A DNA stretch of 64,000 nucleotides from an uncultured Planctomycetota bacterium (GCA_963737655.1 CAVTTN010000002.1:5280001-5344000), one strand, 5' to 3'. Positions 1 through 64,000 are shown, counted from the stretch's first letter. The notes: generated by a model not told the origin, from the sequence alone. Numbers and translations: made by a program.

Positions 1-2616
1 TTCGCCTGCGACGACGCGGCGACGGCCCTGGCCGGGCTCCCTCGGTTCGCGTGCGGCGCGGGGTTCCTCTCGGTCGTCGAGAGGGTCGGCGCCTCCCGGT
101 CGCGGTTCTCGCCGTCGCCGGGCCTGTTCGACGAGAAATCGCTGATCCGGAGGCGTCTGATGCGCATCCTCGACGGCCGGAGGCCGCTCCGCGCGGGCCT
201 GTCGCTCGGCTCCCTCGCCCTGATCGCGGTCGTGGCCCTCGTCGGGCTGCCCCGGCTCAAGGCCCAGGAGGAGAAGGCGAAAGCGAAGGCCCCGGCGGCC
301 GAAGAAGTCGCCGGGCGGGCCATCGAGGTCCTCGTCCTGGCCGAGGAAGACGGCCGACCGATCGCCGGGGCGACGGTCGAGGCGACCGCCTTTCGAGGGC
401 TCCTGGAGAAGTCGGATTTCGTGACCGATGCCCAGGGCCGATGCCGGGTCGCGATCGGCGAGCCCGCCCCGAGCGGCTTCTCCCTCTCCGCGTCGGCTCC
501 GGGCCGCGTCCCCCTGTCGGTCGGCTGGAACGAGGACGGGCCGACCTCGAAGATCCCGGACTCCTCCACCTTCCGGCTGCCTCGGGGCGAGGCGATCTCG
601 GGCCGGGTCGTGGACGAGGGAGGCAAGCCGATCGCCGGGGCGAAGGTCTTTCCGTGGTTGAACGGCGGAGTCGGGCCGAAGGGAGAAGCGTTCGCCTCGG
701 GGGATCTCGCCTCGGCGACGACCGACGCCGACGGCCGATGGTCGGCGGCCCTCTTGCCCAGGGGCGTCGGGCCCGATCAGGACGTTTTGTTCCGCCTGAA
801 GCATCCGGACTTCGTCAGCGACCGCCAGGGGTATCCTTCAAGCCGATCGCGGAAGGTCCGGGCCCTCCGGGACGGCTCGGCCTCGTGGACGATGAACCGA
901 GGCAGGCCGGTCCGGGGCGTGGTGCTCGACCCGGCCGGTCGTCCCGTGGCCGGGGCCCCGGTGGCCCTGTCGTTCTCCCGGAGCGACGGCGACGAGGAGA
1001 GGACGACGACCGACGATCGCGGCGAGTTCGGCTTCGGCCACGTCGAGGGGCCTCGCCTGACCCTGAGCGTGGAGAAGGCCGGATTCGGCCCGGCGGTCCT
1101 GGCCGTCGATTCGCCGGCGGCGTCGCCCTTCACGATCCGCCTGGAACCCGGGACGCCCTTGACCGGCCGGGTCGTGGACCATGCGGGCGAGCCGGTGGCC
1201 GAGGCCCTGGTGAAACTCGATGACTTCGCCGGCAGCCGGGCCTGGCGGTGGACAACGCGCACCGGCCCCGACGGCCGGTTCCGGTGGAACGACGGACCGG
1301 CTCGGGGCGCCGTCTACTTCAATGTGTCGAAGCCCCCGAGCTCGGCCCTCGGCCGGATGTTCGCCGCCGGATCTCACGATGGGACCGTGGTCCTCGGCCC
1401 GATCCAGAGGCTTCTGGGCACGGTCGTCGATGACGAGACGGGCAAGCCGATCGAGACGTTCCAGTTGATCCCCGGATGGGGGGCCGGCGACGGCGTCTCC
1501 TGGCGGCGGGACGGCAGCATGAAGACGTTGAAGGGCGGCAAGTTCGACCTCACCGGCCTGTTCCCCGACCAGGACATGGTTCGCTCTCTGCGGATCGAGG
1601 CCGACGGCTACCTGCCGGGGACTTCCGAACCGTTCAAGGACAACGAGGCGGAGGTCGAGTTCGCCTTCCGCCTGAAGCGAGGCGCCTCGCTCGGAGGGAC
1701 CGTCCGGGACCGCGAGGGGAGGCCGGTCCCGGGCGTGAAGATCGCCGTGACCGAGAGGTTCCGCGAGCTGGAGTTCAGCAACGGCCAGCTCGGCGACTTC
1801 GTCCAGGCCACGAAGCCGTTCGCGAAGACCGGGCCCGACGGCCATTACGAGTTCCGCCCCCAGGACCAGGCGTATGGCCTCTTCGCGTATCACGAAACGG
1901 GCTATGCCCGGAGGTCGGCCGAGGAGCGGGTGAAGTCCGGCGACCTCACCTTGGAGCCGTGGGGGCGCATCGAAGGGCGGGCGATCGTCCAGGGCCAGCC
2001 GCTGGCGGACACGCCGATCCGGCTCACCCTGGACGCCACCGACGAACACTCGATGTTTTATGATTATTATGAATACGATGCAAAAACCGACGCCGAGGGC
2101 AAGTTCGTGGTGGAGCACGTCCCGGAGGGGGTGGCCCACGCCTCGACCGGCACGAGGTTCGGCAAGGACGCCGGGCCGTTCGGCGTGGTGTCGTCGCCCC
2201 GGCGGATGATCGCGGCCGGGCAGACGCTCGAACTGGACATCGGCGGCGAGGGGGAGGCGGTCGTCGGCACGCTCTCGGTGCCGGACCTCGTGCCGATCAG
2301 CACGGTCCGCGGCCGGTTGGTGCTCAAGGGCCCGCCGATGCCCGCGCGAGTCGAGGTCAAGGGCGACCGCGACGCCGCCTTCCTGGCCCACTTCAACGCC
2401 TATCGATCTCCGGAAGGGCGCGAATCGCGGCTGGCCGAGCGGTATTACGGGCTGAAGGTCGAGAAGACGGGGAAATTCCGGGCCGTGGAAGTCGTCCCCG
2501 GGACGTACACGCTCTCGTTCTGGGTCGGCGAGGACTTCCAGAAACCCGCCCTGACCCGGGAGATCACCGTGGGCAAGACGCGTTTGGACCTGGGGACGAT
2601 CGCCTTCCCGAAGTGA
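1..2616 (+). CDS. M56/BlaR1-type membrane protein with repeated carboxypeptidase-regulatory-like domains (5' partial)
   Basis: Frame 1 is open from base 1 (FACDDAATAL...LIRRRLMRILD), the typical end of an M56 domain. It is followed by a hydrophobic helix and several G.V.D..G.P..GA / TD..G.F repeats. The track start at 160 is internal. Confidence 0.8.
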   Translation, partial: FACDDAATALAGLPRFACGAGFLSVVERVGASRSRFSPSPGLFDEKSLIRRRLMRILDGRRPLRAGLSLGSLALIAVVALVGLPRLKAQEEKAKAKAPAAEEVAGRAIEVLVLAEEDGRPIAGATVEATAFRGLLEKSDFVTDAQGRCRVAIGEPAPSGFSLSASAPGRVPLSVGWNEDGPTSKIPDSSTFRLPRGEAISGRVVDEGGKPIAGAKVFPWLNGGVGPKGEAFASGDLASATTDADGRWSAALLPRGVGPDQDVLFRLKHPDFVSDRQGYPSSRSRKVRALRDGSASWTMNRGRPVRGVVLDPAGRPVAGAPVALSFSRSDGDEERTTTDDRGEFGFGHVEGPRLTLSVEKAGFGPAVLAVDSPAASPFTIRLEPGTPLTGRVVDHAGEPVAEALVKLDDFAGSRAWRWTTRTGPDGRFRWNDGPARGAVYFNVSKPPSSALGRMFAAGSHDGTVVLGPIQRLLGTVVDDETGKPIETFQLIPGWGAGDGVSWRRDGSMKTLKGGKFDLTGLFPDQDMVRSLRIEADGYLPGTSEPFKDNEAEVEFAFRLKRGASLGGTVRDREGRPVPGVKIAVTERFRELEFSNGQLGDFVQATKPFAKTGPDGHYEFRPQDQAYGLFAYHETGYARRSAEERVKSGDLTLEPWGRIEGRAIVQGQPLADTPIRLTLDATDEHSMFYDYYEYDAKTDAEGKFVVEHVPEGVAHASTGTRFGKDAGPFGVVSSPRRMIAAGQTLELDIGGEGEAVVGTLSVPDLVPISTVRGRLVLKGPPMPARVEVKGDRDAAFLAHFNAYRSPEGRESRLAERYYGLKVEKTGKFRAVEVVPGTYTLSFWVGEDFQKPALTREITVGKTRLDLGTIAFPK

Positions 2617-2649
2617 GCGAATTCGAGGGAGGTTGAACCGCCAATTCGA

Positions 2650-2871
2650 GGGGGATTGAACCGCCAAGACGCCAAGATCGCCAAGGTGAATAAGAGGAGA
2701 AGAAGAGGAGAGGAGAGGAGAAGACAAGAAGAGGAGAAGAAGAGATTTCAAAACTCTTCTCTGATTACTTTCTCTTTTTATTAACTTGTCTTTTCTTATT
2801 AACTTGTCTTCTCTTTTTCCTCTCGTTTTGTCCTCCTTGGCGATCTTGGCGTCTTGGCGGTTCAATCCCCC
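2650..2871. repeat. ~220 bp intergenic element with perfect 37-bp terminal inverted repeats (MITE/REP-like)
   Basis: GGGGGATTGAACCGCCAAGACGCCAAGATCGCCAAGG (2650-2686) is the exact reverse complement of 2835-2871. The interior is AT-rich, purine-rich then pyrimidine-rich. It lies between convergent genes. Confidence 0.9.
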
Positions 2872-2996
2872 CGGATTTCAGGCGTGGGCCGAGGCGGCGC
2901 CGATCTTGAACGGATTTTCGCAGGCCCGACTGAAGTCGGACCTACTCGTATGCTCATTCTCACCGAGGTTTTCTGCAGGGCACCGAAGGGTGCGTT

Positions 2997-3449
2997 TCAG
3001 GCCCCGGAGAGCGGGATCTCGTGATACGCCAGCGCCCATTCCTTCATGAAGCGGACTTGGTGGGGATCGACCCGGTAGACGATCAGGTCGGGGTTGTCGA
3101 TCGACCCGAGGTACTGGCGGAGCAAGGGGTTGGCGTCCCAGATCTCCTGGAGGACGGCTCGATCCGAGACGAGGGCGGCGGTCCCGGTGATCCTCACCTG
3201 GTCGTGGTGGTCGTCGAGATAGACGAGCTCGACCCGGGGATTGGCGGCGATCTCGGCGGTCTTGTGATAGGCCCGCAAGTTGGCGATGAAGACGGTGAAC
3301 CCCTCGGTCTTCACCGGGGAGACCGGGCGGACCCGGGGCTGGTCGCCGTCGATCGTGGCGAGGTGGGGGAAGCGGTCGGCCTGGACGACGGCCAGGGCGA
3401 GCTCGCGGAGCCGTCCGGGTTCGATCGGTTCGGGCAATGGCTTGCTCAT
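2997..3449 (-). CDS. pyridoxamine 5'-phosphate oxidase-like FMN-binding protein
   Basis: 150 aa from the ATG at 3449; LATIDGDQPRVRPV, K..EIAANPRVEL and QVRITGTA split-barrel motifs. Confidence 0.85.
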   Translation of the reverse strand: MSKPLPEPIEPGRLRELALAVVQADRFPHLATIDGDQPRVRPVSPVKTEGFTVFIANLRAYHKTAEIAANPRVELVYLDDHHDQVRITGTAALVSDRAVLQEIWDANPLLRQYLGSIDNPDLIVYRVDPHQVRFMKEWALAYHEIPLSGA

Positions 3450-3711
3450 CGGCGGAGGCCCTTCGAGACCGGGTTTCGGGGGGACGTGCCGGCCCCGAGG
3501 ATAGGGTGTAGCTCCCGAATCTGGAGCTTTTTTTCGGGTGCCTCCGGTTCGAGAACCGGGGGCACCCCAGGAGTTCCAGATTCCAGAGCGATACCCCCGA
3601 GGATACCGGATCGGGCGTCGTCGATCATTGATCGGGCCTCCGGGCGTGGTCATGATGGAGGGCCTGGAGAGAGAGACCGCGCGAGGGCGTCCCTTTTGGG
3701 GAGACACCGGG

Positions 3712-6700
3712 ATGAGACGGAGCTTCCTCGGCTGGGCGGCGGTGGCGTCGGCCCTCCTCGCGACCGGCCCGGCCCGAGGGGAGCGGACGGTGTGGGTCGT
3801 GGCCATCGGCGTGGAGGCGCACGACGACCCGGCGTTGGGCGCGAACCCGGGGGCCCGGGCCTCGGCCGAGGCGGTGGCGACGTGGTTCCGGGGGATGGGG
3901 GCGTCGGCCCGGGTGGCGTTGCTGACCGATTCGGCGCCCAAATCCTCGGACAACGCCGACCGCCGGGCCCGGATCGAGCGAGGGGCGCCGCTCCGGGCCG
4001 ATTCCGAGACGATCCGCTGGGCCCTGGGCCGGTGGATCGCCTTCCGGTCGTCCGAGGAGGCGAGCGTGGTCATCTATTTCGCCGGCAAGACGGCCCGGGC
4101 CGGCGGGGAGGCGTTTCGCCAGCAGCTGGTGCCCGTCGATGGCGAGGCGAAGGCGCCGGAGAGGCGCGGGGTGGCCCTGGAGCGGGACTATTTCGCCGCG
4201 AACCTGTCGGCCCGGTCGCGGAGGCCCACGCTCCTGCTCCTGGACACCGCCCCGGCCCCTTCGGAGAAGAGGACGGTGGTCGCGGCCGACGACCCGGGCG
4301 AACGATGGCTCGTCCGGCTGGCGCCGGCCGGTCAGAACGCCTCGGCGTGGCTGGCGGCGGAGTCGGCCCCGCCGGACCTCTCCGCCAGGGCCGGGCGGTC
4401 GGCCCTGGCCTCGGCGTTCGTCGCGGCGATGGGCGACCCGAAGGCCCCCCGGGCCTTGCCCGAGGCGCTGGGGAGGCTCCGTCGCGACCCGGGATTGGCC
4501 CGCCAGGGGTTCCGCACGGTCGGCGTGGTCCCGCCGTCGTGGTCGCTCGGGCCGGAGCCGGGGCCGAGGGTCGAGCCGGCCCCGGCCGAGCTGCTGATCA
4601 AGCGGGGGCATAGCGACGTGGTCACGGCCGCCTTCTTCTCGGCCGACACCGACCGGCTCTTCACCGCCGGCAAGGACGCCACGATCCGCGTCTGGCTCCG
4701 CGACGACGCGACGGCCCGGGCGTTGAGCGATCCGGCCCGGCGGCTGGAGCCTCCGCCGTTGCTCAACGTCCTGACGCACAACGAGAACGAGATCCGCGGC
4801 GTGGCGATGAGCCCGGACGAGCGATGGGTCGTCAGCGGCGACAACCTCGGGGGGGTCTGGGCGTGGGACGCCCTCCGGCGGTCGGCGTTCCGGCTGAACG
4901 AGCCCGGGCCCGGCCCGGCCGGTCGTGGCCGTGGGGTTCCTGCCGGGATCGGGCCGCCTGGCGGCCGTGATGGAGGAGCGGCTCTGGATCTGGGACGCGA
5001 TCGGCCCGGATTCGCGGCCCCGGGCCATCACCCCTCCGCGATCGACGTCCAGGGCCGCATTCGCGACGGCCGAGGGCGGGGCGGCGGCGGCGGCCTCGGG
5101 CTTCGACGGCCGAATCCGGGTCTTCGACGCCTCGGGCCGCGAGGTCCTGGTGCTCTCGCCGTTCGAGGGGCCGGAGGCGGCCGAGGGGGTCGCGACCCGG
5201 GGGCCGGCGATCTCGGCCGACGGCTCGACGGTGGCCGCCGGGACGTCGTCCGGCGCGCTCTGGGCCTGGAGGCTCGCGGAGGCCGGGGGCTCGTGGAAGG
5301 CGGGCGAGCCGGTCCGCCGGGAGACGCTCGGGGACGTGAAGGAGGTGGCCGTCTCGGCCGAGGGCGGGACCGTGGCGGCGGCCTCCGGCAACCGGGTCCA
5401 CCTGGTCCCGACCGCTCCGGGCCAGGCCGATCGCGCGGTGGCCTTGACCGGGGCGACCGCGCCGATGGCCTTCTCGCCCGACGGCCGATGGCTCGTGGCG
5501 ACCGGAGAGCGAGGCGGCTCGGGGGCGTGGGGGGGGACGGTCCTGTGGAGGCTCGATCCCCGGGCCCTCCCCCTGATCTGGCCGCTCCGCAACCCCGAGG
5601 CGGACCGGCCCGGGGGGGTGGCGGCGCCCCCGGTGACCTCGGCCCTGGCGTTCTCGCCCGACGGCCGGGCCCTGGTCCTGGCCGACACCTCGGGAGAGGT
5701 GCGGGCCTGGGACCTCCCCTCGGGCGAACGCCGGGCGACGATCCCGGCCGGGGCGGGCAAGGTCGGCCAGATCGCCGCGGCGCCCGAGGGCTCGCTCCTC
5801 CTGCAGATCACCGCCCTGCCCGACGGCATCGCCCGGGCCTGGGACCTCCGCGTCAACGCCCAGGGGATCGAGAACGTGGCCGCGCCCCTGCCGGCCGTCG
5901 AGGGCGCGCGGTGGGACGCCGGCGCCGTCCTCCCCGGAGATCGCGGGATCGTCCTGACCTGCTCCGAGGACCTCCACAAGGTCCACGTCGTCGATCCGGT
6001 CTCCGGCCGGAAGAAGGCGGACCTGGAATGGCCCAGGGACTCGCAGACCGGCGCCTTCCTGCCCCGGTCCTTCACCACGATCGCCGCCACGGCCGACGGC
6101 CATTACGCGGCCGGGGGCAGCGCCCAGGAGCTCAGCGGCCCGGCCTGCGTGTGGGACCTGGAGAAAGGGACGTTGCTGTTCACCTATCGGGACGAGAAGT
6201 ACGGCGTGAAGGTCGTGGCGTTCCCGCCCGAGGGCAACGCCGTCCTGGCGGGGATGACCGACGGCTCGGCCCGCCTTTTGAGCCTGGAGCCCGAGCCCCG
6301 GGTGCTCAAGGCCTATGACACCGGCGACGGCTCGGAGGTCACGGCCCTGGCGATCCACCCGAAGGACGGCCGGATCGTGGCCGTGGGGAGCCGGTTCGGG
6401 CGGGTCGCGGTGTTCGGCCCGGGGGACGGCCCTCCTCGCGAATTCCTGGCCCGAGGAGCGCGGATCAGCCCGGTCACGGCCCTGGCCTTCACGCCCGACG
6501 GCACCCACCTGGCCGCCTCCCGGGAGAACGAGAAGGCCCCGTGGCTCTGGACGACCGACGACCCGGCCCGCCCGATCCGCCTGGTCGGCCATACCGAGAG
6601 GGTCGCCTCGCTCCTGGCCTGGCCCGGGTCGCGCGTCCTGTTCGAGCGCCGGGGACGACGGGACCATCCGGGCCTGGTCGGTCCGGGACGGCTCGGCCCT

Positions 6701-8087
6701 GGGGACGCTCACGACCCTGGCCGACTCGACCGAGTGGGTCGCCTTCACCCCGGACGGGCTCTTCGACGGCTCGCCCGTCGGCTGGAGGCGGGTGGCGTGG
6801 CGGATGCCGGGGTTCCTGGAAGTCCGCCCGGTGGGCCTGTTCTTCAACGACTTCCGCGCCTCCGGGCTGGTCCGACGCATCCTCAAGGCGGACCGGCCGA
6901 GCCCCAAGGGGCTGACGATCGGCCAACGCCCCGCGCCCAGGGTCACCTTGACCGGCCCCGAGTCCTCGACCCTGGAGAAGCCCGAGGCCGTCCTGAAGGT
7001 CTCGCTGAGGGACGAGGGCGGCGGGATCGGCCGGCTGACCGCCTCGAGGACCGGGCCCGACGGCGTCCTCACGCCGATCCGGCCGGGCGGCCCGGGCGCC
7101 TCGGGCGTGGGCGGGTCGAGGGAGCTGGAAATGATCATCGCCCTGTTCCCGGGGGAGAACCGGATCGAGGTCCGCGCCGGCAATGAGGACGACTCGGAGC
7201 AATCCGCCCCGCAGACCCTGGTGCTGACCTACGCCCCGCCGAAGCCCGTGGCGGTCGCCCCCCGGCTCCACGTCCTGGCCGTCGGGGTCAGCCGCTACCG
7301 GGTGGACGGGATCTCCCTGAAATACCCGGCCGGCGACGCCCTGGCGATCGCCGAGCTGTTCCGCGCCCGCAGCCCGGCCGTCTTCGGCCGGGGCCACGTG
7401 ACGGTCGCCCCGGTCCTGACCGACGAGAAGGCCACCAAGGCGGCGATCCTCGACGCCCTCCGCGGCCTCGTGGCGACGACCCGGCCCGAGGACACGGTGG
7501 TCCTCTACCTCGCCGGTCATGGCGTGGTCAGCCCGGACCGAGACGGCCGCGACGCCTATTATTTCTGCCCCCACGACGTCGATCCGGCCGACGGGCCGGG
7601 CCTGACGATCTCGGCGATCTCGACCGACGAGCTGGCCCGGGCCCTGTGCGAGTCCCCGTCCGGGCGGACCGCCTCGCGACGGGTGCTGATCCTGGACACC
7701 TGCGGGGCCGGACAGGTCCTGGCCGACCTGCCCGCGAAGCTGATCGGCATCCTCGACGCCTCGGCCCGGGACCGAGGGCAGATGATGATCGCGGCGAGTT
7801 CGGCGCGAGGCAAGGCCGACGAGTCGGAGAAGCTCCGCCACGGCATCCTGACCTATACCCTGCTGGCCGCCCTCGGCGCCGTGCCCCGGGCCCCCGAGAT
7901 CCTCCCCGCCACCATCGAGAACGCCCCCGGAGACCTCATCGACGCCAGGATCTGGTTCCACTTCGCCAGCGACTGGGCCCGGGACGTCGGAGAGAAGGTC
8001 CGGGTGGACGAGCCGCCGTCGGTCCAGGTCTCCTCGCCCGTCCCGCAGATCAACCTGTTCCGCATCGATCGCCCGGGGGGCCGGTGA
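3712..8087 (+). CDS. exported pseudo-caspase / WD40 / caspase (peptidase C14) protein; two apparent frameshifts (~4911, ~6644)
   Basis: Joined from ORFs 3538, 4925 and 6315. Signal peptide MRRSFLGWAAVASALLATGPARG; degenerate C14-like N-domain (VVAIGV, IYFAGK, LLLDTA); many GH...AFSPDG...WD repeats; C-terminal C14 domain with VLYLAGHG and LILDTCGAG. Confidence 0.8.
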
Positions 8088-8126
8088 CCGGGCGGACCCT
8101 CGGGGAATCGGCACCGATCCTCGCGT

Positions 8127-10608
8127 CTACCGCCCCCGGGCCCGGCGATCGGGGCATTCCAGGACGATGCGGAACCCCAGGTCATTGGGGAGGGTCCCGT
8201 CGTCGGGGACGACCTGGGCGGGCGTCATCGGGTCGCCCTGGGCGGGTTCGGTGCGGAAGGAGCCTCCCCGGACGAGGAACGAGCCGGACTGGCCCTCGGC
8301 GGCGTCCCGGCACCATTCTCGGGCGTTGCCGGCGAGGCTCAAGACGCCCTGTTCGGTCACGTCCCCCGAGAAGGGGTGCTGGACCGGGAACAGGGGGATC
8401 GGGAGGTTGGCGATCCCGGGAGGGGCGATCCCTCGGAGGTTCGCCCAGGGGTCGCCGGGGGCCGGCCTCCGGCCCTGGGGCATCCAGGCGAAGACGTGAA
8501 CCAGCGGCTTGCCCCCGGACCGGGCCGCGTATTCCCACTGGAGGCTCGTCGGCATCCGGCCGAAGTGGGAGCGGGCGAACGCCCGGGCCATCGCGTGGCT
8601 GACGGCCACGGCCGGATACGCCTCCGCCTGGGCCGGCGGTTGGCCGTCGAAGGCGAAGAAATTCTCCAGGCCGGACATCGCATCGGACCACCGGAGAGGA
8701 TCGCCGGGGGGCTGGCCCACCTGGAGGAACCGGCGGAACTCGCCGTTGGTCACCTCGGTGGCCTGGAGGTAGAACGGCGGGACGACGACCGCCTTGTTGC
8801 TCCCCCCGGCGCGAACTCGCCTCGGGGGAGCCGGACGAACGGCGTGCCGTCGGACTGCCGGACGATCCTCCGGGGCCAGCCGTCCTCGTCCAGGTCCGAG
8901 CCCTCGGCCCGGGCGTACCCTTCGGGGAGATACACGTTGTCCGTCGAGAGCAGGAACTTGACCCCGTCCTCCTCGCGGATCACGGCCCCGGGCCACGGGG
9001 TATCGATCCCGTCCGGCGCCAGGGGGACGCAGCCCAGCGACTTCCACGAGGCCAGCGGCGGAGTCGGAGTCGGCGGCGGAGTCGGTGTCGGTGTCGGTGT
9101 CGGTGTTGGGGTCGGTGTTGGGGTCGGCGGAGTCGGCCTCGTTCGGTCCGCGACCGGGAACAGGAATGCCCGGATCGGCCCCCGGGCCGCGAAGCCCGAC
9201 GCCCCCAGGCCGACCAGGACGACCGCCGCGACCAACCACCGCAAGCCCGCCCCGGACCCCGGCCCCGGCTCCCGCTCCGGTCGAGGCGCGACCGGGTGAT
9301 CCGGGAACCGGCCGATCGGCGGCGGCGGGGCCTCGGCGGCGACGGGGATCGGCATCGGCATCGGCATCGGAGTCGGAGTCGGGGTCGGCGGATGGGAGAG
9401 GACCTCGCCCGACTCCTCCATCGAGGGCAGGGATTGCGGCGCGAGGTGAGGAAGCCGAGTGGGAGGCGAGGCCAGGCCGTCGCGGTTCATCGGCGGGGCC
9501 GTCGAGGCCAGGCCCAGGGCCTGGAGGAACTCGTCGGCGAGCTCGCGGGCCGACTGCGGGCGGTCGGCCGGGTTCTTGGCCAGGCACCTCATCACCAGCC
9601 TCTCGACGGCCCCGGGGACCCGGACCTCCGGGTTGGCCGCGCCGAATGGCGGGGGGGCCTTGGACAGGTGGTCGTTCAGGACCATCTGCGGAGTCCCCCG
9701 GAACGGCCGATAGCCGGTGAGCATCTCGTAGATCAGGACGCCCACGGAGTACAGGTCGCTCCGGCCGTCGAGCTCTCGGCGCCCCGGCACTGCTCGGGGC
9801 TGGAGTAATACGTCGTGCCGAGGAAGCAGCCGGGCAGGGTGCGGAGGCCGTCGTCCAGGGAGTCGTCCTGGCGGATCTTGGCGATCCCGAAGTCCAGGAC
9901 CTTGAGGTTCCGGCCCGGCGGCCGGCCGTCGACGAGCATCAGGTTCGACGGCTTGAGGTCGCGGTGGACCACCTCCAAAACGTGGGCGACCTGGAGGACG
10001 TCGCACAGGGGCTCGACGACGTGGGAGACCCATTCCAGGTCCATCGGCCGGCCGGGCCGGAGCAGGGCGTTGAGGCTCTTGCCGCGGATGTACTCCATCT
10101 CGATGAAGGCCGAATCCTTGGCGAGCCGGGCGTCGTGGACGGCCACGGCGTTGGGGTGATCCAGCCGGGCCATCACCCGGGCCTCGCGGAGGAACCGGGC
10201 CCGGACCTGGGGATCGGTGGCGATCGCCGGGCTGATCAGCTTCAGGGCGCGCTCGGCGTCGAGCTCGGCGTGGCGGACCAGCCACACCGACCCCATCCCG
10301 CCGGAGCCCAGCTGGCGCTCGACCCGGTATCGGCCGAAGAGCACCTGCCCGGGCTCGGGCTCGTCGCCCACGGACATCGACGCCAGGAGCTCCGACGACC
10401 CGACCACCGCCGGGCCGCCGGTCCCGGGCGGAGGCGGCGGGAGCAACGGGGGCGGCGTCGCCTCGTCCCGGCCCCGGGGCCGCGTCTCGGGCGACCAGCC
10501 CGGCGCCACGCCCCACGAGCTGGGCGCGCCCGGATCGTCGGACGCGGCGAACTGCGACCGCGTCTTCGGATCGACCGGATCGGGCTGTCCCGCCTGGGGT
10601 TGCGACAT
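8127..10608 (-). CDS. membrane Ser/Thr protein kinase with C-terminal FGE-sulfatase (SUMF1-like) domain; two apparent frameshifts (~9775, ~8805)
   Basis: GSGGMGSVW, ALK, HRDLKPSN, DFG, SPEQ and SDLYSVG kinase motifs; TM helix WLVAAVVLVGLGASGFAA; Pro-Thr linker; TEVTNGEF, PTSLQWEYAAR, GNAREWC, RGGSF and LGFRIV FGE-fold motifs. Confidence 0.88.
9059..9137. repeat. hexamer tandem repeat encoding a Pro-Thr linker in the kinase
   Basis: GGAGTC/GGTGTC/GGGGTC units read on the minus strand as PTPPTPTPTPTPTPTPTPTPPPTPTP. Confidence 0.8.
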
Positions 10609-10872
10609 CCGCCACGCTCCCAACCGAGGGCCGCGACGCGCCCCGGACCACCGGACCTCTCGCGGGCCTCCTTCCAGATATACGCGATCTCCGCCGCCCA
10701 TTCCAAGCTTTCCGCCGTCACGCCCGACGGTTTTCCCCGTCCCCTCCCCTCCGGCCTCGGGCCGCCGGCCCCGGCTCCCCCCCGATGCGTTCGATAGTTC
10801 GAAATATCTCCGAAATAACACCGGTCCCTTGACAGCCCCCGCGGCCCCACTGATGATCCCCTTCCAATCCGC

Positions 10873-10920
10873 GCGTGTCACTTCTTTTTCGTTTGACACG
10901 CCACGGGTGCCTTGTACATT
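10873..10920 (+). promoter_or_regulatory. candidate sigma70-type promoter of the giant-protein gene, overlapped by an inverted repeat
   Basis: TTGACA (10893-10898) - 16 nt - TACATT (10915-10920); GCGTGTCA-N13-TGACACGC (10873-10901) overlaps the -35. Confidence 0.5.
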
Positions 10921-11032
10921 GGACTTCGGTCGATCTCCCAGTTCCCCCATTTCCCCGTTGCATCAATTATCTACCCATCCCCCCTAATCGATATTCATGC
11001 CCGATGTGGGGGATTTTTCCGGAGCCCAACCG

Positions 11033-14000
11033 ATGCGGCAGGGCAAGGCGAAGGCGCGACATCTCGGCTACGATCGCCGGCGATCTCATGGGCGGCTGAG
11101 CCTGGAGGCCCTGGAGCCCCGGCAGCTCTTAGCGACCCTCACGGTGACCATGTCGGGCGATGCCGCCGGGGCGACGGGGACGCTCCGCGATGAGCTTTCC
11201 AAGGCCAACTCGCCGGGCGGCGACTCGATCGTCTTCGACCTGCAGGACCAGAATCCGGACGCCGGTAACAACGAGACCATCACCCTGAATTCCCCGGTCA
11301 CCGTCGGCGGGATGGTCACGATCCAGGGGATCGCCGTCGGCGGGACCCATTCGACGATCACGATCGATGGCGGGGGCAAGGCGTTCGACGGCCTGATCCT
11401 CACGGGCGACGCGAACTCGCTGAGGAACCTGACGGTCAACGACTTCGGCGGCAGCGGCGTGGTGATCCAGGGCGGCACCGGCGACACGATCGTCGGCAGC
11501 TTCCTCGGCACCGACTCCAGGGGGGCGGCGGCCATCGCCAACGGCGGGGCCGGCATCCTGATCATGGCCGGCGGCAGCACGATCGGCGCCCTGGCCATGC
11601 CCAACGTGATCTCCGGCAACGGCGGCGCGGGCGTGTCGATCGCCGGGACGGCCTCGGGCAACGTCCTGATCGGCAACAAGCTCGGCGTCGGCGCCGACGG
11701 CACCACCCCCCTGCCCAACAGCATCGGCGTGGGCCTCAGCGGAGTGACCGGCAACACCATCGGCCCGGGCAACGTGATCGCCGGCAACCTGGCCGAAGGG
11801 GTCCGGATCGACGGCGGCTCGAAGAACGTCGTCACGGGCTCCTACCTCGGCACCGACCCCGCCGGGGACGACCTCCACAACGGCACCTTCGGCGTGGTGA
11901 TCGGCCCCGCCACGGCCTCGGACGGCAACACCATCGGCGGGGCCGCCGTCGCCGACGGCAACACCATCGCCTTCAACCCCACGAGCGTCCGCGTCCACTC
12001 CGGCACCGGCAACTCGATCCTCACCAACTCGATCCACGACAACAAGACCGCCGGGATCGCCCTGGACCCGGGCGCCAACGAGGACGTGACCGCGCCGACC
12101 GTGAACGCCGCCCTCGATTTCTCGGCGACTTACACCACCCGTCAGGGCGTGATCGCCCGGGGGACCGTGACCGGGGTTCTCGGGGCCGACGGCAAGTACC
12201 TCGTCCAGTTCTTCTCCGACCCGGCCGCCGACGCCAACCTCGACGAGGGCCGGACGTTCCTCGGCAGCACCGTCGTGACCGTCGCCGCCGGGACCGGCGC
12301 GTTCGACGTGGACCTGACCGGGACCGTCGCCGTGGGCGACTACATCACGGCCACCGCGACGACGCCGACCGGCAGCACCTCGATGTTCTCGGCCGCGACG
12401 AAGACGACCGACGCGCTCCTCGTGACGACCACCGGCAACGACCCCGCGACGCCCGGCACCCTGCCCTACGCCCTCCAGGCCGCCAACGACCACAAGAACG
12501 CCACCGACCGCATCCACTTCGACATCTTCTCCGGCCCATTCGTGATCGCGCCAACCGATACGCTGACGGCGACCGACCCGGTCATCATCGACGGCACCTC
12601 GCAGATTGGCTACACCACGACCCCGATCATCGAGATCAGCGGGGCGAACGCGCCGACGACCTCCGACGGCCTCGTCTTCGACGCCGGATCGGGCGGGAGC
12701 GCCCTGGTGGGCGTGGCGGTCTACGGGTTCGGAGGCACCGCCGCCCCCCTGGCCAGCAACGTCGTCCTGAACTCCGACGGCGACGCCATCGCGGCCGATT
12801 TCCTCGGCCTCCAGCCCGACGGCACCGCCCTGAACACCGGGGTTGGGCTGACGGTCAAGTCGGCGAGCAACACCATCGGCGGGTCCGGCGCGGTCACGAT
12901 CGGCCCGGCGGGGGCGTCCGTGACGGTCGCGAACCCCGGCAACCTGATCTCGGGCAACGCGGGCGATGGCATCCTCCTGACCGGCGCCGGGGCGACCGGC
13001 AACCGCGTCCTGGGCAGCACGATCGGCGCCGATGTGACCGGGGCGACGGCCGTCCCCAACGGCGGATCGGGCGTGACGATCGTCTCCGGGGCCTCTTTGA
13101 ACACGATCGGCGGGTCGAAGGCCGGCGAGGGGAACCTGATCTCCGGCAACGCGGGGTCCGGCGTGTCGATCACCGGGACGACCGCCACGAGCAACCTCCT
13201 GCTCGGCAACTTCGTCGGCACCACGGCCGACGGCAAGTCCGTCCTGGCCGGGACCTCGCAGCCGACGGGCGTGTTCCTCGACACGACGACCGGCAACACG
13301 ATCGGCGCCGGCAACGTCGTCTCGGGCGGCACCTCGGCGAACGTCGAGATCAACGGCGGGTCGAAGAACGTCGTGTCCGGCAGCTTCGTGGGGACGAACG
13401 CCAGCGGCTCGGCGGCCCTGGCCGGCACCTCGCCCACCGATGGCGTGTATGTGAACGGATCGGCGTCGAACACGATCACCGGGAACCTGATCTCGGGGAA
13501 CGCGACCGGGGTGGTCCTCTCCGCGGCCGGCGCCACCGACAACGTCGTGATCTCGAACCGGATCGGCACGGATGCGGCGGGCTCGGCGGCGGTGGGCAAC
13601 AACGTCGGCGTGAGCGTCGATACCAACGCCTCGGGCAACGCCATCGGCCAGAGCGGCTCGGGCAACCTGATCTCGGGGAACTCCGCCGACGGCATCCAGA
13701 TCATCAACAACGGCGCCTCCGCCAACACCATCGCCGGCAACACGATCGGCCTGGACCTCTCCGGCTCGGCCAAGCTCGCCAACGGCGGGGCCGGCCTGAA
13801 CGTCGGCAACTCGTCGCTCCTCCTGATCGGCGGCAGTGCCACCGGCGCCGGCAACGTGATCGCCGGCAACGCCCACGAGGGGGTCATCCTGGGCTCCACC
13901 AGCCCGGCCCTCTCCAACACGATCCAGGGCAACGCCATCGGCACCGACCGCGCCGGGACCGCCACGACCCTGGGCAACGGCGCCGACGGCATCCTGATCA

Positions 14001-17000
14001 AGAACGGTTCGGATTCGAACCTGATCGGCGCCTCCCAGGCCGACGCCCAGGCGCACGCCGGCGCCGCGTTCGACCTCACCCCATCCCCCTCCGGCAACAC
14101 GATCGCGTACAACGGGGGGGACGGCGTCCACATCGTGGATGCCACCCTCCCCGCCCCGGCGGCCGGCGGCCAGTCGGTCTCGATCCTCTCCAACGCCATC
14201 TTCCTGAACGTCGGCGGCGGGATCGTGATCGGCCCGCTGAGCAACATCGACCCGGGCACCGGCAAGACCGTCCAGGCCCCGGCGATCGCCGTCTTGACCT
14301 TCTCGGCGCCGTTCACCGCCCATGAAGACACCTACATCACGGCCACCGTGACCGGCGGGCCGAACACCACCTACACCGTGCAGTTCTTCGACAACGCCAC
14401 GAACGACGACGAAGGGCGGACCCTCCTCGGCACCCGGACCGTGACGACCGACGCCTCCGGGTCCGCGACCTTCACCGCCCAGGTCAGCGGGTTCGCCGAC
14501 CTCAACGGCTTCTACACGGCCACGCTCACGTCGCCCGACGGCAGCACCTCGGAGTTCTCGGCGACGACGAAGGCGACCGATGCCCTGGTCGTCACGAACG
14601 CCAACGCCACCGGCCCCGGCTCGCTGAACACCGCCATCGCCAACGCCGATTTCCACGCCGGCGTCGCCGACATCGTCCACTTCAACATCCCCGCCGCGCC
14701 GACTCCGTACACGATCGCCCTGAACGGCACCCCCCTGCCGGCGATCACCGACCCGATCAGCTTCGATTACACGGGCCAAGCCGGCTACGACGCCAAGACC
14801 TGCGTGCCGATCATCGTCCTCGACGGCACGAACACGCCGGGAGACGGCCTGAGCCTCTCGGGCAACGCCGGGGGAGCTCGATCTCCGGGTTCGTGATCGA
14901 GAACTTCGCCACGGGCAACGGGATCAGCGTCAACAGCGTGCCGAACGTCGCGATTTATTGCGACTACATCGGCACCGACTTCACCGGCAACGCCAAGGCG
15001 AGCAACGGCCTGGACGGCATCCTGATCGCCGGCAACTCGCCCGGGACGACGATCGGCGCCTCGTCCGCCCCGTCTCCCCTGATCGTCGGCGGCAACCTTC
15101 AGAACGGCATCGAGATCAAAACGACCGTCTCCGGGACGACGATCCTCGACACGAACGTCGGCATCGGCGCCGACGGCAAGACGGCCGTGGCGAACTCTCT
15201 GGACGGCATCCTCGTCAACAACGCCCCGGGCGTGACGATCGGGCCGAGGAACGTGATCTCGGCGAACCTTCAGAACGGCGTGGACATCGTCGGAGATCCC
15301 GCCTCGAAAACGATCGTCCGAGCTAGCTTGATTGGCACCGACTCGCTCGGCACGCTCGCCCGAGGGAACGCCAGGGACGGCATCCTGATCACCAACGCCT
15401 CGCACGTGACGATCGGAGGAGCCGCCCCGGCCGACCTCAACGTCATCTCGGCGAACAAGGGCAACGGCATCGAGACCGTCGGCTCGACCGTGACGGGCAC
15501 GCTGATCACCGGCGACTATATCGGCACCACGCTCGACGGCAAGCTCGCCCTCGGAAACGGCGGCTGGGGCGTCTCGATCGGCGGAGGCACGGCGAACACG
15601 ATTGGCTCGACGGCCGCGAGCCCGACGTTCCTGATCTCGGCCAACAGCCTCGGCGGAGTGGCCCTGGGATCGTCGATGAGCGCGATCGTCAACGGCTACC
15701 TCGGCACGGCGATCGACGGCAAGACGGCCCTGGGGAACATCGGCGACGGCGTGCTGGTCACGGCGAAGAACAACACGCTGACGGGCCTGGTGATCTCCGC
15801 GAACACCGGCAACGGCGTGAACGTGACGGGGGCGTCGGTCACGGGGACGGTCATCCAGAAGAGCTTCATCGGCACCACGTTCGACGGCCTCACCCCTCTG
15901 GGCAACTCGCTGACGGGGATCATCCTCGGCAGCGGCGCCTCGGCCGCGACGATCGGCGGATCGGCGGCGGGCGCGGGCAACGTGATCTCGGCCAACAGCG
16001 CCGGGGGCATCGCGATCAGCGGGGCGGCCACGGTCTCGGGCAGCCTGGTCGAGGGGAACACGATCGGGGCGAACGTCAACGGCCTCGGCGGCTCGATCTT
16101 CGGCAACACGGGCAACGGGGTGGTGATCTCCGGGGTACCGGGCAACACCGTCTCCGGCAACCTCGTCGCGCACAACACCGCCAACGGGATCGAGGCGGCC
16201 GGCAACTCGCTGGATCGGTTCCTGAACAACACCGTGACCGCCAACACGCTGGCCGGGATCTTCCTGAACGTCACGCTGGCCAGCACCATCTCGGGCAACT
16301 CGATCACCGGGAACCTGGGCGATGGGGTGACGGTCGCCGATGGCGTCCTGGACCTCGTCGCGTCGAACACCATCACCGGCAACGGGGCCGAAGGGGTCGA
16401 TTTCTCCGGGACGACCTCCAGCACGATCTCCGGCAACGGGGTCTCGACCAACGGCGCCGACGGCGTCCTGATCGCGGGCGGCGGCGGGAACCTGATCTCC
16501 GGCAACGGGATCTCGACCAACGGATTCGACGGCCTTGGCATCGTGAGCTCGCCGAGCAATACGGCCACGGTGAACACGATCTCCGACAACGGCGGGATCG
16601 GCGTCTCGCTCAACTCCGCGTCCACGAATACCATCGGCGGGTCGGCCGCGGGCCTCGGCAACCTGATCACCGGCAACGCCTCCCGGGGCGTCCAGGTCGT
16701 GGGTGGGTCGGCGAACCTGTTCCTGGCCAACACGATCGGCGGGGCCGGCGCGGCGGCCAACGGCTCCGACGGCGTTTATCTTGGCGTCACGACCTCCGGC
16801 AACACCATCGGCGCCGGCAACCTGATCTCCGGCAACAAGGGCAACGGCATCCAGATCGAGTCCACCGGCTCGGCCAACCTGATCATCGGCGCGTTGATCG
16901 GGACGACCGCCGACGGCAAGTCGGCCCTCGGCAACTCGATCAACGGCGTCCTCGTCTTCGGCCCGAACAACACGATCGGCGCCGGCACCGTGATCTCGGG

Positions 17001-20000
17001 CAACAAGGCCAACGGCGTCCAGATCGACGGCCTGAACGGGTCTCCCGCCTCGACCGCGAACGGCAACATCCTCACCGGCGTCCTGATCGGGCTGAACCAG
17101 GCCGGGACGGCCGCGATCCCCAACGGCGGCAACGGCGTCCTGATCCTGAATTCGGCCTCGGGCAACGTGGTCGATTCCTCGGTCATCTCCGGGAACTCGC
17201 TGAACGGCGTGGCGATCGTCGGCTACCAGACGACCGGCAACATCGTCGATAAGACCTATCTCGGCACGTCGGCCGACGGCAAGTCCGCGATCGGCAACGG
17301 CGGCGATGGCGTGTTGTTGCAGGATTCGAACGGCAACATCATCGGCTCGGGCGACGTGATCTCGGCCAACGCGGGCAATGGCGTCGAGATTTCGGGGTCT
17401 CTGGCCAGCGCGAACCTGGTGACCGGCGCCCTGATCGGCACCGACGTCTCGGGGTTGAAGCCCCTGGGCAATGCCGGCAACGGCGTCCTGGTCACGAACT
17501 CGGCCTCGTTCACCACGATCTCGGCGACGACCACTTCGGCCAACAAGCTCAACGGCGTGGCCCTGGTCGGCACCGCCACCACGAGCAATGTGCTGTTCTC
17601 CGACAAGATCGGCGTGACGAGCGATGGGAAGGCGTCGCTGGGCAACGGCGGCCTGGGGCTTTTGCTCGATGGTTCCCATCAGAACACGATCGGCGGGGCG
17701 ACCTCGGACACCGTGAATCAGGTCTCGGGCAACTCGCTGGGCGGGGTGCTCGTGACCGGCTTGACCGCGTTCGGCAACGTGTTCCCGGGGAACCTGATCG
17801 GGACGGATGTGACCGGCAAGCTCGTCCTCCCGGGCGATTCGGGCGATGGCTTGACGATCTCCAACGCGCCTCGCAACACCGTGGGCCAGGGGAACGTGAT
17901 CTCGGGGTATCTCGGCAACGGATTGGTGATCACCGGGGCGTCGGCGACCGGGAACCTCGTCACGGGCGTGCTGATCGGGACCGATCAGGCCGGGACGGTC
18001 GCCCTGGGGAACTCGCTCGATGGCGCGGTGATCGGGGGAGGGGCGTCGGGCAACACGATCACCCTCTCGGTCATCTCGGCGAACAAGGGGGACGGCCTGG
18101 CGATCGTCGGCGGGTCATCTGGGAACCTGGTGACGAAGTCGTACATCGGCACGATGTCCAGCGGCTTCGGGGCCCTGGGCAACGGCGGGCTGGGCGTCCG
18201 GATCGACTCGTCGGCGAAGAACACGATCGGCGGGGCGTCGGTCGGCGGGGTGATCGCGGCCAACGGATCGGGCGGCGTGTTGATCCACGGAGCGGCGGCC
18301 TCGGGCAACCTGATCGAGGGGTACTACGTCGGGACGGACGCCTCGGGGATCGCCTCCCCCGTGGCGCCGAGGCTCAATCCCGGCAACGGGATCACCGTGA
18401 GCTCGGCGCCGAACACGACGATCCGAGGCGACGTGATCGGCGCCTTCGCCGGAAGCGGGATCGCCCTGACCGGCCCGGGGACGACCGCCACCTTGATCGT
18501 CGGCGACCAGATCGGCACGGACCGCTTCGGGCTGTCGTCGGCCCTGGGCAACGCGGTCGATGGCGTCCTGATCACCGGCGGGGCGGCGGCGACGACGATC
18601 GGCGGATCGGCGACGGCCGACCGCAACGTGATCGTCAAGAACGGCAACGGGATCGAGGTCACCGGAGCCGGCTCGGGAACGTTGATCCAGGGGAACGATG
18701 TCGGTGTCGGGGCCGACGGCTTCCTGATCCTGTCGAACGTCAACGGGGTCGTCGCGGTGGACTCGCCGGACGTCGCGGTGATCGGCAACGTGATCTCGGG
18801 CAACGGGACGGGCCTCTCGGTCCTGGGGATCACCGGGACGGTGGACGTCCGGGGGAACCTGATCGGCGTGGACTCGACCGGCGCGAAGGCCCGGGGCAAC
18901 GGCCAGGGCGTGGTGATCGCCAGCTCCAACGGGGTCCACCTGGGAGGCCCGGCCGATTCGGATCGCAACGTGATCTCCGGGAGCAACCTGGGCGCGGGCG
19001 GGTCGTTCGCCAATCCCGTCGGCGTGACCTTGACGAGTGACCCGGGCGCCCTGGTCCAGAACAACAATATCGGGACCGATTCGACGGGCGAGGTGGCGAT
19101 CGGCAACGGCGATTTCGGGCTGGCCCTGCTGGCGATGGACCATGCCACGATCACCGGCAACGTGATCTCGGCGAACCTGGAGGGCATCCGGGCCGACACG
19201 CTCACGGTGTCCCTCCTGACCGACAACAAGATCGGGACCGACGCGAAGGGGACGGCCGCCCTGGGCAACACGCTCGACGGGATCGAGCTGATCCGGTCGG
19301 CCGACAACACGATCGGCGCGGGCAACATCGTCTCGGCCAACGGCCTGGACGGGATCGCGATCGAGGGGCCCGACTCGGGCAACGACTCCGGGCCGAGCAC
19401 CGGGAACCTGATCTCGGGGGTGAAGGTCGGCACCGACGCCTCGGGGGCCGCCCCCCTGGGCAACGCCGGCAACGGCGTGATCCTGATCGGGGGCGGGAGC
19501 CACGGGACGGTGATCCTCAACTCGCTGGTCGCCGCCAACCGACAGAACGGCGTGGCGATCGTGGACGGGGCCCCGCTGAACGTCGTGATCGGCAGCACGA
19601 TCGGCGCCGGGACGACCGACGCGGCCGGGACCCTGGGCAATGGCCTGGACGGCGTGAGGATCGCCTCCGGGGCCCACGACAACCTGATCCTCCAGAGCGT
19701 GATCTCCGGCAACGCCGGGGACGGCGTGGGGATCGCCGACCAGGAGACGAGCAACAACCTCATCCTGAACAGCAAGATCGGCACCGACCCGACCGGCACC
19801 GCCGCCGTGCCCAACGGCGGCTCCGGCGTGTTGATCCAGGACGCCGGGTTCAACCAGGTCGGGCCGAACAACCAGATCTCCGGCAACCGCTTCCACGGCG
19901 TGGCGGTCGTCGGGGCGACGGCGGGTGCCAACGCGATCACCGGCAACGTCATCGGGATGACGGCCGACCTGACCCACGCCCTGCCCAACGGCCAGGTCGG

Positions 20001-22115
20001 CGTCCTGCTCTCCGACGCCCAGTTCACGATCATCGGCGGCGCCTACGGGAACGGCGGCAACTTCATCTCCGGGAACGCCGGGGGCGGGATCGCCCTGTAC
20101 AACGGGTCGGGCGACACGCAGATCTTCGGCAACGTGATCGGGATGGGCGCCGACGGCAACATCCCGGCCGGGACGGTCACCAATGGCGCGGTCCCGGGCA
20201 TCCTGATCTCGGACTCCCACTCGACGACCGTCGGCGGCCTCCTGGGCTCGACCGGCAACGTGATCTCGCGGAACACCGGCGACGGGATCGACGTGTTCGG
20301 CTCGGCCTCGGCCGCGACGGCGATCCTCGGCAACTTCATCGGCACCCTTCCCGGCGGCGGAGGGGCCGCGCCCAACGGCCTGGTCGTGACCCAGGCGTCG
20401 GGGCCGCTGAAGGGCGTGGGCCTGGCCGAGGGGGACGGCGTCCTCGTCGTGGGCGCGTCGGGCGTGACCATCGGCGGGTCCGGCTCGGCGGGCAACGTGA
20501 TCTCGGGCAACCTCAAGAACGGCGTCGAGTTCCAGTCGGCAGCGAGCGCCGTGGTCCAGGGCAACAAGATCGGCACCGACGCTTCCGGGACGATCCGGAT
20601 CGCCAACGGCCTGCCGTTCGGCCCGGGATCGCGGATGGAGTTGGCCGATTCCGGCGGGGTGATCGACTCGGAGTTCCTCAACGACGCCGGGGGCAACCCG
20701 GTCAGCCTCAAGAACGCCTATTCCAACGGCGTCCTGGTGGTCGATTCGCCGGGGGCGACGATCGGAGGCGCGGGCGGGCTGGGCAACGTGCTCTCGGGCA
20801 ATGGCTCGAACGGCCTGGTCCTCCAGGGATCGGGGACGTCCGGCGCGTCGGTCGGGGGCAACGTGATCGGCCTGGCGGCCGGGGGTTCGGTGCCCTCGGT
20901 CAGCCTGGGCAACTACGGCGACGGCATCCTGATCGACGGATCGGGGAAGAACGCGATCGGGGCCCCCGGCTCGGGCAACATCATCGCGGCCAACGGGTTC
21001 ACCCGGAGCACGACGTTCCCGACGACCTCGGACCTCACCGCCGGGGTGTTCCTCCAGGGTCAAGGGGCGTCGGGCAACGTCCTCCGGGGCAACACGATCG
21101 GCTCGGACGCCTCGGGGACGACCCGGGCCCCCTGCCCGATCACCTGGTCAATCCGTTCGGCGTGGTGGCCCAGACCGGCGGCCTCGGCGGCGTCTTCCAG
21201 CCGGCCGGCGTGTTCGTCCTGGATGCCCCGAAGAACACGATCGGCGGCGTCCTCGGGTCGTCGGGCAACGTGATCTCGGGCAACGGGTTCGTCGGGGTGG
21301 ACGTCCGGAGCAAGATCGCGGGCTTCGCCACCCAGGCCGACCAGGACGGCGACGGCGGGGACGGCACGCTCGCCGGGGGCAACCTGATCGTCGGCAACTT
21401 CGTCGGGACCAACGCCTCGGGCGGCTCCACGGTGCCCAACGGCTCGACGATCTCGACCGGCACGGTCGGGGCGGGGATCTACGTGAACAAGGCGTCGAAC
21501 ACCACGATCGGGGGCAGCCGGGCCGACGGCGCCGGCAACGTGGTCTCCAACAACCAGGCCTCCGGCGTGGAGATCCTGGGCGACCCGAAGGGGAACACCC
21601 CCAACGGCGCCGGCACGCTCGTCCAGGGCAACATCATCGGCCTGGACCCGACCGGGATGATGGCCCTGGCGAACCTGGCCGACGGCGTGTATGTGGTCAA
21701 CGCCCCGGGAGCGACGATCGGCGGGGTCGGCTCGCCGTTCGTGATCGGCAACGTGATCTCGGGCAACGGGGCCGACGGCATCCACCTGTTCGACTCGGGG
21801 ACCGTCGGCACCCGGATCGGCTCGAACTTCCTCGGGACGGACATCCTGGGCAAGACGAAGACGGGCGTCGGCAACTGCGCCTACGGCATCCTGATCGACG
21901 ACGGCGTGAAGGACGCCAAGGTCTTGAACGGGTCGCAGAGGAACTTCGGCAACGGCTTCGGGCCGGTCCGCGATACGAGGCTCGACTCGTCGGCCGAGCA
22001 CGTCCCGGCCGGCGCCCGCTTGGGCGGCGGGATGGTCTGCACCCCGGGCCAGACCATGAAGGCCAAGGCCCGGCTCCTGCATCACTTCAAGACGGCGAAG
22101 ACGGCCAAGGGCTGA
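11033..22115 (+). CDS. giant (~3,690 aa) parallel beta-helix repeat surface protein with planctomycete extracellular (LEPR-xLL) N-terminal motif; two apparent frameshifts (~14872, ~21130)
   Basis: Joined from ORFs 10997, 14893 and 21162. GGAG precedes the ATG at 11033; RLSLEALEPRQLLA motif; dozens of GNxISGN / IGTD / GN..DGV repeats; duplicated VQFF...EGRT.LG...TATxT..GSTSxFS modules. Confidence 0.85.
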
Positions 22116-22122
22116 GAGAGGT

Positions 22123-22179
22123 TGCCATGCTCGGGGGTCATCGCCCACGAAGACGTGGGCATGACTCCCGGGGATGGCA
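22123..22179. repeat. REP-like hairpin between convergent genes
   Basis: Imperfect stem with core GCCCACG-AAGA-CGTGGGC (22143-22160); same family as 31570-31668. Confidence 0.75.
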
Positions 22180-22191
22180 TCGAGCCCGCGA

Positions 22192-23700
22192 TCATCGGAC
22201 GGCCACCGGGGGCGCCCGGCGCCGACTCCCGGCATGCCGATCCCCCGGCCGTTGCCGCCGAACCGCAGGTTGAAGAGGGCCACGATCTCGTAGTCGAACG
22301 GCTTCGGGCCGGTGATCGGGGTCACGTAGGCGAGCGTCAGGAACGCCCTCTGGCGGAGGACCACCGTGGTCCCGAACGTCAGGTTCACGATGTCCGGCTG
22401 GCTGGCCGGGTCGTTGGTGTGGAACCCTCGGTGGTTCAGGGGGACGTTCAGGTGGGTCTCGAACGTCGGGACGATCGCCGTGACCAGCGCGTTCTTCTGC
22501 TTGTTCTGGTAGGCGTAGTAGCCGATGGCCAGGTCCTCGAAGAGGATCGTGGAATCGTTCGGGTCGGTCGGCACGGCGATGGCGGTGAAGCCCTGGAGGT
22601 ACGCCCGTCCCTGGGAGAAGAGGTAGCCGACGAACGGCTGGATCTGGGTGTTGCGGAAGCCGACGATGTTGTTATAGCCGCCGAAGGATTTCGGGCCGGT
22701 CGGCAGGGAGAGGTCCATGCCGAGGGTCAGGAGCTTCCTCCAGTCGTCGCTGGCCATCAGCACATACTTGCCGAAGACGCTGAGGTTGCCGAGGGCCGAG
22801 TGCGTCCCCCCGTAGCCGGGCTGGAAGCTGTCCACGACGATCGTGTTGACCGGCTCGCGGAGGCCGAAGGAGGCCCGGCCGTCGAGGAACGTCTTCTCGA
22901 AGCCGAACAGCTCGCGATAGGCGCGGACGTGGGTGATCGGGGCGAGGACCCTCTGGTTGTAGGAGCGATTGATGTTGTCGTAGAAGTTGAAGTCGCCAAA
23001 AATCCGGTCGATCGGCCGGGGGTCTGGTTCTCGGCGATCTTGAAGCCCCGGATCGGGGCGCTGAGGCCCTTGATCGGCCGGGGGGCGGAGGGGGCGGAGC
23101 CGGGGGGCAGCTCGCTGCCGGTTCCGGCGGCCTGGTAGATGCGGAACGGGAGCATGTCGCCGATGATCCCGGGGGGGGCGCCTCCCGAGCTGAGGCCCTG
23201 GCCCTCCTCGGAGGAGACCGCGGCGCCCGGAGCGGCGGCGCCTCCGGTCGCGCCGAGGCCGCCGGAAGTCCCGTAGGGGCTGGCCATCCCCGGCGCGGTC
23301 GCCCCTCCCGAGGCCATGGCCGTGTTCGGCGATCGGAACTCGGGGGCGCCGAGGGCGGCCCCCTGGAGGGTCATCCCCAGGAACCCCTTGCCGTGGCCGT
23401 GGCCGTGGCCCCGGCCTCCGCACGGGCAATTCGGCCGTGTACAGGCCGGAGAGCCCGGCAGGCCCTGCGGGCTCGCCTTCGCCGGAGGTGCCTGGGGCGT
23501 CGGTAGGGGGGCGAACGGGCCGGCGCCTGGGGGCTCACGACCTCGGACTCACCCCGGGCGGCCCCGGGCGCCGAAGATTCCGGACGCGCGTTCTGGAAAT
23601 AGGCCGACTGGTACGGCGGGTCGTCGGCCCGGGCAATCCCGACCGTCAGGCCGATCAGCGTGAACGCGGCCCCGAGAGCGGCGTAATGCTTTTGATCCAT
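22192..23700 (-). CDS. putative outer-membrane beta-barrel protein with a long low-complexity N-terminus; apparent frameshifts (~23510, ~23020, ~22215)
   Basis: Signal peptide MDQKHYAALGAAFTLIGLTVGIARA; Pro/Gly-rich linker; RGFKIAENQTPRPIDRIF; amphipathic strands including LGNLSVFGKY and LGMDLSLPTG, reminiscent of COG4313/Phenol_MetA_deg barrels. The stop at 22192 assumes one lost G and is uncertain. Confidence 0.65.
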
Positions 23701-24018
23701 CGAATCGGGCTCCTGAGTCGTCCGATTAGGATTTTCGTCCGAACGGCCCCGCTCGGGACCGTACATGCCTTCAGGGGTGGGTCGATTCGAGGGCGGTCCG
23801 GTTGCGCCGGAACCCCGGATTCGTCAACCTCTAGCTGGGATATCGACCATCGGGATTTTTCGGTTTGCAGAATTCGGCCTCTTCCGACAATGATTACTAT
23901 TGTGCGGTTTGCCCCGGCCATGCGAGCGCTCGCCCCGCGAGGAGGCGGCCGCCGTCTCGGGTCGATCGCGTCGAGGCGAGGGGGCCGGCCCGAGGTCGGG
24001 CGCGGGGAGAGGGCAGCC

Positions 24019-27000
24019 ATGAGCGGAGCGTCCGGTCGTCCGGGGGCGATGTGGGGACTCACCGTCCTCCTGAGCATGGTCGCGGCGATGGCCTGGGCCT
24101 CGCCGTCCCGGGCGCAGTATGCGTCCCGGAAGTTCGTGGACGAGCCGATCCTGGTCAACACCGGCGAGGGGCACACGGCCCCGGTGGAGGCCCTGGTCTT
24201 CGACCCCGACACCGGCCGGCTGCTCTCCGGAGGGGACGACAAGGTCATCCACGTCTGGGGCCCGGCCGAGGACGGCCCCCGGCCGCTCCAGACCCTCCGG
24301 CCGCCGATCTGGAGGGGTTTCGGCGGCAGCGTCTGGGCGATGGCGATCAGCCCGGTGGCCGACGCCCAGGGGCAGCGGTGGCTGGCCGTCGCCGGCTATG
24401 GGGTGGCGGCGCAGAGGGGGGAGATCCTCCTGTACCGCTACCCCGGGATCGCCGCCCAGGCGACCGGGGATCTCGTGAAGAAGCTGCCCCCGACCCAGGA
24501 TGGCGGCCTGCCCATCGCCGACCCGGGGCATACCGAACCGGTCCGCGCCCTGGCCTTCTCCCCGGATGGCCGACGGCTCGCCTCGGCCGGGCGCGACGGC
24601 TCGGCGCGAGTCTGGGACCTGGCCACCGGGACGGCGATCGTCTTGAACGTCGGCCCCGGCGAGATCCTCCGAGGCGTGGCGTTCACGCCCGACGGCCGCC
24701 TGGTCGTCACCGGCGGCAACGACGGACTGCTCCGGCTCTGGGACCCCTCCCGGCCCGCCCGGCCAATCCACCAGGTCGGGCCGTTCGACGCCCGAGACAA
24801 TGGCCGCCTGGCGCGATCCAGTGCCTGGCGATCCGCCGGGATGGCCGGGCCGTGATCCTGGGGACCGAGGGGGGCCGGCTCATCCAGGTCGGCCTCCAGG
24901 GCGCGGCCTTCGGCGGGTTCGAAGACCTCCTCCCGGAACGCAAGGACCGCGGGTCGGTGGAGTCCCTGGCGATCAGCCCCGACGGCCTGAAGGTCGCCGC
25001 CGGGGTGATCCTCCGGCGGATCGCCGACCCCCGGGAGCTGCCCGACAGCCGGTCCGAGGTCGTCGTGATCCGCCTGGACACCAGGCTCCCGGACCGGCCG
25101 TCGATGCCCAGCGAGTCGAAGGTCTATGCCTGCGCCTTCTCGGCCGACGGCTCCCGGCTGGCGTTCGCCGACGGGGCCAAGGTGGTCGTCCAGGACCTGG
25201 CCGCCGGGGGAAGCGCGCGGACCCTCAGGGGTCGCGGGGCGGCGATCCCGGCCCTCGGCTTCCTTCGAGACGGCCTGACCGTCGGCTTCGCCCGGTCCCG
25301 GCCCGATCCCGGCTCGGTCCCCTCGTATCGAGGCTTCGACCTCCTCCAACGCCGGGCCGTCCCGGTCCGGGGCGAGGCCCTTCAAGGGGCCGTTACGACC
25401 GACCGCGGCCTGACGATCCGGCCGGCGACCCAGTATTCGCTGAACGTCCTGGACGAGGCCAATCGCGGCTGGACCCTGAATCTCGACTCGAACATGGACG
25501 GCCGATGGCGGTCGTTCAGCTTCTTGCCGGGTCGGCCCCGGCCGATGGTGGCCGTGGGCTGCCGGGTGGGCACGGTCCTGTTCCGGCTCGACGCCGACGG
25601 CCGGGCGGTCCGCACCCACATCTTCGCCGGCCATTCCGGGGACGTCCTGGCCCTCGCCCCCTCGCCCGACGGCAAGTGGCTGGCGACCGGCTCGGAAGAC
25701 CAGACCATCCGGCTCTGGTCGCTCGAGGGCTGCGACCGCCCGGCCGAGCTCGGGGCCACGTTCCTCGCCTCGCCCAATGGCCAGACGGTCGTGGGCGACG
25801 TCCGGCCCATGTCCTTCGCCGAGACCGTCGGCATGAAGCCGGGGGACGTGATCGAGACGTTCCAGTTGAACGATCCCAGGCCCGGATCGCCGACGCTCCT
25901 CCCCTCCCGAGAGGAGTTCCTGAAGAAGATCGCCGAGGGGATCGAGCCCAACACCAAGGTCTCCTTCCACGCCCGCCGCAAGGGGTTCGCGCCGAACGAC
26001 CCGGCCGGCGTCGCCAAGTATGGGACGAGCCTCCGGGACGGCCCGACCCTGACCCTGTTCCCGACCGAGGACCGCGAATGGGTCCTGTGGACGCCCCAGG
26101 GGTATTATGACTCGTCGGTCGAGGGGGATTTCTCGTTCCTGGGCTGGCAGAAGAACCGGGGAAGCCTGGACGGCTGGAAGCCGTCGTTGTTCTTCCGGAT
26201 CAGCGAGTTCGAGCGCGAGCTGAGGAGGCCGGAGGTCCTGGATCGCCTGATCCGGACCGGTCGGATTCGCCCGGCCCTGGCCTCGTCGGCGAAGCCGACG
26301 CTCCGGGCGGCGACGCCCCTTCCTCCGCCGCCCCCGAGGACGCTCGCCCAGGGCTTGCCGAAGGCGCCGAGGGGACCGCTGGTCCGCCCCTCTCCGCCTC
26401 CGGCCGTGGCGACGATCCCCCGCCCTCCGGCCGACGCCCGGCTCGTCCTGGCGACCCCGCCGTCGATCCGGTTCCTCGGGCCCTCGCACCGCGAAGGGGC
26501 GGCCGTCGTCTCCCTGATCCAGACGGTCGAGGTCCGGGTCCAGGTCGAGCCCCAGGACGGCCGTCCGGTGGTCGGGCTGGAGGCGACCGTCGAGGCCTCG
26601 GCCGTCCCGGGCTACCCTCGGCAGATCGCCCCTCGGGCCCAGGCGTTCGAGGACACCTTCCGCGCCTCGCTCCAGCCGGGGCTGAACCGGGTGGTCGTCC
26701 GGGCCCGGAACGACCGGGACAAGGCGGGCGAGGCATCCCTGGAGATCTATTTCGCCGACCCGAAGCCCCGGCCGCCCCGGGTCCTCCTCGTGGCGATCGC
26801 CGCGGGCGCCTTCCCCCAGGCCCCCGAGCACGACATCCGGTTCGCCGAGAAGGACGCCCCGGCCGCCCTGAACGCCCTGAAGGGCCTGGCCGACCGGAGC
26901 AAGCTGGACGTCGAGATGATCGGCCCGCTGACCGGCCAGGCCGCCACCTCGGCCCAGATCGACGGCGTCCTGGACGGCCTCGACCAGGCCATCGAGCGCC

Positions 27001-27581
27001 GGACCGTCCATCCCGGGGACACCGTCGTGATGTTCCTGGAGTCGCACTTCCTCCGGTTCGGTGCCGCCTCGGCGGAGGGGTTCGCCGGGGCCGACCTGAC
27101 CTCGCCGCCCTCGCCGAAGGCGACCATCCCGGCGGCGAAGCTCGCCCACGTCCTCGGCCGCCTCCGCACCGAGGCCCGATGCCAGGTCGTCCTCATGATC
27201 GACGCGATCCACGACGGCGCCTCGCCCCAGCTCCAGACCCGCCCGTTCGATGATTGGGTCCGCGAGCTGACCTTCCGCAAGGGCGTGATCACCGTGATCG
27301 CCTCCAAGGACCTGCCCAGCCTCCGGGGCAACGACCTCGGCCTGTTCGCCTGGGGCCTCACCCAGATCGACCAGCCCCGCAATCGCCAGAGGTTCCTGGG
27401 AATCCGCCGGCCCGAGGTCCCCCTGACGCTCGACGAGCTCGGCCGGGCCCTGTCGGGGGTCGTGGGAGAGGAAAGCAACAGCGAGCAGGCCGTCGGCTAC
27501 TACATCCCGGCCAGCCTCAGCCACCGGACCCCATTCCTCGCCCCGCCGACCGACGGCGGTCGGGTGGTCCGGGCGAAGTGA
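24019..27581 (+). CDS. exported WD40 / PDZ-like / pseudo-caspase protein; one apparent frameshift (~24808)
   Basis: Signal peptide; WD40 repeats (GHTAPVEAL, GHTEPVRALAFSPDG, GHSGDVLALAPSPDG); PDZ-like LGATF...VRPMSFAETVGMKPGDVI; Ig-like LQPGLNRVVVRA; C14-like domain with FLESHF and LMIDAIH, lacking the catalytic Cys. Confidence 0.8.
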
Positions 27582-27610
27582 GGTGACGGGGGCCGGCCCC
27601 CGGTCCCCGG

Positions 27611-29647
27611 CTACTTCTCCAGGAGCCGCTCGTCTTCATAGCCGACCTGGACGACGGCCAGCAAGCGGCCCTTGCGGCGGAACTCGGCGGTGGTGAAGGT
27701 GCGGGCCTCCTTCTGGCCGCCGACGACCCGCAGGGCCCGGCTCGTGTCCTCGGCGAAGAAGGCGGCGGTGATCAGGCCGAGGCTCTCGGCGGGGTCGCGG
27801 CGGGAGCCTTCGTCCTGGGGCACGTTCTCGAACCGGAATCGTTGGAGCTCGAACGCGCCGGCCTCCCCCGGGGCGTTGGCCGCGGCCCTGGGGATCGAGA
27901 ACCCCTCGATCTCGGTCGATCCGCCGGGTTCCAGGACCCACGGACGGCCCGCCTCGGCCGTCTCGGCGGCCTTGCCCAGGGTGTTCACGCCGTCGATCCT
28001 CAGGACCACGCCCACCCGGCGATCGGAGCGGTTGGTCAGCCGGACCTTGAAGACCTCGCCGTCCCGGGCCCCGACGATTCGGAGCCTGGGATCGAGGGCC
28101 CGGGCGGCCGGATCGTTCGGGACGGCGTTCTCGCGGGGGACCTTCGGCCGCCATCGCGTCGAGGCGTCCACCGCGGCCCCGGGACGGCCGTCGGCCGAGA
28201 GCAGCTCGACGCGGAACGGGAAGTCCTCGGCCCAGACCGCAACCTGGGGCCGGGCGAGGTCCACCGGCGGGGCCGGCTGGGGCGGCCCCGGCGGCCGTTC
28301 CGGAGGGCGGTTGTCCAGAGACCGGCCGATCTCGGCGGCCAGCGCCTCGTCCAGCTTCAGCCGTCCGCCGAGGCGCGCGACCGAGCCCCCTTCGGCCGCG
28401 AACAGCTCGCACTGGACGCCCATCGCCGCGTCCGAGACGCTCAGATCGCCCACGACCGAGGCCGACGGAGGCCCCGGGCGGCAGTCCGCGGCGGAGGCGT
28501 CGCGATCGACCCGGTAGGCGCCCGGCTCCGTCGGCGCGAGCCGGGCCAGCTCGTCGCCGATCGACCGGGCCAGGAGGCCGGGCAAGGGGTAGCGGGCCAG
28601 CCCCGCCCTCGCCCCGGCGACCTTCACGCGGAACTCCTTCGGCACGCCCACGCTCGGGTACTTGCGGAGCCGGACCTCCTCGTCCAGGAGCGCGGCCATC
28701 CGTCGCGAGAGGTCGTCCACCGGCTCGGGGCGGAGGCTCAGCAAGGGCGGATCGCCGTCGATCTCCCGGGAGAGCTCGCGGGCCGGGGTCTGCTCGGGAT
28801 GGTTCAGGGCCCGGATCGTCAGCGGGACGTGCTCATGGGTGTAGTTGGCCACCTCGGTGGCGGTCAATCGGCCGTCGCCGTCGGCGTCGGCGGCCCCTTC
28901 CAGGGCGCGGCGGAGCCAGTAGGTGAAGACGCTCTGGTTCCTCTCGGGCCATTCCCAGCTCGACTGGCCGTCCCGGCAGCTCTCCAGGACCACGAACGAG
29001 TTCCTCGGCACGGCACGGCCGCCCTCGGCCGGGCGGGCCGGGCCGGTGGCGATCGGGTTGGGCTGCACCGACTTGCCGCCGGGCAGGGCCCGGCCCCCGG
29101 TGTCCAGGCAGCAGTCCAGGATCAGGAACTTGGTCGTCGCCGGGCAGCCGTTGAGGTAGACCCCCAACGTCCCGGCCTTCAGGAACGTGTCGGGCGCCTT
29201 CGGGTCGGCGTCGATCGGGACGAGGTGCGGCTTGCCGTCGATCAGGAGGCCGTGGCCGCTGAAGAAGAACAAGAGCGAGTCGCCGGGCCGGATCTCGTGG
29301 AGGAACTTCGGCAGCCGGGTCGTCAGGTTGGCGAACGTCGGCCGGAGGCCCGGCCCCGAATCGTCGGCCATCTGGAGGATGTGGTCGTCCGCCACCCCCG
29401 CGCGCTCGACCAGGGTCCGCCGGAGGCCGCGGACGTCGGCCAGGGGGACGCGCAGGTCGGGGATCGCCGGGCTCTCGTAGTCCTGGGCCGCGATCAGGAC
29501 GGCCCACTGCTCGGCGGGCCGTCCGGGCTCGCCCTGGGCCTGGACCGAACCGGCCGTCCCCAGGGCCGCCATCAGCCCGAGGAACGGCCCGTACCCCGGG
29601 AGGAACCGCCGCATTCGCCGTCGAACGCTCGTCGAGGGGCCGATCAT
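27611..29647 (-). CDS. exported caspase-family (peptidase C14) protein with uncharacterised C-terminal domains
   Basis: Signal peptide (alternative start 29614); WAVLIA, FFFSGHG, LILDCC, SC..GQ.SWE, VFTYWL..AL.GAADADGDG and EQTP motifs. Confidence 0.85.
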   Translation of the reverse strand: MIGPSTSVRRRMRRFLPGYGPFLGLMAALGTAGSVQAQGEPGRPAEQWAVLIAAQDYESPAIPDLRVPLADVRGLRRTLVERAGVADDHILQMADDSGPGLRPTFANLTTRLPKFLHEIRPGDSLLFFFSGHGLLIDGKPHLVPIDADPKAPDTFLKAGTLGVYLNGCPATTKFLILDCCLDTGGRALPGGKSVQPNPIATGPARPAEGGRAVPRNSFVVLESCRDGQSSWEWPERNQSVFTYWLRRALEGAADADGDGRLTATEVANYTHEHVPLTIRALNHPEQTPARELSREIDGDPPLLSLRPEPVDDLSRRMAALLDEEVRLRKYPSVGVPKEFRVKVAGARAGLARYPLPGLLARSIGDELARLAPTEPGAYRVDRDASAADCRPGPPSASVVGDLSVSDAAMGVQCELFAAEGGSVARLGGRLKLDEALAAEIGRSLDNRPPERPPGPPQPAPPVDLARPQVAVWAEDFPFRVELLSADGRPGAAVDASTRWRPKVPRENAVPNDPAARALDPRLRIVGARDGEVFKVRLTNRSDRRVGVVLRIDGVNTLGKAAETAEAGRPWVLEPGGSTEIEGFSIPRAAANAPGEAGAFELQRFRFENVPQDEGSRRDPAESLGLITAAFFAEDTSRALRVVGGQKEARTFTTAEFRRKGRLLAVVQVGYEDERLLEK

Positions 29648-29953
29648 GGTCCACCGTCCTCCGAACCTCGGCCGACCATCCTCGTCGCGAGGTCCCATCC
29701 CAAACTTCCCCCCGGGGCCGGGCCAGACGATCAGGGCCAACGGCGCGGAAGACCGAAGGAGGAGCCGCGTCGCCCCACCCCCGGCCAGGCCCCCGCCTCA
29801 TCGGCGCGGGCCCTCCTCTTCTACGACGCTCTTCCTCGCCGTTCCGGAGGATTCCCCCGAATCCGGCCCCCGGTGTCAGCAAATCCCCGAATCCATCCCG
29901 AATCTCACAAATCGCAACATCCAAGCACACATCCAACCGAAATCGGATTCCGG

Positions 29954-31357
29954 TCACGCCAGGATCGGGCGAACGACCTGGCCGCTGACGTCCGTGAGCC
30001 GGAAGTCCCGGCCCTGGAAGCGGTAAAGGAGCCGCTTGTGGTCGATCCCCAGGAGGTGGAGCAGCGTCGCGTGGAGGTCGTGGACGTGGACGACGTCCTC
30101 CACGGCGGCGTACCCCAGCTCGTCGGTCTTGCCGTGGGCGATCCCGCCCTTGATCCCTCCGCCGGCCATCCACATCGAGAATCCCTTGATGTGGTGGTCG
30201 CGGCCGTTGCCCTGGGCCATCGGCGTCCGGCCGAACTCGCCCCCCCAGACCACCAGGGTCTCGTCGAGCATCCCCCTCTGCTTCAGGTCGGCGATCAGGG
30301 CGGCCGAGGGCCGATCGACCTCCTCGCACTTCAGCTTGATGTCCTCGCGAATCCCGCCGTGGTGGTCCCAGTCGCGATGATAGAGCTGGATGAACCGGAC
30401 GCCTCGCTCGGCCAGTCGCCGGGCCAGCAGGCAATTCGCGCCGAACGAGCCGTCGGCCCCCCTGGTCCCGTACATCTCCAGGGTCCTGGCCGACTCGCCC
30501 GAGAGGTCCATCAGCCCCGGGACGCTGCTCTGCATCCGGAACGCCATCTCATACTGCGAGATCCTCGTGGCGATCTCGGGGTCATCGACGACCGACGGGT
30601 TCGCGGCGTTCAGGGCGTTGATCGTCTCGATCGCCTCCCTCTGCCGGCCCTCGGAGACGCCCGGCGGGCGAGTCAGATAGAGGACCGGGTCCCCCTTGCC
30701 CCGGAGGTGGACGCCCTGGAACTTGCTCGGGAGGAACCCGCTGTGCCACTGGCGAGAGGCGATCGGCTGGTTCTGCCCCCCTCGGCCCGAGGACGTGAGG
30801 ACCACGAACCCGGGCAGGTCCTCGGACTCGGTCCCCAGCCCATAGGTGACCCACGACCCCATGCTCGGCCGCCCCGAGATGGTGGTCCCGGTGTTCATGA
30901 AGGTATGGGCCGGGTCGTGGTTGATCGCCTCGGTGACCATCGACCGCACGACGCAGATCTCGTCGGCGATCGAGCCGATCCTCGGCAGGAGCGAGCAGAT
31001 CTCCAGCCCGGACTGGCCGTATTTCGCGAACGGATGCTGAGGGGCCAGGCATCGCAACGACTGCCCCTGCAACTGGGCGATCGGCTGGCCCCTGGTGAAC
31101 GACTCGGGCATCGGCTGGCCGTCGCGTCTGGCCAGCTCGGGCTTGGGGTCGAGCGTCTCCAGGTGGCTGGGGCCGCCGGCCATGCTCAGGAAGATCACCC
31201 TCTTGGCCTTCGGCGCGAAGTGAAGCGGGTTCACCACGCCCGAGGCGCGATCGGCCGCGAGCAGGGCCGACGGGTCGAGCAAGGAGGCCAGCGCCACCGA
31301 GCCGACCCCCCGGGCCGCCTGTCCCAGGAACGCTCGTCGTTGGAGGAGGTGAGTCAT
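29954..31357 (-). CDS. DUF1501 domain protein
   Basis: Tat-like RRAFL; AKRVIFLSMAGGPSHLETLDPKP, CLLARRLAERGVRFIQ, WGGEFGRTP and HDLHAT motifs. Confidence 0.92.
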   Translation of the reverse strand: MTHLLQRRAFLGQAARGVGSVALASLLDPSALLAADRASGVVNPLHFAPKAKRVIFLSMAGGPSHLETLDPKPELARRDGQPMPESFTRGQPIAQLQGQSLRCLAPQHPFAKYGQSGLEICSLLPRIGSIADEICVVRSMVTEAINHDPAHTFMNTGTTISGRPSMGSWVTYGLGTESEDLPGFVVLTSSGRGGQNQPIASRQWHSGFLPSKFQGVHLRGKGDPVLYLTRPPGVSEGRQREAIETINALNAANPSVVDDPEIATRISQYEMAFRMQSSVPGLMDLSGESARTLEMYGTRGADGSFGANCLLARRLAERGVRFIQLYHRDWDHHGGIREDIKLKCEEVDRPSAALIADLKQRGMLDETLVVWGGEFGRTPMAQGNGRDHHIKGFSMWMAGGGIKGGIAHGKTDELGYAAVEDVVHVHDLHATLLHLLGIDHKRLLYRFQGRDFRLTDVSGQVVRPILA

Positions 31358-31569
31358 GAGGCGATCCCGGAAAGGGTGGATGTCTCGTCGGTGCGTCCCG
31401 ATCGGTTCGCAAAAGTTCCGAAATTGGAATTATTCTGCGATGCAAACCTCGTCGGATTCAGAACTTCGGAGAAAGCCGCACGGAGATTTCGAACGCCTGA
31501 GGATTGGAAAAAGTCCGTTCCGTCCGATTCGGAGGTCTCGAAGGCCCGTTCCCTCTGTAGCATCGTGTT

Positions 31570-31668
31570 CGGCGTCGGGTGGCATGCCTACGTCTTCGTA
31601 GGCATGTCTTCGGTCAGACTTGAACCCAAGACATGCCTACGAAGACGTAGGCATGCCACCCGACGCCG
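31570..31668. repeat. inverted pair of REP-like elements (perfect 41-bp inverted repeat)
   Basis: 31570-31610 is the exact reverse complement of 31628-31668; each arm is itself a hairpin CATGCCTACG-N4-CGTAGGCATG. Confidence 0.9.
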
Positions 31669-34600
31669 TCATGGTCTCGTGATGGTTTCGTGGAGGTTGA
31701 GCAGGACCCGGCACGTCGAGGCCCAGGCGGCGAGCTCCGCCGGCGCGAGGTCTTTGGGCATGGGACGTTGGCCGACGCCCAGGAACGCCTTCGCCGCCTC
31801 GGGGTCGGCCCGATATTGCTCCTCGTGCTTCTGAAAGAGGCTCGACAGCAAGGCCACCTCGGCGGCCGAGGGCCTCCGCGACAGCGCCTGGCCGAACGCC
31901 CAGACGATCCGGGCCTGGAGGTCCGACCCTCCTTCTCGCAACACCCTCTCGGCGAACGCCCGCGACGCCTCCACATACGTCGGGTCGTTCAGCAACACCA
32001 GCGCCTGCTGGGGGATGTTCGATCGGGCCCTCTCGGCCGTGCATTCCTCGCGGCTGGGGGCGTCGAACGCGAGGAGGCTGGGGTGGGGGAACGTCCTCTG
32101 CCAGTGGGTGTACATCCCCCGGCGATATTGCGAGTCGCCGAGATCGGCCTGCCACGTCCGGACCGGGAAGTTCAAAGCGTCCCAGTAGCCAGGGGGCTGA
32201 TACGGCTTCACGCTCGGCCCGCCGACGGTCCGGACCAGCAGGCCCGAGACCGCCAACGCATTGTCGCGGACGAACTCCGCGTCCAGGCGGATCGGCACCT
32301 GATGGGCGATCAATCGGTTGTACGGGTCGCGCTCGCGGCCCTCCGGCGAGGCGTGGATCGCCTGCCGATAGGCCCCGGACGTGACGATCAGGCGGACCAC
32401 GTGGCGGACGTCCCACCCCGAATCCATGAACTCGACGGCCAGCCAGTCGAGCAGCTCGGGGTGGCTCGGCCACTCCCCCTGCCCTCCCAGGTCGTCCAGG
32501 ACCTTCGAAATTCCCTGGCCGAACGCCAGCTTCCACAACCGATTGACGAACGCGCGGGCCGTCATCGGGTTCTCGCGAGAGACCAGCCATCTCGCCAGGT
32601 CGAGCCGATCGAGCCGTCGGGGCGGGACGGTCTCTCCGGCCAAAAATCCCGGAATCCCCGGCTCGACCAGCTCCCCGGCCTCGCTCATCCAGTTCCCCCG
32701 GGGCAGGATGCGGACCGGCCGGGGCGTGCCCGAGGAACTCACCAGCGACGTGGGCCACGAGTCGATCCTCGACCACTTCGCCCGGACGTTCGCGGCGATC
32801 TCGGCCCGATCCGGGGCGAACAGCGGCGACGATTCGGCGAAGAACGCCAGGATCTCGGCCGATTGCCGATCGGTCCGCCGCTCGGGAGTGACGGCCAGCG
32901 AGTCGCGGACCCGGGGAGGCGCCGAGTGGCTGACCGGGTCCTCGGCCGTCGTGACCGACAACCTCATCTTCCCGATGTTCTCTTGCGGAAACTTCGATCG
33001 GAAATGGAGGCGGATCGTCAACCGGGTCGGCCCGTCGGAGCCGATCGGCGCGATCGTCTCGAACACCGCCTGATGGGGCATTCCCGTCGAATCGGGGCCG
33101 ATCCCCCACCCGGTCGATTCGTCGCCGTCGATGGCGCGAGACGCCGGCCGATCCTCCTCGTGGGCGTCGCTGGCCGAGGCGATCAAGGGGACGGCGATCG
33201 GCGCATCCTTCGAGCCGTCCTTCGCGGCGGAGACCTTCACCTCGGTCAAGAAGACGCTGCCGTCGAGCGACGTCCCCGGCCCGTTCGACGGGAAATCGGC
33301 GTCGGGCAGCGCCTCCAGGCGGATCGCGGTGATCCCCGCGAGGTCGGTCCTCGCCGAGATCACGACGGATTCCTGCGCCCCGACCTTCCCGAACGACTTC
33401 AGGACGCCGCCCGGCTCCTTCCGGAGCGACGATTCCCCCTCGACCCGCCCCTCGGCGTCGAGGACCGTCCAGATCGGCTCATCGCGATGGATCGCCTCCC
33501 ACTCCGCCTGGACGTTCGAAGCCGCCTTCGCCTTCGCGGCGAGGCCCTCGCGCATCCGGCCGATGGCGGCGTCCATCGCGAGGATCTCGCCCCGTTGCGA
33601 CTCGCTCCCCACCGGCATCCCCGGCTCGCGCTTGCCCACGATCGGCTCGCGGATGTCGGCGAAGAACGCGGCCATCCGGTAGAAATCCCGGGTCGTGAAC
33701 GGGTCAAACTTATGATCATGGCACTCGGCGCAGCCCATCGTGGCGCCGAGCCAGGCCGTCGAGACGTTGCGGACGCGGTCCGCCGCATACTTGGCCGTGT
33801 ATTCCTTGGCCTGGGCCCCGCCCTCCTCGGTCGTCTGGAGGAGCCGGTTGTAGCCCGAGGCGATCCGGTCGGCCTGCGAGGCGTCGGGGAGCAAGTCGCC
33901 GGCCAGTTGCTCGACGGTGAAGCGGTCGAACGGCCGGTTCTCGGCGAACGCGCGGAGGACGGCGTCGCGATACGGCCAGATGTCCCGCGAGTTGTCGCTG
34001 TGATAGCCGATCGAGTCGGCATAGCGGACCAGGTCCAGCCACATCACGGCCAATCGCTCGGCGTGATGGGGCGAGGCGAGCAGGCGATCGACGAGCTTTT
34101 CGTAGGCGTCGGGCGCCGGGTCATTCACGAACGCATCGACCTCGGCCCTGGTCGGCGGGAGGCCGGTCAGATCGAAGCTCACGCGGCGGATCAGGGTCGC
34201 GCGATCGGCTTGCGGGGCCGGTTCCAGGCCCGCCGCCGCGATCCGCTCGAGGAGGAACCGATCGATCGGGTTGCGCACGAATCCGGGGCGATCGACGGCC
34301 GGGACCTCATGCCGGACCGGCGGGAGGAACGACCAGTGCCCCTTGAACTCGGCCCCCTCGGCGATCCATCGGCGGATCGTGGCGACTTGCTCATCCGTCA
34401 ACGTCTTGCCCGAGCCCTTCGGCGGCATTTTCTGCTCGGGGTCGGACGAGGAGAGGCGGTCGAGGACGTCGCTCTCCTCGGGCTTGCCGGCGACGACCGG
34501 CCCGGGGGCGTCCTTCGAGCCGAACAGCCCGTCCTTCGTATCCAGCCGCAAATCGGCCTTGCGCTTGCCCTTGTCGGGGCCGTGGCAGGCGAAGCAGTTA

Positions 34601-34722
34601 TCCGAGAGGATCGGCCGGACGTCGCGGTTGAAGTCGATCCGTCGGGGAGGATCGGCGGCCAGGGCCGCGACCGGCACGAGGGCGACGAGGCCGAGCCCTC
34701 GGAGAGCAAGACGACCGATCAT
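31669..34722 (-). CDS. planctomycete cytochrome c / DUF1549 / DUF1553 protein
   Basis: DFNRDVRPILSDNCFACHGPD, DLTGLPP, WLDLVRYADS, CAECHDHKFDP, PSHPELLDWLA and QALVLLND; internal discoidin-like segment (AIDGDESTGWG). Confidence 0.93.
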   Translation of the reverse strand: MIGRLALRGLGLVALVPVAALAADPPRRIDFNRDVRPILSDNCFACHGPDKGKRKADLRLDTKDGLFGSKDAPGPVVAGKPEESDVLDRLSSSDPEQKMPPKGSGKTLTDEQVATIRRWIAEGAEFKGHWSFLPPVRHEVPAVDRPGFVRNPIDRFLLERIAAAGLEPAPQADRATLIRRVSFDLTGLPPTRAEVDAFVNDPAPDAYEKLVDRLLASPHHAERLAVMWLDLVRYADSIGYHSDNSRDIWPYRDAVLRAFAENRPFDRFTVEQLAGDLLPDASQADRIASGYNRLLQTTEEGGAQAKEYTAKYAADRVRNVSTAWLGATMGCAECHDHKFDPFTTRDFYRMAAFFADIREPIVGKREPGMPVGSESQRGEILAMDAAIGRMREGLAAKAKAASNVQAEWEAIHRDEPIWTVLDAEGRVEGESSLRKEPGGVLKSFGKVGAQESVVISARTDLAGITAIRLEALPDADFPSNGPGTSLDGSVFLTEVKVSAAKDGSKDAPIAVPLIASASDAHEEDRPASRAIDGDESTGWGIGPDSTGMPHQAVFETIAPIGSDGPTRLTIRLHFRSKFPQENIGKMRLSVTTAEDPVSHSAPPRVRDSLAVTPERRTDRQSAEILAFFAESSPLFAPDRAEIAANVRAKWSRIDSWPTSLVSSSGTPRPVRILPRGNWMSEAGELVEPGIPGFLAGETVPPRRLDRLDLARWLVSRENPMTARAFVNRLWKLAFGQGISKVLDDLGGQGEWPSHPELLDWLAVEFMDSGWDVRHVVRLIVTSGAYRQAIHASPEGRERDPYNRLIAHQVPIRLDAEFVRDNALAVSGLLVRTVGGPSVKPYQPPGYWDALNFPVRTWQADLGDSQYRRGMYTHWQRTFPHPSLLAFDAPSREECTAERARSNIPQQALVLLNDPTYVEASRAFAERVLREGGSDLQARIVWAFGQALSRRPSAAEVALLSSLFQKHEEQYRADPEAAKAFLGVGQRPMPKDLAPAELAAWASTCRVLLNLHETITRP

Positions 34723-34898
34723 GGAGAGGACTCCAACGGCGGGACGGGACGGCGGGCGTCGAGCCTCGCTCGCTCGACGAGGGCGGTGTTCGCTTCGGCT
34801 CGGCAGGGAGGCGGAATCCGCGGAGGCAGGCTCGCGACCCCGATTCTACCCCACCCGTCGCCGGGGAATCCATGCCCACCCGCCCGAGCCGTGCCTCC

Positions 34899-35381
34899 TC
34901 AGCCCCGATCCTCCCAGAGACCCAGGGCCCGCCTCACCGCCACGAGCTGGCCGAGGTGATAGGCGTTGTGGTCGGCGAGCACGAGGGCCTCGCGGAAGAC
35001 CGTCTTCGCCGGGTCATGGGGCAGCGGGGCGAGCAGGTCGGTCTTCGGATCGGCCACGAGGTCGAGCATCGCCCGGAGGTCGTCCCGGAACCCCCTGAGG
35101 GTCCGATCCCAGGCGGAGGGCTCGGCCGGCGCGTGGCCGACGGGCCAGTAGCCGTCGGGGAACTCGGGCGACCGGTGCTGCGCATCGATCGTGAATCGGA
35201 GGATGTCCCACTGGGCGATCCGCATGTGTTCGACCAGTTGCCACGGGGAATGCGGCATGGCCCCGGGCTTCGTCCCGAGGTCGTCGAAGGCCAGGCCCTC
35301 GACGGCCGAGTCGAAATCGAGGTGCGCCGAGCCGCCCTGGAGCAGCTCGCGGAGGCCGTCGCGAAGCGTCGCATCGCCCAT
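34899..35381 (-). CDS. DinB family protein
   Basis: 160 aa; WQLVEHMRIAQWDIL and DHNAYHLGQ His motifs. Confidence 0.85.
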   Translation of the reverse strand: MGDATLRDGLRELLQGGSAHLDFDSAVEGLAFDDLGTKPGAMPHSPWQLVEHMRIAQWDILRFTIDAQHRSPEFPDGYWPVGHAPAEPSAWDRTLRGFRDDLRAMLDLVADPKTDLLAPLPHDPAKTVFREALVLADHNAYHLGQLVAVRRALGLWEDRG

Positions 35382-35525
35382 GATGTCCCCTCAATCGATC
35401 CAAGGCGTTTCGAGCGAACCCAAACCCGGCCCGGGCCCTCCGAAGAGAGGCCGCGTCCCCGGCCGGGGACCGGCGCGGCCCATCTCCTGGGCCTCGCCGG
35501 GACGTTGCCGATTCGTCGAGATCGA

Positions 35526-36593
35526 TCAGCGCGCGTCCGCGGCCATCGCCGCGCGGATGTCGCTCACCAGGGCATCGACGTCGGAATCCGCCGTGTCCCA
35601 CGAGCACATGAACCGGACGCCCCCGGCGCCGATGAACGTGTAGAACCGCCAGCCCCGGGCCTTCAGCCGTTCGCGGGGGCCGTCGGGCAGCCGGGCGAAC
35701 ACGGCGTTCGCCTCGCACGGCCAGAGGACCTCCACGCCCGGGATCTCCCGGAGCTTCGATTCCAGGCGGCTGGCCTCGCGATTGGCCCTCTCGGCGTTCT
35801 TCAGCCACGCGCCCGACTCGATCATCCCGACCCACGGCGCCGCCAGGAACCGCATCTTCGAGGCGAGCTGGCCCGCCTGCTTGCACCGATAGGCGAATTC
35901 CTGCGCCAGGTCGCGATTGAAGAACAAAACCGCCTCGCCCACGGCCATCCCGTTCTTGGTCCCGCCGAAGCAGAGGACGTCCACGCCGATCTTCCAGGTG
36001 ATCTCCTTCGGCGCCACGCCCAGCGCCGCCACGGCGTTGGAGAACCTCGCGCCGTCCATGTGGACCTTCAGCCCGTGCTTGCGGGCCTCGTCGCCCAGGG
36101 CCTTCAGCATGTCGATCGTGTACAGGGTGCCGACCTCGGTCGATTGCGTGATCGTGAGGACCCGGGGCTTGGGATAATGGATGTCGGTCCGGCGGGTGAC
36201 GGCCTCGGCCACCGCCTCGGGCCCGACGCGGCCGGCCTCGCCCTTCGCCAGCAGGACCTTGGTCCCGTTGGAGAAGAACTCCGGGGCCCCGCATTCGTCC
36301 GTCTCGACGTGGGCCAGCTCGTGGCAGACGATGCTGTGGTACGACTGGCACATCGAGGCCAGCGCCAGGGCGTTCGCCGCCGTGCCGTTGAAGACGAAGA
36401 AGACCTCGCAATCGGTCTCGAACAGGTCGCGGAGGAGGTCCGACGCCCGGCTCGTCCAGAAGTCGTCGCCGTAGGCCGGCGTGTGGCTCCGGTTGGCCTC
36501 GGCCATCGATTGCCAGGCCTCGGGGCAGATCCCGGCGTAGTTGTCGCTGGCGAACTGGCGGCGGTCGTCCACGGTCGGAGTCTCTCGGCTCAT
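35526..36593 (-). CDS. ltaE: low-specificity L-threonine aldolase
   Basis: FASDNYAG, FNGTAAN, HMDGARF and GGTKNG (PLP lysine). Confidence 0.88.
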   Translation of the reverse strand: MSRETPTVDDRRQFASDNYAGICPEAWQSMAEANRSHTPAYGDDFWTSRASDLLRDLFETDCEVFFVFNGTAANALALASMCQSYHSIVCHELAHVETDECGAPEFFSNGTKVLLAKGEAGRVGPEAVAEAVTRRTDIHYPKPRVLTITQSTEVGTLYTIDMLKALGDEARKHGLKVHMDGARFSNAVAALGVAPKEITWKIGVDVLCFGGTKNGMAVGEAVLFFNRDLAQEFAYRCKQAGQLASKMRFLAAPWVGMIESGAWLKNAERANREASRLESKLREIPGVEVLWPCEANAVFARLPDGPRERLKARGWRFYTFIGAGGVRFMCSWDTADSDVDALVSDIRAAMAADAR

Positions 36594-36660
36594 CAAAAAA
36601 CCCTCGCGAATCGGCCGACACCGGCCCTCGGGGCGTCGCCCCCATCTTACCGACCGAGAG

Positions 36661-38928
36661 TCAAGGCGAAGAGGCCGAATTCCGCCTCGGCGGCTCGACC
36701 CCGAGCAAGTGCCTCACGAAGAAGTCGCGCTGGCGACGACGCCCGTACGGGCTCCCGCCCGCGCCGTGGTCGGCCCCGGGGAAGACGATCAGCTCGAAAT
36801 CCTTCCCCGCCTTGATCAGGGCGTTGGCCACCTGCATCGTCGAGGCCGGGTCCACGTTATGGTCCAGCTCGCCGACCATCAGCAGCAAATCCCCCCGCAA
36901 CTTGTGGGCGTTGGTGACGTTCGACTGCTCCGCGTAATGGGGCCCCACCGGCCAGCCCATCCACTGTTCATTCCACCAGATCTTGTCCATCCGGTTATCG
37001 TGGCAGCCGCAATCGGCCGAGGCCGCCTTGTAGAACTCGGGGTGGAACAGCAGCGCCCCCAGGGCATTCTGGCCGCCGGCCGAGCCTCCATAGATCCCGA
37101 CTCGCGAGAGGTCCATCGCGGGCTCCTTCTCGGCCGCCGCCTTCATCCAGAGGATGCGGTCGGGGAACCCGGCGTCCCCCAGGTTCTTCCAGCAGACGTC
37201 GTGGAACGCCCGCGACCGCCAGTTCGTCCCCATCCCGTCGATCTCGACGAGGATGAACCCGAGCTCGGCCAGCGCCTCGGGGCCGTGGATCGCGGCGAAC
37301 GACTTCGGGACGTGCGCCCCGTGGGGCCCCGCGTAGATCTGCTCGATCACCGGGTACTTCCTCGCCGGGTCGAAGTTCGTCGGCCGGTAGATCAGCCCAT
37401 AGATGTCCGTCTTCCCGTCCCGGCCCTTCGCCACGAACCGCTCCGGAGGCTTCCAACCGGCCTCGCGGAGCCGGGAGACGTCGGCCGTTTCCAGGTCGAG
37501 GATCTTGTGACCGTTCCAGGCCGACCGGAGGACGGTGAACGGCGGCTGATCGACTTGAGAATAGGTGTCGATGAAATACTTCCACTTCGGCGAGAAGCGG
37601 ACGTCGTGGGTGCCGTTCCCCTCCGTCAGCCAGGTGAAGTTCGAGCCGTCGAAGTCGATCCGGGCGTAATGGACGTGGTACGGATCTTCGCCCGGGTCCA
37701 TCCCGCTCATCCGAAACCAGATTTGCCGGGCCTCCTCGTCGACGAGATCGACACCTCGGACGACCCATTCCCCCTTGGTGATCGGGTTCTTGACCGCCCC
37801 GGTCGTCGCGTCGATCAGGTAGAGGTGGTTCCAGCCGCTCCGTTCCGACATCCAGAGGATCTCGTTCGTCCTGTCGAGCCTCTGGTAGTGCATCTTGCTC
37901 GAATAGTCGATGAACGTCTCGGTCGTCTCGTCGATCAGGGCCTTCGCCTCGCCGGTCGCGGCGTCGATCGCCACGACCCGCAGGGCCTGGTGGCCCCTCT
38001 GGTTGAACAGGAACGTGAACTGCTTCGAGTCGGGCGACCAGCGGTAATCGCCGACGCTCCACGGGTTCGCGAACAGGTCGTCCTTGACCGGGATCTCCTT
38101 CTTCGAGGCCACGTCGAAGAGGTGGGGCCTGGTGATCGGGAGCTTGTCGCCGGGCTTGAGGTAGTTGTGCGAGCTCAGCTTCGGCTGCACCTGGAACCGG
38201 GGCGACGACTCGATGAACGAGACCTTGTGCTCCTGCCCCTTCGCCGTCTTCAGCGCGACGAGATGGGCCGAGTCCGGGGCCCAGAAGACGCCCGGCTCGT
38301 AGCCGTCTTCCGCCGTCCCGCCCTCGGTCAAACGAGTCTCGATATCCTTCTCCTTGTCGCGCAAGAAGACGTCGTGATCGCGGACGACGGCGGTCCACTT
38401 GCCGTCGGGCGAGTCCGACCTCCTCGGGGAGTCGGCCCTCCCGCGATTGACGCGCCTCGGCCGGTCGGGGTTCGCGGGCTCGGCCTCGGGCCGGTCGAAT
38501 TCGCCGAGGGTCCCCGCCTTGGGGTCGAACCGCCAGCCCTGGCCGAGCGCCTCGAACCGGATCGCGCCGTCGTCTTCCAGGGCGATGCGGTCGATCGGCA
38601 GGCGTCCGGGGTCGAACGCCTGGCCGGTGAACTTCGCGAGGGCCTCGGCGAGCCGGGCGTGGTCGAACGCGGGTCCGCGCTCCTTCTTCTCGATGTCGAC
38701 GGCGACGAATTCGCGGCGGCCCTCGGGCAGGTCGTTGCGATACCAAAATTTCATGTCCTCATGGGACCAATGAGGCTGGACGCGGGCCTTGAAGACCTTG
38801 CCCTGGAGCTTGCCGGGCAGGGCTTCGGCTCGTTCGTAATCGGCGCGAGTGCCCTGGGCGGGGGCGGTCGTCGCCGTCAGGAGGAGCCAGGCCGCCGCGA
38901 TCGCCGCGGCCGTCTTGGGGGTCGTCAT
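36661..38928 (-). CDS. exported S9 family dipeptidyl peptidase IV-like protease
   Basis: Signal peptide; SERSGWNHLY propeller motif; IYAGP; GGSAGG nucleophile elbow; DHNV and DHG catalytic Asp/His. Confidence 0.9.
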   Translation of the reverse strand: MTTPKTAAAIAAAWLLLTATTAPAQGTRADYERAEALPGKLQGKVFKARVQPHWSHEDMKFWYRNDLPEGRREFVAVDIEKKERGPAFDHARLAEALAKFTGQAFDPGRLPIDRIALEDDGAIRFEALGQGWRFDPKAGTLGEFDRPEAEPANPDRPRRVNRGRADSPRRSDSPDGKWTAVVRDHDVFLRDKEKDIETRLTEGGTAEDGYEPGVFWAPDSAHLVALKTAKGQEHKVSFIESSPRFQVQPKLSSHNYLKPGDKLPITRPHLFDVASKKEIPVKDDLFANPWSVGDYRWSPDSKQFTFLFNQRGHQALRVVAIDAATGEAKALIDETTETFIDYSSKMHYQRLDRTNEILWMSERSGWNHLYLIDATTGAVKNPITKGEWVVRGVDLVDEEARQIWFRMSGMDPGEDPYHVHYARIDFDGSNFTWLTEGNGTHDVRFSPKWKYFIDTYSQVDQPPFTVLRSAWNGHKILDLETADVSRLREAGWKPPERFVAKGRDGKTDIYGLIYRPTNFDPARKYPVIEQIYAGPHGAHVPKSFAAIHGPEALAELGFILVEIDGMGTNWRSRAFHDVCWKNLGDAGFPDRILWMKAAAEKEPAMDLSRVGIYGGSAGGQNALGALLFHPEFYKAASADCGCHDNRMDKIWWNEQWMGWPVGPHYAEQSNVTNAHKLRGDLLLMVGELDHNVDPASTMQVANALIKAGKDFELIVFPGADHGAGGSPYGRRRQRDFFVRHLLGVEPPRRNSASSP

Positions 38929-39812
38929 CGCGGGGCCTTCTCGGGTCGAGGGGTGCGGCCCAGGCGGGCCAAAAGGTCCTGAACGACCGGGCTCTGGGCC
39001 CGGATGTGCCTCGACAGCTCGCGGCGGGTCGCCGGGCGGTCGCGGACGATCAACGCCTCGAGGATCGCCCGATGCTGCCGGGCCATCTCGGCCGCCTCGC
39101 TCGTCTCGGGGGCGGCGAAGTCGAACAGCGTGGTGTAATAGGCGCCGTGGCGATCGAAGAAGTCCCGCAAATACGGGTTCCTGGACGTCTCGATCAGGTA
39201 CAGATGAATCTCATTGTTGAGCCGAGGCCCCCGAGGGTCATTGCCGGCGAGCATCCGGCGGAGCTCGGCGTCTTCCAGGCGGGGCCAGGCCAGGTCCAGC
39301 GCCTTCAATTCGACGGCCTCGCGCGCCTCGAGGTACGCGTCCAGGTCGCGCCCATCGAACGCCCGGACCCGCCACCCGCAGCGGGGGACGTGCACGAGCA
39401 GGCCCCGGCCGCTCAGGCGGGAGAACACCTGGCGGATCGCGGTCCGACCCACGCCGAACCGCGCGGCGGTGGCCTCCTCGCGGACATAATCGGCCTCGCC
39501 CCGGAGGCTCTTGCCGATCATCTCGACGGCCAGCTCCGACTCGATCCGGGCCGAACTCCGGGGCGGCGCCACCGGCTCCGAAACCGCCCTCTTCCGCCGA
39601 GCCGGGTTGACCTCGACCCGTCCGCCCACGCCTTTTCGCAGGATTCCTTCGGAGACCAGGTCGCGAATCGCCTCGCGAACCGGCGTGAAGCTCACCCCAT
39701 AATGGCCCGAAAGCGCCGCCAGAGTCAAATCGACCGGCAGAGCCGCCCCCGAGCCGATCCGGCCCCTCAAATCGCCCTTGATGTATTCGCGGATCGTGGG
39801 TGGCATCGTCAT
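38925..39812 (-). CDS. GntR/FCD family regulator with two tandem wHTH domains
   Basis: LSGHYGVSFTPVREAIRDLVSEG and AARFGVGRTAIRQVFSRLSGRG, then an FCD-type C-terminus (QHRAILEAL). Its stop overlaps the start of the S9 gene. Confidence 0.85.
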   Translation of the reverse strand: MTMPPTIREYIKGDLRGRIGSGAALPVDLTLAALSGHYGVSFTPVREAIRDLVSEGILRKGVGGRVEVNPARRKRAVSEPVAPPRSSARIESELAVEMIGKSLRGEADYVREEATAARFGVGRTAIRQVFSRLSGRGLLVHVPRCGWRVRAFDGRDLDAYLEAREAVELKALDLAWPRLEDAELRRMLAGNDPRGPRLNNEIHLYLIETSRNPYLRDFFDRHGAYYTTLFDFAAPETSEAAEMARQHRAILEALIVRDRPATRRELSRHIRAQSPVVQDLLARLGRTPRPEKAPR

Positions 39813-39814
39813 GG

Positions 39815-39962
39815 CAGTGGACCGAACAGTGGACCGAACAGTGGGCAGTGGGCAGTGGGCAGTGGGCAGTGGGCAGTGGGCAGTGAAGCGGGATTGGAGT
39901 AGGCGGGCCGTCCGTCTCTTCTTCTCTGCCCACTGCCCACTGCCCACTGCCCACTGCCCACT
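39815..39962. repeat. inverted heptamer arrays (CAGTGGG)6 / (CTGCCCA)5
   Basis: Counted directly at 39839-39885 and 39926-39962, preceded by two CAGTGGACCGAA units. Confidence 0.92.
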
Positions 39963-39968
39963 ACTGTC

Positions 39969-40012
39969 TTGACATTGCGTGCAGGATCAACCCATCATGA
40001 ATGACATTGCGT
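39969..40012 (+). promoter_or_regulatory. candidate promoter and direct-repeat operator of the hydroxyproline operon
   Basis: TTGACA (39969-39974) - 18 nt - CATCAT; TGACATTGCGT repeated exactly at 39970-39980 and 40002-40012. Confidence 0.6.
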
Positions 40013-40039
40013 CCGAAGTCAACCCGAGAGGTCCTGACG

Positions 40040-40951
40040 ATGACCGTCTCCTGGAAAGGCGTCTTCCCTGCGGCGACCACGGAGTTCTTCTCCGACGGCG
40101 CCCTGGACCTGCCCGCCACCCTCACGCACCTGGAACGGATGGTCGAGGCGGGCGTCCATGGCCTGATCATGCTCGGCACCGTCGGCGAGAACTGCTCGCT
40201 CGAATATCACGAGAAGGTGGACGTGCTGAAGGCCGCGGTGGGCGCGATCGGCGGACGGGTCCCGGTGCTCTCGGGGGTGGCCGAGTGCTCGACCCGCCTG
40301 GCCTGCCGATTCGCCGAGGACGCGAAGCGGGTCGGCGCCGACGGGCTGATGGTCCTCCCCGCGATGGTGTACAAGTCGGACCCCCGCGAGACCCTCACCC
40401 ACTTCCGCGCCGTGGGCCGGGCGACCGACCTGCCCATCATGGTCTACAACAACCCCGTGTCGTACTCGGTGGACGTCACCCCCGAGATGTTCCTGGAGCT
40501 GGCCGACGAGCCGAAGTTCGTCGCGATCAAGGAATCGTCGGAAAACGTCCGGCGGATCACCGACCTGGTGAACCTCTGCGGCGACCGCTTCCTGCTGTTC
40601 TGCGGGGTCGATGACCTGGTGCTCGAGAGCGTGATGCTCGGCGCCGACGGCTGGGTCTCGGGCCTCGTGAACGCATTCCCGGCCGAGAATCGCCTGCTCT
40701 GGGACCTCGCCATGGCCGGCCGATGGGACGAGGCCCGCGAGGTCTATCGCTGGTACACGCCCTTGCTTCATCTGGACACGCATGTGAAGCTCGTTCAATA
40801 CATCAAGCTCGCCAACCAGGAATGCGGGATGGGGTCCGAGGGCGTCCGGGCGCCGAGGCTGCCCCTGATCGGGGCCGAGCGAGAACGAGTCCTCGCGACC
40901 ATCCGCCGGGGGATCGCCACGAGGCCGGCGTCGCCCGTCCTTTCCGCCTGA
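40040..40951 (+). CDS. DHDPS-family protein, probable 1-pyrroline-4-hydroxy-2-carboxylate deaminase
   Basis: LGTVGE, YNNP and IKESS (Schiff-base Lys); position directly before the Hyp epimerase. Confidence 0.8.
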
Positions 40952-40983
40952 GTCGAGACGTGCCGTCGCAGGGGGCTGGGGCC

Positions 40984-41937
40984 ATGATGGGGCGAGTTCA
41001 TCCACGGATCTCGGTCATCGACACGCACACCGGCGGCGAGCCGACGCGCGTCGTCATCGCCGGGGGGCCGGACCTCGGCCCCGGGAGCATGGCCGAGCGC
41101 CGGAGGGCCTTCCGCGAGCGGTTCGACCACGTCCGATCGGCCGTGGTGAACGAGCCGAGGGGTTCCGACGTGATGGTCGGCGCCCTGCTGTGCGAGCCGA
41201 CCGACCCCTCGTGCGCCTCGGGCGTGATCTTCTTCAACAACGTCGGCTACCTCGGCATGTGCGGCCACGGGACGATCGGCGTGGCCGCCGCGCTCGCCCA
41301 CCTCGGCCGGATCGCGCCCGGGGTCCACCGCGTCGAGACGCCCGTCGGAACCATCTCCGTGACTCTTGAGGATGCGAACACGGCGACGATCGAAAATGTG
41401 GCCAGCTATCGCTCTCAAAAGGATGTCGAGGTCCATGTGCCGGATGTCGGCCGGGTGGTCGGCGACGTGGCCTGGGGCGGCAACTGGTTCTTCCTCGTGA
41501 AAGACCATCGCCACGATTTGACGCTCGCGAACGTCGAGGCGTTGACCTCGCTGACCTGGAAGGTCCGCCAGGCCCTCGAAGCCCACGGCATCCGGGGCGA
41601 CGACGGCGGCGAGATCGACCACGTCGAGCTCTACGGCCCGCCGACCGTGCCCGGGGCCGACTCGCGGAACTTCGTCCTCTGCCCGGGAAAGGCGTATGAC
41701 CGCTCCCCCTGCGGGACCGGCACGAGCGCGAAGGTGGCGTGCCTCGCCGCCGACGGCAAGCTCGCCGAGGGCGAGGTCTGGCGGCAGGAGAGCGTCGTCG
41801 GCAGCGTCTTCGAGGCGTCCTTCCGGGTCGTCGACGGCCAGATTTATCCAAGAATTCGCGGATCGGCGTATGTGAACGCCGAATCCACCCTGATCCTCGA
41901 CCCGGCCGACCCGTTCGCGATGGGGATTCGCTCATGA
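40984..41937 (+). CDS. 4-hydroxyproline 2-epimerase (proline racemase family)
   Basis: [19 protein letters not shown] and [11 protein letters not shown] with both catalytic Cys; FFNNVG and FVLCPG match the HypE-type subfamily. Confidence 0.88.
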
Positions 41938-43187
41938 GCGCGGAGGGACGGCGGGCGGTGGTCGTCGGCGGAGGGATCATCGGCCTGGCCTCCGCGCATT
42001 ACCTGGTGCGAGACGGCTGGTCGGTCACGATCGTGGAGAAGGGCCGGATCGGCCGGGGGACGTCGGCCGGGAACTGCGGCCTGGTCTGCCCGAGCCACAT
42101 CCTGCCGCTGGCCGAGCCGGGGGCCGTGGGCAAGACGCTCCGCGCCCTGTTCCGCAAGGATTCGCCGTTCTCGATCAGGCCGAGGATCGACCCGAGCCTC
42201 TGGTCCTGGCTCCTCCGCTTCGCCCTCCGCTGCAACGACCGCGACATGAAGGAGGCCGGGCACGGCATCCAGCCGTTGCTCGAATCGTCCCTGGACCTCT
42301 ACGGCCACCTGATCGAGCGCGAGGGGCTGGAATGCGAGTGGGAGCGTCGGGGCCTCCTGTTCGCCTATCGATCGAAGGAGGCGCTCGACGCCTACGACGC
42401 CACCGATCGGCTCCTCGCCGAGTCGTTCCATTGCCCGGCCCACAAGCTCGATGAAGCGGCCCTCCTCGGCCTCGAACCGGCGCTGAAACCCGGCCTGGCC
42501 GGCGGCTGGTATTATGACGACGATGCGCATTTGCGCCCCGATAAACTCATCGGTTCCTGGCGGAAGAGCCTGGAATCCGCGGGCGTGACGATCCGCGAAG
42601 GCTGCGCGTTCGCCTCGTTCCGTCCCGAGGGCGGGAGGGCCGGGGCGGTCGTCACCGATTCGGGCGAGATCCCGGCCGAGGCGTTCGTCGTGGCCACCGG
42701 GGCGCTCACGCCGATGCTCCACGGGCCTCTCGGGGTCCGCGTGCCGATCCAGCCGGGCAAGGGGTACAGCCTGACCATGCCCCGGCCGGCCATCTGCCCG
42801 CGAATCCCGATGATCTTCCCCGAGACCCGCGTGGCCGTCACGCCCTTTCAGAGCGGCTACCGGCTCGGCTCGACGATGGAGTTCGCCGGCTATGACGACT
42901 CGATCCGCCCCGAACGGCTGCGACTGCTGAAGATCGGCGCCGAGCCGTTCCTCCGCGAGCCGTATTGCGATCCGGTCGAGGACGAGTGGTTCGGCTGGAG
43001 GCCCATGACCTATGATAGCCTCCCGATCATCGACCGCAGCCCGTCGTTGTCGAACGTCCTGATCGTCGCGGGCCACAGCATGCTCGGGCTGTCGATGGCG
43101 CCGGCCTCGGGGAAGCTCGCGGCCGAGATGATCGGCGGGCGGGCGACCCACCTCGACCCGTCCCCCTACCGCCTCTCGCGGTTCTGA
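41934..43187 (+). CDS. FAD-dependent D-amino acid dehydrogenase, probable D-hydroxyproline dehydrogenase
   Basis: [26 protein letters not shown] and GHSMLG; ATGA overlap with the epimerase gene. Confidence 0.8.
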
Positions 43188-43302
43188 TCGACCGGGCGCG
43201 TGCCCGGAGCCCGGTTCTCTCCCCGGCCTCGCCTGGATATGATCGGGAGGACGATCCCCCAGCCCCGGAGCCCGGCGGGCCGAACCCGACGGGCCGAGCG
43301 CG

Positions 43303-43647
43303 ATGGCCACCAAGCCCACCCGCGAGCAGCAGAAGGCCGCCGACCTGCTGGCCGAGGCGCTGGCCCTGATCGCCTCGGCGGTCCGCCTGGATGGGCACAG
43401 CCCGGCCCGGCCGGGCTGGAAGGGCGTCGTCGATGCGGTGGCGAGGGCCTCGTCGGCGATCCCGGCCGACGAGGTCGTCATCCGGGCCGTCGGCCGGCGG
43501 GTCCGCGACCTCGGGTTGCCGGCCGACACGGTCGAGCTGCTCACGCTGATGGACGCCGGGATGCCGCCGTCCCAAGTCCTCTTGCTCGACGACGACGCCT
43601 TTCGCGACCTGGCCGCGAGGATGGAAGAGGAACTCGGAGGGCCCTGA
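43303..43647 (+). CDS. hypothetical protein (114 aa)
   Basis: Normal high-GC codon pattern and helical composition; ends 2 nt before the next gene. Confidence 0.7.
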   Translation: MATKPTREQQKAADLLAEALALIASAVRLDGHSPARPGWKGVVDAVARASSAIPADEVVIRAVGRRVRDLGLPADTVELLTLMDAGMPPSQVLLLDDDAFRDLAARMEEELGGP

Positions 43648-43649
43648 CG

Positions 43650-44318
43650 ATGATGATCCGCCTCTCGACGCGAGGCCTCGCCCCGATCGCGGCCCTCGGG
43701 CTGCTGCTCCTCCCCGCGATCGCCCCGGCGGCCGACCCGATCGCGCTGTTCGACGGCAAGAGCCTCGACGGCTGGACCACGACCGGGACGCCCGAAACCG
43801 GCACGATCCGCGTCGAAAACGGCGCGATCCTGATCCCCGTCGGCCGGCCGATGACCGGGATCACCACCACGCGCAAGGACCTGCCGACGACGAACTATGA
43901 ACTCTCGTACGAGGCCCAACGGCTCGACGGGTCGGACTTCTTCGCCGCCGCCACCTTCCCCGTCGGCAAGTCGTTCATCACGTTCGTCAACGGCGGCTGG
44001 GGGGGCAGCGTGACCGGCCTCTCCAGCCTGAACGGCGCCGATGCTTCGGAGAACGACAGCAGCACGTATTTTGTTTACAAGAACAAGACCGTGTACAAGT
44101 TCCGAATCCGGGTCACGGACAAGACCATTCAATGCGCGATCGACGGCAAGGCGGTGGTGAACGTGAATCACGCGGACCGCCAGGTTTCGACGCGGATCGA
44201 GACCCGCGTGAATCAGCCCCTGGGGTTCTCCGCGTACAACTCGACCGGATCGATCCGCAAGGTCGAGGTCCGCAAGCTCTCGGCCGAGGAGATCGCCGCC
44301 ACGGACAAGGAGGGGTAG
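43650..44318 (+). CDS. DUF1080 (3-keto-disaccharide hydrolase-like) exported protein
   Basis: Signal peptide, then LFDGKSLDGW, GSDFF and GGWGG motifs. Confidence 0.85.
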   Translation: MMIRLSTRGLAPIAALGLLLLPAIAPAADPIALFDGKSLDGWTTTGTPETGTIRVENGAILIPVGRPMTGITTTRKDLPTTNYELSYEAQRLDGSDFFAAATFPVGKSFITFVNGGWGGSVTGLSSLNGADASENDSSTYFVYKNKTVYKFRIRVTDKTIQCAIDGKAVVNVNHADRQVSTRIETRVNQPLGFSAYNSTGSIRKVEVRKLSAEEIAATDKEG

Positions 44319-44331
44319 GGGCGAGGTTCGC

Positions 44332-45531
44332 TCACATGTTCGCCTTGAGCGGGGCGGGCGCGTTGAGCCGCTCGACCTTCGGCGGCCCGCCCGGGAGGTT
44401 CTCGTTGAGGAAGTAGACCTGGCCGTCGGACCCGACGGTCAAGGGCCCGTCGGCGCTATCGCCCGGGCTCCCGCCCTGGGCCGCGGGCAGGTGGATGAGC
44501 GAGATCTGGCCGGTGCCGGTGTGGACCCTTCCCAGGACGTTCTGGGGCTGGGCGCCGGCCTGGTTGATGTCCCGGAACGAGACGTAGACGCTGTGGTCCT
44601 TGCCGATCCCCGAGACGATCTGCGCCGGATCGGCCGACTTGCCGGTCGCGGACGTCACGCCCGTCACCGGGAAGGAGTGGAAGACGCCGTAGGGCGTGAC
44701 CCGGACGATCTCGGGATAGGTCTTGTTGTCGCCGGCCCCCTCGGCGATCCAGATATTGCCGTCGGGACCGGCCGTCAGGCTCGTGGCGTGGAAATAAAAC
44801 GTGGCCGGGCCGCCCTTCTGCTTGGCGGTGAGCGTCCGGGCGACGGGGATGGCGAAGACCTGGACCGGCCCGGTCGGCGCCACCCGGTCGATCTCGCCGG
44901 GGTTGCCGGCCTGGGCGATCCAGAGGTCATCCAGGGCGTCCACGGCCAGGCCCGTGACCTGCTCGATCGACCGACCGACCGGGACGATCGTCATCTGTCC
45001 ATTCGCGTCAATCCGGCCGATCTCCGAGGTCGGCGCCTGGGCGTCGGTCTCGGCCGCGAAGAAGACCTCGCCGTTGTGCCCGGAGGCGAGTTTCTCGACC
45101 GTCAGCGCGTTGGGGACGGGGATCTCGGTGACCGCGCCCGACGGCGAGACCTTCCCCAGGATCGCCGATCCCGGCGCCGTCCCGCCCCGATCGCCGGCGA
45201 ACCACATGTTGCCGTCGGGACCGGCCGTCAGGTCGTTCACGTGGGCGACGTCGGCCGGCAAGGACACGGAATCGAACTGGCCCGACGTCGAGACCCGCCC
45301 GAGCGACGGCGCCGTGCCCGAGCCGCCGACCTCCGAGAACCAGACCTTCCCGTCCGGCCCGTTGGCCATCGGGCCAATCGCCGCCGCCGGCGCCCCCGGG
45401 AACTGCGTGAGGCTGAACGACGACAGGACGGCCCGCCCCTCCAGCAGTTCCGGGGGAGACGGCTTCCGGGCCACGTCCGGACGGACGGTCGAGGCGTTCC
45501 GAGACTCCGATCGGCGACGGAAACCCATCAT
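44332..45531 (-). CDS. Vgb (virginiamycin B lyase)-like beta-propeller with planctomycete extracellular N-terminal motif
   Basis: PELLEGRAVLS leader; repeated TAGPDGN(M/I)W blades. Confidence 0.8.
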   Translation of the reverse strand: MMGFRRRSESRNASTVRPDVARKPSPPELLEGRAVLSSFSLTQFPGAPAAAIGPMANGPDGKVWFSEVGGSGTAPSLGRVSTSGQFDSVSLPADVAHVNDLTAGPDGNMWFAGDRGGTAPGSAILGKVSPSGAVTEIPVPNALTVEKLASGHNGEVFFAAETDAQAPTSEIGRIDANGQMTIVPVGRSIEQVTGLAVDALDDLWIAQAGNPGEIDRVAPTGPVQVFAIPVARTLTAKQKGGPATFYFHATSLTAGPDGNIWIAEGAGDNKTYPEIVRVTPYGVFHSFPVTGVTSATGKSADPAQIVSGIGKDHSVYVSFRDINQAGAQPQNVLGRVHTGTGQISLIHLPAAQGGSPGDSADGPLTVGSDGQVYFLNENLPGGPPKVERLNAPAPLKANM

Positions 45532-45757
45532 GGCGAGCCTCTTGCTCCTGGCCCCGGACCGACAATCCGGAAAAATCCGTAGTCTCTCTCCAGAACATCG
45601 GCCGCCCTCCGGGCCGACTTGAGGGGTTATGCGGATTGCGAAGAATTTTCCGGAAATGCTCGGGAGACGGGAAAACGGGGCAGTTCGTAGGGTCCGCTCT
45701 TGCGGACCTCTTCCATTCCCCCTTGTATTGCCCCGTTCCCCCCGCCTCCCTAAGCGA

Positions 45758-47053
45758 TCAGGCCAGCCCGAATGCGCGGTCGAGTTCGGCGATCACGGCG
45801 TCGTTCATGGGGGAGATGGCGGCGCGATCGAGGGCCACGGCGTTGATCATCGCTTCGGCCGTCGATTCGAGCACTTCGAGCCGGTCGAAGGCGTCGAGAA
45901 TGCTCGTCCCGCAGACCTGCACGCCGTCGTTTTCGAGGATCAGGATCGGGTGACGCGTCGAAGTTCGCGACGCGAGGACCTGGGCATTCGAACCCTCCGC
46001 GAACGGGATCCGGCCGACCTCGCGAAGAAAGATGTAGCTCTCGGGGATCGTCCTCGTGTCGAGAGGGACATCGACGACGCCGAAGGCCGAGGCGTTCACC
46101 GGATAGGCCGTGACGACGGCCCGGATCGCCGGGTGAGCGGCGAAGATGGCCCGGTGCGACGCCGCCGCGAGGCTCGGCGTCTTGCCGGGCTCGGGCGAGC
46201 CGGCGGTCACCAGCACGAGGTCCTCGACGCCGAGCGCGCTGCGATCGACCCGGTGAGGGGTCACGAGGAACGAATCGGCGTCGAGCCGGGCCGAGAACGC
46301 CCCCTGAGTGCTGATCACCAGCCTCTGGCGATAGGCCCGGTGGACGAACTCGCAGAGGTCCCGGCGAAGCTCTTTTTCCCGGCTCGAGATCGGCCCGGTC
46401 CTCGGCTTCGGCGAGGCGACCGAGGGCGCCCGGGTCCGCCCGGCCTCGTCGGCGGAAAGGGAGCGGACGGGCCCCAGCAGGCTCGCCTTGATGACCGTCT
46501 TCGCGCAGAATTCCAGGGTCTCGAACCGCTCGAACGCCTCCTGAAGGCTCGTCCCGGCGGTGACCACGCCATGATTCTCCAGGACCACGCAGCCGAACCC
46601 GTCGGCGAACGTTCTTGCGATGTTCGAGCCGAGCGCCTCGCTGCCGGGCAGGGCATAGGGGGCGAACCCGACCTCTCCGCAGACGCGCCAGGCCGTCGGC
46701 AACAGCCTCGTGTCGGGCACCCTCCGGCAGATGCTGAAGGCGACCAGGGCGACGGGGTGGGCGTGGACGATCCCGCGGAGGTCGGGGCGGGCCTCGTAGA
46801 TCGCCCGGTGGAACGGGAACTCGCTGGACGGGACGTGCGGCCCCTCGACCGTCCCATCGGGTCTCACGCACATGATGTCGTCTCGACGAAGGTTCCCCTT
46901 GTCCACCCTGGCCGGGGTGATCCAGATGGAGCCGTCGTCGTCCCGGATCGAGAGGTTGCCGCCGGACGTGGTCGTCATCCGGTAGCGATAGATCCGCTCC
47001 ATCGTCCTCATGAGTTCGTCGCGGCCGTGGAGGAAGGCGCTGGGGCGGTCCAT
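45758..47053 (-). CDS. two-domain class II aldolase/adducin family protein
   Basis: GGNLS, PSSEFPFH, HAHP and LENHG in domain 1; a homologous second domain with TAYP and LENDG. Confidence 0.85.
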   Translation of the reverse strand: MDRPSAFLHGRDELMRTMERIYRYRMTTTSGGNLSIRDDDGSIWITPARVDKGNLRRDDIMCVRPDGTVEGPHVPSSEFPFHRAIYEARPDLRGIVHAHPVALVAFSICRRVPDTRLLPTAWRVCGEVGFAPYALPGSEALGSNIARTFADGFGCVVLENHGVVTAGTSLQEAFERFETLEFCAKTVIKASLLGPVRSLSADEAGRTRAPSVASPKPRTGPISSREKELRRDLCEFVHRAYRQRLVISTQGAFSARLDADSFLVTPHRVDRSALGVEDLVLVTAGSPEPGKTPSLAAASHRAIFAAHPAIRAVVTAYPVNASAFGVVDVPLDTRTIPESYIFLREVGRIPFAEGSNAQVLASRTSTRHPILILENDGVQVCGTSILDAFDRLEVLESTAEAMINAVALDRAAISPMNDAVIAELDRAFGLA

Positions 47054-47124
47054 GATGGTGTCCCTCGGTGGTCCCCGGATTACACGCGACGGGCCGCCGC
47101 GGATCAATCGGAGAGGAGCCGGCG

Positions 47125-47856
47125 ATGAGCGATTTGAAGGGCCGAGCGGCGGTGGTCACCGGGGCGAGCCGCGGCATCGGCCGGGCGATCGCCGAGGCAT
47201 TGGCCCGCGAGGGATGCGACGTGGGCATCGGCTATCGGGCTCGCGAGGACGAGGCGCGAACGGTCGTCGAGGCGATCGAATCGCTCGGGAGGAAGGCCGT
47301 GGCGCTGCGGGCGGACGTGTCGTCGGCCGAGGACGTCGAGCGGCTCGCCCGAGAGGCCGCGTCGGCCCTGGGCCCGATCGAGGTCCTCGTGAACAACGCG
47401 GGCGTGGCCCATCCGATCGCGATCGACGCCCTGACGATCGAGGACTTCGACGCCGAGGTCGCCGCCAATCTCCGCTCGGCGTTCCTGGTCACCCAGGAGT
47501 TCCTGCCCGCGATGAGGGAGGCGCGATTCGGGCGCCTGCTGTTCGTCTCGTCGGTGGCGGCGCAGGTGGGCGGGGTGGTCGGCCCCCACTACGCGGCGTC
47601 GAAGGCGGGGCTCCACGGCCTGGCCCACGCGTATGCGGCCATCCTGGCGAAGGACGGGATCACCGCGAACGTCCTGGCCCCGGCCCTGATCGACACCGAG
47701 ATGGTCCGCAACAACCCCAGGGCCCGGCCCGATCTGATCCCCGTCGGCCGGTTCGGGGCCGTCGAGGAAGCGGCCGAGCTGGCCGTGGCGATCCTTCGGA
47801 ACGCGTACATGACCGGCCAGACCGTGAACATCAACGGGGGTTGGTACATGAGTTGA
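47125..47856 (+). CDS. SDR family oxidoreductase (FabG-like)
   Basis: TGASRGIG, NNAG and YAASK; GAGAGGAG RBS upstream. Confidence 0.9.
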   Translation: MSDLKGRAAVVTGASRGIGRAIAEALAREGCDVGIGYRAREDEARTVVEAIESLGRKAVALRADVSSAEDVERLAREAASALGPIEVLVNNAGVAHPIAIDALTIEDFDAEVAANLRSAFLVTQEFLPAMREARFGRLLFVSSVAAQVGGVVGPHYAASKAGLHGLAHAYAAILAKDGITANVLAPALIDTEMVRNNPRARPDLIPVGRFGAVEEAAELAVAILRNAYMTGQTVNINGGWYMS

Positions 47857-47886
47857 GGCGGGCCGGGGCCGGCCCGCCCGACCGGA

Positions 47887-49449
47887 TCATGTGTTCACGA
47901 GGCGCGATTCCCCCTTGACCATCCGCCGGGTCATGATGGCGAAGTGGGTGTGCATGATGCACTTCCAGGCGAACTGGAAGAGGAGCCGAGGGGGGCGCCG
48001 GGCGGCGATCAGCTTGCGGAGCGACCGGGCGTAGGTCTTGCGGAACGGGCGGGTGCGGGGGTCGGTCCAGACCTTGGCGATCATGAAGAGGGCGGCGAAG
48101 ATCGTCAGGGTCTGCATCTTCAGGTAGCTCAGCGGGCGGTTCCGCCTCAGCCATTTCATCTTGGCGTCGCCGATGGCCAGGCGGCCCTCGGTGAACAGGG
48201 CGTCGAACCGGGCGAAGTAGTTGTCGGCGTCGTAGAGGCGGTCCATGAGGTCCACCCAGCCGTCCCTCATGGCCTCGCGGGTCATGTTCAGGGGGATCAC
48301 GTTGGTGGCGATCCTCGGGTCGTCGGCGGCGGCGTTGTCCAGGCGCCCCTCGGCTTCCAGGCGGTCGTACAGGGGCGTCTTGGGGATGGCCGAGAGCATG
48401 CCGGCCATCGCGCCGACGATCCGGGCCTTCTCCAGGAACTCGAACTGGCGGTCGAAGACGGTCTCGTCGTCGGCGTCGAACCCGACGATCATCCCGGCGT
48501 AGACCTCCAGGCCGGCGTCCTGGACCTTCTTCACGCGCTCGAGGATGCCCCCGCGAACATTCTGGTACTTCTTGGTCTCGCGGAGGGCCGCCTCGTCGGG
48601 GCTCTCGATCCCGATGAACACGGCGACCAGGCCCGCCTCGGCCATCAGGGTCAACAGCTCGTCATCCTCGGCCAGGTCGAGCGACGCCTCGGTGAAGAAG
48701 GCGACGGGATAGCCGTTCTGGTGCTGCCAGGCGATGATGGCGCGGAGGATCTCCTTGGCGGCCTTCTTGTTGCCGATGAAATTGTCGTCGACGAGGAAGA
48801 TCATCCGGGCGCCGAGCTTCCTCTGGGCGTCGATCTCGGCGATCACCTGGGCGGCCGTCTTGATCCGGGGCTTCCGGCCGAAGATGACGATGATGTCGCA
48901 GAACTCGCACTGGAACGGGCAGCCTCGCGAGGTCTGGACGCAGCCCATCGCGTATTCCCGGTAGCGGACGAGGTCGTACCGGGGGATCGGCACCTTGGTC
49001 ATGTCGGTCTTGTCGGCCTGTTCATAGCGATACTGGTGGAGGCCCTGCTTCCACTCCTCGAGGAACCTCGGCCAGGTCTCCTCGGCCTCGCCGATGAAGA
49101 TGACGTCCACGAGGCCGTCGTACCAGTTCTCGGCGACGGTGATCCAGGGGCCGCCGACGATGGTGAAGATGTCCCGGGCGTGGAGCTCCATCAGGATCTC
49201 GCGCATCCGGTCGCGCTGGACGGTCATCCCGGTCAGGCCGACGATGTCGAAGGACTTGAGGGCCTCGTAATCGATGTCCTCGATGTTCTCGTCGATCAGG
49301 ACGACCTCATGCTCGGGCGGCGTCAGGCCGGCGAGGACCGGCAGGGCCAGGACGGGCATGTTGGCCTTCTTGCCCAGCAGGGGCAGGCCGTGGTCCAGGC
49401 CCCAGAAGGATGTGGGGAATCGGGGGTTGATCAGGCAGATCCGGGCCAT
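47887..49449 (-). CDS. B12-binding radical SAM protein (HpnP/DUF4070-like)
   Basis: N-terminal B12-binding domain (VGGP, IFIGEAE); RGCPFQCEFC motif; VDDNFIGN. Confidence 0.88.
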   Translation of the reverse strand: MARICLINPRFPTSFWGLDHGLPLLGKKANMPVLALPVLAGLTPPEHEVVLIDENIEDIDYEALKSFDIVGLTGMTVQRDRMREILMELHARDIFTIVGGPWITVAENWYDGLVDVIFIGEAEETWPRFLEEWKQGLHQYRYEQADKTDMTKVPIPRYDLVRYREYAMGCVQTSRGCPFQCEFCDIIVIFGRKPRIKTAAQVIAEIDAQRKLGARMIFLVDDNFIGNKKAAKEILRAIIAWQHQNGYPVAFFTEASLDLAEDDELLTLMAEAGLVAVFIGIESPDEAALRETKKYQNVRGGILERVKKVQDAGLEVYAGMIVGFDADDETVFDRQFEFLEKARIVGAMAGMLSAIPKTPLYDRLEAEGRLDNAAADDPRIATNVIPLNMTREAMRDGWVDLMDRLYDADNYFARFDALFTEGRLAIGDAKMKWLRRNRPLSYLKMQTLTIFAALFMIAKVWTDPRTRPFRKTYARSLRKLIAARRPPRLLFQFAWKCIMHTHFAIMTRRMVKGESRLVNT

Positions 49450-49654
49450 GGCGTCATCCCTCTCCTTGGGGGCCTCAGCGACCGATCGCGGATGGTCCGG
49501 GGGCGGGCCGGGCGTCGTCGGGGCAAGAAGACCCTTCTACCCCGAGAAGGGCCTTCAGGAGAAGAGGGAAGCACTCGTGGAACGTGAAGTCCGCGCCGGA
49601 ATCCGAAGAATCGGCGAGATTTCCTCGCCCAGAACCCCGGGACGACCGGGACGA

Positions 49655-49786
49655 TGGACCGAGTAGTGGGCAGTGGACCGAGCAGTGGGCAGTGGGCAGT
49701 GGGCAGTGGGCAGTGGGCAGGAGTCTTCGAGCTTCGCCCATCGTATTGTCTTCAAACTGCCCACTGCCCACTGCCCACTGCCCACT
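49655..49786. repeat. second inverted heptamer array (CAGTGGG)5 / (ACTGCCC)4
   Basis: Counted directly, with TGGACCGAG leader units; lies 9 nt beyond the RND stop codon. Confidence 0.92.
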
Positions 49787-49794
49787 TTCTTGAA

Positions 49795-52700
49795 CTAGTG
49801 ATGCCCGTCCCCGGTCGGCTCGGGCTTGGCGTGGCCGTTGCCGTTGGCGAGCGGGTCGGTCCGGCGGCCGTCGTCGGCGACCCCGGGGGTCATCCGGCGG
49901 TCGGAGAACCACTGGATCACGTAATAGAACACCGGGGTGAGGAAGATCCCGAAGAACGTCACGCCGAGCATCCCGCTGAAGACGGCCGTGCCGAGCGTTC
50001 GCCTCATCTCGGCCCCGGCGCCGACGGAGAGCACCAGGGGGACGACGCCGAGGATGAACGCGAACGACGTCATCATGATCGGCCGGAGCCGGAGGGTGAC
50101 GGCCTCGAGGGTGGCCTCCCGGGTGGGGACGCCCGCCTCTCGCCTCGCCTTGGCGAACTCGACGATCAGGATCGCGTTCTTGCACGCCAGGCCCACGAGC
50201 ACGACGAACCCGACCTGGGTGAAGATGTTGATGTCCATCTTCGCCGACTGGACGCCCGCGATCGAGCACAGCAGGCACATCGGCACCACCAGGATCACCG
50301 CCAGGGGCAGCGACCAGCTCTCGTATTGCGCCGCCAGGACGAGGAACACGAGGACGACGGCCAGGATGAACACGTACATGGCCGTGCTGCCGGTCTGGAG
50401 CTGCAACAGGGCCAGCTCGGTCCACTCGGGCCTCATCGACGCGGGCAGCTCCCGGGCGACGACCGCATCCATCTGGCTGATGGCCTGGCCGGAGCTGGTC
50501 CCGACGGCCGGCTCGCCGTTGATCGCGGCGGCCGGGTACATGTTGTACCGCATCACGAGGACCGGCCCGGGCACGTCCTCGACGCTCGCCATCGTCCCCA
50601 GGGGGGACATCCCGCCCCTCTCGTTGCGGATCTTGAGCTGCTTGAGGTCCTCGATCTGCTTGCGGAAGTTCGCCCCCCCCTGGAGGTTCACCTGCCAGGT
50701 CCGGCCGAAGCGGTTGAAGTCGTTGACATACAGCGACCCGAGGTAGACCTGCAAGGTGTTGAAGACCTCGCCCATCGAGACGCCCATCGTCTTGACCTTG
50801 TCGCGATCGATGTTGAGGAAGAGCCAGGGCGTGTTGGCGCGGAAGCTGGTGAAGAGGTCGCGGAGGCCCGGGGTGCGCTCGGCCTGGGCGACGACGGCCT
50901 CGGCGTGCTTCTCCAGCTCGGCCAGGCCGAGGTCGCCGCGGTCCTCGATCACGATCTTGAACCCGCCGGCCGTCCCCAGGCCCTCGACCGGAGGCGCGCC
51001 GAAGACGTTCACCAGCCCGTCGGTGACCTGCTCCTGCAGGGTCGCCTTGAGCCGGGCCGAGATCGCGTCGCCGGAGAGCTCGGGCTTGTCCCGGTGGTGG
51101 AACTCGTCCAGCATCACGTACATCGAGCCATAATTCGGCGCGTTCGCGTTCAGGAGCAGCGACTGGCCGGAGATGGCGACGGTGTGGGCCACGCCGGGGA
51201 TCTCGCCGGCGATCGCCTGGGCCTTGGCCATGACCCTCTGCGTGTGCTCGACCGAGGTGGCGTCGGGCAGGCGGACGTTGACCAGGAGATACCCCTTGTC
51301 CTGGCTCGGGATGAATCCGGCCGGGGTCTTCTGGAAGCCGTAATACGTCAGGTACAGCAATCCTCCGTAGCCGACGAGGATCAGCAGGCTGACCCTCAGC
51401 AGCCATCCCACCATCCGGGCGTAGACGCCCGTCGCCTTCTGGAACAGGTAGTTGAACAGGCGGAAGAACCCCGAGATCAGCCGGTCCAGGAGCGGCCCGA
51501 CGACCCAACCGGCCACGCCCCCGGCCATCATCGCGAGCATCGCCGACGGCTCCGGGGCCCAGTCGGGATAGCGGGGCGGCCGGGCCACGTGGGGCGCGAG
51601 GAACGCCGAGAGGAACGCATAGCCGAGCCAGCCTCCCAGGAGCGCATAGGCCGGGCGGGGCAGGGCGTTGCTCGCCCCCGCGCTCCGGGGCCGGAGCAGC
51701 AGGGCGGCCAGCGCGGGGAGAGCGTCAGGCTGTTGAACGCCGAGATGAACGTCGAGATCGCGATCGTCAGCGCGAATTGCTTGAAGAACTGGCCGACGAT
51801 CCCGCTGATGAACATGCAAGGGACGAACACGGCCCCCAGGACCAGGGCGATCGCGATGACCGGGCCCGACACGTCCTCCATCGCCTTGACGGTCGCGTCC
51901 CTGGGGCTCATCCCGTGCTCGATGTGGTGCTCCACCGCCTCGACCACCACGATCGCGTCGTCCACCACGATCCCGATCGCCAGGACCAGGCCGAACAGCG
52001 TCAGGTTGTTCAGGGAGAACCCGAACGCCGCCATCGCCGAGAACGTGCCGATCACGGCCACCGGCACCGCGATCAGCGGGATGACCGCCGACCGCCAGTT
52101 CTGCAGGAAGAGCAGGACCACCACGGCCACGAGGATCACGGCGTCCCGCAAGGTCTTGAAGACCTCCCGCACCGATTCGGTGATGAACGGCGTGGTGTCG
52201 TAGACGATCGCGTACTCCAGGCCGGGCTGGAAGTGGGACCGGAGCTCCTCCATCTTCTCGCGGACGAGCCGGGCGGTATCCAGGGCGTTGGAGCCCGGCC
52301 TCTGGTAGATCGACAGGGCGACGGACGGGCGGCCGTCGAGCGTGCAGGTCTGGTCATAGGCTTGCGCGCCCATCTCGACGTCGGCCACGTCCTTCAGGCG
52401 GACGATCCGGCCCTCGGGGTCGGTCTTGAGGATCATCTCCTCGAACTGCTCGGGGTCGGTCAGCCGGCCGAGCGTGCTCATGGTGTACTGGAAGACCTGG
52501 CCCTGGGGGACCGGCGGCTGGCCGATCTGCCCGGCGGCGACCTGGATGTTCTGCTGCTCGATCGCCGTGGAGACGTCGGTCGCCGTGAGCCCCCGGTAGG
52601 ACATCCGGCCCGGGTCGAGCCAGATCCTCATGCTGAAGTCGCGCTGGCCGAGGTAGGTGATGTCGCCCACGCCCTGGATCCTCGCCAGCTCGTCGCGGAT

Positions 52701-53186
52701 CTGGATCGTCGCGTAATTGCTCAGGTACAGGTTGTCGCGGGAGTTGTCGGGCGAGAAGAGGTTGACGATCATCAGCGTGCTGGGGGACTTCTTCTTGACC
52801 GTCACGCCGCGGCGCTTGACCAGCTCGGGGAGGATCGGCTCGGCCAGGCTCACGCGGTTCTGCACGAGGACCTGGGCCATGTTCAGGTCCACGCCGAGCT
52901 TGAACGTGACGGTGAGGGTGTACATGCCGTCGTTGGTGCATTGCGAGGACATGTACATCATGTTCTCGACGCCGTTGACCTGCTGCTCGATGGGCGCGGC
53001 CACGGTGTCGGCGACGACCTTCGAGTTGGCCCCCGGGTAATAGGCGGAGACCTCGACGGTCGGCGGGGTGATCTCGGGGTACTGGGCGACCGGGAGCGAC
53101 CCGACGGCGATCCCGCCGCCCAGGGTGATCACGATCGAGAGCACGGCGGCGAAGATCGGTCGGTCGATGAAGAACTTCGAGAACAT
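49795..53186 (-). CDS. HAE1-family RND efflux permease (copy 2); one apparent frameshift (~51717)
   Basis: FFIDRPIFA, GIVVDDAIVVVE, KNAILIVEFA and RLRPIMMTS. Comparison with the paralogue (LSPALAALLL) shows one C lost. Confidence 0.92.
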
Positions 53187-53199
53187 CGGCGGCCCTCTC

Positions 53200-56100
53200 T
53201 CACTTCTGCTCGACGAGCTCGGGGGTGGAGGCCGGCCCTCGGCCGATCTCGGGGTCCACGGCCTTCTTCTTGGGGGGAGTCTGGGCCATCCGGCGGGCGG
53301 CCCGGACCATCGACGGCACCGCCAGGATCAGGGCGCCACCCCCAGGGTCACCGCGTACAGGGCGACCCGCGCGGCCAGGCGGACCTTTCGGGACCTCAGC
53401 AGGCTCGTCTCGCCCAGCCTCTCGATCACGAAGAAGAACACCGGCGTGAGGAAGATCCCGAACAGGGTCACGCCCAGCATCCCGCTGAAGACCGTCGTGC
53501 CCAGGGTCCGCCTCATCTCGGCACCGGCCCCCTTGGAGAGCAGCAGGGGCAGGACGCCGAGGATGAACGCGAACGACGTCATGATGATCGGCCGGAGCCG
53601 CAGCGTGCAGGCGTCCAGGGCGGCCTGGCGGGGCGACTCGCCGGCATCCCGCCTCTGCTTGGCGAACTCGACGATCAGGATCGCGTTCTTGCTCGCCAGG
53701 CCGACGAGCACGACGAACCCGATCTGCGTGAAGATGTTGATGTCCTGCTTCGCCACCCACACGCCCATCACGGCGCTCAGCAGGCACATCGGCACCACCA
53801 GGATGATCGCCAGGGGGAGGCCCCAGCTCTCGTATTGCGCCGCCAGGACGAGGAAGACCATCACCACGGCCAATCCGAAGATCTTCATGGCCATGTTGCC
53901 GGCCTGGAGCTCCAGGTACGCCAGCTCGGTCCACTCGTAGGCCATCGACGGGTTCAGGCCCCGATCGGGGTCCTCGGCGAGCCTCTCCATCGTGGCGATG
54001 GCCTGGCCCGAGCTGACCCCGGGGGCCGCCGCCCCGTTGATCGGCGCCGCCGGGTACATGTTGTAGCGGGTGAGGACCAGCGGCCCGTTGACCTCCTCGA
54101 CCTTCGCCACCGCGCCCACGGGCACCATGTTGCCGTCGGAGTTGCGGACCTTCAGCCTCTGGACGCTCTCGATCGTGTTGCGGTAGCTCTGCTCGGCCTG
54201 GACGATCACCTGCCACGTCCGGCCGAAACGATTGAAATCGTTCACATAGAGCGAGCCGAGGTTGATTCGGAGCGTGTCGAAGAGGTCGCGGAGCAGGACC
54301 TTCTTGGTCATGCAGGCGGCGCGGTTCACGTCCACGAAGAGCTGGGGGACGTTGGCGCGGAAGACCGAGGCGAGGCCGACGATCGCGGGGTTGGACTTGG
54401 CCAGGGCGGCGACTTCCTCGGGCGTCTTGCCCCGGACGTCGATCCTGGGGTCGGGGACGTTGCGGGCCTGATCGACGAGGTTCTCGGTCTCCTGCTGGAG
54501 GACGAGGTTCTCGGCCTGGGCCTGGGTCAGCCGCTCCATCGTGGGTTGCTGGGGGGCGTCGAACTGGTCGCCGGGGCGCCTGGGGACGGGCTTCGCCGGC
54601 GGGGGGGGCCCGCCCCCCTTCTTCGCCTTCAGGTCGCTCGCCGAGACGTCCCCGCGACGCTCGATCATGAGCTTGAACCCGCCGGCCCGGCCCACCCCGC
54701 GGACCGGGGGAGGCCCGAGGACCGCGAACATCGCCTCGGGCACCTGCGCCGCGAACCTCGCCGTCAGCTCCTTGGCGATGGTGTCGCTGTCCTGGGCGAA
54801 CGGGACCCGCTCCGTGACCTTCTTGCCCGACTTGTCCAGGACCGGCTTGCCGTTCTTGAGGACCGGCCTCTCGATCCACTTCGACTCCCGCCGCTCGTCG
54901 AACGGCTCCAGGATCACGAACATCGAGCCGAAATTCGACCCGTTGGCGCTCAGCAGGAGCGATTGACCGGCGATCACCTGAGTATGCTTCACGCCGGGGA
55001 CCGTGCGGGCGATCCCCTCGGCCTTGTCCATGACCTTCCGGTTCCACTCGTCGGCCGTCGCGTCGGGCGACTGGACGTTGACGAGCAGGTACCCCATGTC
55101 CTGGCTCGGGATGAACCCGGTGGCCGTGTGGTTCAGGCCGTAATAGGTGTAGTAGAGCAGCCCGCCGTAGCCCGCCAGCACCAGGACCGCCGCGCGGAGC
55201 AGCCAGCCCACGGCCCTCGTGTAGCCGCCGGTGGCGAGCTTGAACGCGGCGTTGAACAGGCGGAAGAAGCCCGAGAGGACGCGGTCCAGGATCGGCCCGA
55301 GCACCCAGCCGAGGATCGCCCCGGCCCCCACGCTCGCCGAGAACGCGATCCACCACCGCGAATCGGCGGACGCCGTCAGGTGCCCCCACCGCAGCGCCTT
55401 GATCACGAGCGGTTCGGTCCGCGCGACCAGCAGCTCATACCCCGCGAACCCCAGGCCCGCCGAGTAGGCGACCCGGGGCAGGACGGCCCGGCCGCCGTGC
55501 CCCTTCGGCTTCAGGAGCAGGGCGGCCAGCGCGGGCGAGAGCGTCAGGCTGTTGAACGCCGAGATCACCGTGGAGACCGCGATCGTCAGCGCGAATTGCC
55601 GGAAGAACTGGCCGACGATCCCCGTGATGAACGCGCACGGCACGAACACCGCCGTGAGCACCAGGCCGATGGCGATGACCGGGCCGGAAACCTCGTCCAT
55701 CGCCTTGACGGTCGCGTCCCTGGGGCTCATCCCGTGCTCGATGTGGTGCTCCACCGCCTCGACCACCACGATCGCGTCGTCCACCACGATCCCGATCGCC
55801 AGGACCAGCCCGAACAGAGTCAGGTTATTCAGGGAGAACCCGAACGCCGCCATCGCCGCGAACGTGCCGATGATCGCCACCGGCACCGCGATCAGCGGGA
55901 TGACCGCCGACCGCCAGTTCTGCAGGAAGAGCAGGACCACCACCGCCACGAGCAAGATCGCCTCGCGCAACGTCTTGAAGACCTCGCCGATCGACTCGCG
56001 GATGAACGGGGTGGTGTCGTACCGGACCTCGTAATCCACCCCGGGCGGGAATTCCTTCTTCATCTCCTCCATCTTGGCCTTGATGATGTCGGCGGTGTCC

Positions 56101-57005
56101 AGCGCGTTGGCGTCGGGGAGCTGGAAGATGGCGAGGCTCATCGCGGGGCGGGTGTTCACGCGGCTGCTGATGTCTTGATTCTTGGCCCCCATCTCGACCC
56201 GGGCCACGTCCCGGAGCCGGACGACCCGGTTGTCCTGGCCGGTCTTGACGATGATCCTCTCGTACTGCTCGGGCTCGGTCAGGCGGCCCAGGGTGCTCAG
56301 GGGGACCTGGAGCTCCTGGCCCTTGGGGACCGGCTGCTGGCCGATCTGCCCGGTCGCGACCTGCAGATTCTGCTCGCGGAGGGCCCGGACGACGTCGCCG
56401 GCCTGCATGTTCCGGGCGGCGAGCCGGTCCGGGTCGATCCAGACCCTCATGCTGTAGTCGCGCTGGCCCAGCATCCGAACTTCGCTGACGCCCGGGAGCC
56501 TCGCCAGCTCGTCCTTGAGCTGGATCAGGGCGTAATTGCTCAGGTAGAGCTGGTCGCGGGAGTTGTCCGGCGAGGTCAGGGCCACCGCCATGAGGATGTC
56601 CGGCGACTGCTTGCGGACGTCCACGCCGGTCTGCTTCAGGACGTCGGGGAGCTGGGGCAGCGCCAGGCTGACCCGGTTCTGCACCAGGACCTGGGCCAGG
56701 TTCAGGTCGATCCCGTGCCGGAAGGTGACGGTCAAGTTGTACGAACCGTCATTCGTACATTGCGAGGACATGTACATCATGTTGTCCACGCCGTTGACCT
56801 GCTGCTCGATCGGCGTGGCGACGGTCTCGGAGACGACCAGCGCGTTGGCCCCGGGGTAGGTGGCCGTCACGGAGACCGTCGGCGGGGCGATCTGCGGGTA
56901 CTGCGCGATCGGCAGGTTGAACAGCGCGATCCCGCCGGCCAGGGTGATCACGATCGAGAGGACCGAGGCGAAGATCGGGCGGTCGATGAAAAATCGCGAG
57001 ATCAA
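53200..57005 (-). CDS. HAE1-family RND efflux permease (copy 1) with insertions; in-frame stop at 53328, probable true end 53200
   Basis: Same RND motifs; TTG start. Restoring one G at ~53340 extends the hydrophobic helix and ends the gene 13 nt before the next start. Confidence 0.9.
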
Positions 57006-57118
57006 GGGCCGAGCTCCGGGAAGGGGCCGGGGCGTCTCACACGGGGGAGGACCGGGGCGGGCCGCGCGGGGGGATCGCGGCCGGTTCGAGAGGCCGACGC
57101 CGACGCGTCGGGAGGCGA

Positions 57119-58396
57119 TCAGGAGGCCGGGGCGGGCTTCTTCTCCTCCGCCGGCTTCTCCCCGGCCGGCTTGGCCTCGTCCCGGGCCTTCCCCGGGGCC
57201 CCGGACCGGGAGGACTCGGTCCCGGCCGGCCGGGGGTCCACCTTCAGCTTCGGCTTGACCCTCTGGAGGCCGCTGACCACGACCCGCTCTCCCGGCTTCA
57301 ACCCCGAGTTGATGGCCCGGAGGCCGCCGGGATTCAGGCTGCCGACCTCGACGATCCGGTACTCGACCTCATCCTTGCCGTTGACCACGTACAGGAACTT
57401 CCGCCCCTGGTCGGTGCCCAGCGCCTTCTCGGGGACGAGCACGGCCTCGTGGGGCCGCCCCACCGGCAGGCGCACTTTCATGTACATCCCGGGAGACAGG
57501 CCCCTCGGCTTGTTCTCCTCGCCGGGCCGCTTCGCGTTGGGGATCGTGGCCCGGACGCGGAGGGTCCCGGTGCTGGGATCGAGCCGGTTCTCGCTGAAGT
57601 CGATCGATCCCTGGTGGGGGAAGCCGCTGTCCTCGGACAGGGCCCCGTAGACCGGCACGGTCGCCTCCTGGCGGGACTCCATCTTCCCCTCGCGGATCAT
57701 CTTGCGGATCTTCTGGACGGTCCTCTCGTCGATGTCGAAGTAGACATAGATGGGGTCCAGCGCCACGATGGTGGTCAGCGGGGTGTCGTCGGCCTTGACG
57801 AGGTTCCCCGGGTCGACCTGCCGGCGGCTGGCCAGGCCGGAGATCGGCGCCAGGACCCTGGTGAAGTTCAGGTTGAGCTTGGCCAGGTCGCGATTGGCCC
57901 GCGCGATCCCCACCGCGGCGCCGGCCTCGGAGTAGTCGCCGGCCACCTGGTCGTATTCCTGGCTGCTGAGGACCTCGCGGCCCTTGAGGCTCCGGGCCCG
58001 GTTGAAGTCGCGGGTGAGCTTGTCGTAATGGGCCTCGGCCTGGTTCACCGCGGCCTCGGTCCGGGCGACCTCGGCGGCGTACTGCCTCGGGTCGATCTCG
58101 AAGAGGACCTGGTTCTCCTTGACCTCGTCGCCGTCCTTGAAGTTGATCTTGTCGAGGTAGCCGGAGACCCGCGACCGGACCTCGACGGTCCGATAGGCGG
58201 CGGTCTGGCCGACGAATTCCTCGAAGTCGCTCACGGTGTCGGTCGTCGGCACGTCCACCAGGACGACCGGGGGGGGCGGAGGGCCCGCCGCCGGCGGCTG
58301 GACGTTGCAACCGACCAGGCTCAGGGCCGGCAGCACCAGCCCGAGGGCCCGGCTCGCCCCTCGGGCCGTCCACCGTCGTCCGATCGCAAGACGCAT
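57119..58396 (-). CDS. RND periplasmic adaptor (MFP) lipoprotein
   Basis: Lipobox LVGC; VEVRSRVSG, APISG and GLKPGERVVV motifs. Confidence 0.92.
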   Translation of the reverse strand: MRLAIGRRWTARGASRALGLVLPALSLVGCNVQPPAAGPPPPPVVLVDVPTTDTVSDFEEFVGQTAAYRTVEVRSRVSGYLDKINFKDGDEVKENQVLFEIDPRQYAAEVARTEAAVNQAEAHYDKLTRDFNRARSLKGREVLSSQEYDQVAGDYSEAGAAVGIARANRDLAKLNLNFTRVLAPISGLASRRQVDPGNLVKADDTPLTTIVALDPIYVYFDIDERTVQKIRKMIREGKMESRQEATVPVYGALSEDSGFPHQGSIDFSENRLDPSTGTLRVRATIPNAKRPGEENKPRGLSPGMYMKVRLPVGRPHEAVLVPEKALGTDQGRKFLYVVNGKDEVEYRIVEVGSLNPGGLRAINSGLKPGERVVVSGLQRVKPKLKVDPRPAGTESSRSGAPGKARDEAKPAGEKPAEEKKPAPAS

Positions 58397-58465
58397 CGCT
58401 GGGGATCTCCTGGGGAAGCGCCCGTCGGGGGCCGGGCTTCGGGCGGGTTCGTGGGATCGTCGGCC

Positions 58466-59122
58466 TTATTCGGGAGGGGGGGCGTCGGCGGGGGCGTCGG
58501 TCCGGGCCCTCTCCGCCTCGCTCAGGATGCCCCGCAACACCACGTCGAGGATCTCGTCGGCCTGCTCGGCCGTGGATTTGGTCTGGCCGTTGAAATAGTT
58601 GACGAAGACCGTCCCATACAGGAGCTGGCCGACGACGTCCGAGATCCGCTCGGCCGACATCCGCCGGAGCCTCCCCTGCTCCATCATCGAGCGGTACAAG
58701 TCCCGCCACTGGCGGACGTTCCGCTCCCGATGCTCGAAATACGTCGGCCGCTTCCGGTCGCGGAACAGGGCCCGCTCCTGCATCAGCAGCTCGACGACCT
58801 CCGGGTGTTGCTCGAAGAATTCGAGGTAGGTGCGGACCCCGACGGCGATCCGTTCCAACGGGTCGTCCACGCCGTCCAGCGCCGCCTCCTGGAACTCGCG
58901 GAGCCGGAGCATCCCCCGGTCCACGGCCGCCAGGAACAGCTCGCGCTTGCTGGCGAAGTGGCGGTAGAGCGTCCCCTTGCCCACCCCCAGCCGGCAGACC
59001 AGCCTCTGGGTGTCGGCGTCGTTGAAGCCATGCTCGGCGAACAGGGCCGTCGCGGCGTCCAGGATCTCCTGACGACCGCACGAGCCCCGATCCCCCACCT
59101 TCTCCCCGGTCGTCTCCGCCAC
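58466..59122 (-). CDS. TetR/AcrR family regulator
   Basis: ILDAATALFAEHGF...GVGKGTLYRHFASKRELF; GTG start at 59122 after GGAGGG (alternative 59140). Confidence 0.9.
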   Translation of the reverse strand: MAETTGEKVGDRGSCGRQEILDAATALFAEHGFNDADTQRLVCRLGVGKGTLYRHFASKRELFLAAVDRGMLRLREFQEAALDGVDDPLERIAVGVRTYLEFFEQHPEVVELLMQERALFRDRKRPTYFEHRERNVRQWRDLYRSMMEQGRLRRMSAERISDVVGQLLYGTVFVNYFNGQTKSTAEQADEILDVVLRGILSEAERARTDAPADAPPPE

Positions 59123-59141
59123 CGAATCCCTCCCCGCCACC

Positions 59142-59159
59142 GGACTGACTGGTCAGTCC
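59142..59159. promoter_or_regulatory. palindromic TetR-type operator
   Basis: GGACTGAC-TG-GTCAGTCC directly upstream of tetR, next to TTGACT and TAGAAT hexamers on the minus strand. Confidence 0.75.
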
Positions 59160-59239
59160 AGGGGGATTCTAGCGCCGAGTCAAGGGATTGCGCGGATTTC
59201 TCCCGGAAGACGGCTGGGGCCCGTCCCGCGGGGGATCGT

Positions 59240-60264
59240 TCAGGGCTTCCGCCCGGACCGCCACCGACGGCCCACCCGGGCGGGGGATGGATCCTCGTCG
59301 GCCGGGCCGAGGATCATGAGGAGCGATTCGGTCAGGGCCCGGGGCAGGTGCCGTGCCGAGGATCGGAGCCGGGACCGGCCGGTCAGGTCGCCGTGGCCGC
59401 ACTCCAGGACGCCGAGATTCGTCCCGAAACCGGGCAGGGACTGGTCCTCGACGGCCACCAGCCCGTCGTTGGGCCCGACGCAGAAGCTCAAATACAGCCC
59501 GGTGATCCGGCGGAACAGGCCGTGGCCGTCGGGCGGGCAGGCCGAGGCGAGGAAGAACGTCCTGGGCCCGACGATCGGCACCGCCCCGGCGCGGTCGGCC
59601 AGCCGCTTCGACCAGAACGCGCGGGACTCGGACCGGGTCAGGCCGACCATCCCCCCGTGCCTCCCCTTGCGGACGAACCGCCGCTCGACCCCGGCGATCA
59701 CCCGGGCGAGGACGCGGAGCCTGGCCGGCATCCTCGGGTCGAGCTCGGCCCCGTCCCCCCCGAGATAATCGGCCAGCGCGGACCCGCCGAACGGCCCCTG
59801 GATCAGGAACAGCGCCTCGACCCGGTCGCGGACGAACCCGGGATGGTCCAGGGCGAACGCCAGGGCGTCGCATGCCCCCCGGCTATGGGCGATCACCACC
59901 AGGCGCTGGGGCCCTCGGCGGCGATCGCTTCGAGCCGGTCCCGGACGGCCGCCTCGTTCTCCTCCGAGGTCTCCCGCGAGCTCGGGAAGACGAAATGGAT
60001 GTGCTTTCGAGGGACGCCCCGCTCGCGAAGCTCCCGGGCGTTCTCCGAGAAATACCCCGAGACACCCGCCCCGCCGAACCCGCCCACGAACACGTAGCGG
60101 AACCGTCGGGCGTTCCTCGCCACGGACGGGGGCACGTCCAGGTTCCCATCGCGGGCCGATTCGAACAGGGTCCGAAACGATTCCGACGAGATCGCCGGCG
60201 CCTGGGCCGACGGCCCATCGGCCAGGCCGACGGAAACGGCCAACCAGAGCGAGAACGCGACCAT
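59240..60264 (-). CDS. exported alpha/beta hydrolase (lipase-like); one apparent frameshift (~59910)
   Basis: Signal peptide; FVGGFGG, IAHSRG, PFGGS.LAD, NDGLV and GHG motifs. The start could instead be 60303. Confidence 0.75.
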
Positions 60265-60354
60265 CGGAGGGGCCTCCCTGCGAACGAAACCGATCCCGGC
60301 CATCCCCTCCCAGCCTAAGCCGACTCGCTCCGGGCCGCAAGCGCCGGGTGCCTT

Positions 60355-61323
60355 TCACACACCCGACGGGTGGCCCATCCCCACCCTGGCCAGCAGCTTC
60401 GCCCCGGCGTCCTTGGCGAGATCGACGGCCCCGCCGACCCTCGCCACCGAGGCCCGGAAGATCGCCCTGGAGATCCTGGAGGTGCCCTCGGAGACGATCC
60501 CGCCGAGCATCTTCGCCGCTTCGGCCGTCGCGGCCCGCCGCAACGCCGACCTGGGCACCTCGGTCGTCGCCGCGCAGTACCTCCGGGCGATCATCCCCAC
60601 GCGGAGCGTCAAGAAGGCGTTGGCGCTGCCGCTCAGGACGCAGTTCGCCAGGATCGTCCCGGCGACGTGGAGCCCCGGGACGCTCGCGCCCAGGGACCCG
60701 ATGGCCGACGACAGGATCGGCTCGACCCCTTCGGCCAGGTCGAGGTCTTGCATCTCGCCCGCGAGGAACGCGGTGCCGGCCACGTTGGCGTAAAGGCCCG
60801 TCATCTCCCGAACTGTCGGCCTCTGATGGTACAGATGGGCGATCTTCCAGACCATCTTCGTCTGCGCCGCCAGGACGAGAAATCCGTCGAGCCGACCGCT
60901 CTGCGAGACCGCCGTGGCCAGGAATACGCTCGACGCCGCCTCCCGGACGATCGCATCGGATTTCGTCGAAAGGACTTGCAACGCCTCCTCGATCTGACCG
61001 CGATCGGCCAGACTCCGGCCGGCCAGCAGAGGATTCTCGGCCAGACGGCCGCCCAGGGCCTTCAAATGGGCGTCGAACTCCGGCCCGGAGGCCTCGGCCG
61101 GCGGGACGAGCGCCCCGGGGAGCCGGAAGAACAGGACGATCGGCACCCCGACACACGCCCCATAGGCCGAGACCAGGGTCCAGAGCGTGATCGTGCCGAG
61201 CGTCGGGTCGACCGATCGGGCCAGCTCGACCACGCCGACGGTCTGGTTCACGACCACCACGCCGAACGTCAGCAAGACGCCCCCGCCGAGGAGGAACGTC
61301 GCGAGGCGAAGGGTCCGGCTCAT
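60355..61323 (-). CDS. YcjF/DUF697-like membrane protein
   Basis: Two N-terminal TM helices; TAVSQSGRLD and G.ANAFLTLRVGMIARRYC motifs. Confidence 0.7.
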   Translation of the reverse strand: MSRTLRLATFLLGGGVLLTFGVVVVNQTVGVVELARSVDPTLGTITLWTLVSAYGACVGVPIVLFFRLPGALVPPAEASGPEFDAHLKALGGRLAENPLLAGRSLADRGQIEEALQVLSTKSDAIVREAASSVFLATAVSQSGRLDGFLVLAAQTKMVWKIAHLYHQRPTVREMTGLYANVAGTAFLAGEMQDLDLAEGVEPILSSAIGSLGASVPGLHVAGTILANCVLSGSANAFLTLRVGMIARRYCAATTEVPRSALRRAATAEAAKMLGGIVSEGTSRISRAIFRASVARVGGAVDLAKDAGAKLLARVGMGHPSGV

Positions 61324-61423
61324 GGCGAAAGGGCCTTCCGGGTCCATCGGGAGGGGCGGGGACGAACGCTCATGGGTTGTTCGTCGCCCGCGCCTCATTC
61401 TTGACCGAAAACGCCCGGATCAC

Positions 61424-62329
61424 TTACTTCAGGGGACGCCCCTGGATCGGCTGGCCGTCGGTGGTGAGGATCTGGAAGTGATGGATTCCGGGCTTCGAGG
61501 GGTCGCGGAACGTCCAGACGATCTTCTTGTCGGGCGAGACCTCGGTGAGCCTCACGTCGTCGCCCTGGGCGTGGTGGCTGGTGATCACGGTGTCGCCGTT
61601 GGGGAGCCTCTGGACCCCGCAGGCGTCGTTGATCGGTCGGCCGGGGAGGTCGTCGTTGGTCACTTGCCAGACGGTCTTGCCCTTCGGGTCGACCTCGATC
61701 ACCAGGTTGCCCAGGGTGCAGCCGATCAGGGTGTTCCCGTCGTCGAGCCGGATCGCGGTGAACGGCATGTCGGGCGTCTTGACCTCCCAGACGACCTCCC
61801 CCTTGGCGTCGTACTCGCGGACCACCTTATCCAGCAGTTGCGGGACGAGGTAATGGCCGTTGGCGAGCTTCCGGGCCATCCGGGTCTGGAGGTGGTGGTC
61901 CTTGGTCTGGGCCTTCAGGGGGACTTCCAAGGTCGGCTTGCCCTGGGCGTTCAGCTCGATCAATCGAGGATGGTCGCCGGCCTCGGAGAGCAAGACGCCG
62001 CCCCCGGGCAGGGGCTGGACGGTGTTGACCTCCGATTGCGTCCCCTTGTACTGGAGGACGATCGTCCCATCCCTGGCCAGCTCGACCACGCCCCCGCCGG
62101 GGAACTCCGCGCTCTTGTTCACGGCGAGGAGGACGACGCCATCGGGCAAGACCCAGCCGTCTCTTGAGGCATACGGGAAGGTTTTCGTGACGTTCCCGGC
62201 GTCGTCGCGAAGGTACGTGGCCCCTCCGCAGGCGAGGAACGCGTGGGTGACCTTCGGCGGCGGGTCGTCGGCCCGGGGGGTGGCGAGGGTGGCGAGCAAG
62301 AGGGCCGCGATTCGGGAGAGGATCGGCAT
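61424..62329 (-). CDS. exported beta-propeller repeat protein
   Basis: Signal peptide; repeated (R/K)L.NG..L(V/I)...V.E.D..G..VW blades. Confidence 0.75.
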   Translation of the reverse strand: MPILSRIAALLLATLATPRADDPPPKVTHAFLACGGATYLRDDAGNVTKTFPYASRDGWVLPDGVVLLAVNKSAEFPGGGVVELARDGTIVLQYKGTQSEVNTVQPLPGGGVLLSEAGDHPRLIELNAQGKPTLEVPLKAQTKDHHLQTRMARKLANGHYLVPQLLDKVVREYDAKGEVVWEVKTPDMPFTAIRLDDGNTLIGCTLGNLVIEVDPKGKTVWQVTNDDLPGRPINDACGVQRLPNGDTVITSHHAQGDDVRLTEVSPDKKIVWTFRDPSKPGIHHFQILTTDGQPIQGRPLK

Positions 62330-62363
62330 GGTGGGGCCTCGTTGGGGTTCATCGGGAAAACGT

Positions 62364-64000
62364 TCATCCTTCGCCCAGGGCCCGGTGGATGAACTGGACG
62401 ACGATCGAGCCTTCGCCCACGGCCGAGGCCACGCGCTTGACCGACCCCGAGCGGACGTCCCCGACGGCATAGATCCTCGGCACGCTCGTCTCGAAGAGGG
62501 TCGGCCGCTTGCCCGAGGGCCAGTCGGCGGGGTCGAGGGCCTCGGGCGGGATGTCGGGCCCGGTGCGGACGAACCCCTTGTCGTCCAGGAGGACGCAGCG
62601 GGACACCCATCCGGTGCAGGGCCTCGCGCCAATGAAGAGGAACAGGCTGGTGACGTCCAGGTCCGCCGTCGTCCCCGCTTTCCGGTCCGCGACCTGCACG
62701 GCCGAGAGGCAGCCCTCGTCGTTGGCCACGAGCCCGACGACCTCGGAACATCCGTGGACGTGAATATTCGGCGCCTCGTCGATCCGGCGGATCAAGTACC
62801 GCGACATCGTCTCGGAGAGGTCGGGCCGCCGGATCAGGATATGGACCGATTTGGCCTTCCTCGAGAGATAGACGGCCCCCTGCCCGGCCGAGTTCCCCCC
62901 GCCGACGAGCGCCACGTCCTGCCCGGCGCAGAGGTCGGCCTCCATCGCCGAGGCGCCGTAATAGATCCCGCACCCCTCGTATTTCTCGGCCCCGGGCACG
63001 TCCAGACGCTGGTACTTCGCCCCGGAGGCGATCACGATCGAGCGGCCCTTGACCTCCCGGCCGTCGGAGAACGTGACGGTGTACAGCCCGCCGGACCGGC
63101 CGAGCTTCGCCGCTTCCACCGGGTTCGCCAGGCGGGTGCCGAACTTCTGGGCCTGGACGAACGCCCTCTGGGCCAGGTCGTGGCCGGAGATCCCCGTGGG
63201 GAAGCCCAGGTAGTTCTCGATCTTCGAGCTCGTCCCGGCCTGGCCGCCGAAGCCCAGGGCGTCCACGGCCATGACCGACAGCCCTTCCGACGCCGCATAG
63301 ACCGACGCCGCCAAACCCGCCGGGCCTCCGCCGACGACGATCACGTCGCACGGCGCCTCCTGATGGACCACGTCGAAGCCCAACGCGGCGGCGATCGCGG
63401 AATCGGGCGGGTTCCGGTACACGTCCTTGTCGCGATGGAGGACGATCGGCGTCTCCTCGACCTTCACGCCCAGGTGTTCCAAGAGGGCGGCGGCCCCGGC
63501 GTCTTCTTCCAGGTCGAGGAAGGTGAACGGCTGGCTGTTCCGGGTGAAGAACTCGCGGATGCGGTGGGTGTCCCGGCTGTACCGCGAGCCGATCACCTTG
63601 GCGGTCCCGTACCCCCCTTCGATCAGGCGGGACCGGCGAATCAGGAAGGTCCGGAGGATCAAATCGCTGAGCTCGGAATCCTCGACGACGACCCTCTGGA
63701 GCTGCTGGGGGGAGATCCGCAGGACCTCGCCGTCCTCGGCGGTCCGCGCCTGGACGACGGCGGCGCGGCCGCTGAGCGTCGAGAGGTCGCCGATGAACTG
63801 GCGGGCGTCGGGCCGGACGACCACGCGGAAGCCCTCGGCCACGTACTGGCGGATCTCGACCGCGCCCGAGAGCACGACGAAGAAATCAATCGTCGTGTCC
63901 CCCTCGTCGAACAGGAGGTCCCCCTCGCGGATCGCCTGCCGGGTGGCATACGGCTCCAATCGGGCGATCTGCTCGGCCGACAGCCGGGGGGAAATCTCGG
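62364..64000 (-). CDS. cNMP-binding / thioredoxin-reductase-like FAD oxidoreductase (5' partial)
   Basis: Frame is open to the window edge (EISPRLSAEQIARLEPY); cNMP domain, GGGPAG, GGGNSAGQ and GDVRSGSVKRVASAVGEG. Confidence 0.9.
   Translation of the reverse strand, partial: EISPRLSAEQIARLEPYATRQAIREGDLLFDEGDTTIDFFVVLSGAVEIRQYVAEGFRVVVRPDARQFIGDLSTLSGRAAVVQARTAEDGEVLRISPQQLQRVVVEDSELSDLILRTFLIRRSRLIEGGYGTAKVIGSRYSRDTHRIREFFTRNSQPFTFLDLEEDAGAAALLEHLGVKVEETPIVLHRDKDVYRNPPDSAIAAALGFDVVHQEAPCDVIVVGGGPAGLAASVYAASEGLSVMAVDALGFGGQAGTSSKIENYLGFPTGISGHDLAQRAFVQAQKFGTRLANPVEAAKLGRSGGLYTVTFSDGREVKGRSIVIASGAKYQRLDVPGAEKYEGCGIYYGASAMEADLCAGQDVALVGGGNSAGQGAVYLSRKAKSVHILIRRPDLSETMSRYLIRRIDEAPNIHVHGCSEVVGLVANDEGCLSAVQVADRKAGTTADLDVTSLFLFIGARPCTGWVSRCVLLDDKGFVRTGPDIPPEALDPADWPSGKRPTLFETSVPRIYAVGDVRSGSVKRVASAVGEGSIVVQFIHRALGEG

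Follow-up and report, generated by a model that had tools for sequence, protein, structure and literature searches.

The block at positions 3712..29647 of the window, the 64,000-nucleotide stretch of planctomycete DNA analyzed here, consists of six large genes in the order and on the strands originally described (g1 +, g2 -, g3 +, g4 -, g5 +, g6 -), with no intervening gene. Pfam searches agree with the domain assignments of the initial annotation, namely WD40 in g1 and g5, Peptidase C14 in the C-terminus of g1 and in g6, Pkinase and FGE-sulfatase in g2, and Beta_helix in g3. The claim that all six products carry an export signal or a transmembrane (TM) helix holds for g2, which has a TM helix, and fails for g3, which has the LEPRxLL motif alone and no hydrophobic (Sec) signal peptide; it is less certain for g6, whose probable signal peptide is under the hydropathy threshold, all signal peptides being judged by eye and hydropathy. 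Of the two divergent promoter regions that had been proposed, the one between g2 and g3 (10609..10996, both strands) contains three sigma-70-like sites against 0.2 expected, and the search of the g4/g5 gap for such sites returned none.

The g1 gene (3712..8087, +) encodes a protein of about 1,450 amino acids with a signal peptide, a pseudo-C14 domain (about 3790-4620), WD40 propellers, a short beta-rich linker that by eye is Ig-like and has no Pfam match, and a C-terminal C14 domain (Pfam E 1.9e-10). The dyad of the latter domain is intact (LAGH about 7518, LDTC about 7701), with His and Cys invariant in 10 of 10 alignment rows and in 11 of 12 rows of a second set, where the copy from genome G007 is degenerate. 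In the N-terminal domain, both residues are replaced, and among 52 aligned rows His is found in 10 and Cys in one. The g5 protein (24049..27581, +) has a signal peptide, WD40 propellers into which a PDZ-like segment (about 25720-26050) is inserted, and a pseudo-C14 domain that contains FLESH (about 27045) and MIDAI and has no Cys; His is present and Cys missing in all 15 family rows shown. All eight inserts compared with PDZ models match at E 0.001-0.12, every one below the cut-off. Judging by the dyads, the C-terminal domain of g1 and the g6 domain (see below) are predicted to be active-type clan CD C14 peptidases, and the g1 N-terminal and g5 domains appear to be pseudo-enzymes. Both pseudo-C14 domains were missed by Pfam and are matched by HHalign to the g1 C14 alignment at 97.9% and 98.9%. 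A PDB sequence search with that alignment did not find a caspase, and the same search with the alignment of the g1 N-terminal domain gave weak metacaspase matches (E 1e-4). Relatives show the same distribution of active-type and pseudo-C14 domains.

The g2 protein (10608..8127, -) is a Hanks Ser/Thr kinase with intact catalytic motifs, a Pro-rich linker, a TM helix (about 9200-9256) and a periplasmic FGE-fold domain. A sulfatase-modifying function of the latter was ruled out because the CxxxxC motif is absent, not only from g2 but from all 44 FGE rows, none of which shows it after RGGS. The g3 gene (10997..22115, +) encodes a right-handed beta-helix exoprotein of about 3,700 amino acids, with the LEPRxLL motif recognized below the cut-off (PF07595, E 0.011). 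The g4 product (23700 to about 22190-22200, -; the 3' end is uncertain) has a signal peptide, a Gly/Pro-rich periplasmic linker and a predicted 12-stranded outer-membrane barrel. In a structure model of L026, a paralogue from the same genome that shares 45% identity with g4, the barrel has the COG4313/FapF, PF13557-like fold, being nearly equidistant from FapF (Foldseek E 3e-10; Z 21.9, rmsd 2.6, 227 aligned) and the COG4313 channel Pput2725 (4rl8; Z 22.0, rmsd 2.9, 236 aligned), followed by autotransporter barrels (Z 20.5); PF13557 itself matches 2 of 17 barrel homologues and 30% of one Atlas cluster. The known COG4313 members take up small hydrophobic molecules, whereas the barrel described here is tied to kinases and exoproteins, and because FapF and a small-molecule channel are tied as closest matches, the fold does not identify the cargo.

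A conserved five-gene module

The genes g1-g5 form a conserved module of the Isosphaeraceae. Among 86 genomes of the family, 49 encode both g1 and g5, three and three encode a single one of the two, and 31 encode neither; the two genes lie within 12 kb of each other in 34 of the 41 genomes in which they share a contig, g5 and the barrel in 32 of 39, and the barrel is found in all 52 g1 genomes. The proposal that the block represents a single envelope module is thus upheld by co-occurrence and adjacency, whereas the proposed organization into three convergent pairs is not supported: synteny extends to five of the six genes, and in 52 of 57 loci of relatives g1 is immediately preceded by a co-directional kinase-FGE gene, so that the order in the window is a local rearrangement.

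The gene outside the conserved set, g6 (29647..27611, -), is a rare accessory present in 4 of 301 genomes. It encodes a probable signal peptide, a C14 domain (Pfam E 5.4e-15) with a His-Cys dyad (FSGHG about 29254, LDCC about 29110) kept in all five rows, and an uncharacterized C-terminal region for which the Atlas search gave no more than leads, at 0.84 or less. In the window, g6 is positioned tail to tail with g5, at the place held by g1 in relatives. Stand-alone relatives of its C-terminal region adjoin WD40-C14 genes in two genomes (G038 and G017), and two of three full-length relatives lie among other C14 genes; the notion of g6 as a stray gene was dropped on these grounds.

The copy in the window is a paralogue with altered gene order and rapid divergence. 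Its g1 N-terminal domain is among the two longest branches of the tree (2.28), the otherwise conserved RWPG motif is missing from it, and nine frameshifts interrupt five of its genes: g1 near 4890-4920 and 6615-6640, g2 near 9775 and 8830-8850, g3 near 14870-14890 and 21130-21150, g4 near 23500 and 23010-23045, and g5 near 24745-24800, with a probable tenth at the 3' end of g4. All these features could be expected if the module were real family-wide and the window copy were a decaying duplicate, a reading that we nevertheless consider very improbable. The frameshift density of the block, 0.35 per kb, is close to the genome background of 0.26 per kb (9 in 35 kb, in the 26 unrelated genes that passed filters among 64 queries), G/C runs occur at or beside most of the break regions, and a second record of g6 (P0019), 100% identical outside one stretch, has its own pair of shifts. 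There are no in-frame stops inside the gene pieces, the catalytic motifs are intact, and g1, g2, g4 and g5 are single open reading frames in relatives. Given their rate, the frameshifts look like assembly errors.

Where the module caspases are absent, most genomes retain a simpler unit of kinase-TPR, barrel and beta-helix genes. In 20 barrel loci, mainly from genomes without g1 and g5 and drawn, like the module loci, from about 110 barrel matches, a kinase gene is directly upstream of the barrel in 12 and a beta-helix gene directly adjacent in 14, and 12 of 12 kinases scanned from these loci are of the kinase-TPR type. In most module loci, too, the beta-helix gene directly adjoins the barrel. 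Outside the family, three of seven loci contain a barrel and a kinase flanking a single WD40-C14 gene with an intact dyad, and no beta-helix gene was seen in these three. The presence of kinase-TPR genes in these barrel loci and of kinases beside WD40-C14 genes in other families indicates that the kinase is the constant partner and the periplasmic adaptor is exchanged.

The neighborhood of the barrel is relevant to the possibility of a Fap-like export and processing unit, in which the barrel would secrete unfolded g3, the active caspase would clip or release it, the pseudocaspase/WD40 proteins would serve as chaperones, the kinase would merely regulate, and the proximity to type VI secretion (T6SS) genes would reflect co-location on an island. 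According to the accessible text of PMC5557850, Pseudomonas Fap shares with the module a same-fold 12-stranded barrel behind a disordered periplasmic linker, an exported cysteine protease, FapD, which is required for secretion through FapF, and a beta-rich candidate cargo. The differences from the system as described there are that FapD is a C39 peptidase and the module protease belongs to clan CD C14, that the Gly/Pro-rich N-terminal linker has no coiled coil evident by eye, and that the module includes a linked kinase and a candidate cargo of 900-3,700+ amino acids, a LEPRxLL protein without a Sec signal; no C39 peptidase or homologue of FapA, FapB, FapC or FapE was matched among the module proteins. 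In favor of this reading, a beta-helix gene adjoins the barrel in most of the loci above, against LEPRxLL starts in just 16% of random 19-kb windows of genome G000, and the barrel model has FapF among its top two folds. We consider this reading somewhat unlikely because FapF is tied with a small-molecule channel, the caspase is absent from most barrel-plus-beta-helix loci, barrel, caspase and kinase occur in the three loci outside the family without a beta-helix gene being seen there, G000 contains 75 LEPRxLL-like open reading frames versus 4 barrels, and g3 has no Sec signal. Of the readings considered, it is the closest to the idea of the initial annotation.

That annotation had pointed to LapD-LapG-LapA, which comprises a transglutaminase-like periplasmic cysteine protease, a giant surface protein, an inner-membrane GGDEF/EAL receptor and a type I secretion system. 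Protease, surface protein and receptor are shared in general terms, but the block encodes no type I secretion system, no c-di-GMP receptor with the GGDEF/EAL domains of LapD and no transglutaminase-like protease. As an analogy, Fap would be the better fit for the barrel.

Association with type VI secretion

The T6SS link is the strongest context signal of the module, although co-location could reflect a shared island. In the 86 genomes, the module and tssC are found together in 41, the module alone in 8, tssC alone in 11 and neither in 26, these genomes being kin rather than independent, so that Fisher p-values overstate the association. When g1 and tssC are on the same contig, they are within 75 kb of each other in 19 of 23 genomes. 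In one genus (g31), the module, the barrel and tssC are all absent from three genomes (94-100% complete) and all present in five. In genome G061, clpV separates g4 from g5, and the kinase gene follows tssE-F-G on the same strand. FHA proteins are encoded in the T6SS loci of G033 and G116, and no PP2C phosphatase was detected among 35 T6SS-locus proteins scanned. An obligatory role of the module in T6SS was ruled out because 11 tssC genomes lack the g1 and g5 pair; conversely, of the eight among 49 module genomes in which no tssC was found, five are at least 94% complete (G030, G072, G076, G117 and G119). For the window copy, the nearest vgrG and tssC genes in the same genome are about 1.0 Mb and 1.3 Mb away, respectively.

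The T6SS of the Isosphaeraceae is itself atypical. Canonical TssM is about 1,100-1,200 amino acids long, and none of the 59 tssM matches, from 50 genomes, falls in an open frame longer than 728 amino acids (median 531); the six sequences inspected end after the last TM helix, suggesting that TssM in this family lacks the periplasmic part. Searches for TssJ and IcmF_C found neither in five near-complete genomes, with a positive E. coli control. Large TM-pseudocaspase genes adjoin tssM: the two co-occur in 45 genomes, the TM-pseudocaspase gene is found alone in 1 and tssM alone in 5, neither in 35, and in 26 of 34 cases no more than 12 kb separates them. The short TssM frames, the lack of TssJ and this co-occurrence could be accounted for if the module were a structural part of the T6SS, with the barrel and caspase-fold scaffolds replacing, together with the TM-pseudocaspases, the missing periplasmic TssM and TssJ. 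Such a role is improbable: six genomes (G108, G110, G116, G122, G085 and G082) have module-free T6SS loci, an Hcp tube would not fit through a barrel of 12 strands, and the TM-pseudocaspases, which are encoded outside the window, would suit the role better than g1-g5. In any case, the truncated TssM and the adjacent membrane pseudocaspases raise the question of how this T6SS crosses the envelope.

A candidate trans-envelope sensor

With a chance that we put a little below even, the five-gene module is a trans-envelope sensor similar to TagR-PpkA of Pseudomonas, with an added caspase step, that usually sets T6SS activity. Domain composition, catalytic residues, conservation and proximity to T6SS genes are observed; the steps of the mechanism that we infer would be the following. 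The barrel g4 would export or hold the surface protein g3, and contact or envelope damage would alter the state of this pair. The periplasmic WD40 scaffolds g5 and g1 would then assemble, the pseudocaspase domains acting as docking and allosteric partners of the C-terminal g1 domain, the sole active caspase. The N-terminal pseudocaspase of g1 would bind the FGE-fold ectodomain of g2 and cluster the kinase, as TagR does for PpkA, and the kinase would phosphorylate a cytoplasmic FHA protein encoded in the T6SS locus.

Structure prediction of gene pairs, which the initial annotation had suggested as a check, yielded for the g1 N-terminal and g2 FGE domains of the G015 orthologues a score of 0.38 (runs 0.38, 0.00 and 0.44), against 0.01 for the best of three controls, with at least 23% of contacts agreeing and partner pLDDT of at least 79. 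Of 157 solved pairs, 116 pass the mark applied, as do 2 of 215 mismatches, yet at scores of 0.60 or less, the range of this pair, it is passed by just 18 of the 157 and by both mismatches. The prediction thus lends weak support to the binding of these domains.

In the accessible text on the P. aeruginosa H1-T6SS pathway TagQRST-PpkA-PppA-Fha1 (PMC13713981), the TagR FGE domain is modeled to dimerize PpkA, which phosphorylates Fha1. Compared with the pathway as described there, the module shares the inner-membrane Hanks kinase and the periplasmic FGE-fold domain. Placement near T6SS genes applies to 19 of 23 same-contig relatives and not to the window copy, which is about 1 Mb away, and FHA proteins are encoded in the two loci named above. 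The module differs in that the FGE fold, devoid of CxxxxC, is fused to the kinase, on which by analogy it would act, in the addition of the outer-membrane barrel, the giant beta-helix protein and the exported WD40 proteins, whose caspase-fold domains number one active and two pseudo, and in its occurrence also without T6SS. Neither a TagQ lipoprotein nor a TagS/T ABC-type complex turned up within the block itself or in the clustered neighbors of the module, and no PppA was seen, the 35 T6SS-locus proteins scanned including no PP2C phosphatase.

The accessible part of PMC7159879 describes membrane-associated, caspase-centered conflict systems in multicellular bacteria including planctomycetes, and the patchy distribution, paralogues and fast divergence of the module could likewise suggest a defense or cell-death function, in which envelope attack would trigger a protective or suicidal response independently of T6SS. 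We give this possibility little credence: the module genes and their clustered neighbors showed no NTPase and no gasdermin-like or variable effector, nor an EACC1 partner or MoxR-vWA core, the EACC1-caspase model NF047832 remains below its cut-off (71 and 85 bits versus 140), and the composition is fixed rather than diversifying.

As far as the accessible text of PMC3501461 goes, C14-WD40 is the commonest architecture among bacterial metacaspases and orthocaspases, which include fusions with WD40 or FGE as well as pseudo-orthocaspases, N-terminal signal helices are common, and the dyad is kept in only 64% of planctomycete C14 domains; the fusions described there are single proteins, in contrast to the multi-gene active/pseudo set with kinase and barrel found here. 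A full-text literature search, with most subscription papers outside its scope, retrieved no paper on this module, and the supplements of PMC7159879 and PMC3482391 could list such proteins; in a 2026 review of T6SS accessory factors (PMC13584744), the terms caspase, Planctomyc and FGE do not occur. Its composition sets the module apart from the known systems compared here, whereas its function is deduced. Most caspase homologues of bacteria have no function assigned to them, and the exported ones and pseudo-enzymes are unexplained. The module, which in more than 20 genera retains a single active caspase domain and two inactive ones alongside a receptor kinase and a barrel, makes a defined, testable system.

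A broader and, in our view, unlikely version of the sensor posits a planctomycete periplasmic caspase/pseudocaspase platform, in which the surface beta-helix protein held in the FapF-like barrel would trigger the assembly of the WD40-caspases, and pairing of caspase folds would connect this assembly to the FGE receptor kinase as well as to membrane pseudocaspases that stand in for periplasmic TssM and TssJ in a new subtype of T6SS. If real, it would be a bacterial analogue of receptor-scaffold-caspase/cFLIP signaling that aims a contractile weapon. The window copy, a paralogue away from the T6SS genes and accompanied by the extra caspase g6, may serve another output.

The five-gene module and its conservation

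The six genes that the initial annotation placed at positions 3712-29647 of the window, which spans G000:C2:5,280,001-5,344,000, have the reported order and orientation, as judged by codon-position GC and translation, and Pfam recovers their WD40, C14, kinase, FGE and beta-helix domains. By Pfam, both flanks are unrelated to the block: the left flank encodes a carboxypeptidase-regulatory repeat protein and a PNPOx protein, the right flank DUF1501 and PSD1/PSCyt proteins. The repeat protein (1-2616) runs off the window start, and its N-terminus resembles, by eye, M56 peptidase tails. Nine frame changes break five of the six genes, with a probable tenth at the end of g4 (outer-membrane barrel). 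Most of these breaks coincide with or adjoin G/C runs, the counterparts in relatives are intact single ORFs, a second record of g6 (C14 with an uncharacterised C-terminal region) has its own pair of frameshifts, and the density of ∼0.35/kb compares with 0.26/kb (9 in 35 kb) in 26 unrelated genes of the same 7.63 Mb, 69% GC assembly; the breaks are most likely long-read errors.

The core idea of a single envelope system holds, with five genes conserved together in relatives: g1 (pseudo-C14/WD40/active C14), g2 (kinase-TM-FGE), g3 (LEPRxLL beta-helix exoprotein), g4 and g5 (WD40/PDZ-like insert/pseudo-C14). All 46 GTDB loci with g1 relatives are planctomycete, many of them from Isosphaeraceae, including Singulisphaera, Tautonia and Tundrisphaera. 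Among 86 family genomes, each at least 80% complete, 49 have both g1 and g5, three have g1 alone, three g5 alone and 31 neither; the barrel is present in all 52 g1 genomes. Where the genes share a contig, g1 and g5 are at most 12 kb apart in 34 of 41 genomes, and g5 and the barrel in 32 of 39. In 52 of 57 loci, the gene immediately upstream of g1 is a co-directional kinase-FGE gene; one of the five exceptions is due to a contig end. Of 18 regions taken around strong g5 orthologues in the same family, seven contain all five genes, usually ordered g2> g1> <g5 g4> <g3. The window keeps g3-g4-g5, g1 and g2 have moved to face each other, and g6 occupies the usual place of g1; the N-terminal domain of this g1 has a branch 2.28 long and no starred placement in the tree. 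The conserved five-gene module is real and, apparently, undescribed so far, no account having been found in full-text searches of mainly open-access papers.

Four further partial copies are found in the same genome (G000:C2:1,871,900-1,886,700, 4,133,400-4,170,600, 4,795,100-4,800,600 and 2,637,900-2,645,400); one adjoins vgrG and one has a ∼30 kb beta-helix gene. The g3 partners range from ∼830 to ∼9,800 aa, and some modules enclose extra LEPRxLL-type exoproteins (L098:14437-18120 in G121; L031:7993-12513 in G024).

Initially taken for a full member, g6 is instead accessory, none of the 18 same-family regions containing it in full. Its C-terminal family has no Pfam model and is found in four of 301 class genomes; the two other family genomes with this region lack g1 and g5. 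Relatives of this region are often located among exported C14 genes, and stand-alone exported ones adjoin WD40-C14 genes (L067:14960-16387 in G038; L073:8334-11501 in G017). One genome without g1 and g5 has nine C14 matches in ∼110 kb (G116:C1:6,499,900-6,610,200).

Caspase-fold domains, the barrel and possible mechanisms

As annotated, the N-terminal domain of g1 is C14-like (HHalign 97.9%; metacaspase matches are weak), and so is the pseudo-C14 domain of g5 (98.9%). The former retains His in 10 of 52 rows and Cys in one, and the C-terminal C14 of g1 keeps both. The g5 domain keeps His and lacks Cys in Isosphaeraceae members; in the aligned set, both are retained by the seven more distant g5-like proteins, of which six come from other families and one is a second copy in G024, so that a single active WD40-PDZ-like-C14 protein elsewhere corresponds to the active/pseudo pair of the module. 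Caspase-8/cFLIP is an analogy for such pairing. The PDZ assignment is tentative: all eight g5 inserts match PDZ models, all below the cut-off. The g2 kinase retains its motifs, and CxxxxC is absent from the FGE domain in all 44 rows.

The fixed kinase, exchangeable periplasmic adaptor, FGE fold and T6SS context suggest a sensor that would act like TagR-PpkA-Fha1 (PMC13713981). We infer all five steps, in which g3 and g4 would act on a g5/g1 caspase-fold assembly and, through the g2 kinase, on a T6SS FHA protein. Complex prediction for the g1 N-domain and the g2 FGE domain gave 0.38 against 0.01 for the best control (one of three runs 0.00, contact agreement no lower than 23%, partner pLDDT 79 or more). 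Of 157 solved pairs, 116 attain the mark, as do two of 215 mismatched pairs, but at the level of this score (0.60 or under) it is attained by only 18 of the 157 and by both mismatches; the model hints that the two domains might pair.

A Fap-like arrangement, in which the barrel exports and a caspase processes g3, may hold alongside the sensor, with FapF and FapD as precedent (PMC5557850). The barrel model, an own-genome paralogue of g4 (pLDDT 89, 32 sequences), has 12 strands, and its closest folds, FapF (Z 21.9) and a COG4313 channel (Z 22.0), are tied, followed by autotransporter barrels. Known COG4313 channels take up small hydrophobic molecules; the modelled fold does not name the cargo of this barrel. 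The module belongs to none of the TagQRST, Fap, Lap (by its features as generally known) or EACC1/MoxR conflict systems. In planctomycetes, fusions of C14 to WD40, signal helices and inactive dyads are known as features of single proteins (PMC3501461); other caspase contexts are described in PMC7159879 and PMC3482391.

Of 20 additional barrel loci, the majority in genomes that lack g1/g5, 14 have a beta-helix gene as immediate neighbour and 12 have a kinase directly upstream; all 12 kinases scanned from these loci are kinase-TPR proteins, and the seven read have one hydrophobic helix each. The core unit is, therefore, barrel, beta-helix and kinase, and the caspase version exchanges TPR for FGE and WD40-caspase proteins. 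The simpler unit, kinase-TPR > barrel >< beta-helix exoprotein, recurs in L165-L182, mostly in genomes without T6SS.

Association with an unusual T6SS

Clustering of module neighbours recovers VgrG, ClpV and TssM. Module and tssC co-occur in 41 of the 86 genomes, with the module only in eight, tssC only in 11 and neither in 26; these are counts, with p-values set aside, the genomes being kin and not independent. Where both are on one contig, no more than 75 kb separates g1 from tssC in 19 of 23 genomes. The module adjoins or interleaves with T6SS core genes in G033, G022 and G061, and the G033 T6SS locus includes FHA proteins. Because tssC was not found in 12 of 18 genomes with the barrel but without g1, the link is stronger for the caspase version. 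Against it, five genomes that are at least 94% complete have the module but no tssC match, some T6SS loci are without the module, and the vgrG nearest to the window copy is ∼1 Mb away. The output of the module in most relatives is likely to be T6SS. PMC13584744, on T6SS accessory factors, nowhere mentions caspase, FGE or planctomycetes.

Canonical TssM has ∼1,100-1,200 aa. All 59 family tssM matches lie in frames of at most 728 aa (median 531; for example, L081:2429-3889 and L082:800-2281), and the six frames read end after the last TM. Isosphaeraceae TssM, ∼480-600 aa, comprises a cytoplasmic domain and TMs with no periplasmic part, and is also short in G041, from another family. Neither TssJ nor IcmF_C turned up in five near-complete genomes, and this T6SS is possibly a new subtype.

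A degenerate C14-like domain (HHalign 96-97%) is present in large TM proteins whose genes co-occur with tssM in 45 genomes; one genome has only the former, five only tssM and 35 neither, counting matches at E 1e-30 or better and excluding weaker ones as likely ordinary C14s. In 26 of 34, the distance between the two genes is 12 kb or less. Examples are L036:9177-13142, L146:9568-13500, L148:5534-15607, L160:6043-16511, L161:7227-19875 and, in G000, C2:4,000,040-4,003,882 and about 4,264,600-4,271,600; further examples come from G041 and G053, of other families. These proteins, of 1,300-1,900 aa, are often paired in tandem and adjoin tssM in most T6SS genomes (45/50); some have a vWA or an Ig-like C-terminus. 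The complete G041 genome has 32 scattered VgrG matches, and a divergent TssC N-domain gene at G000:C2:6,772,000-6,776,400 is located, by eye, beside a DnaK-like gene, away from T6SS core genes.
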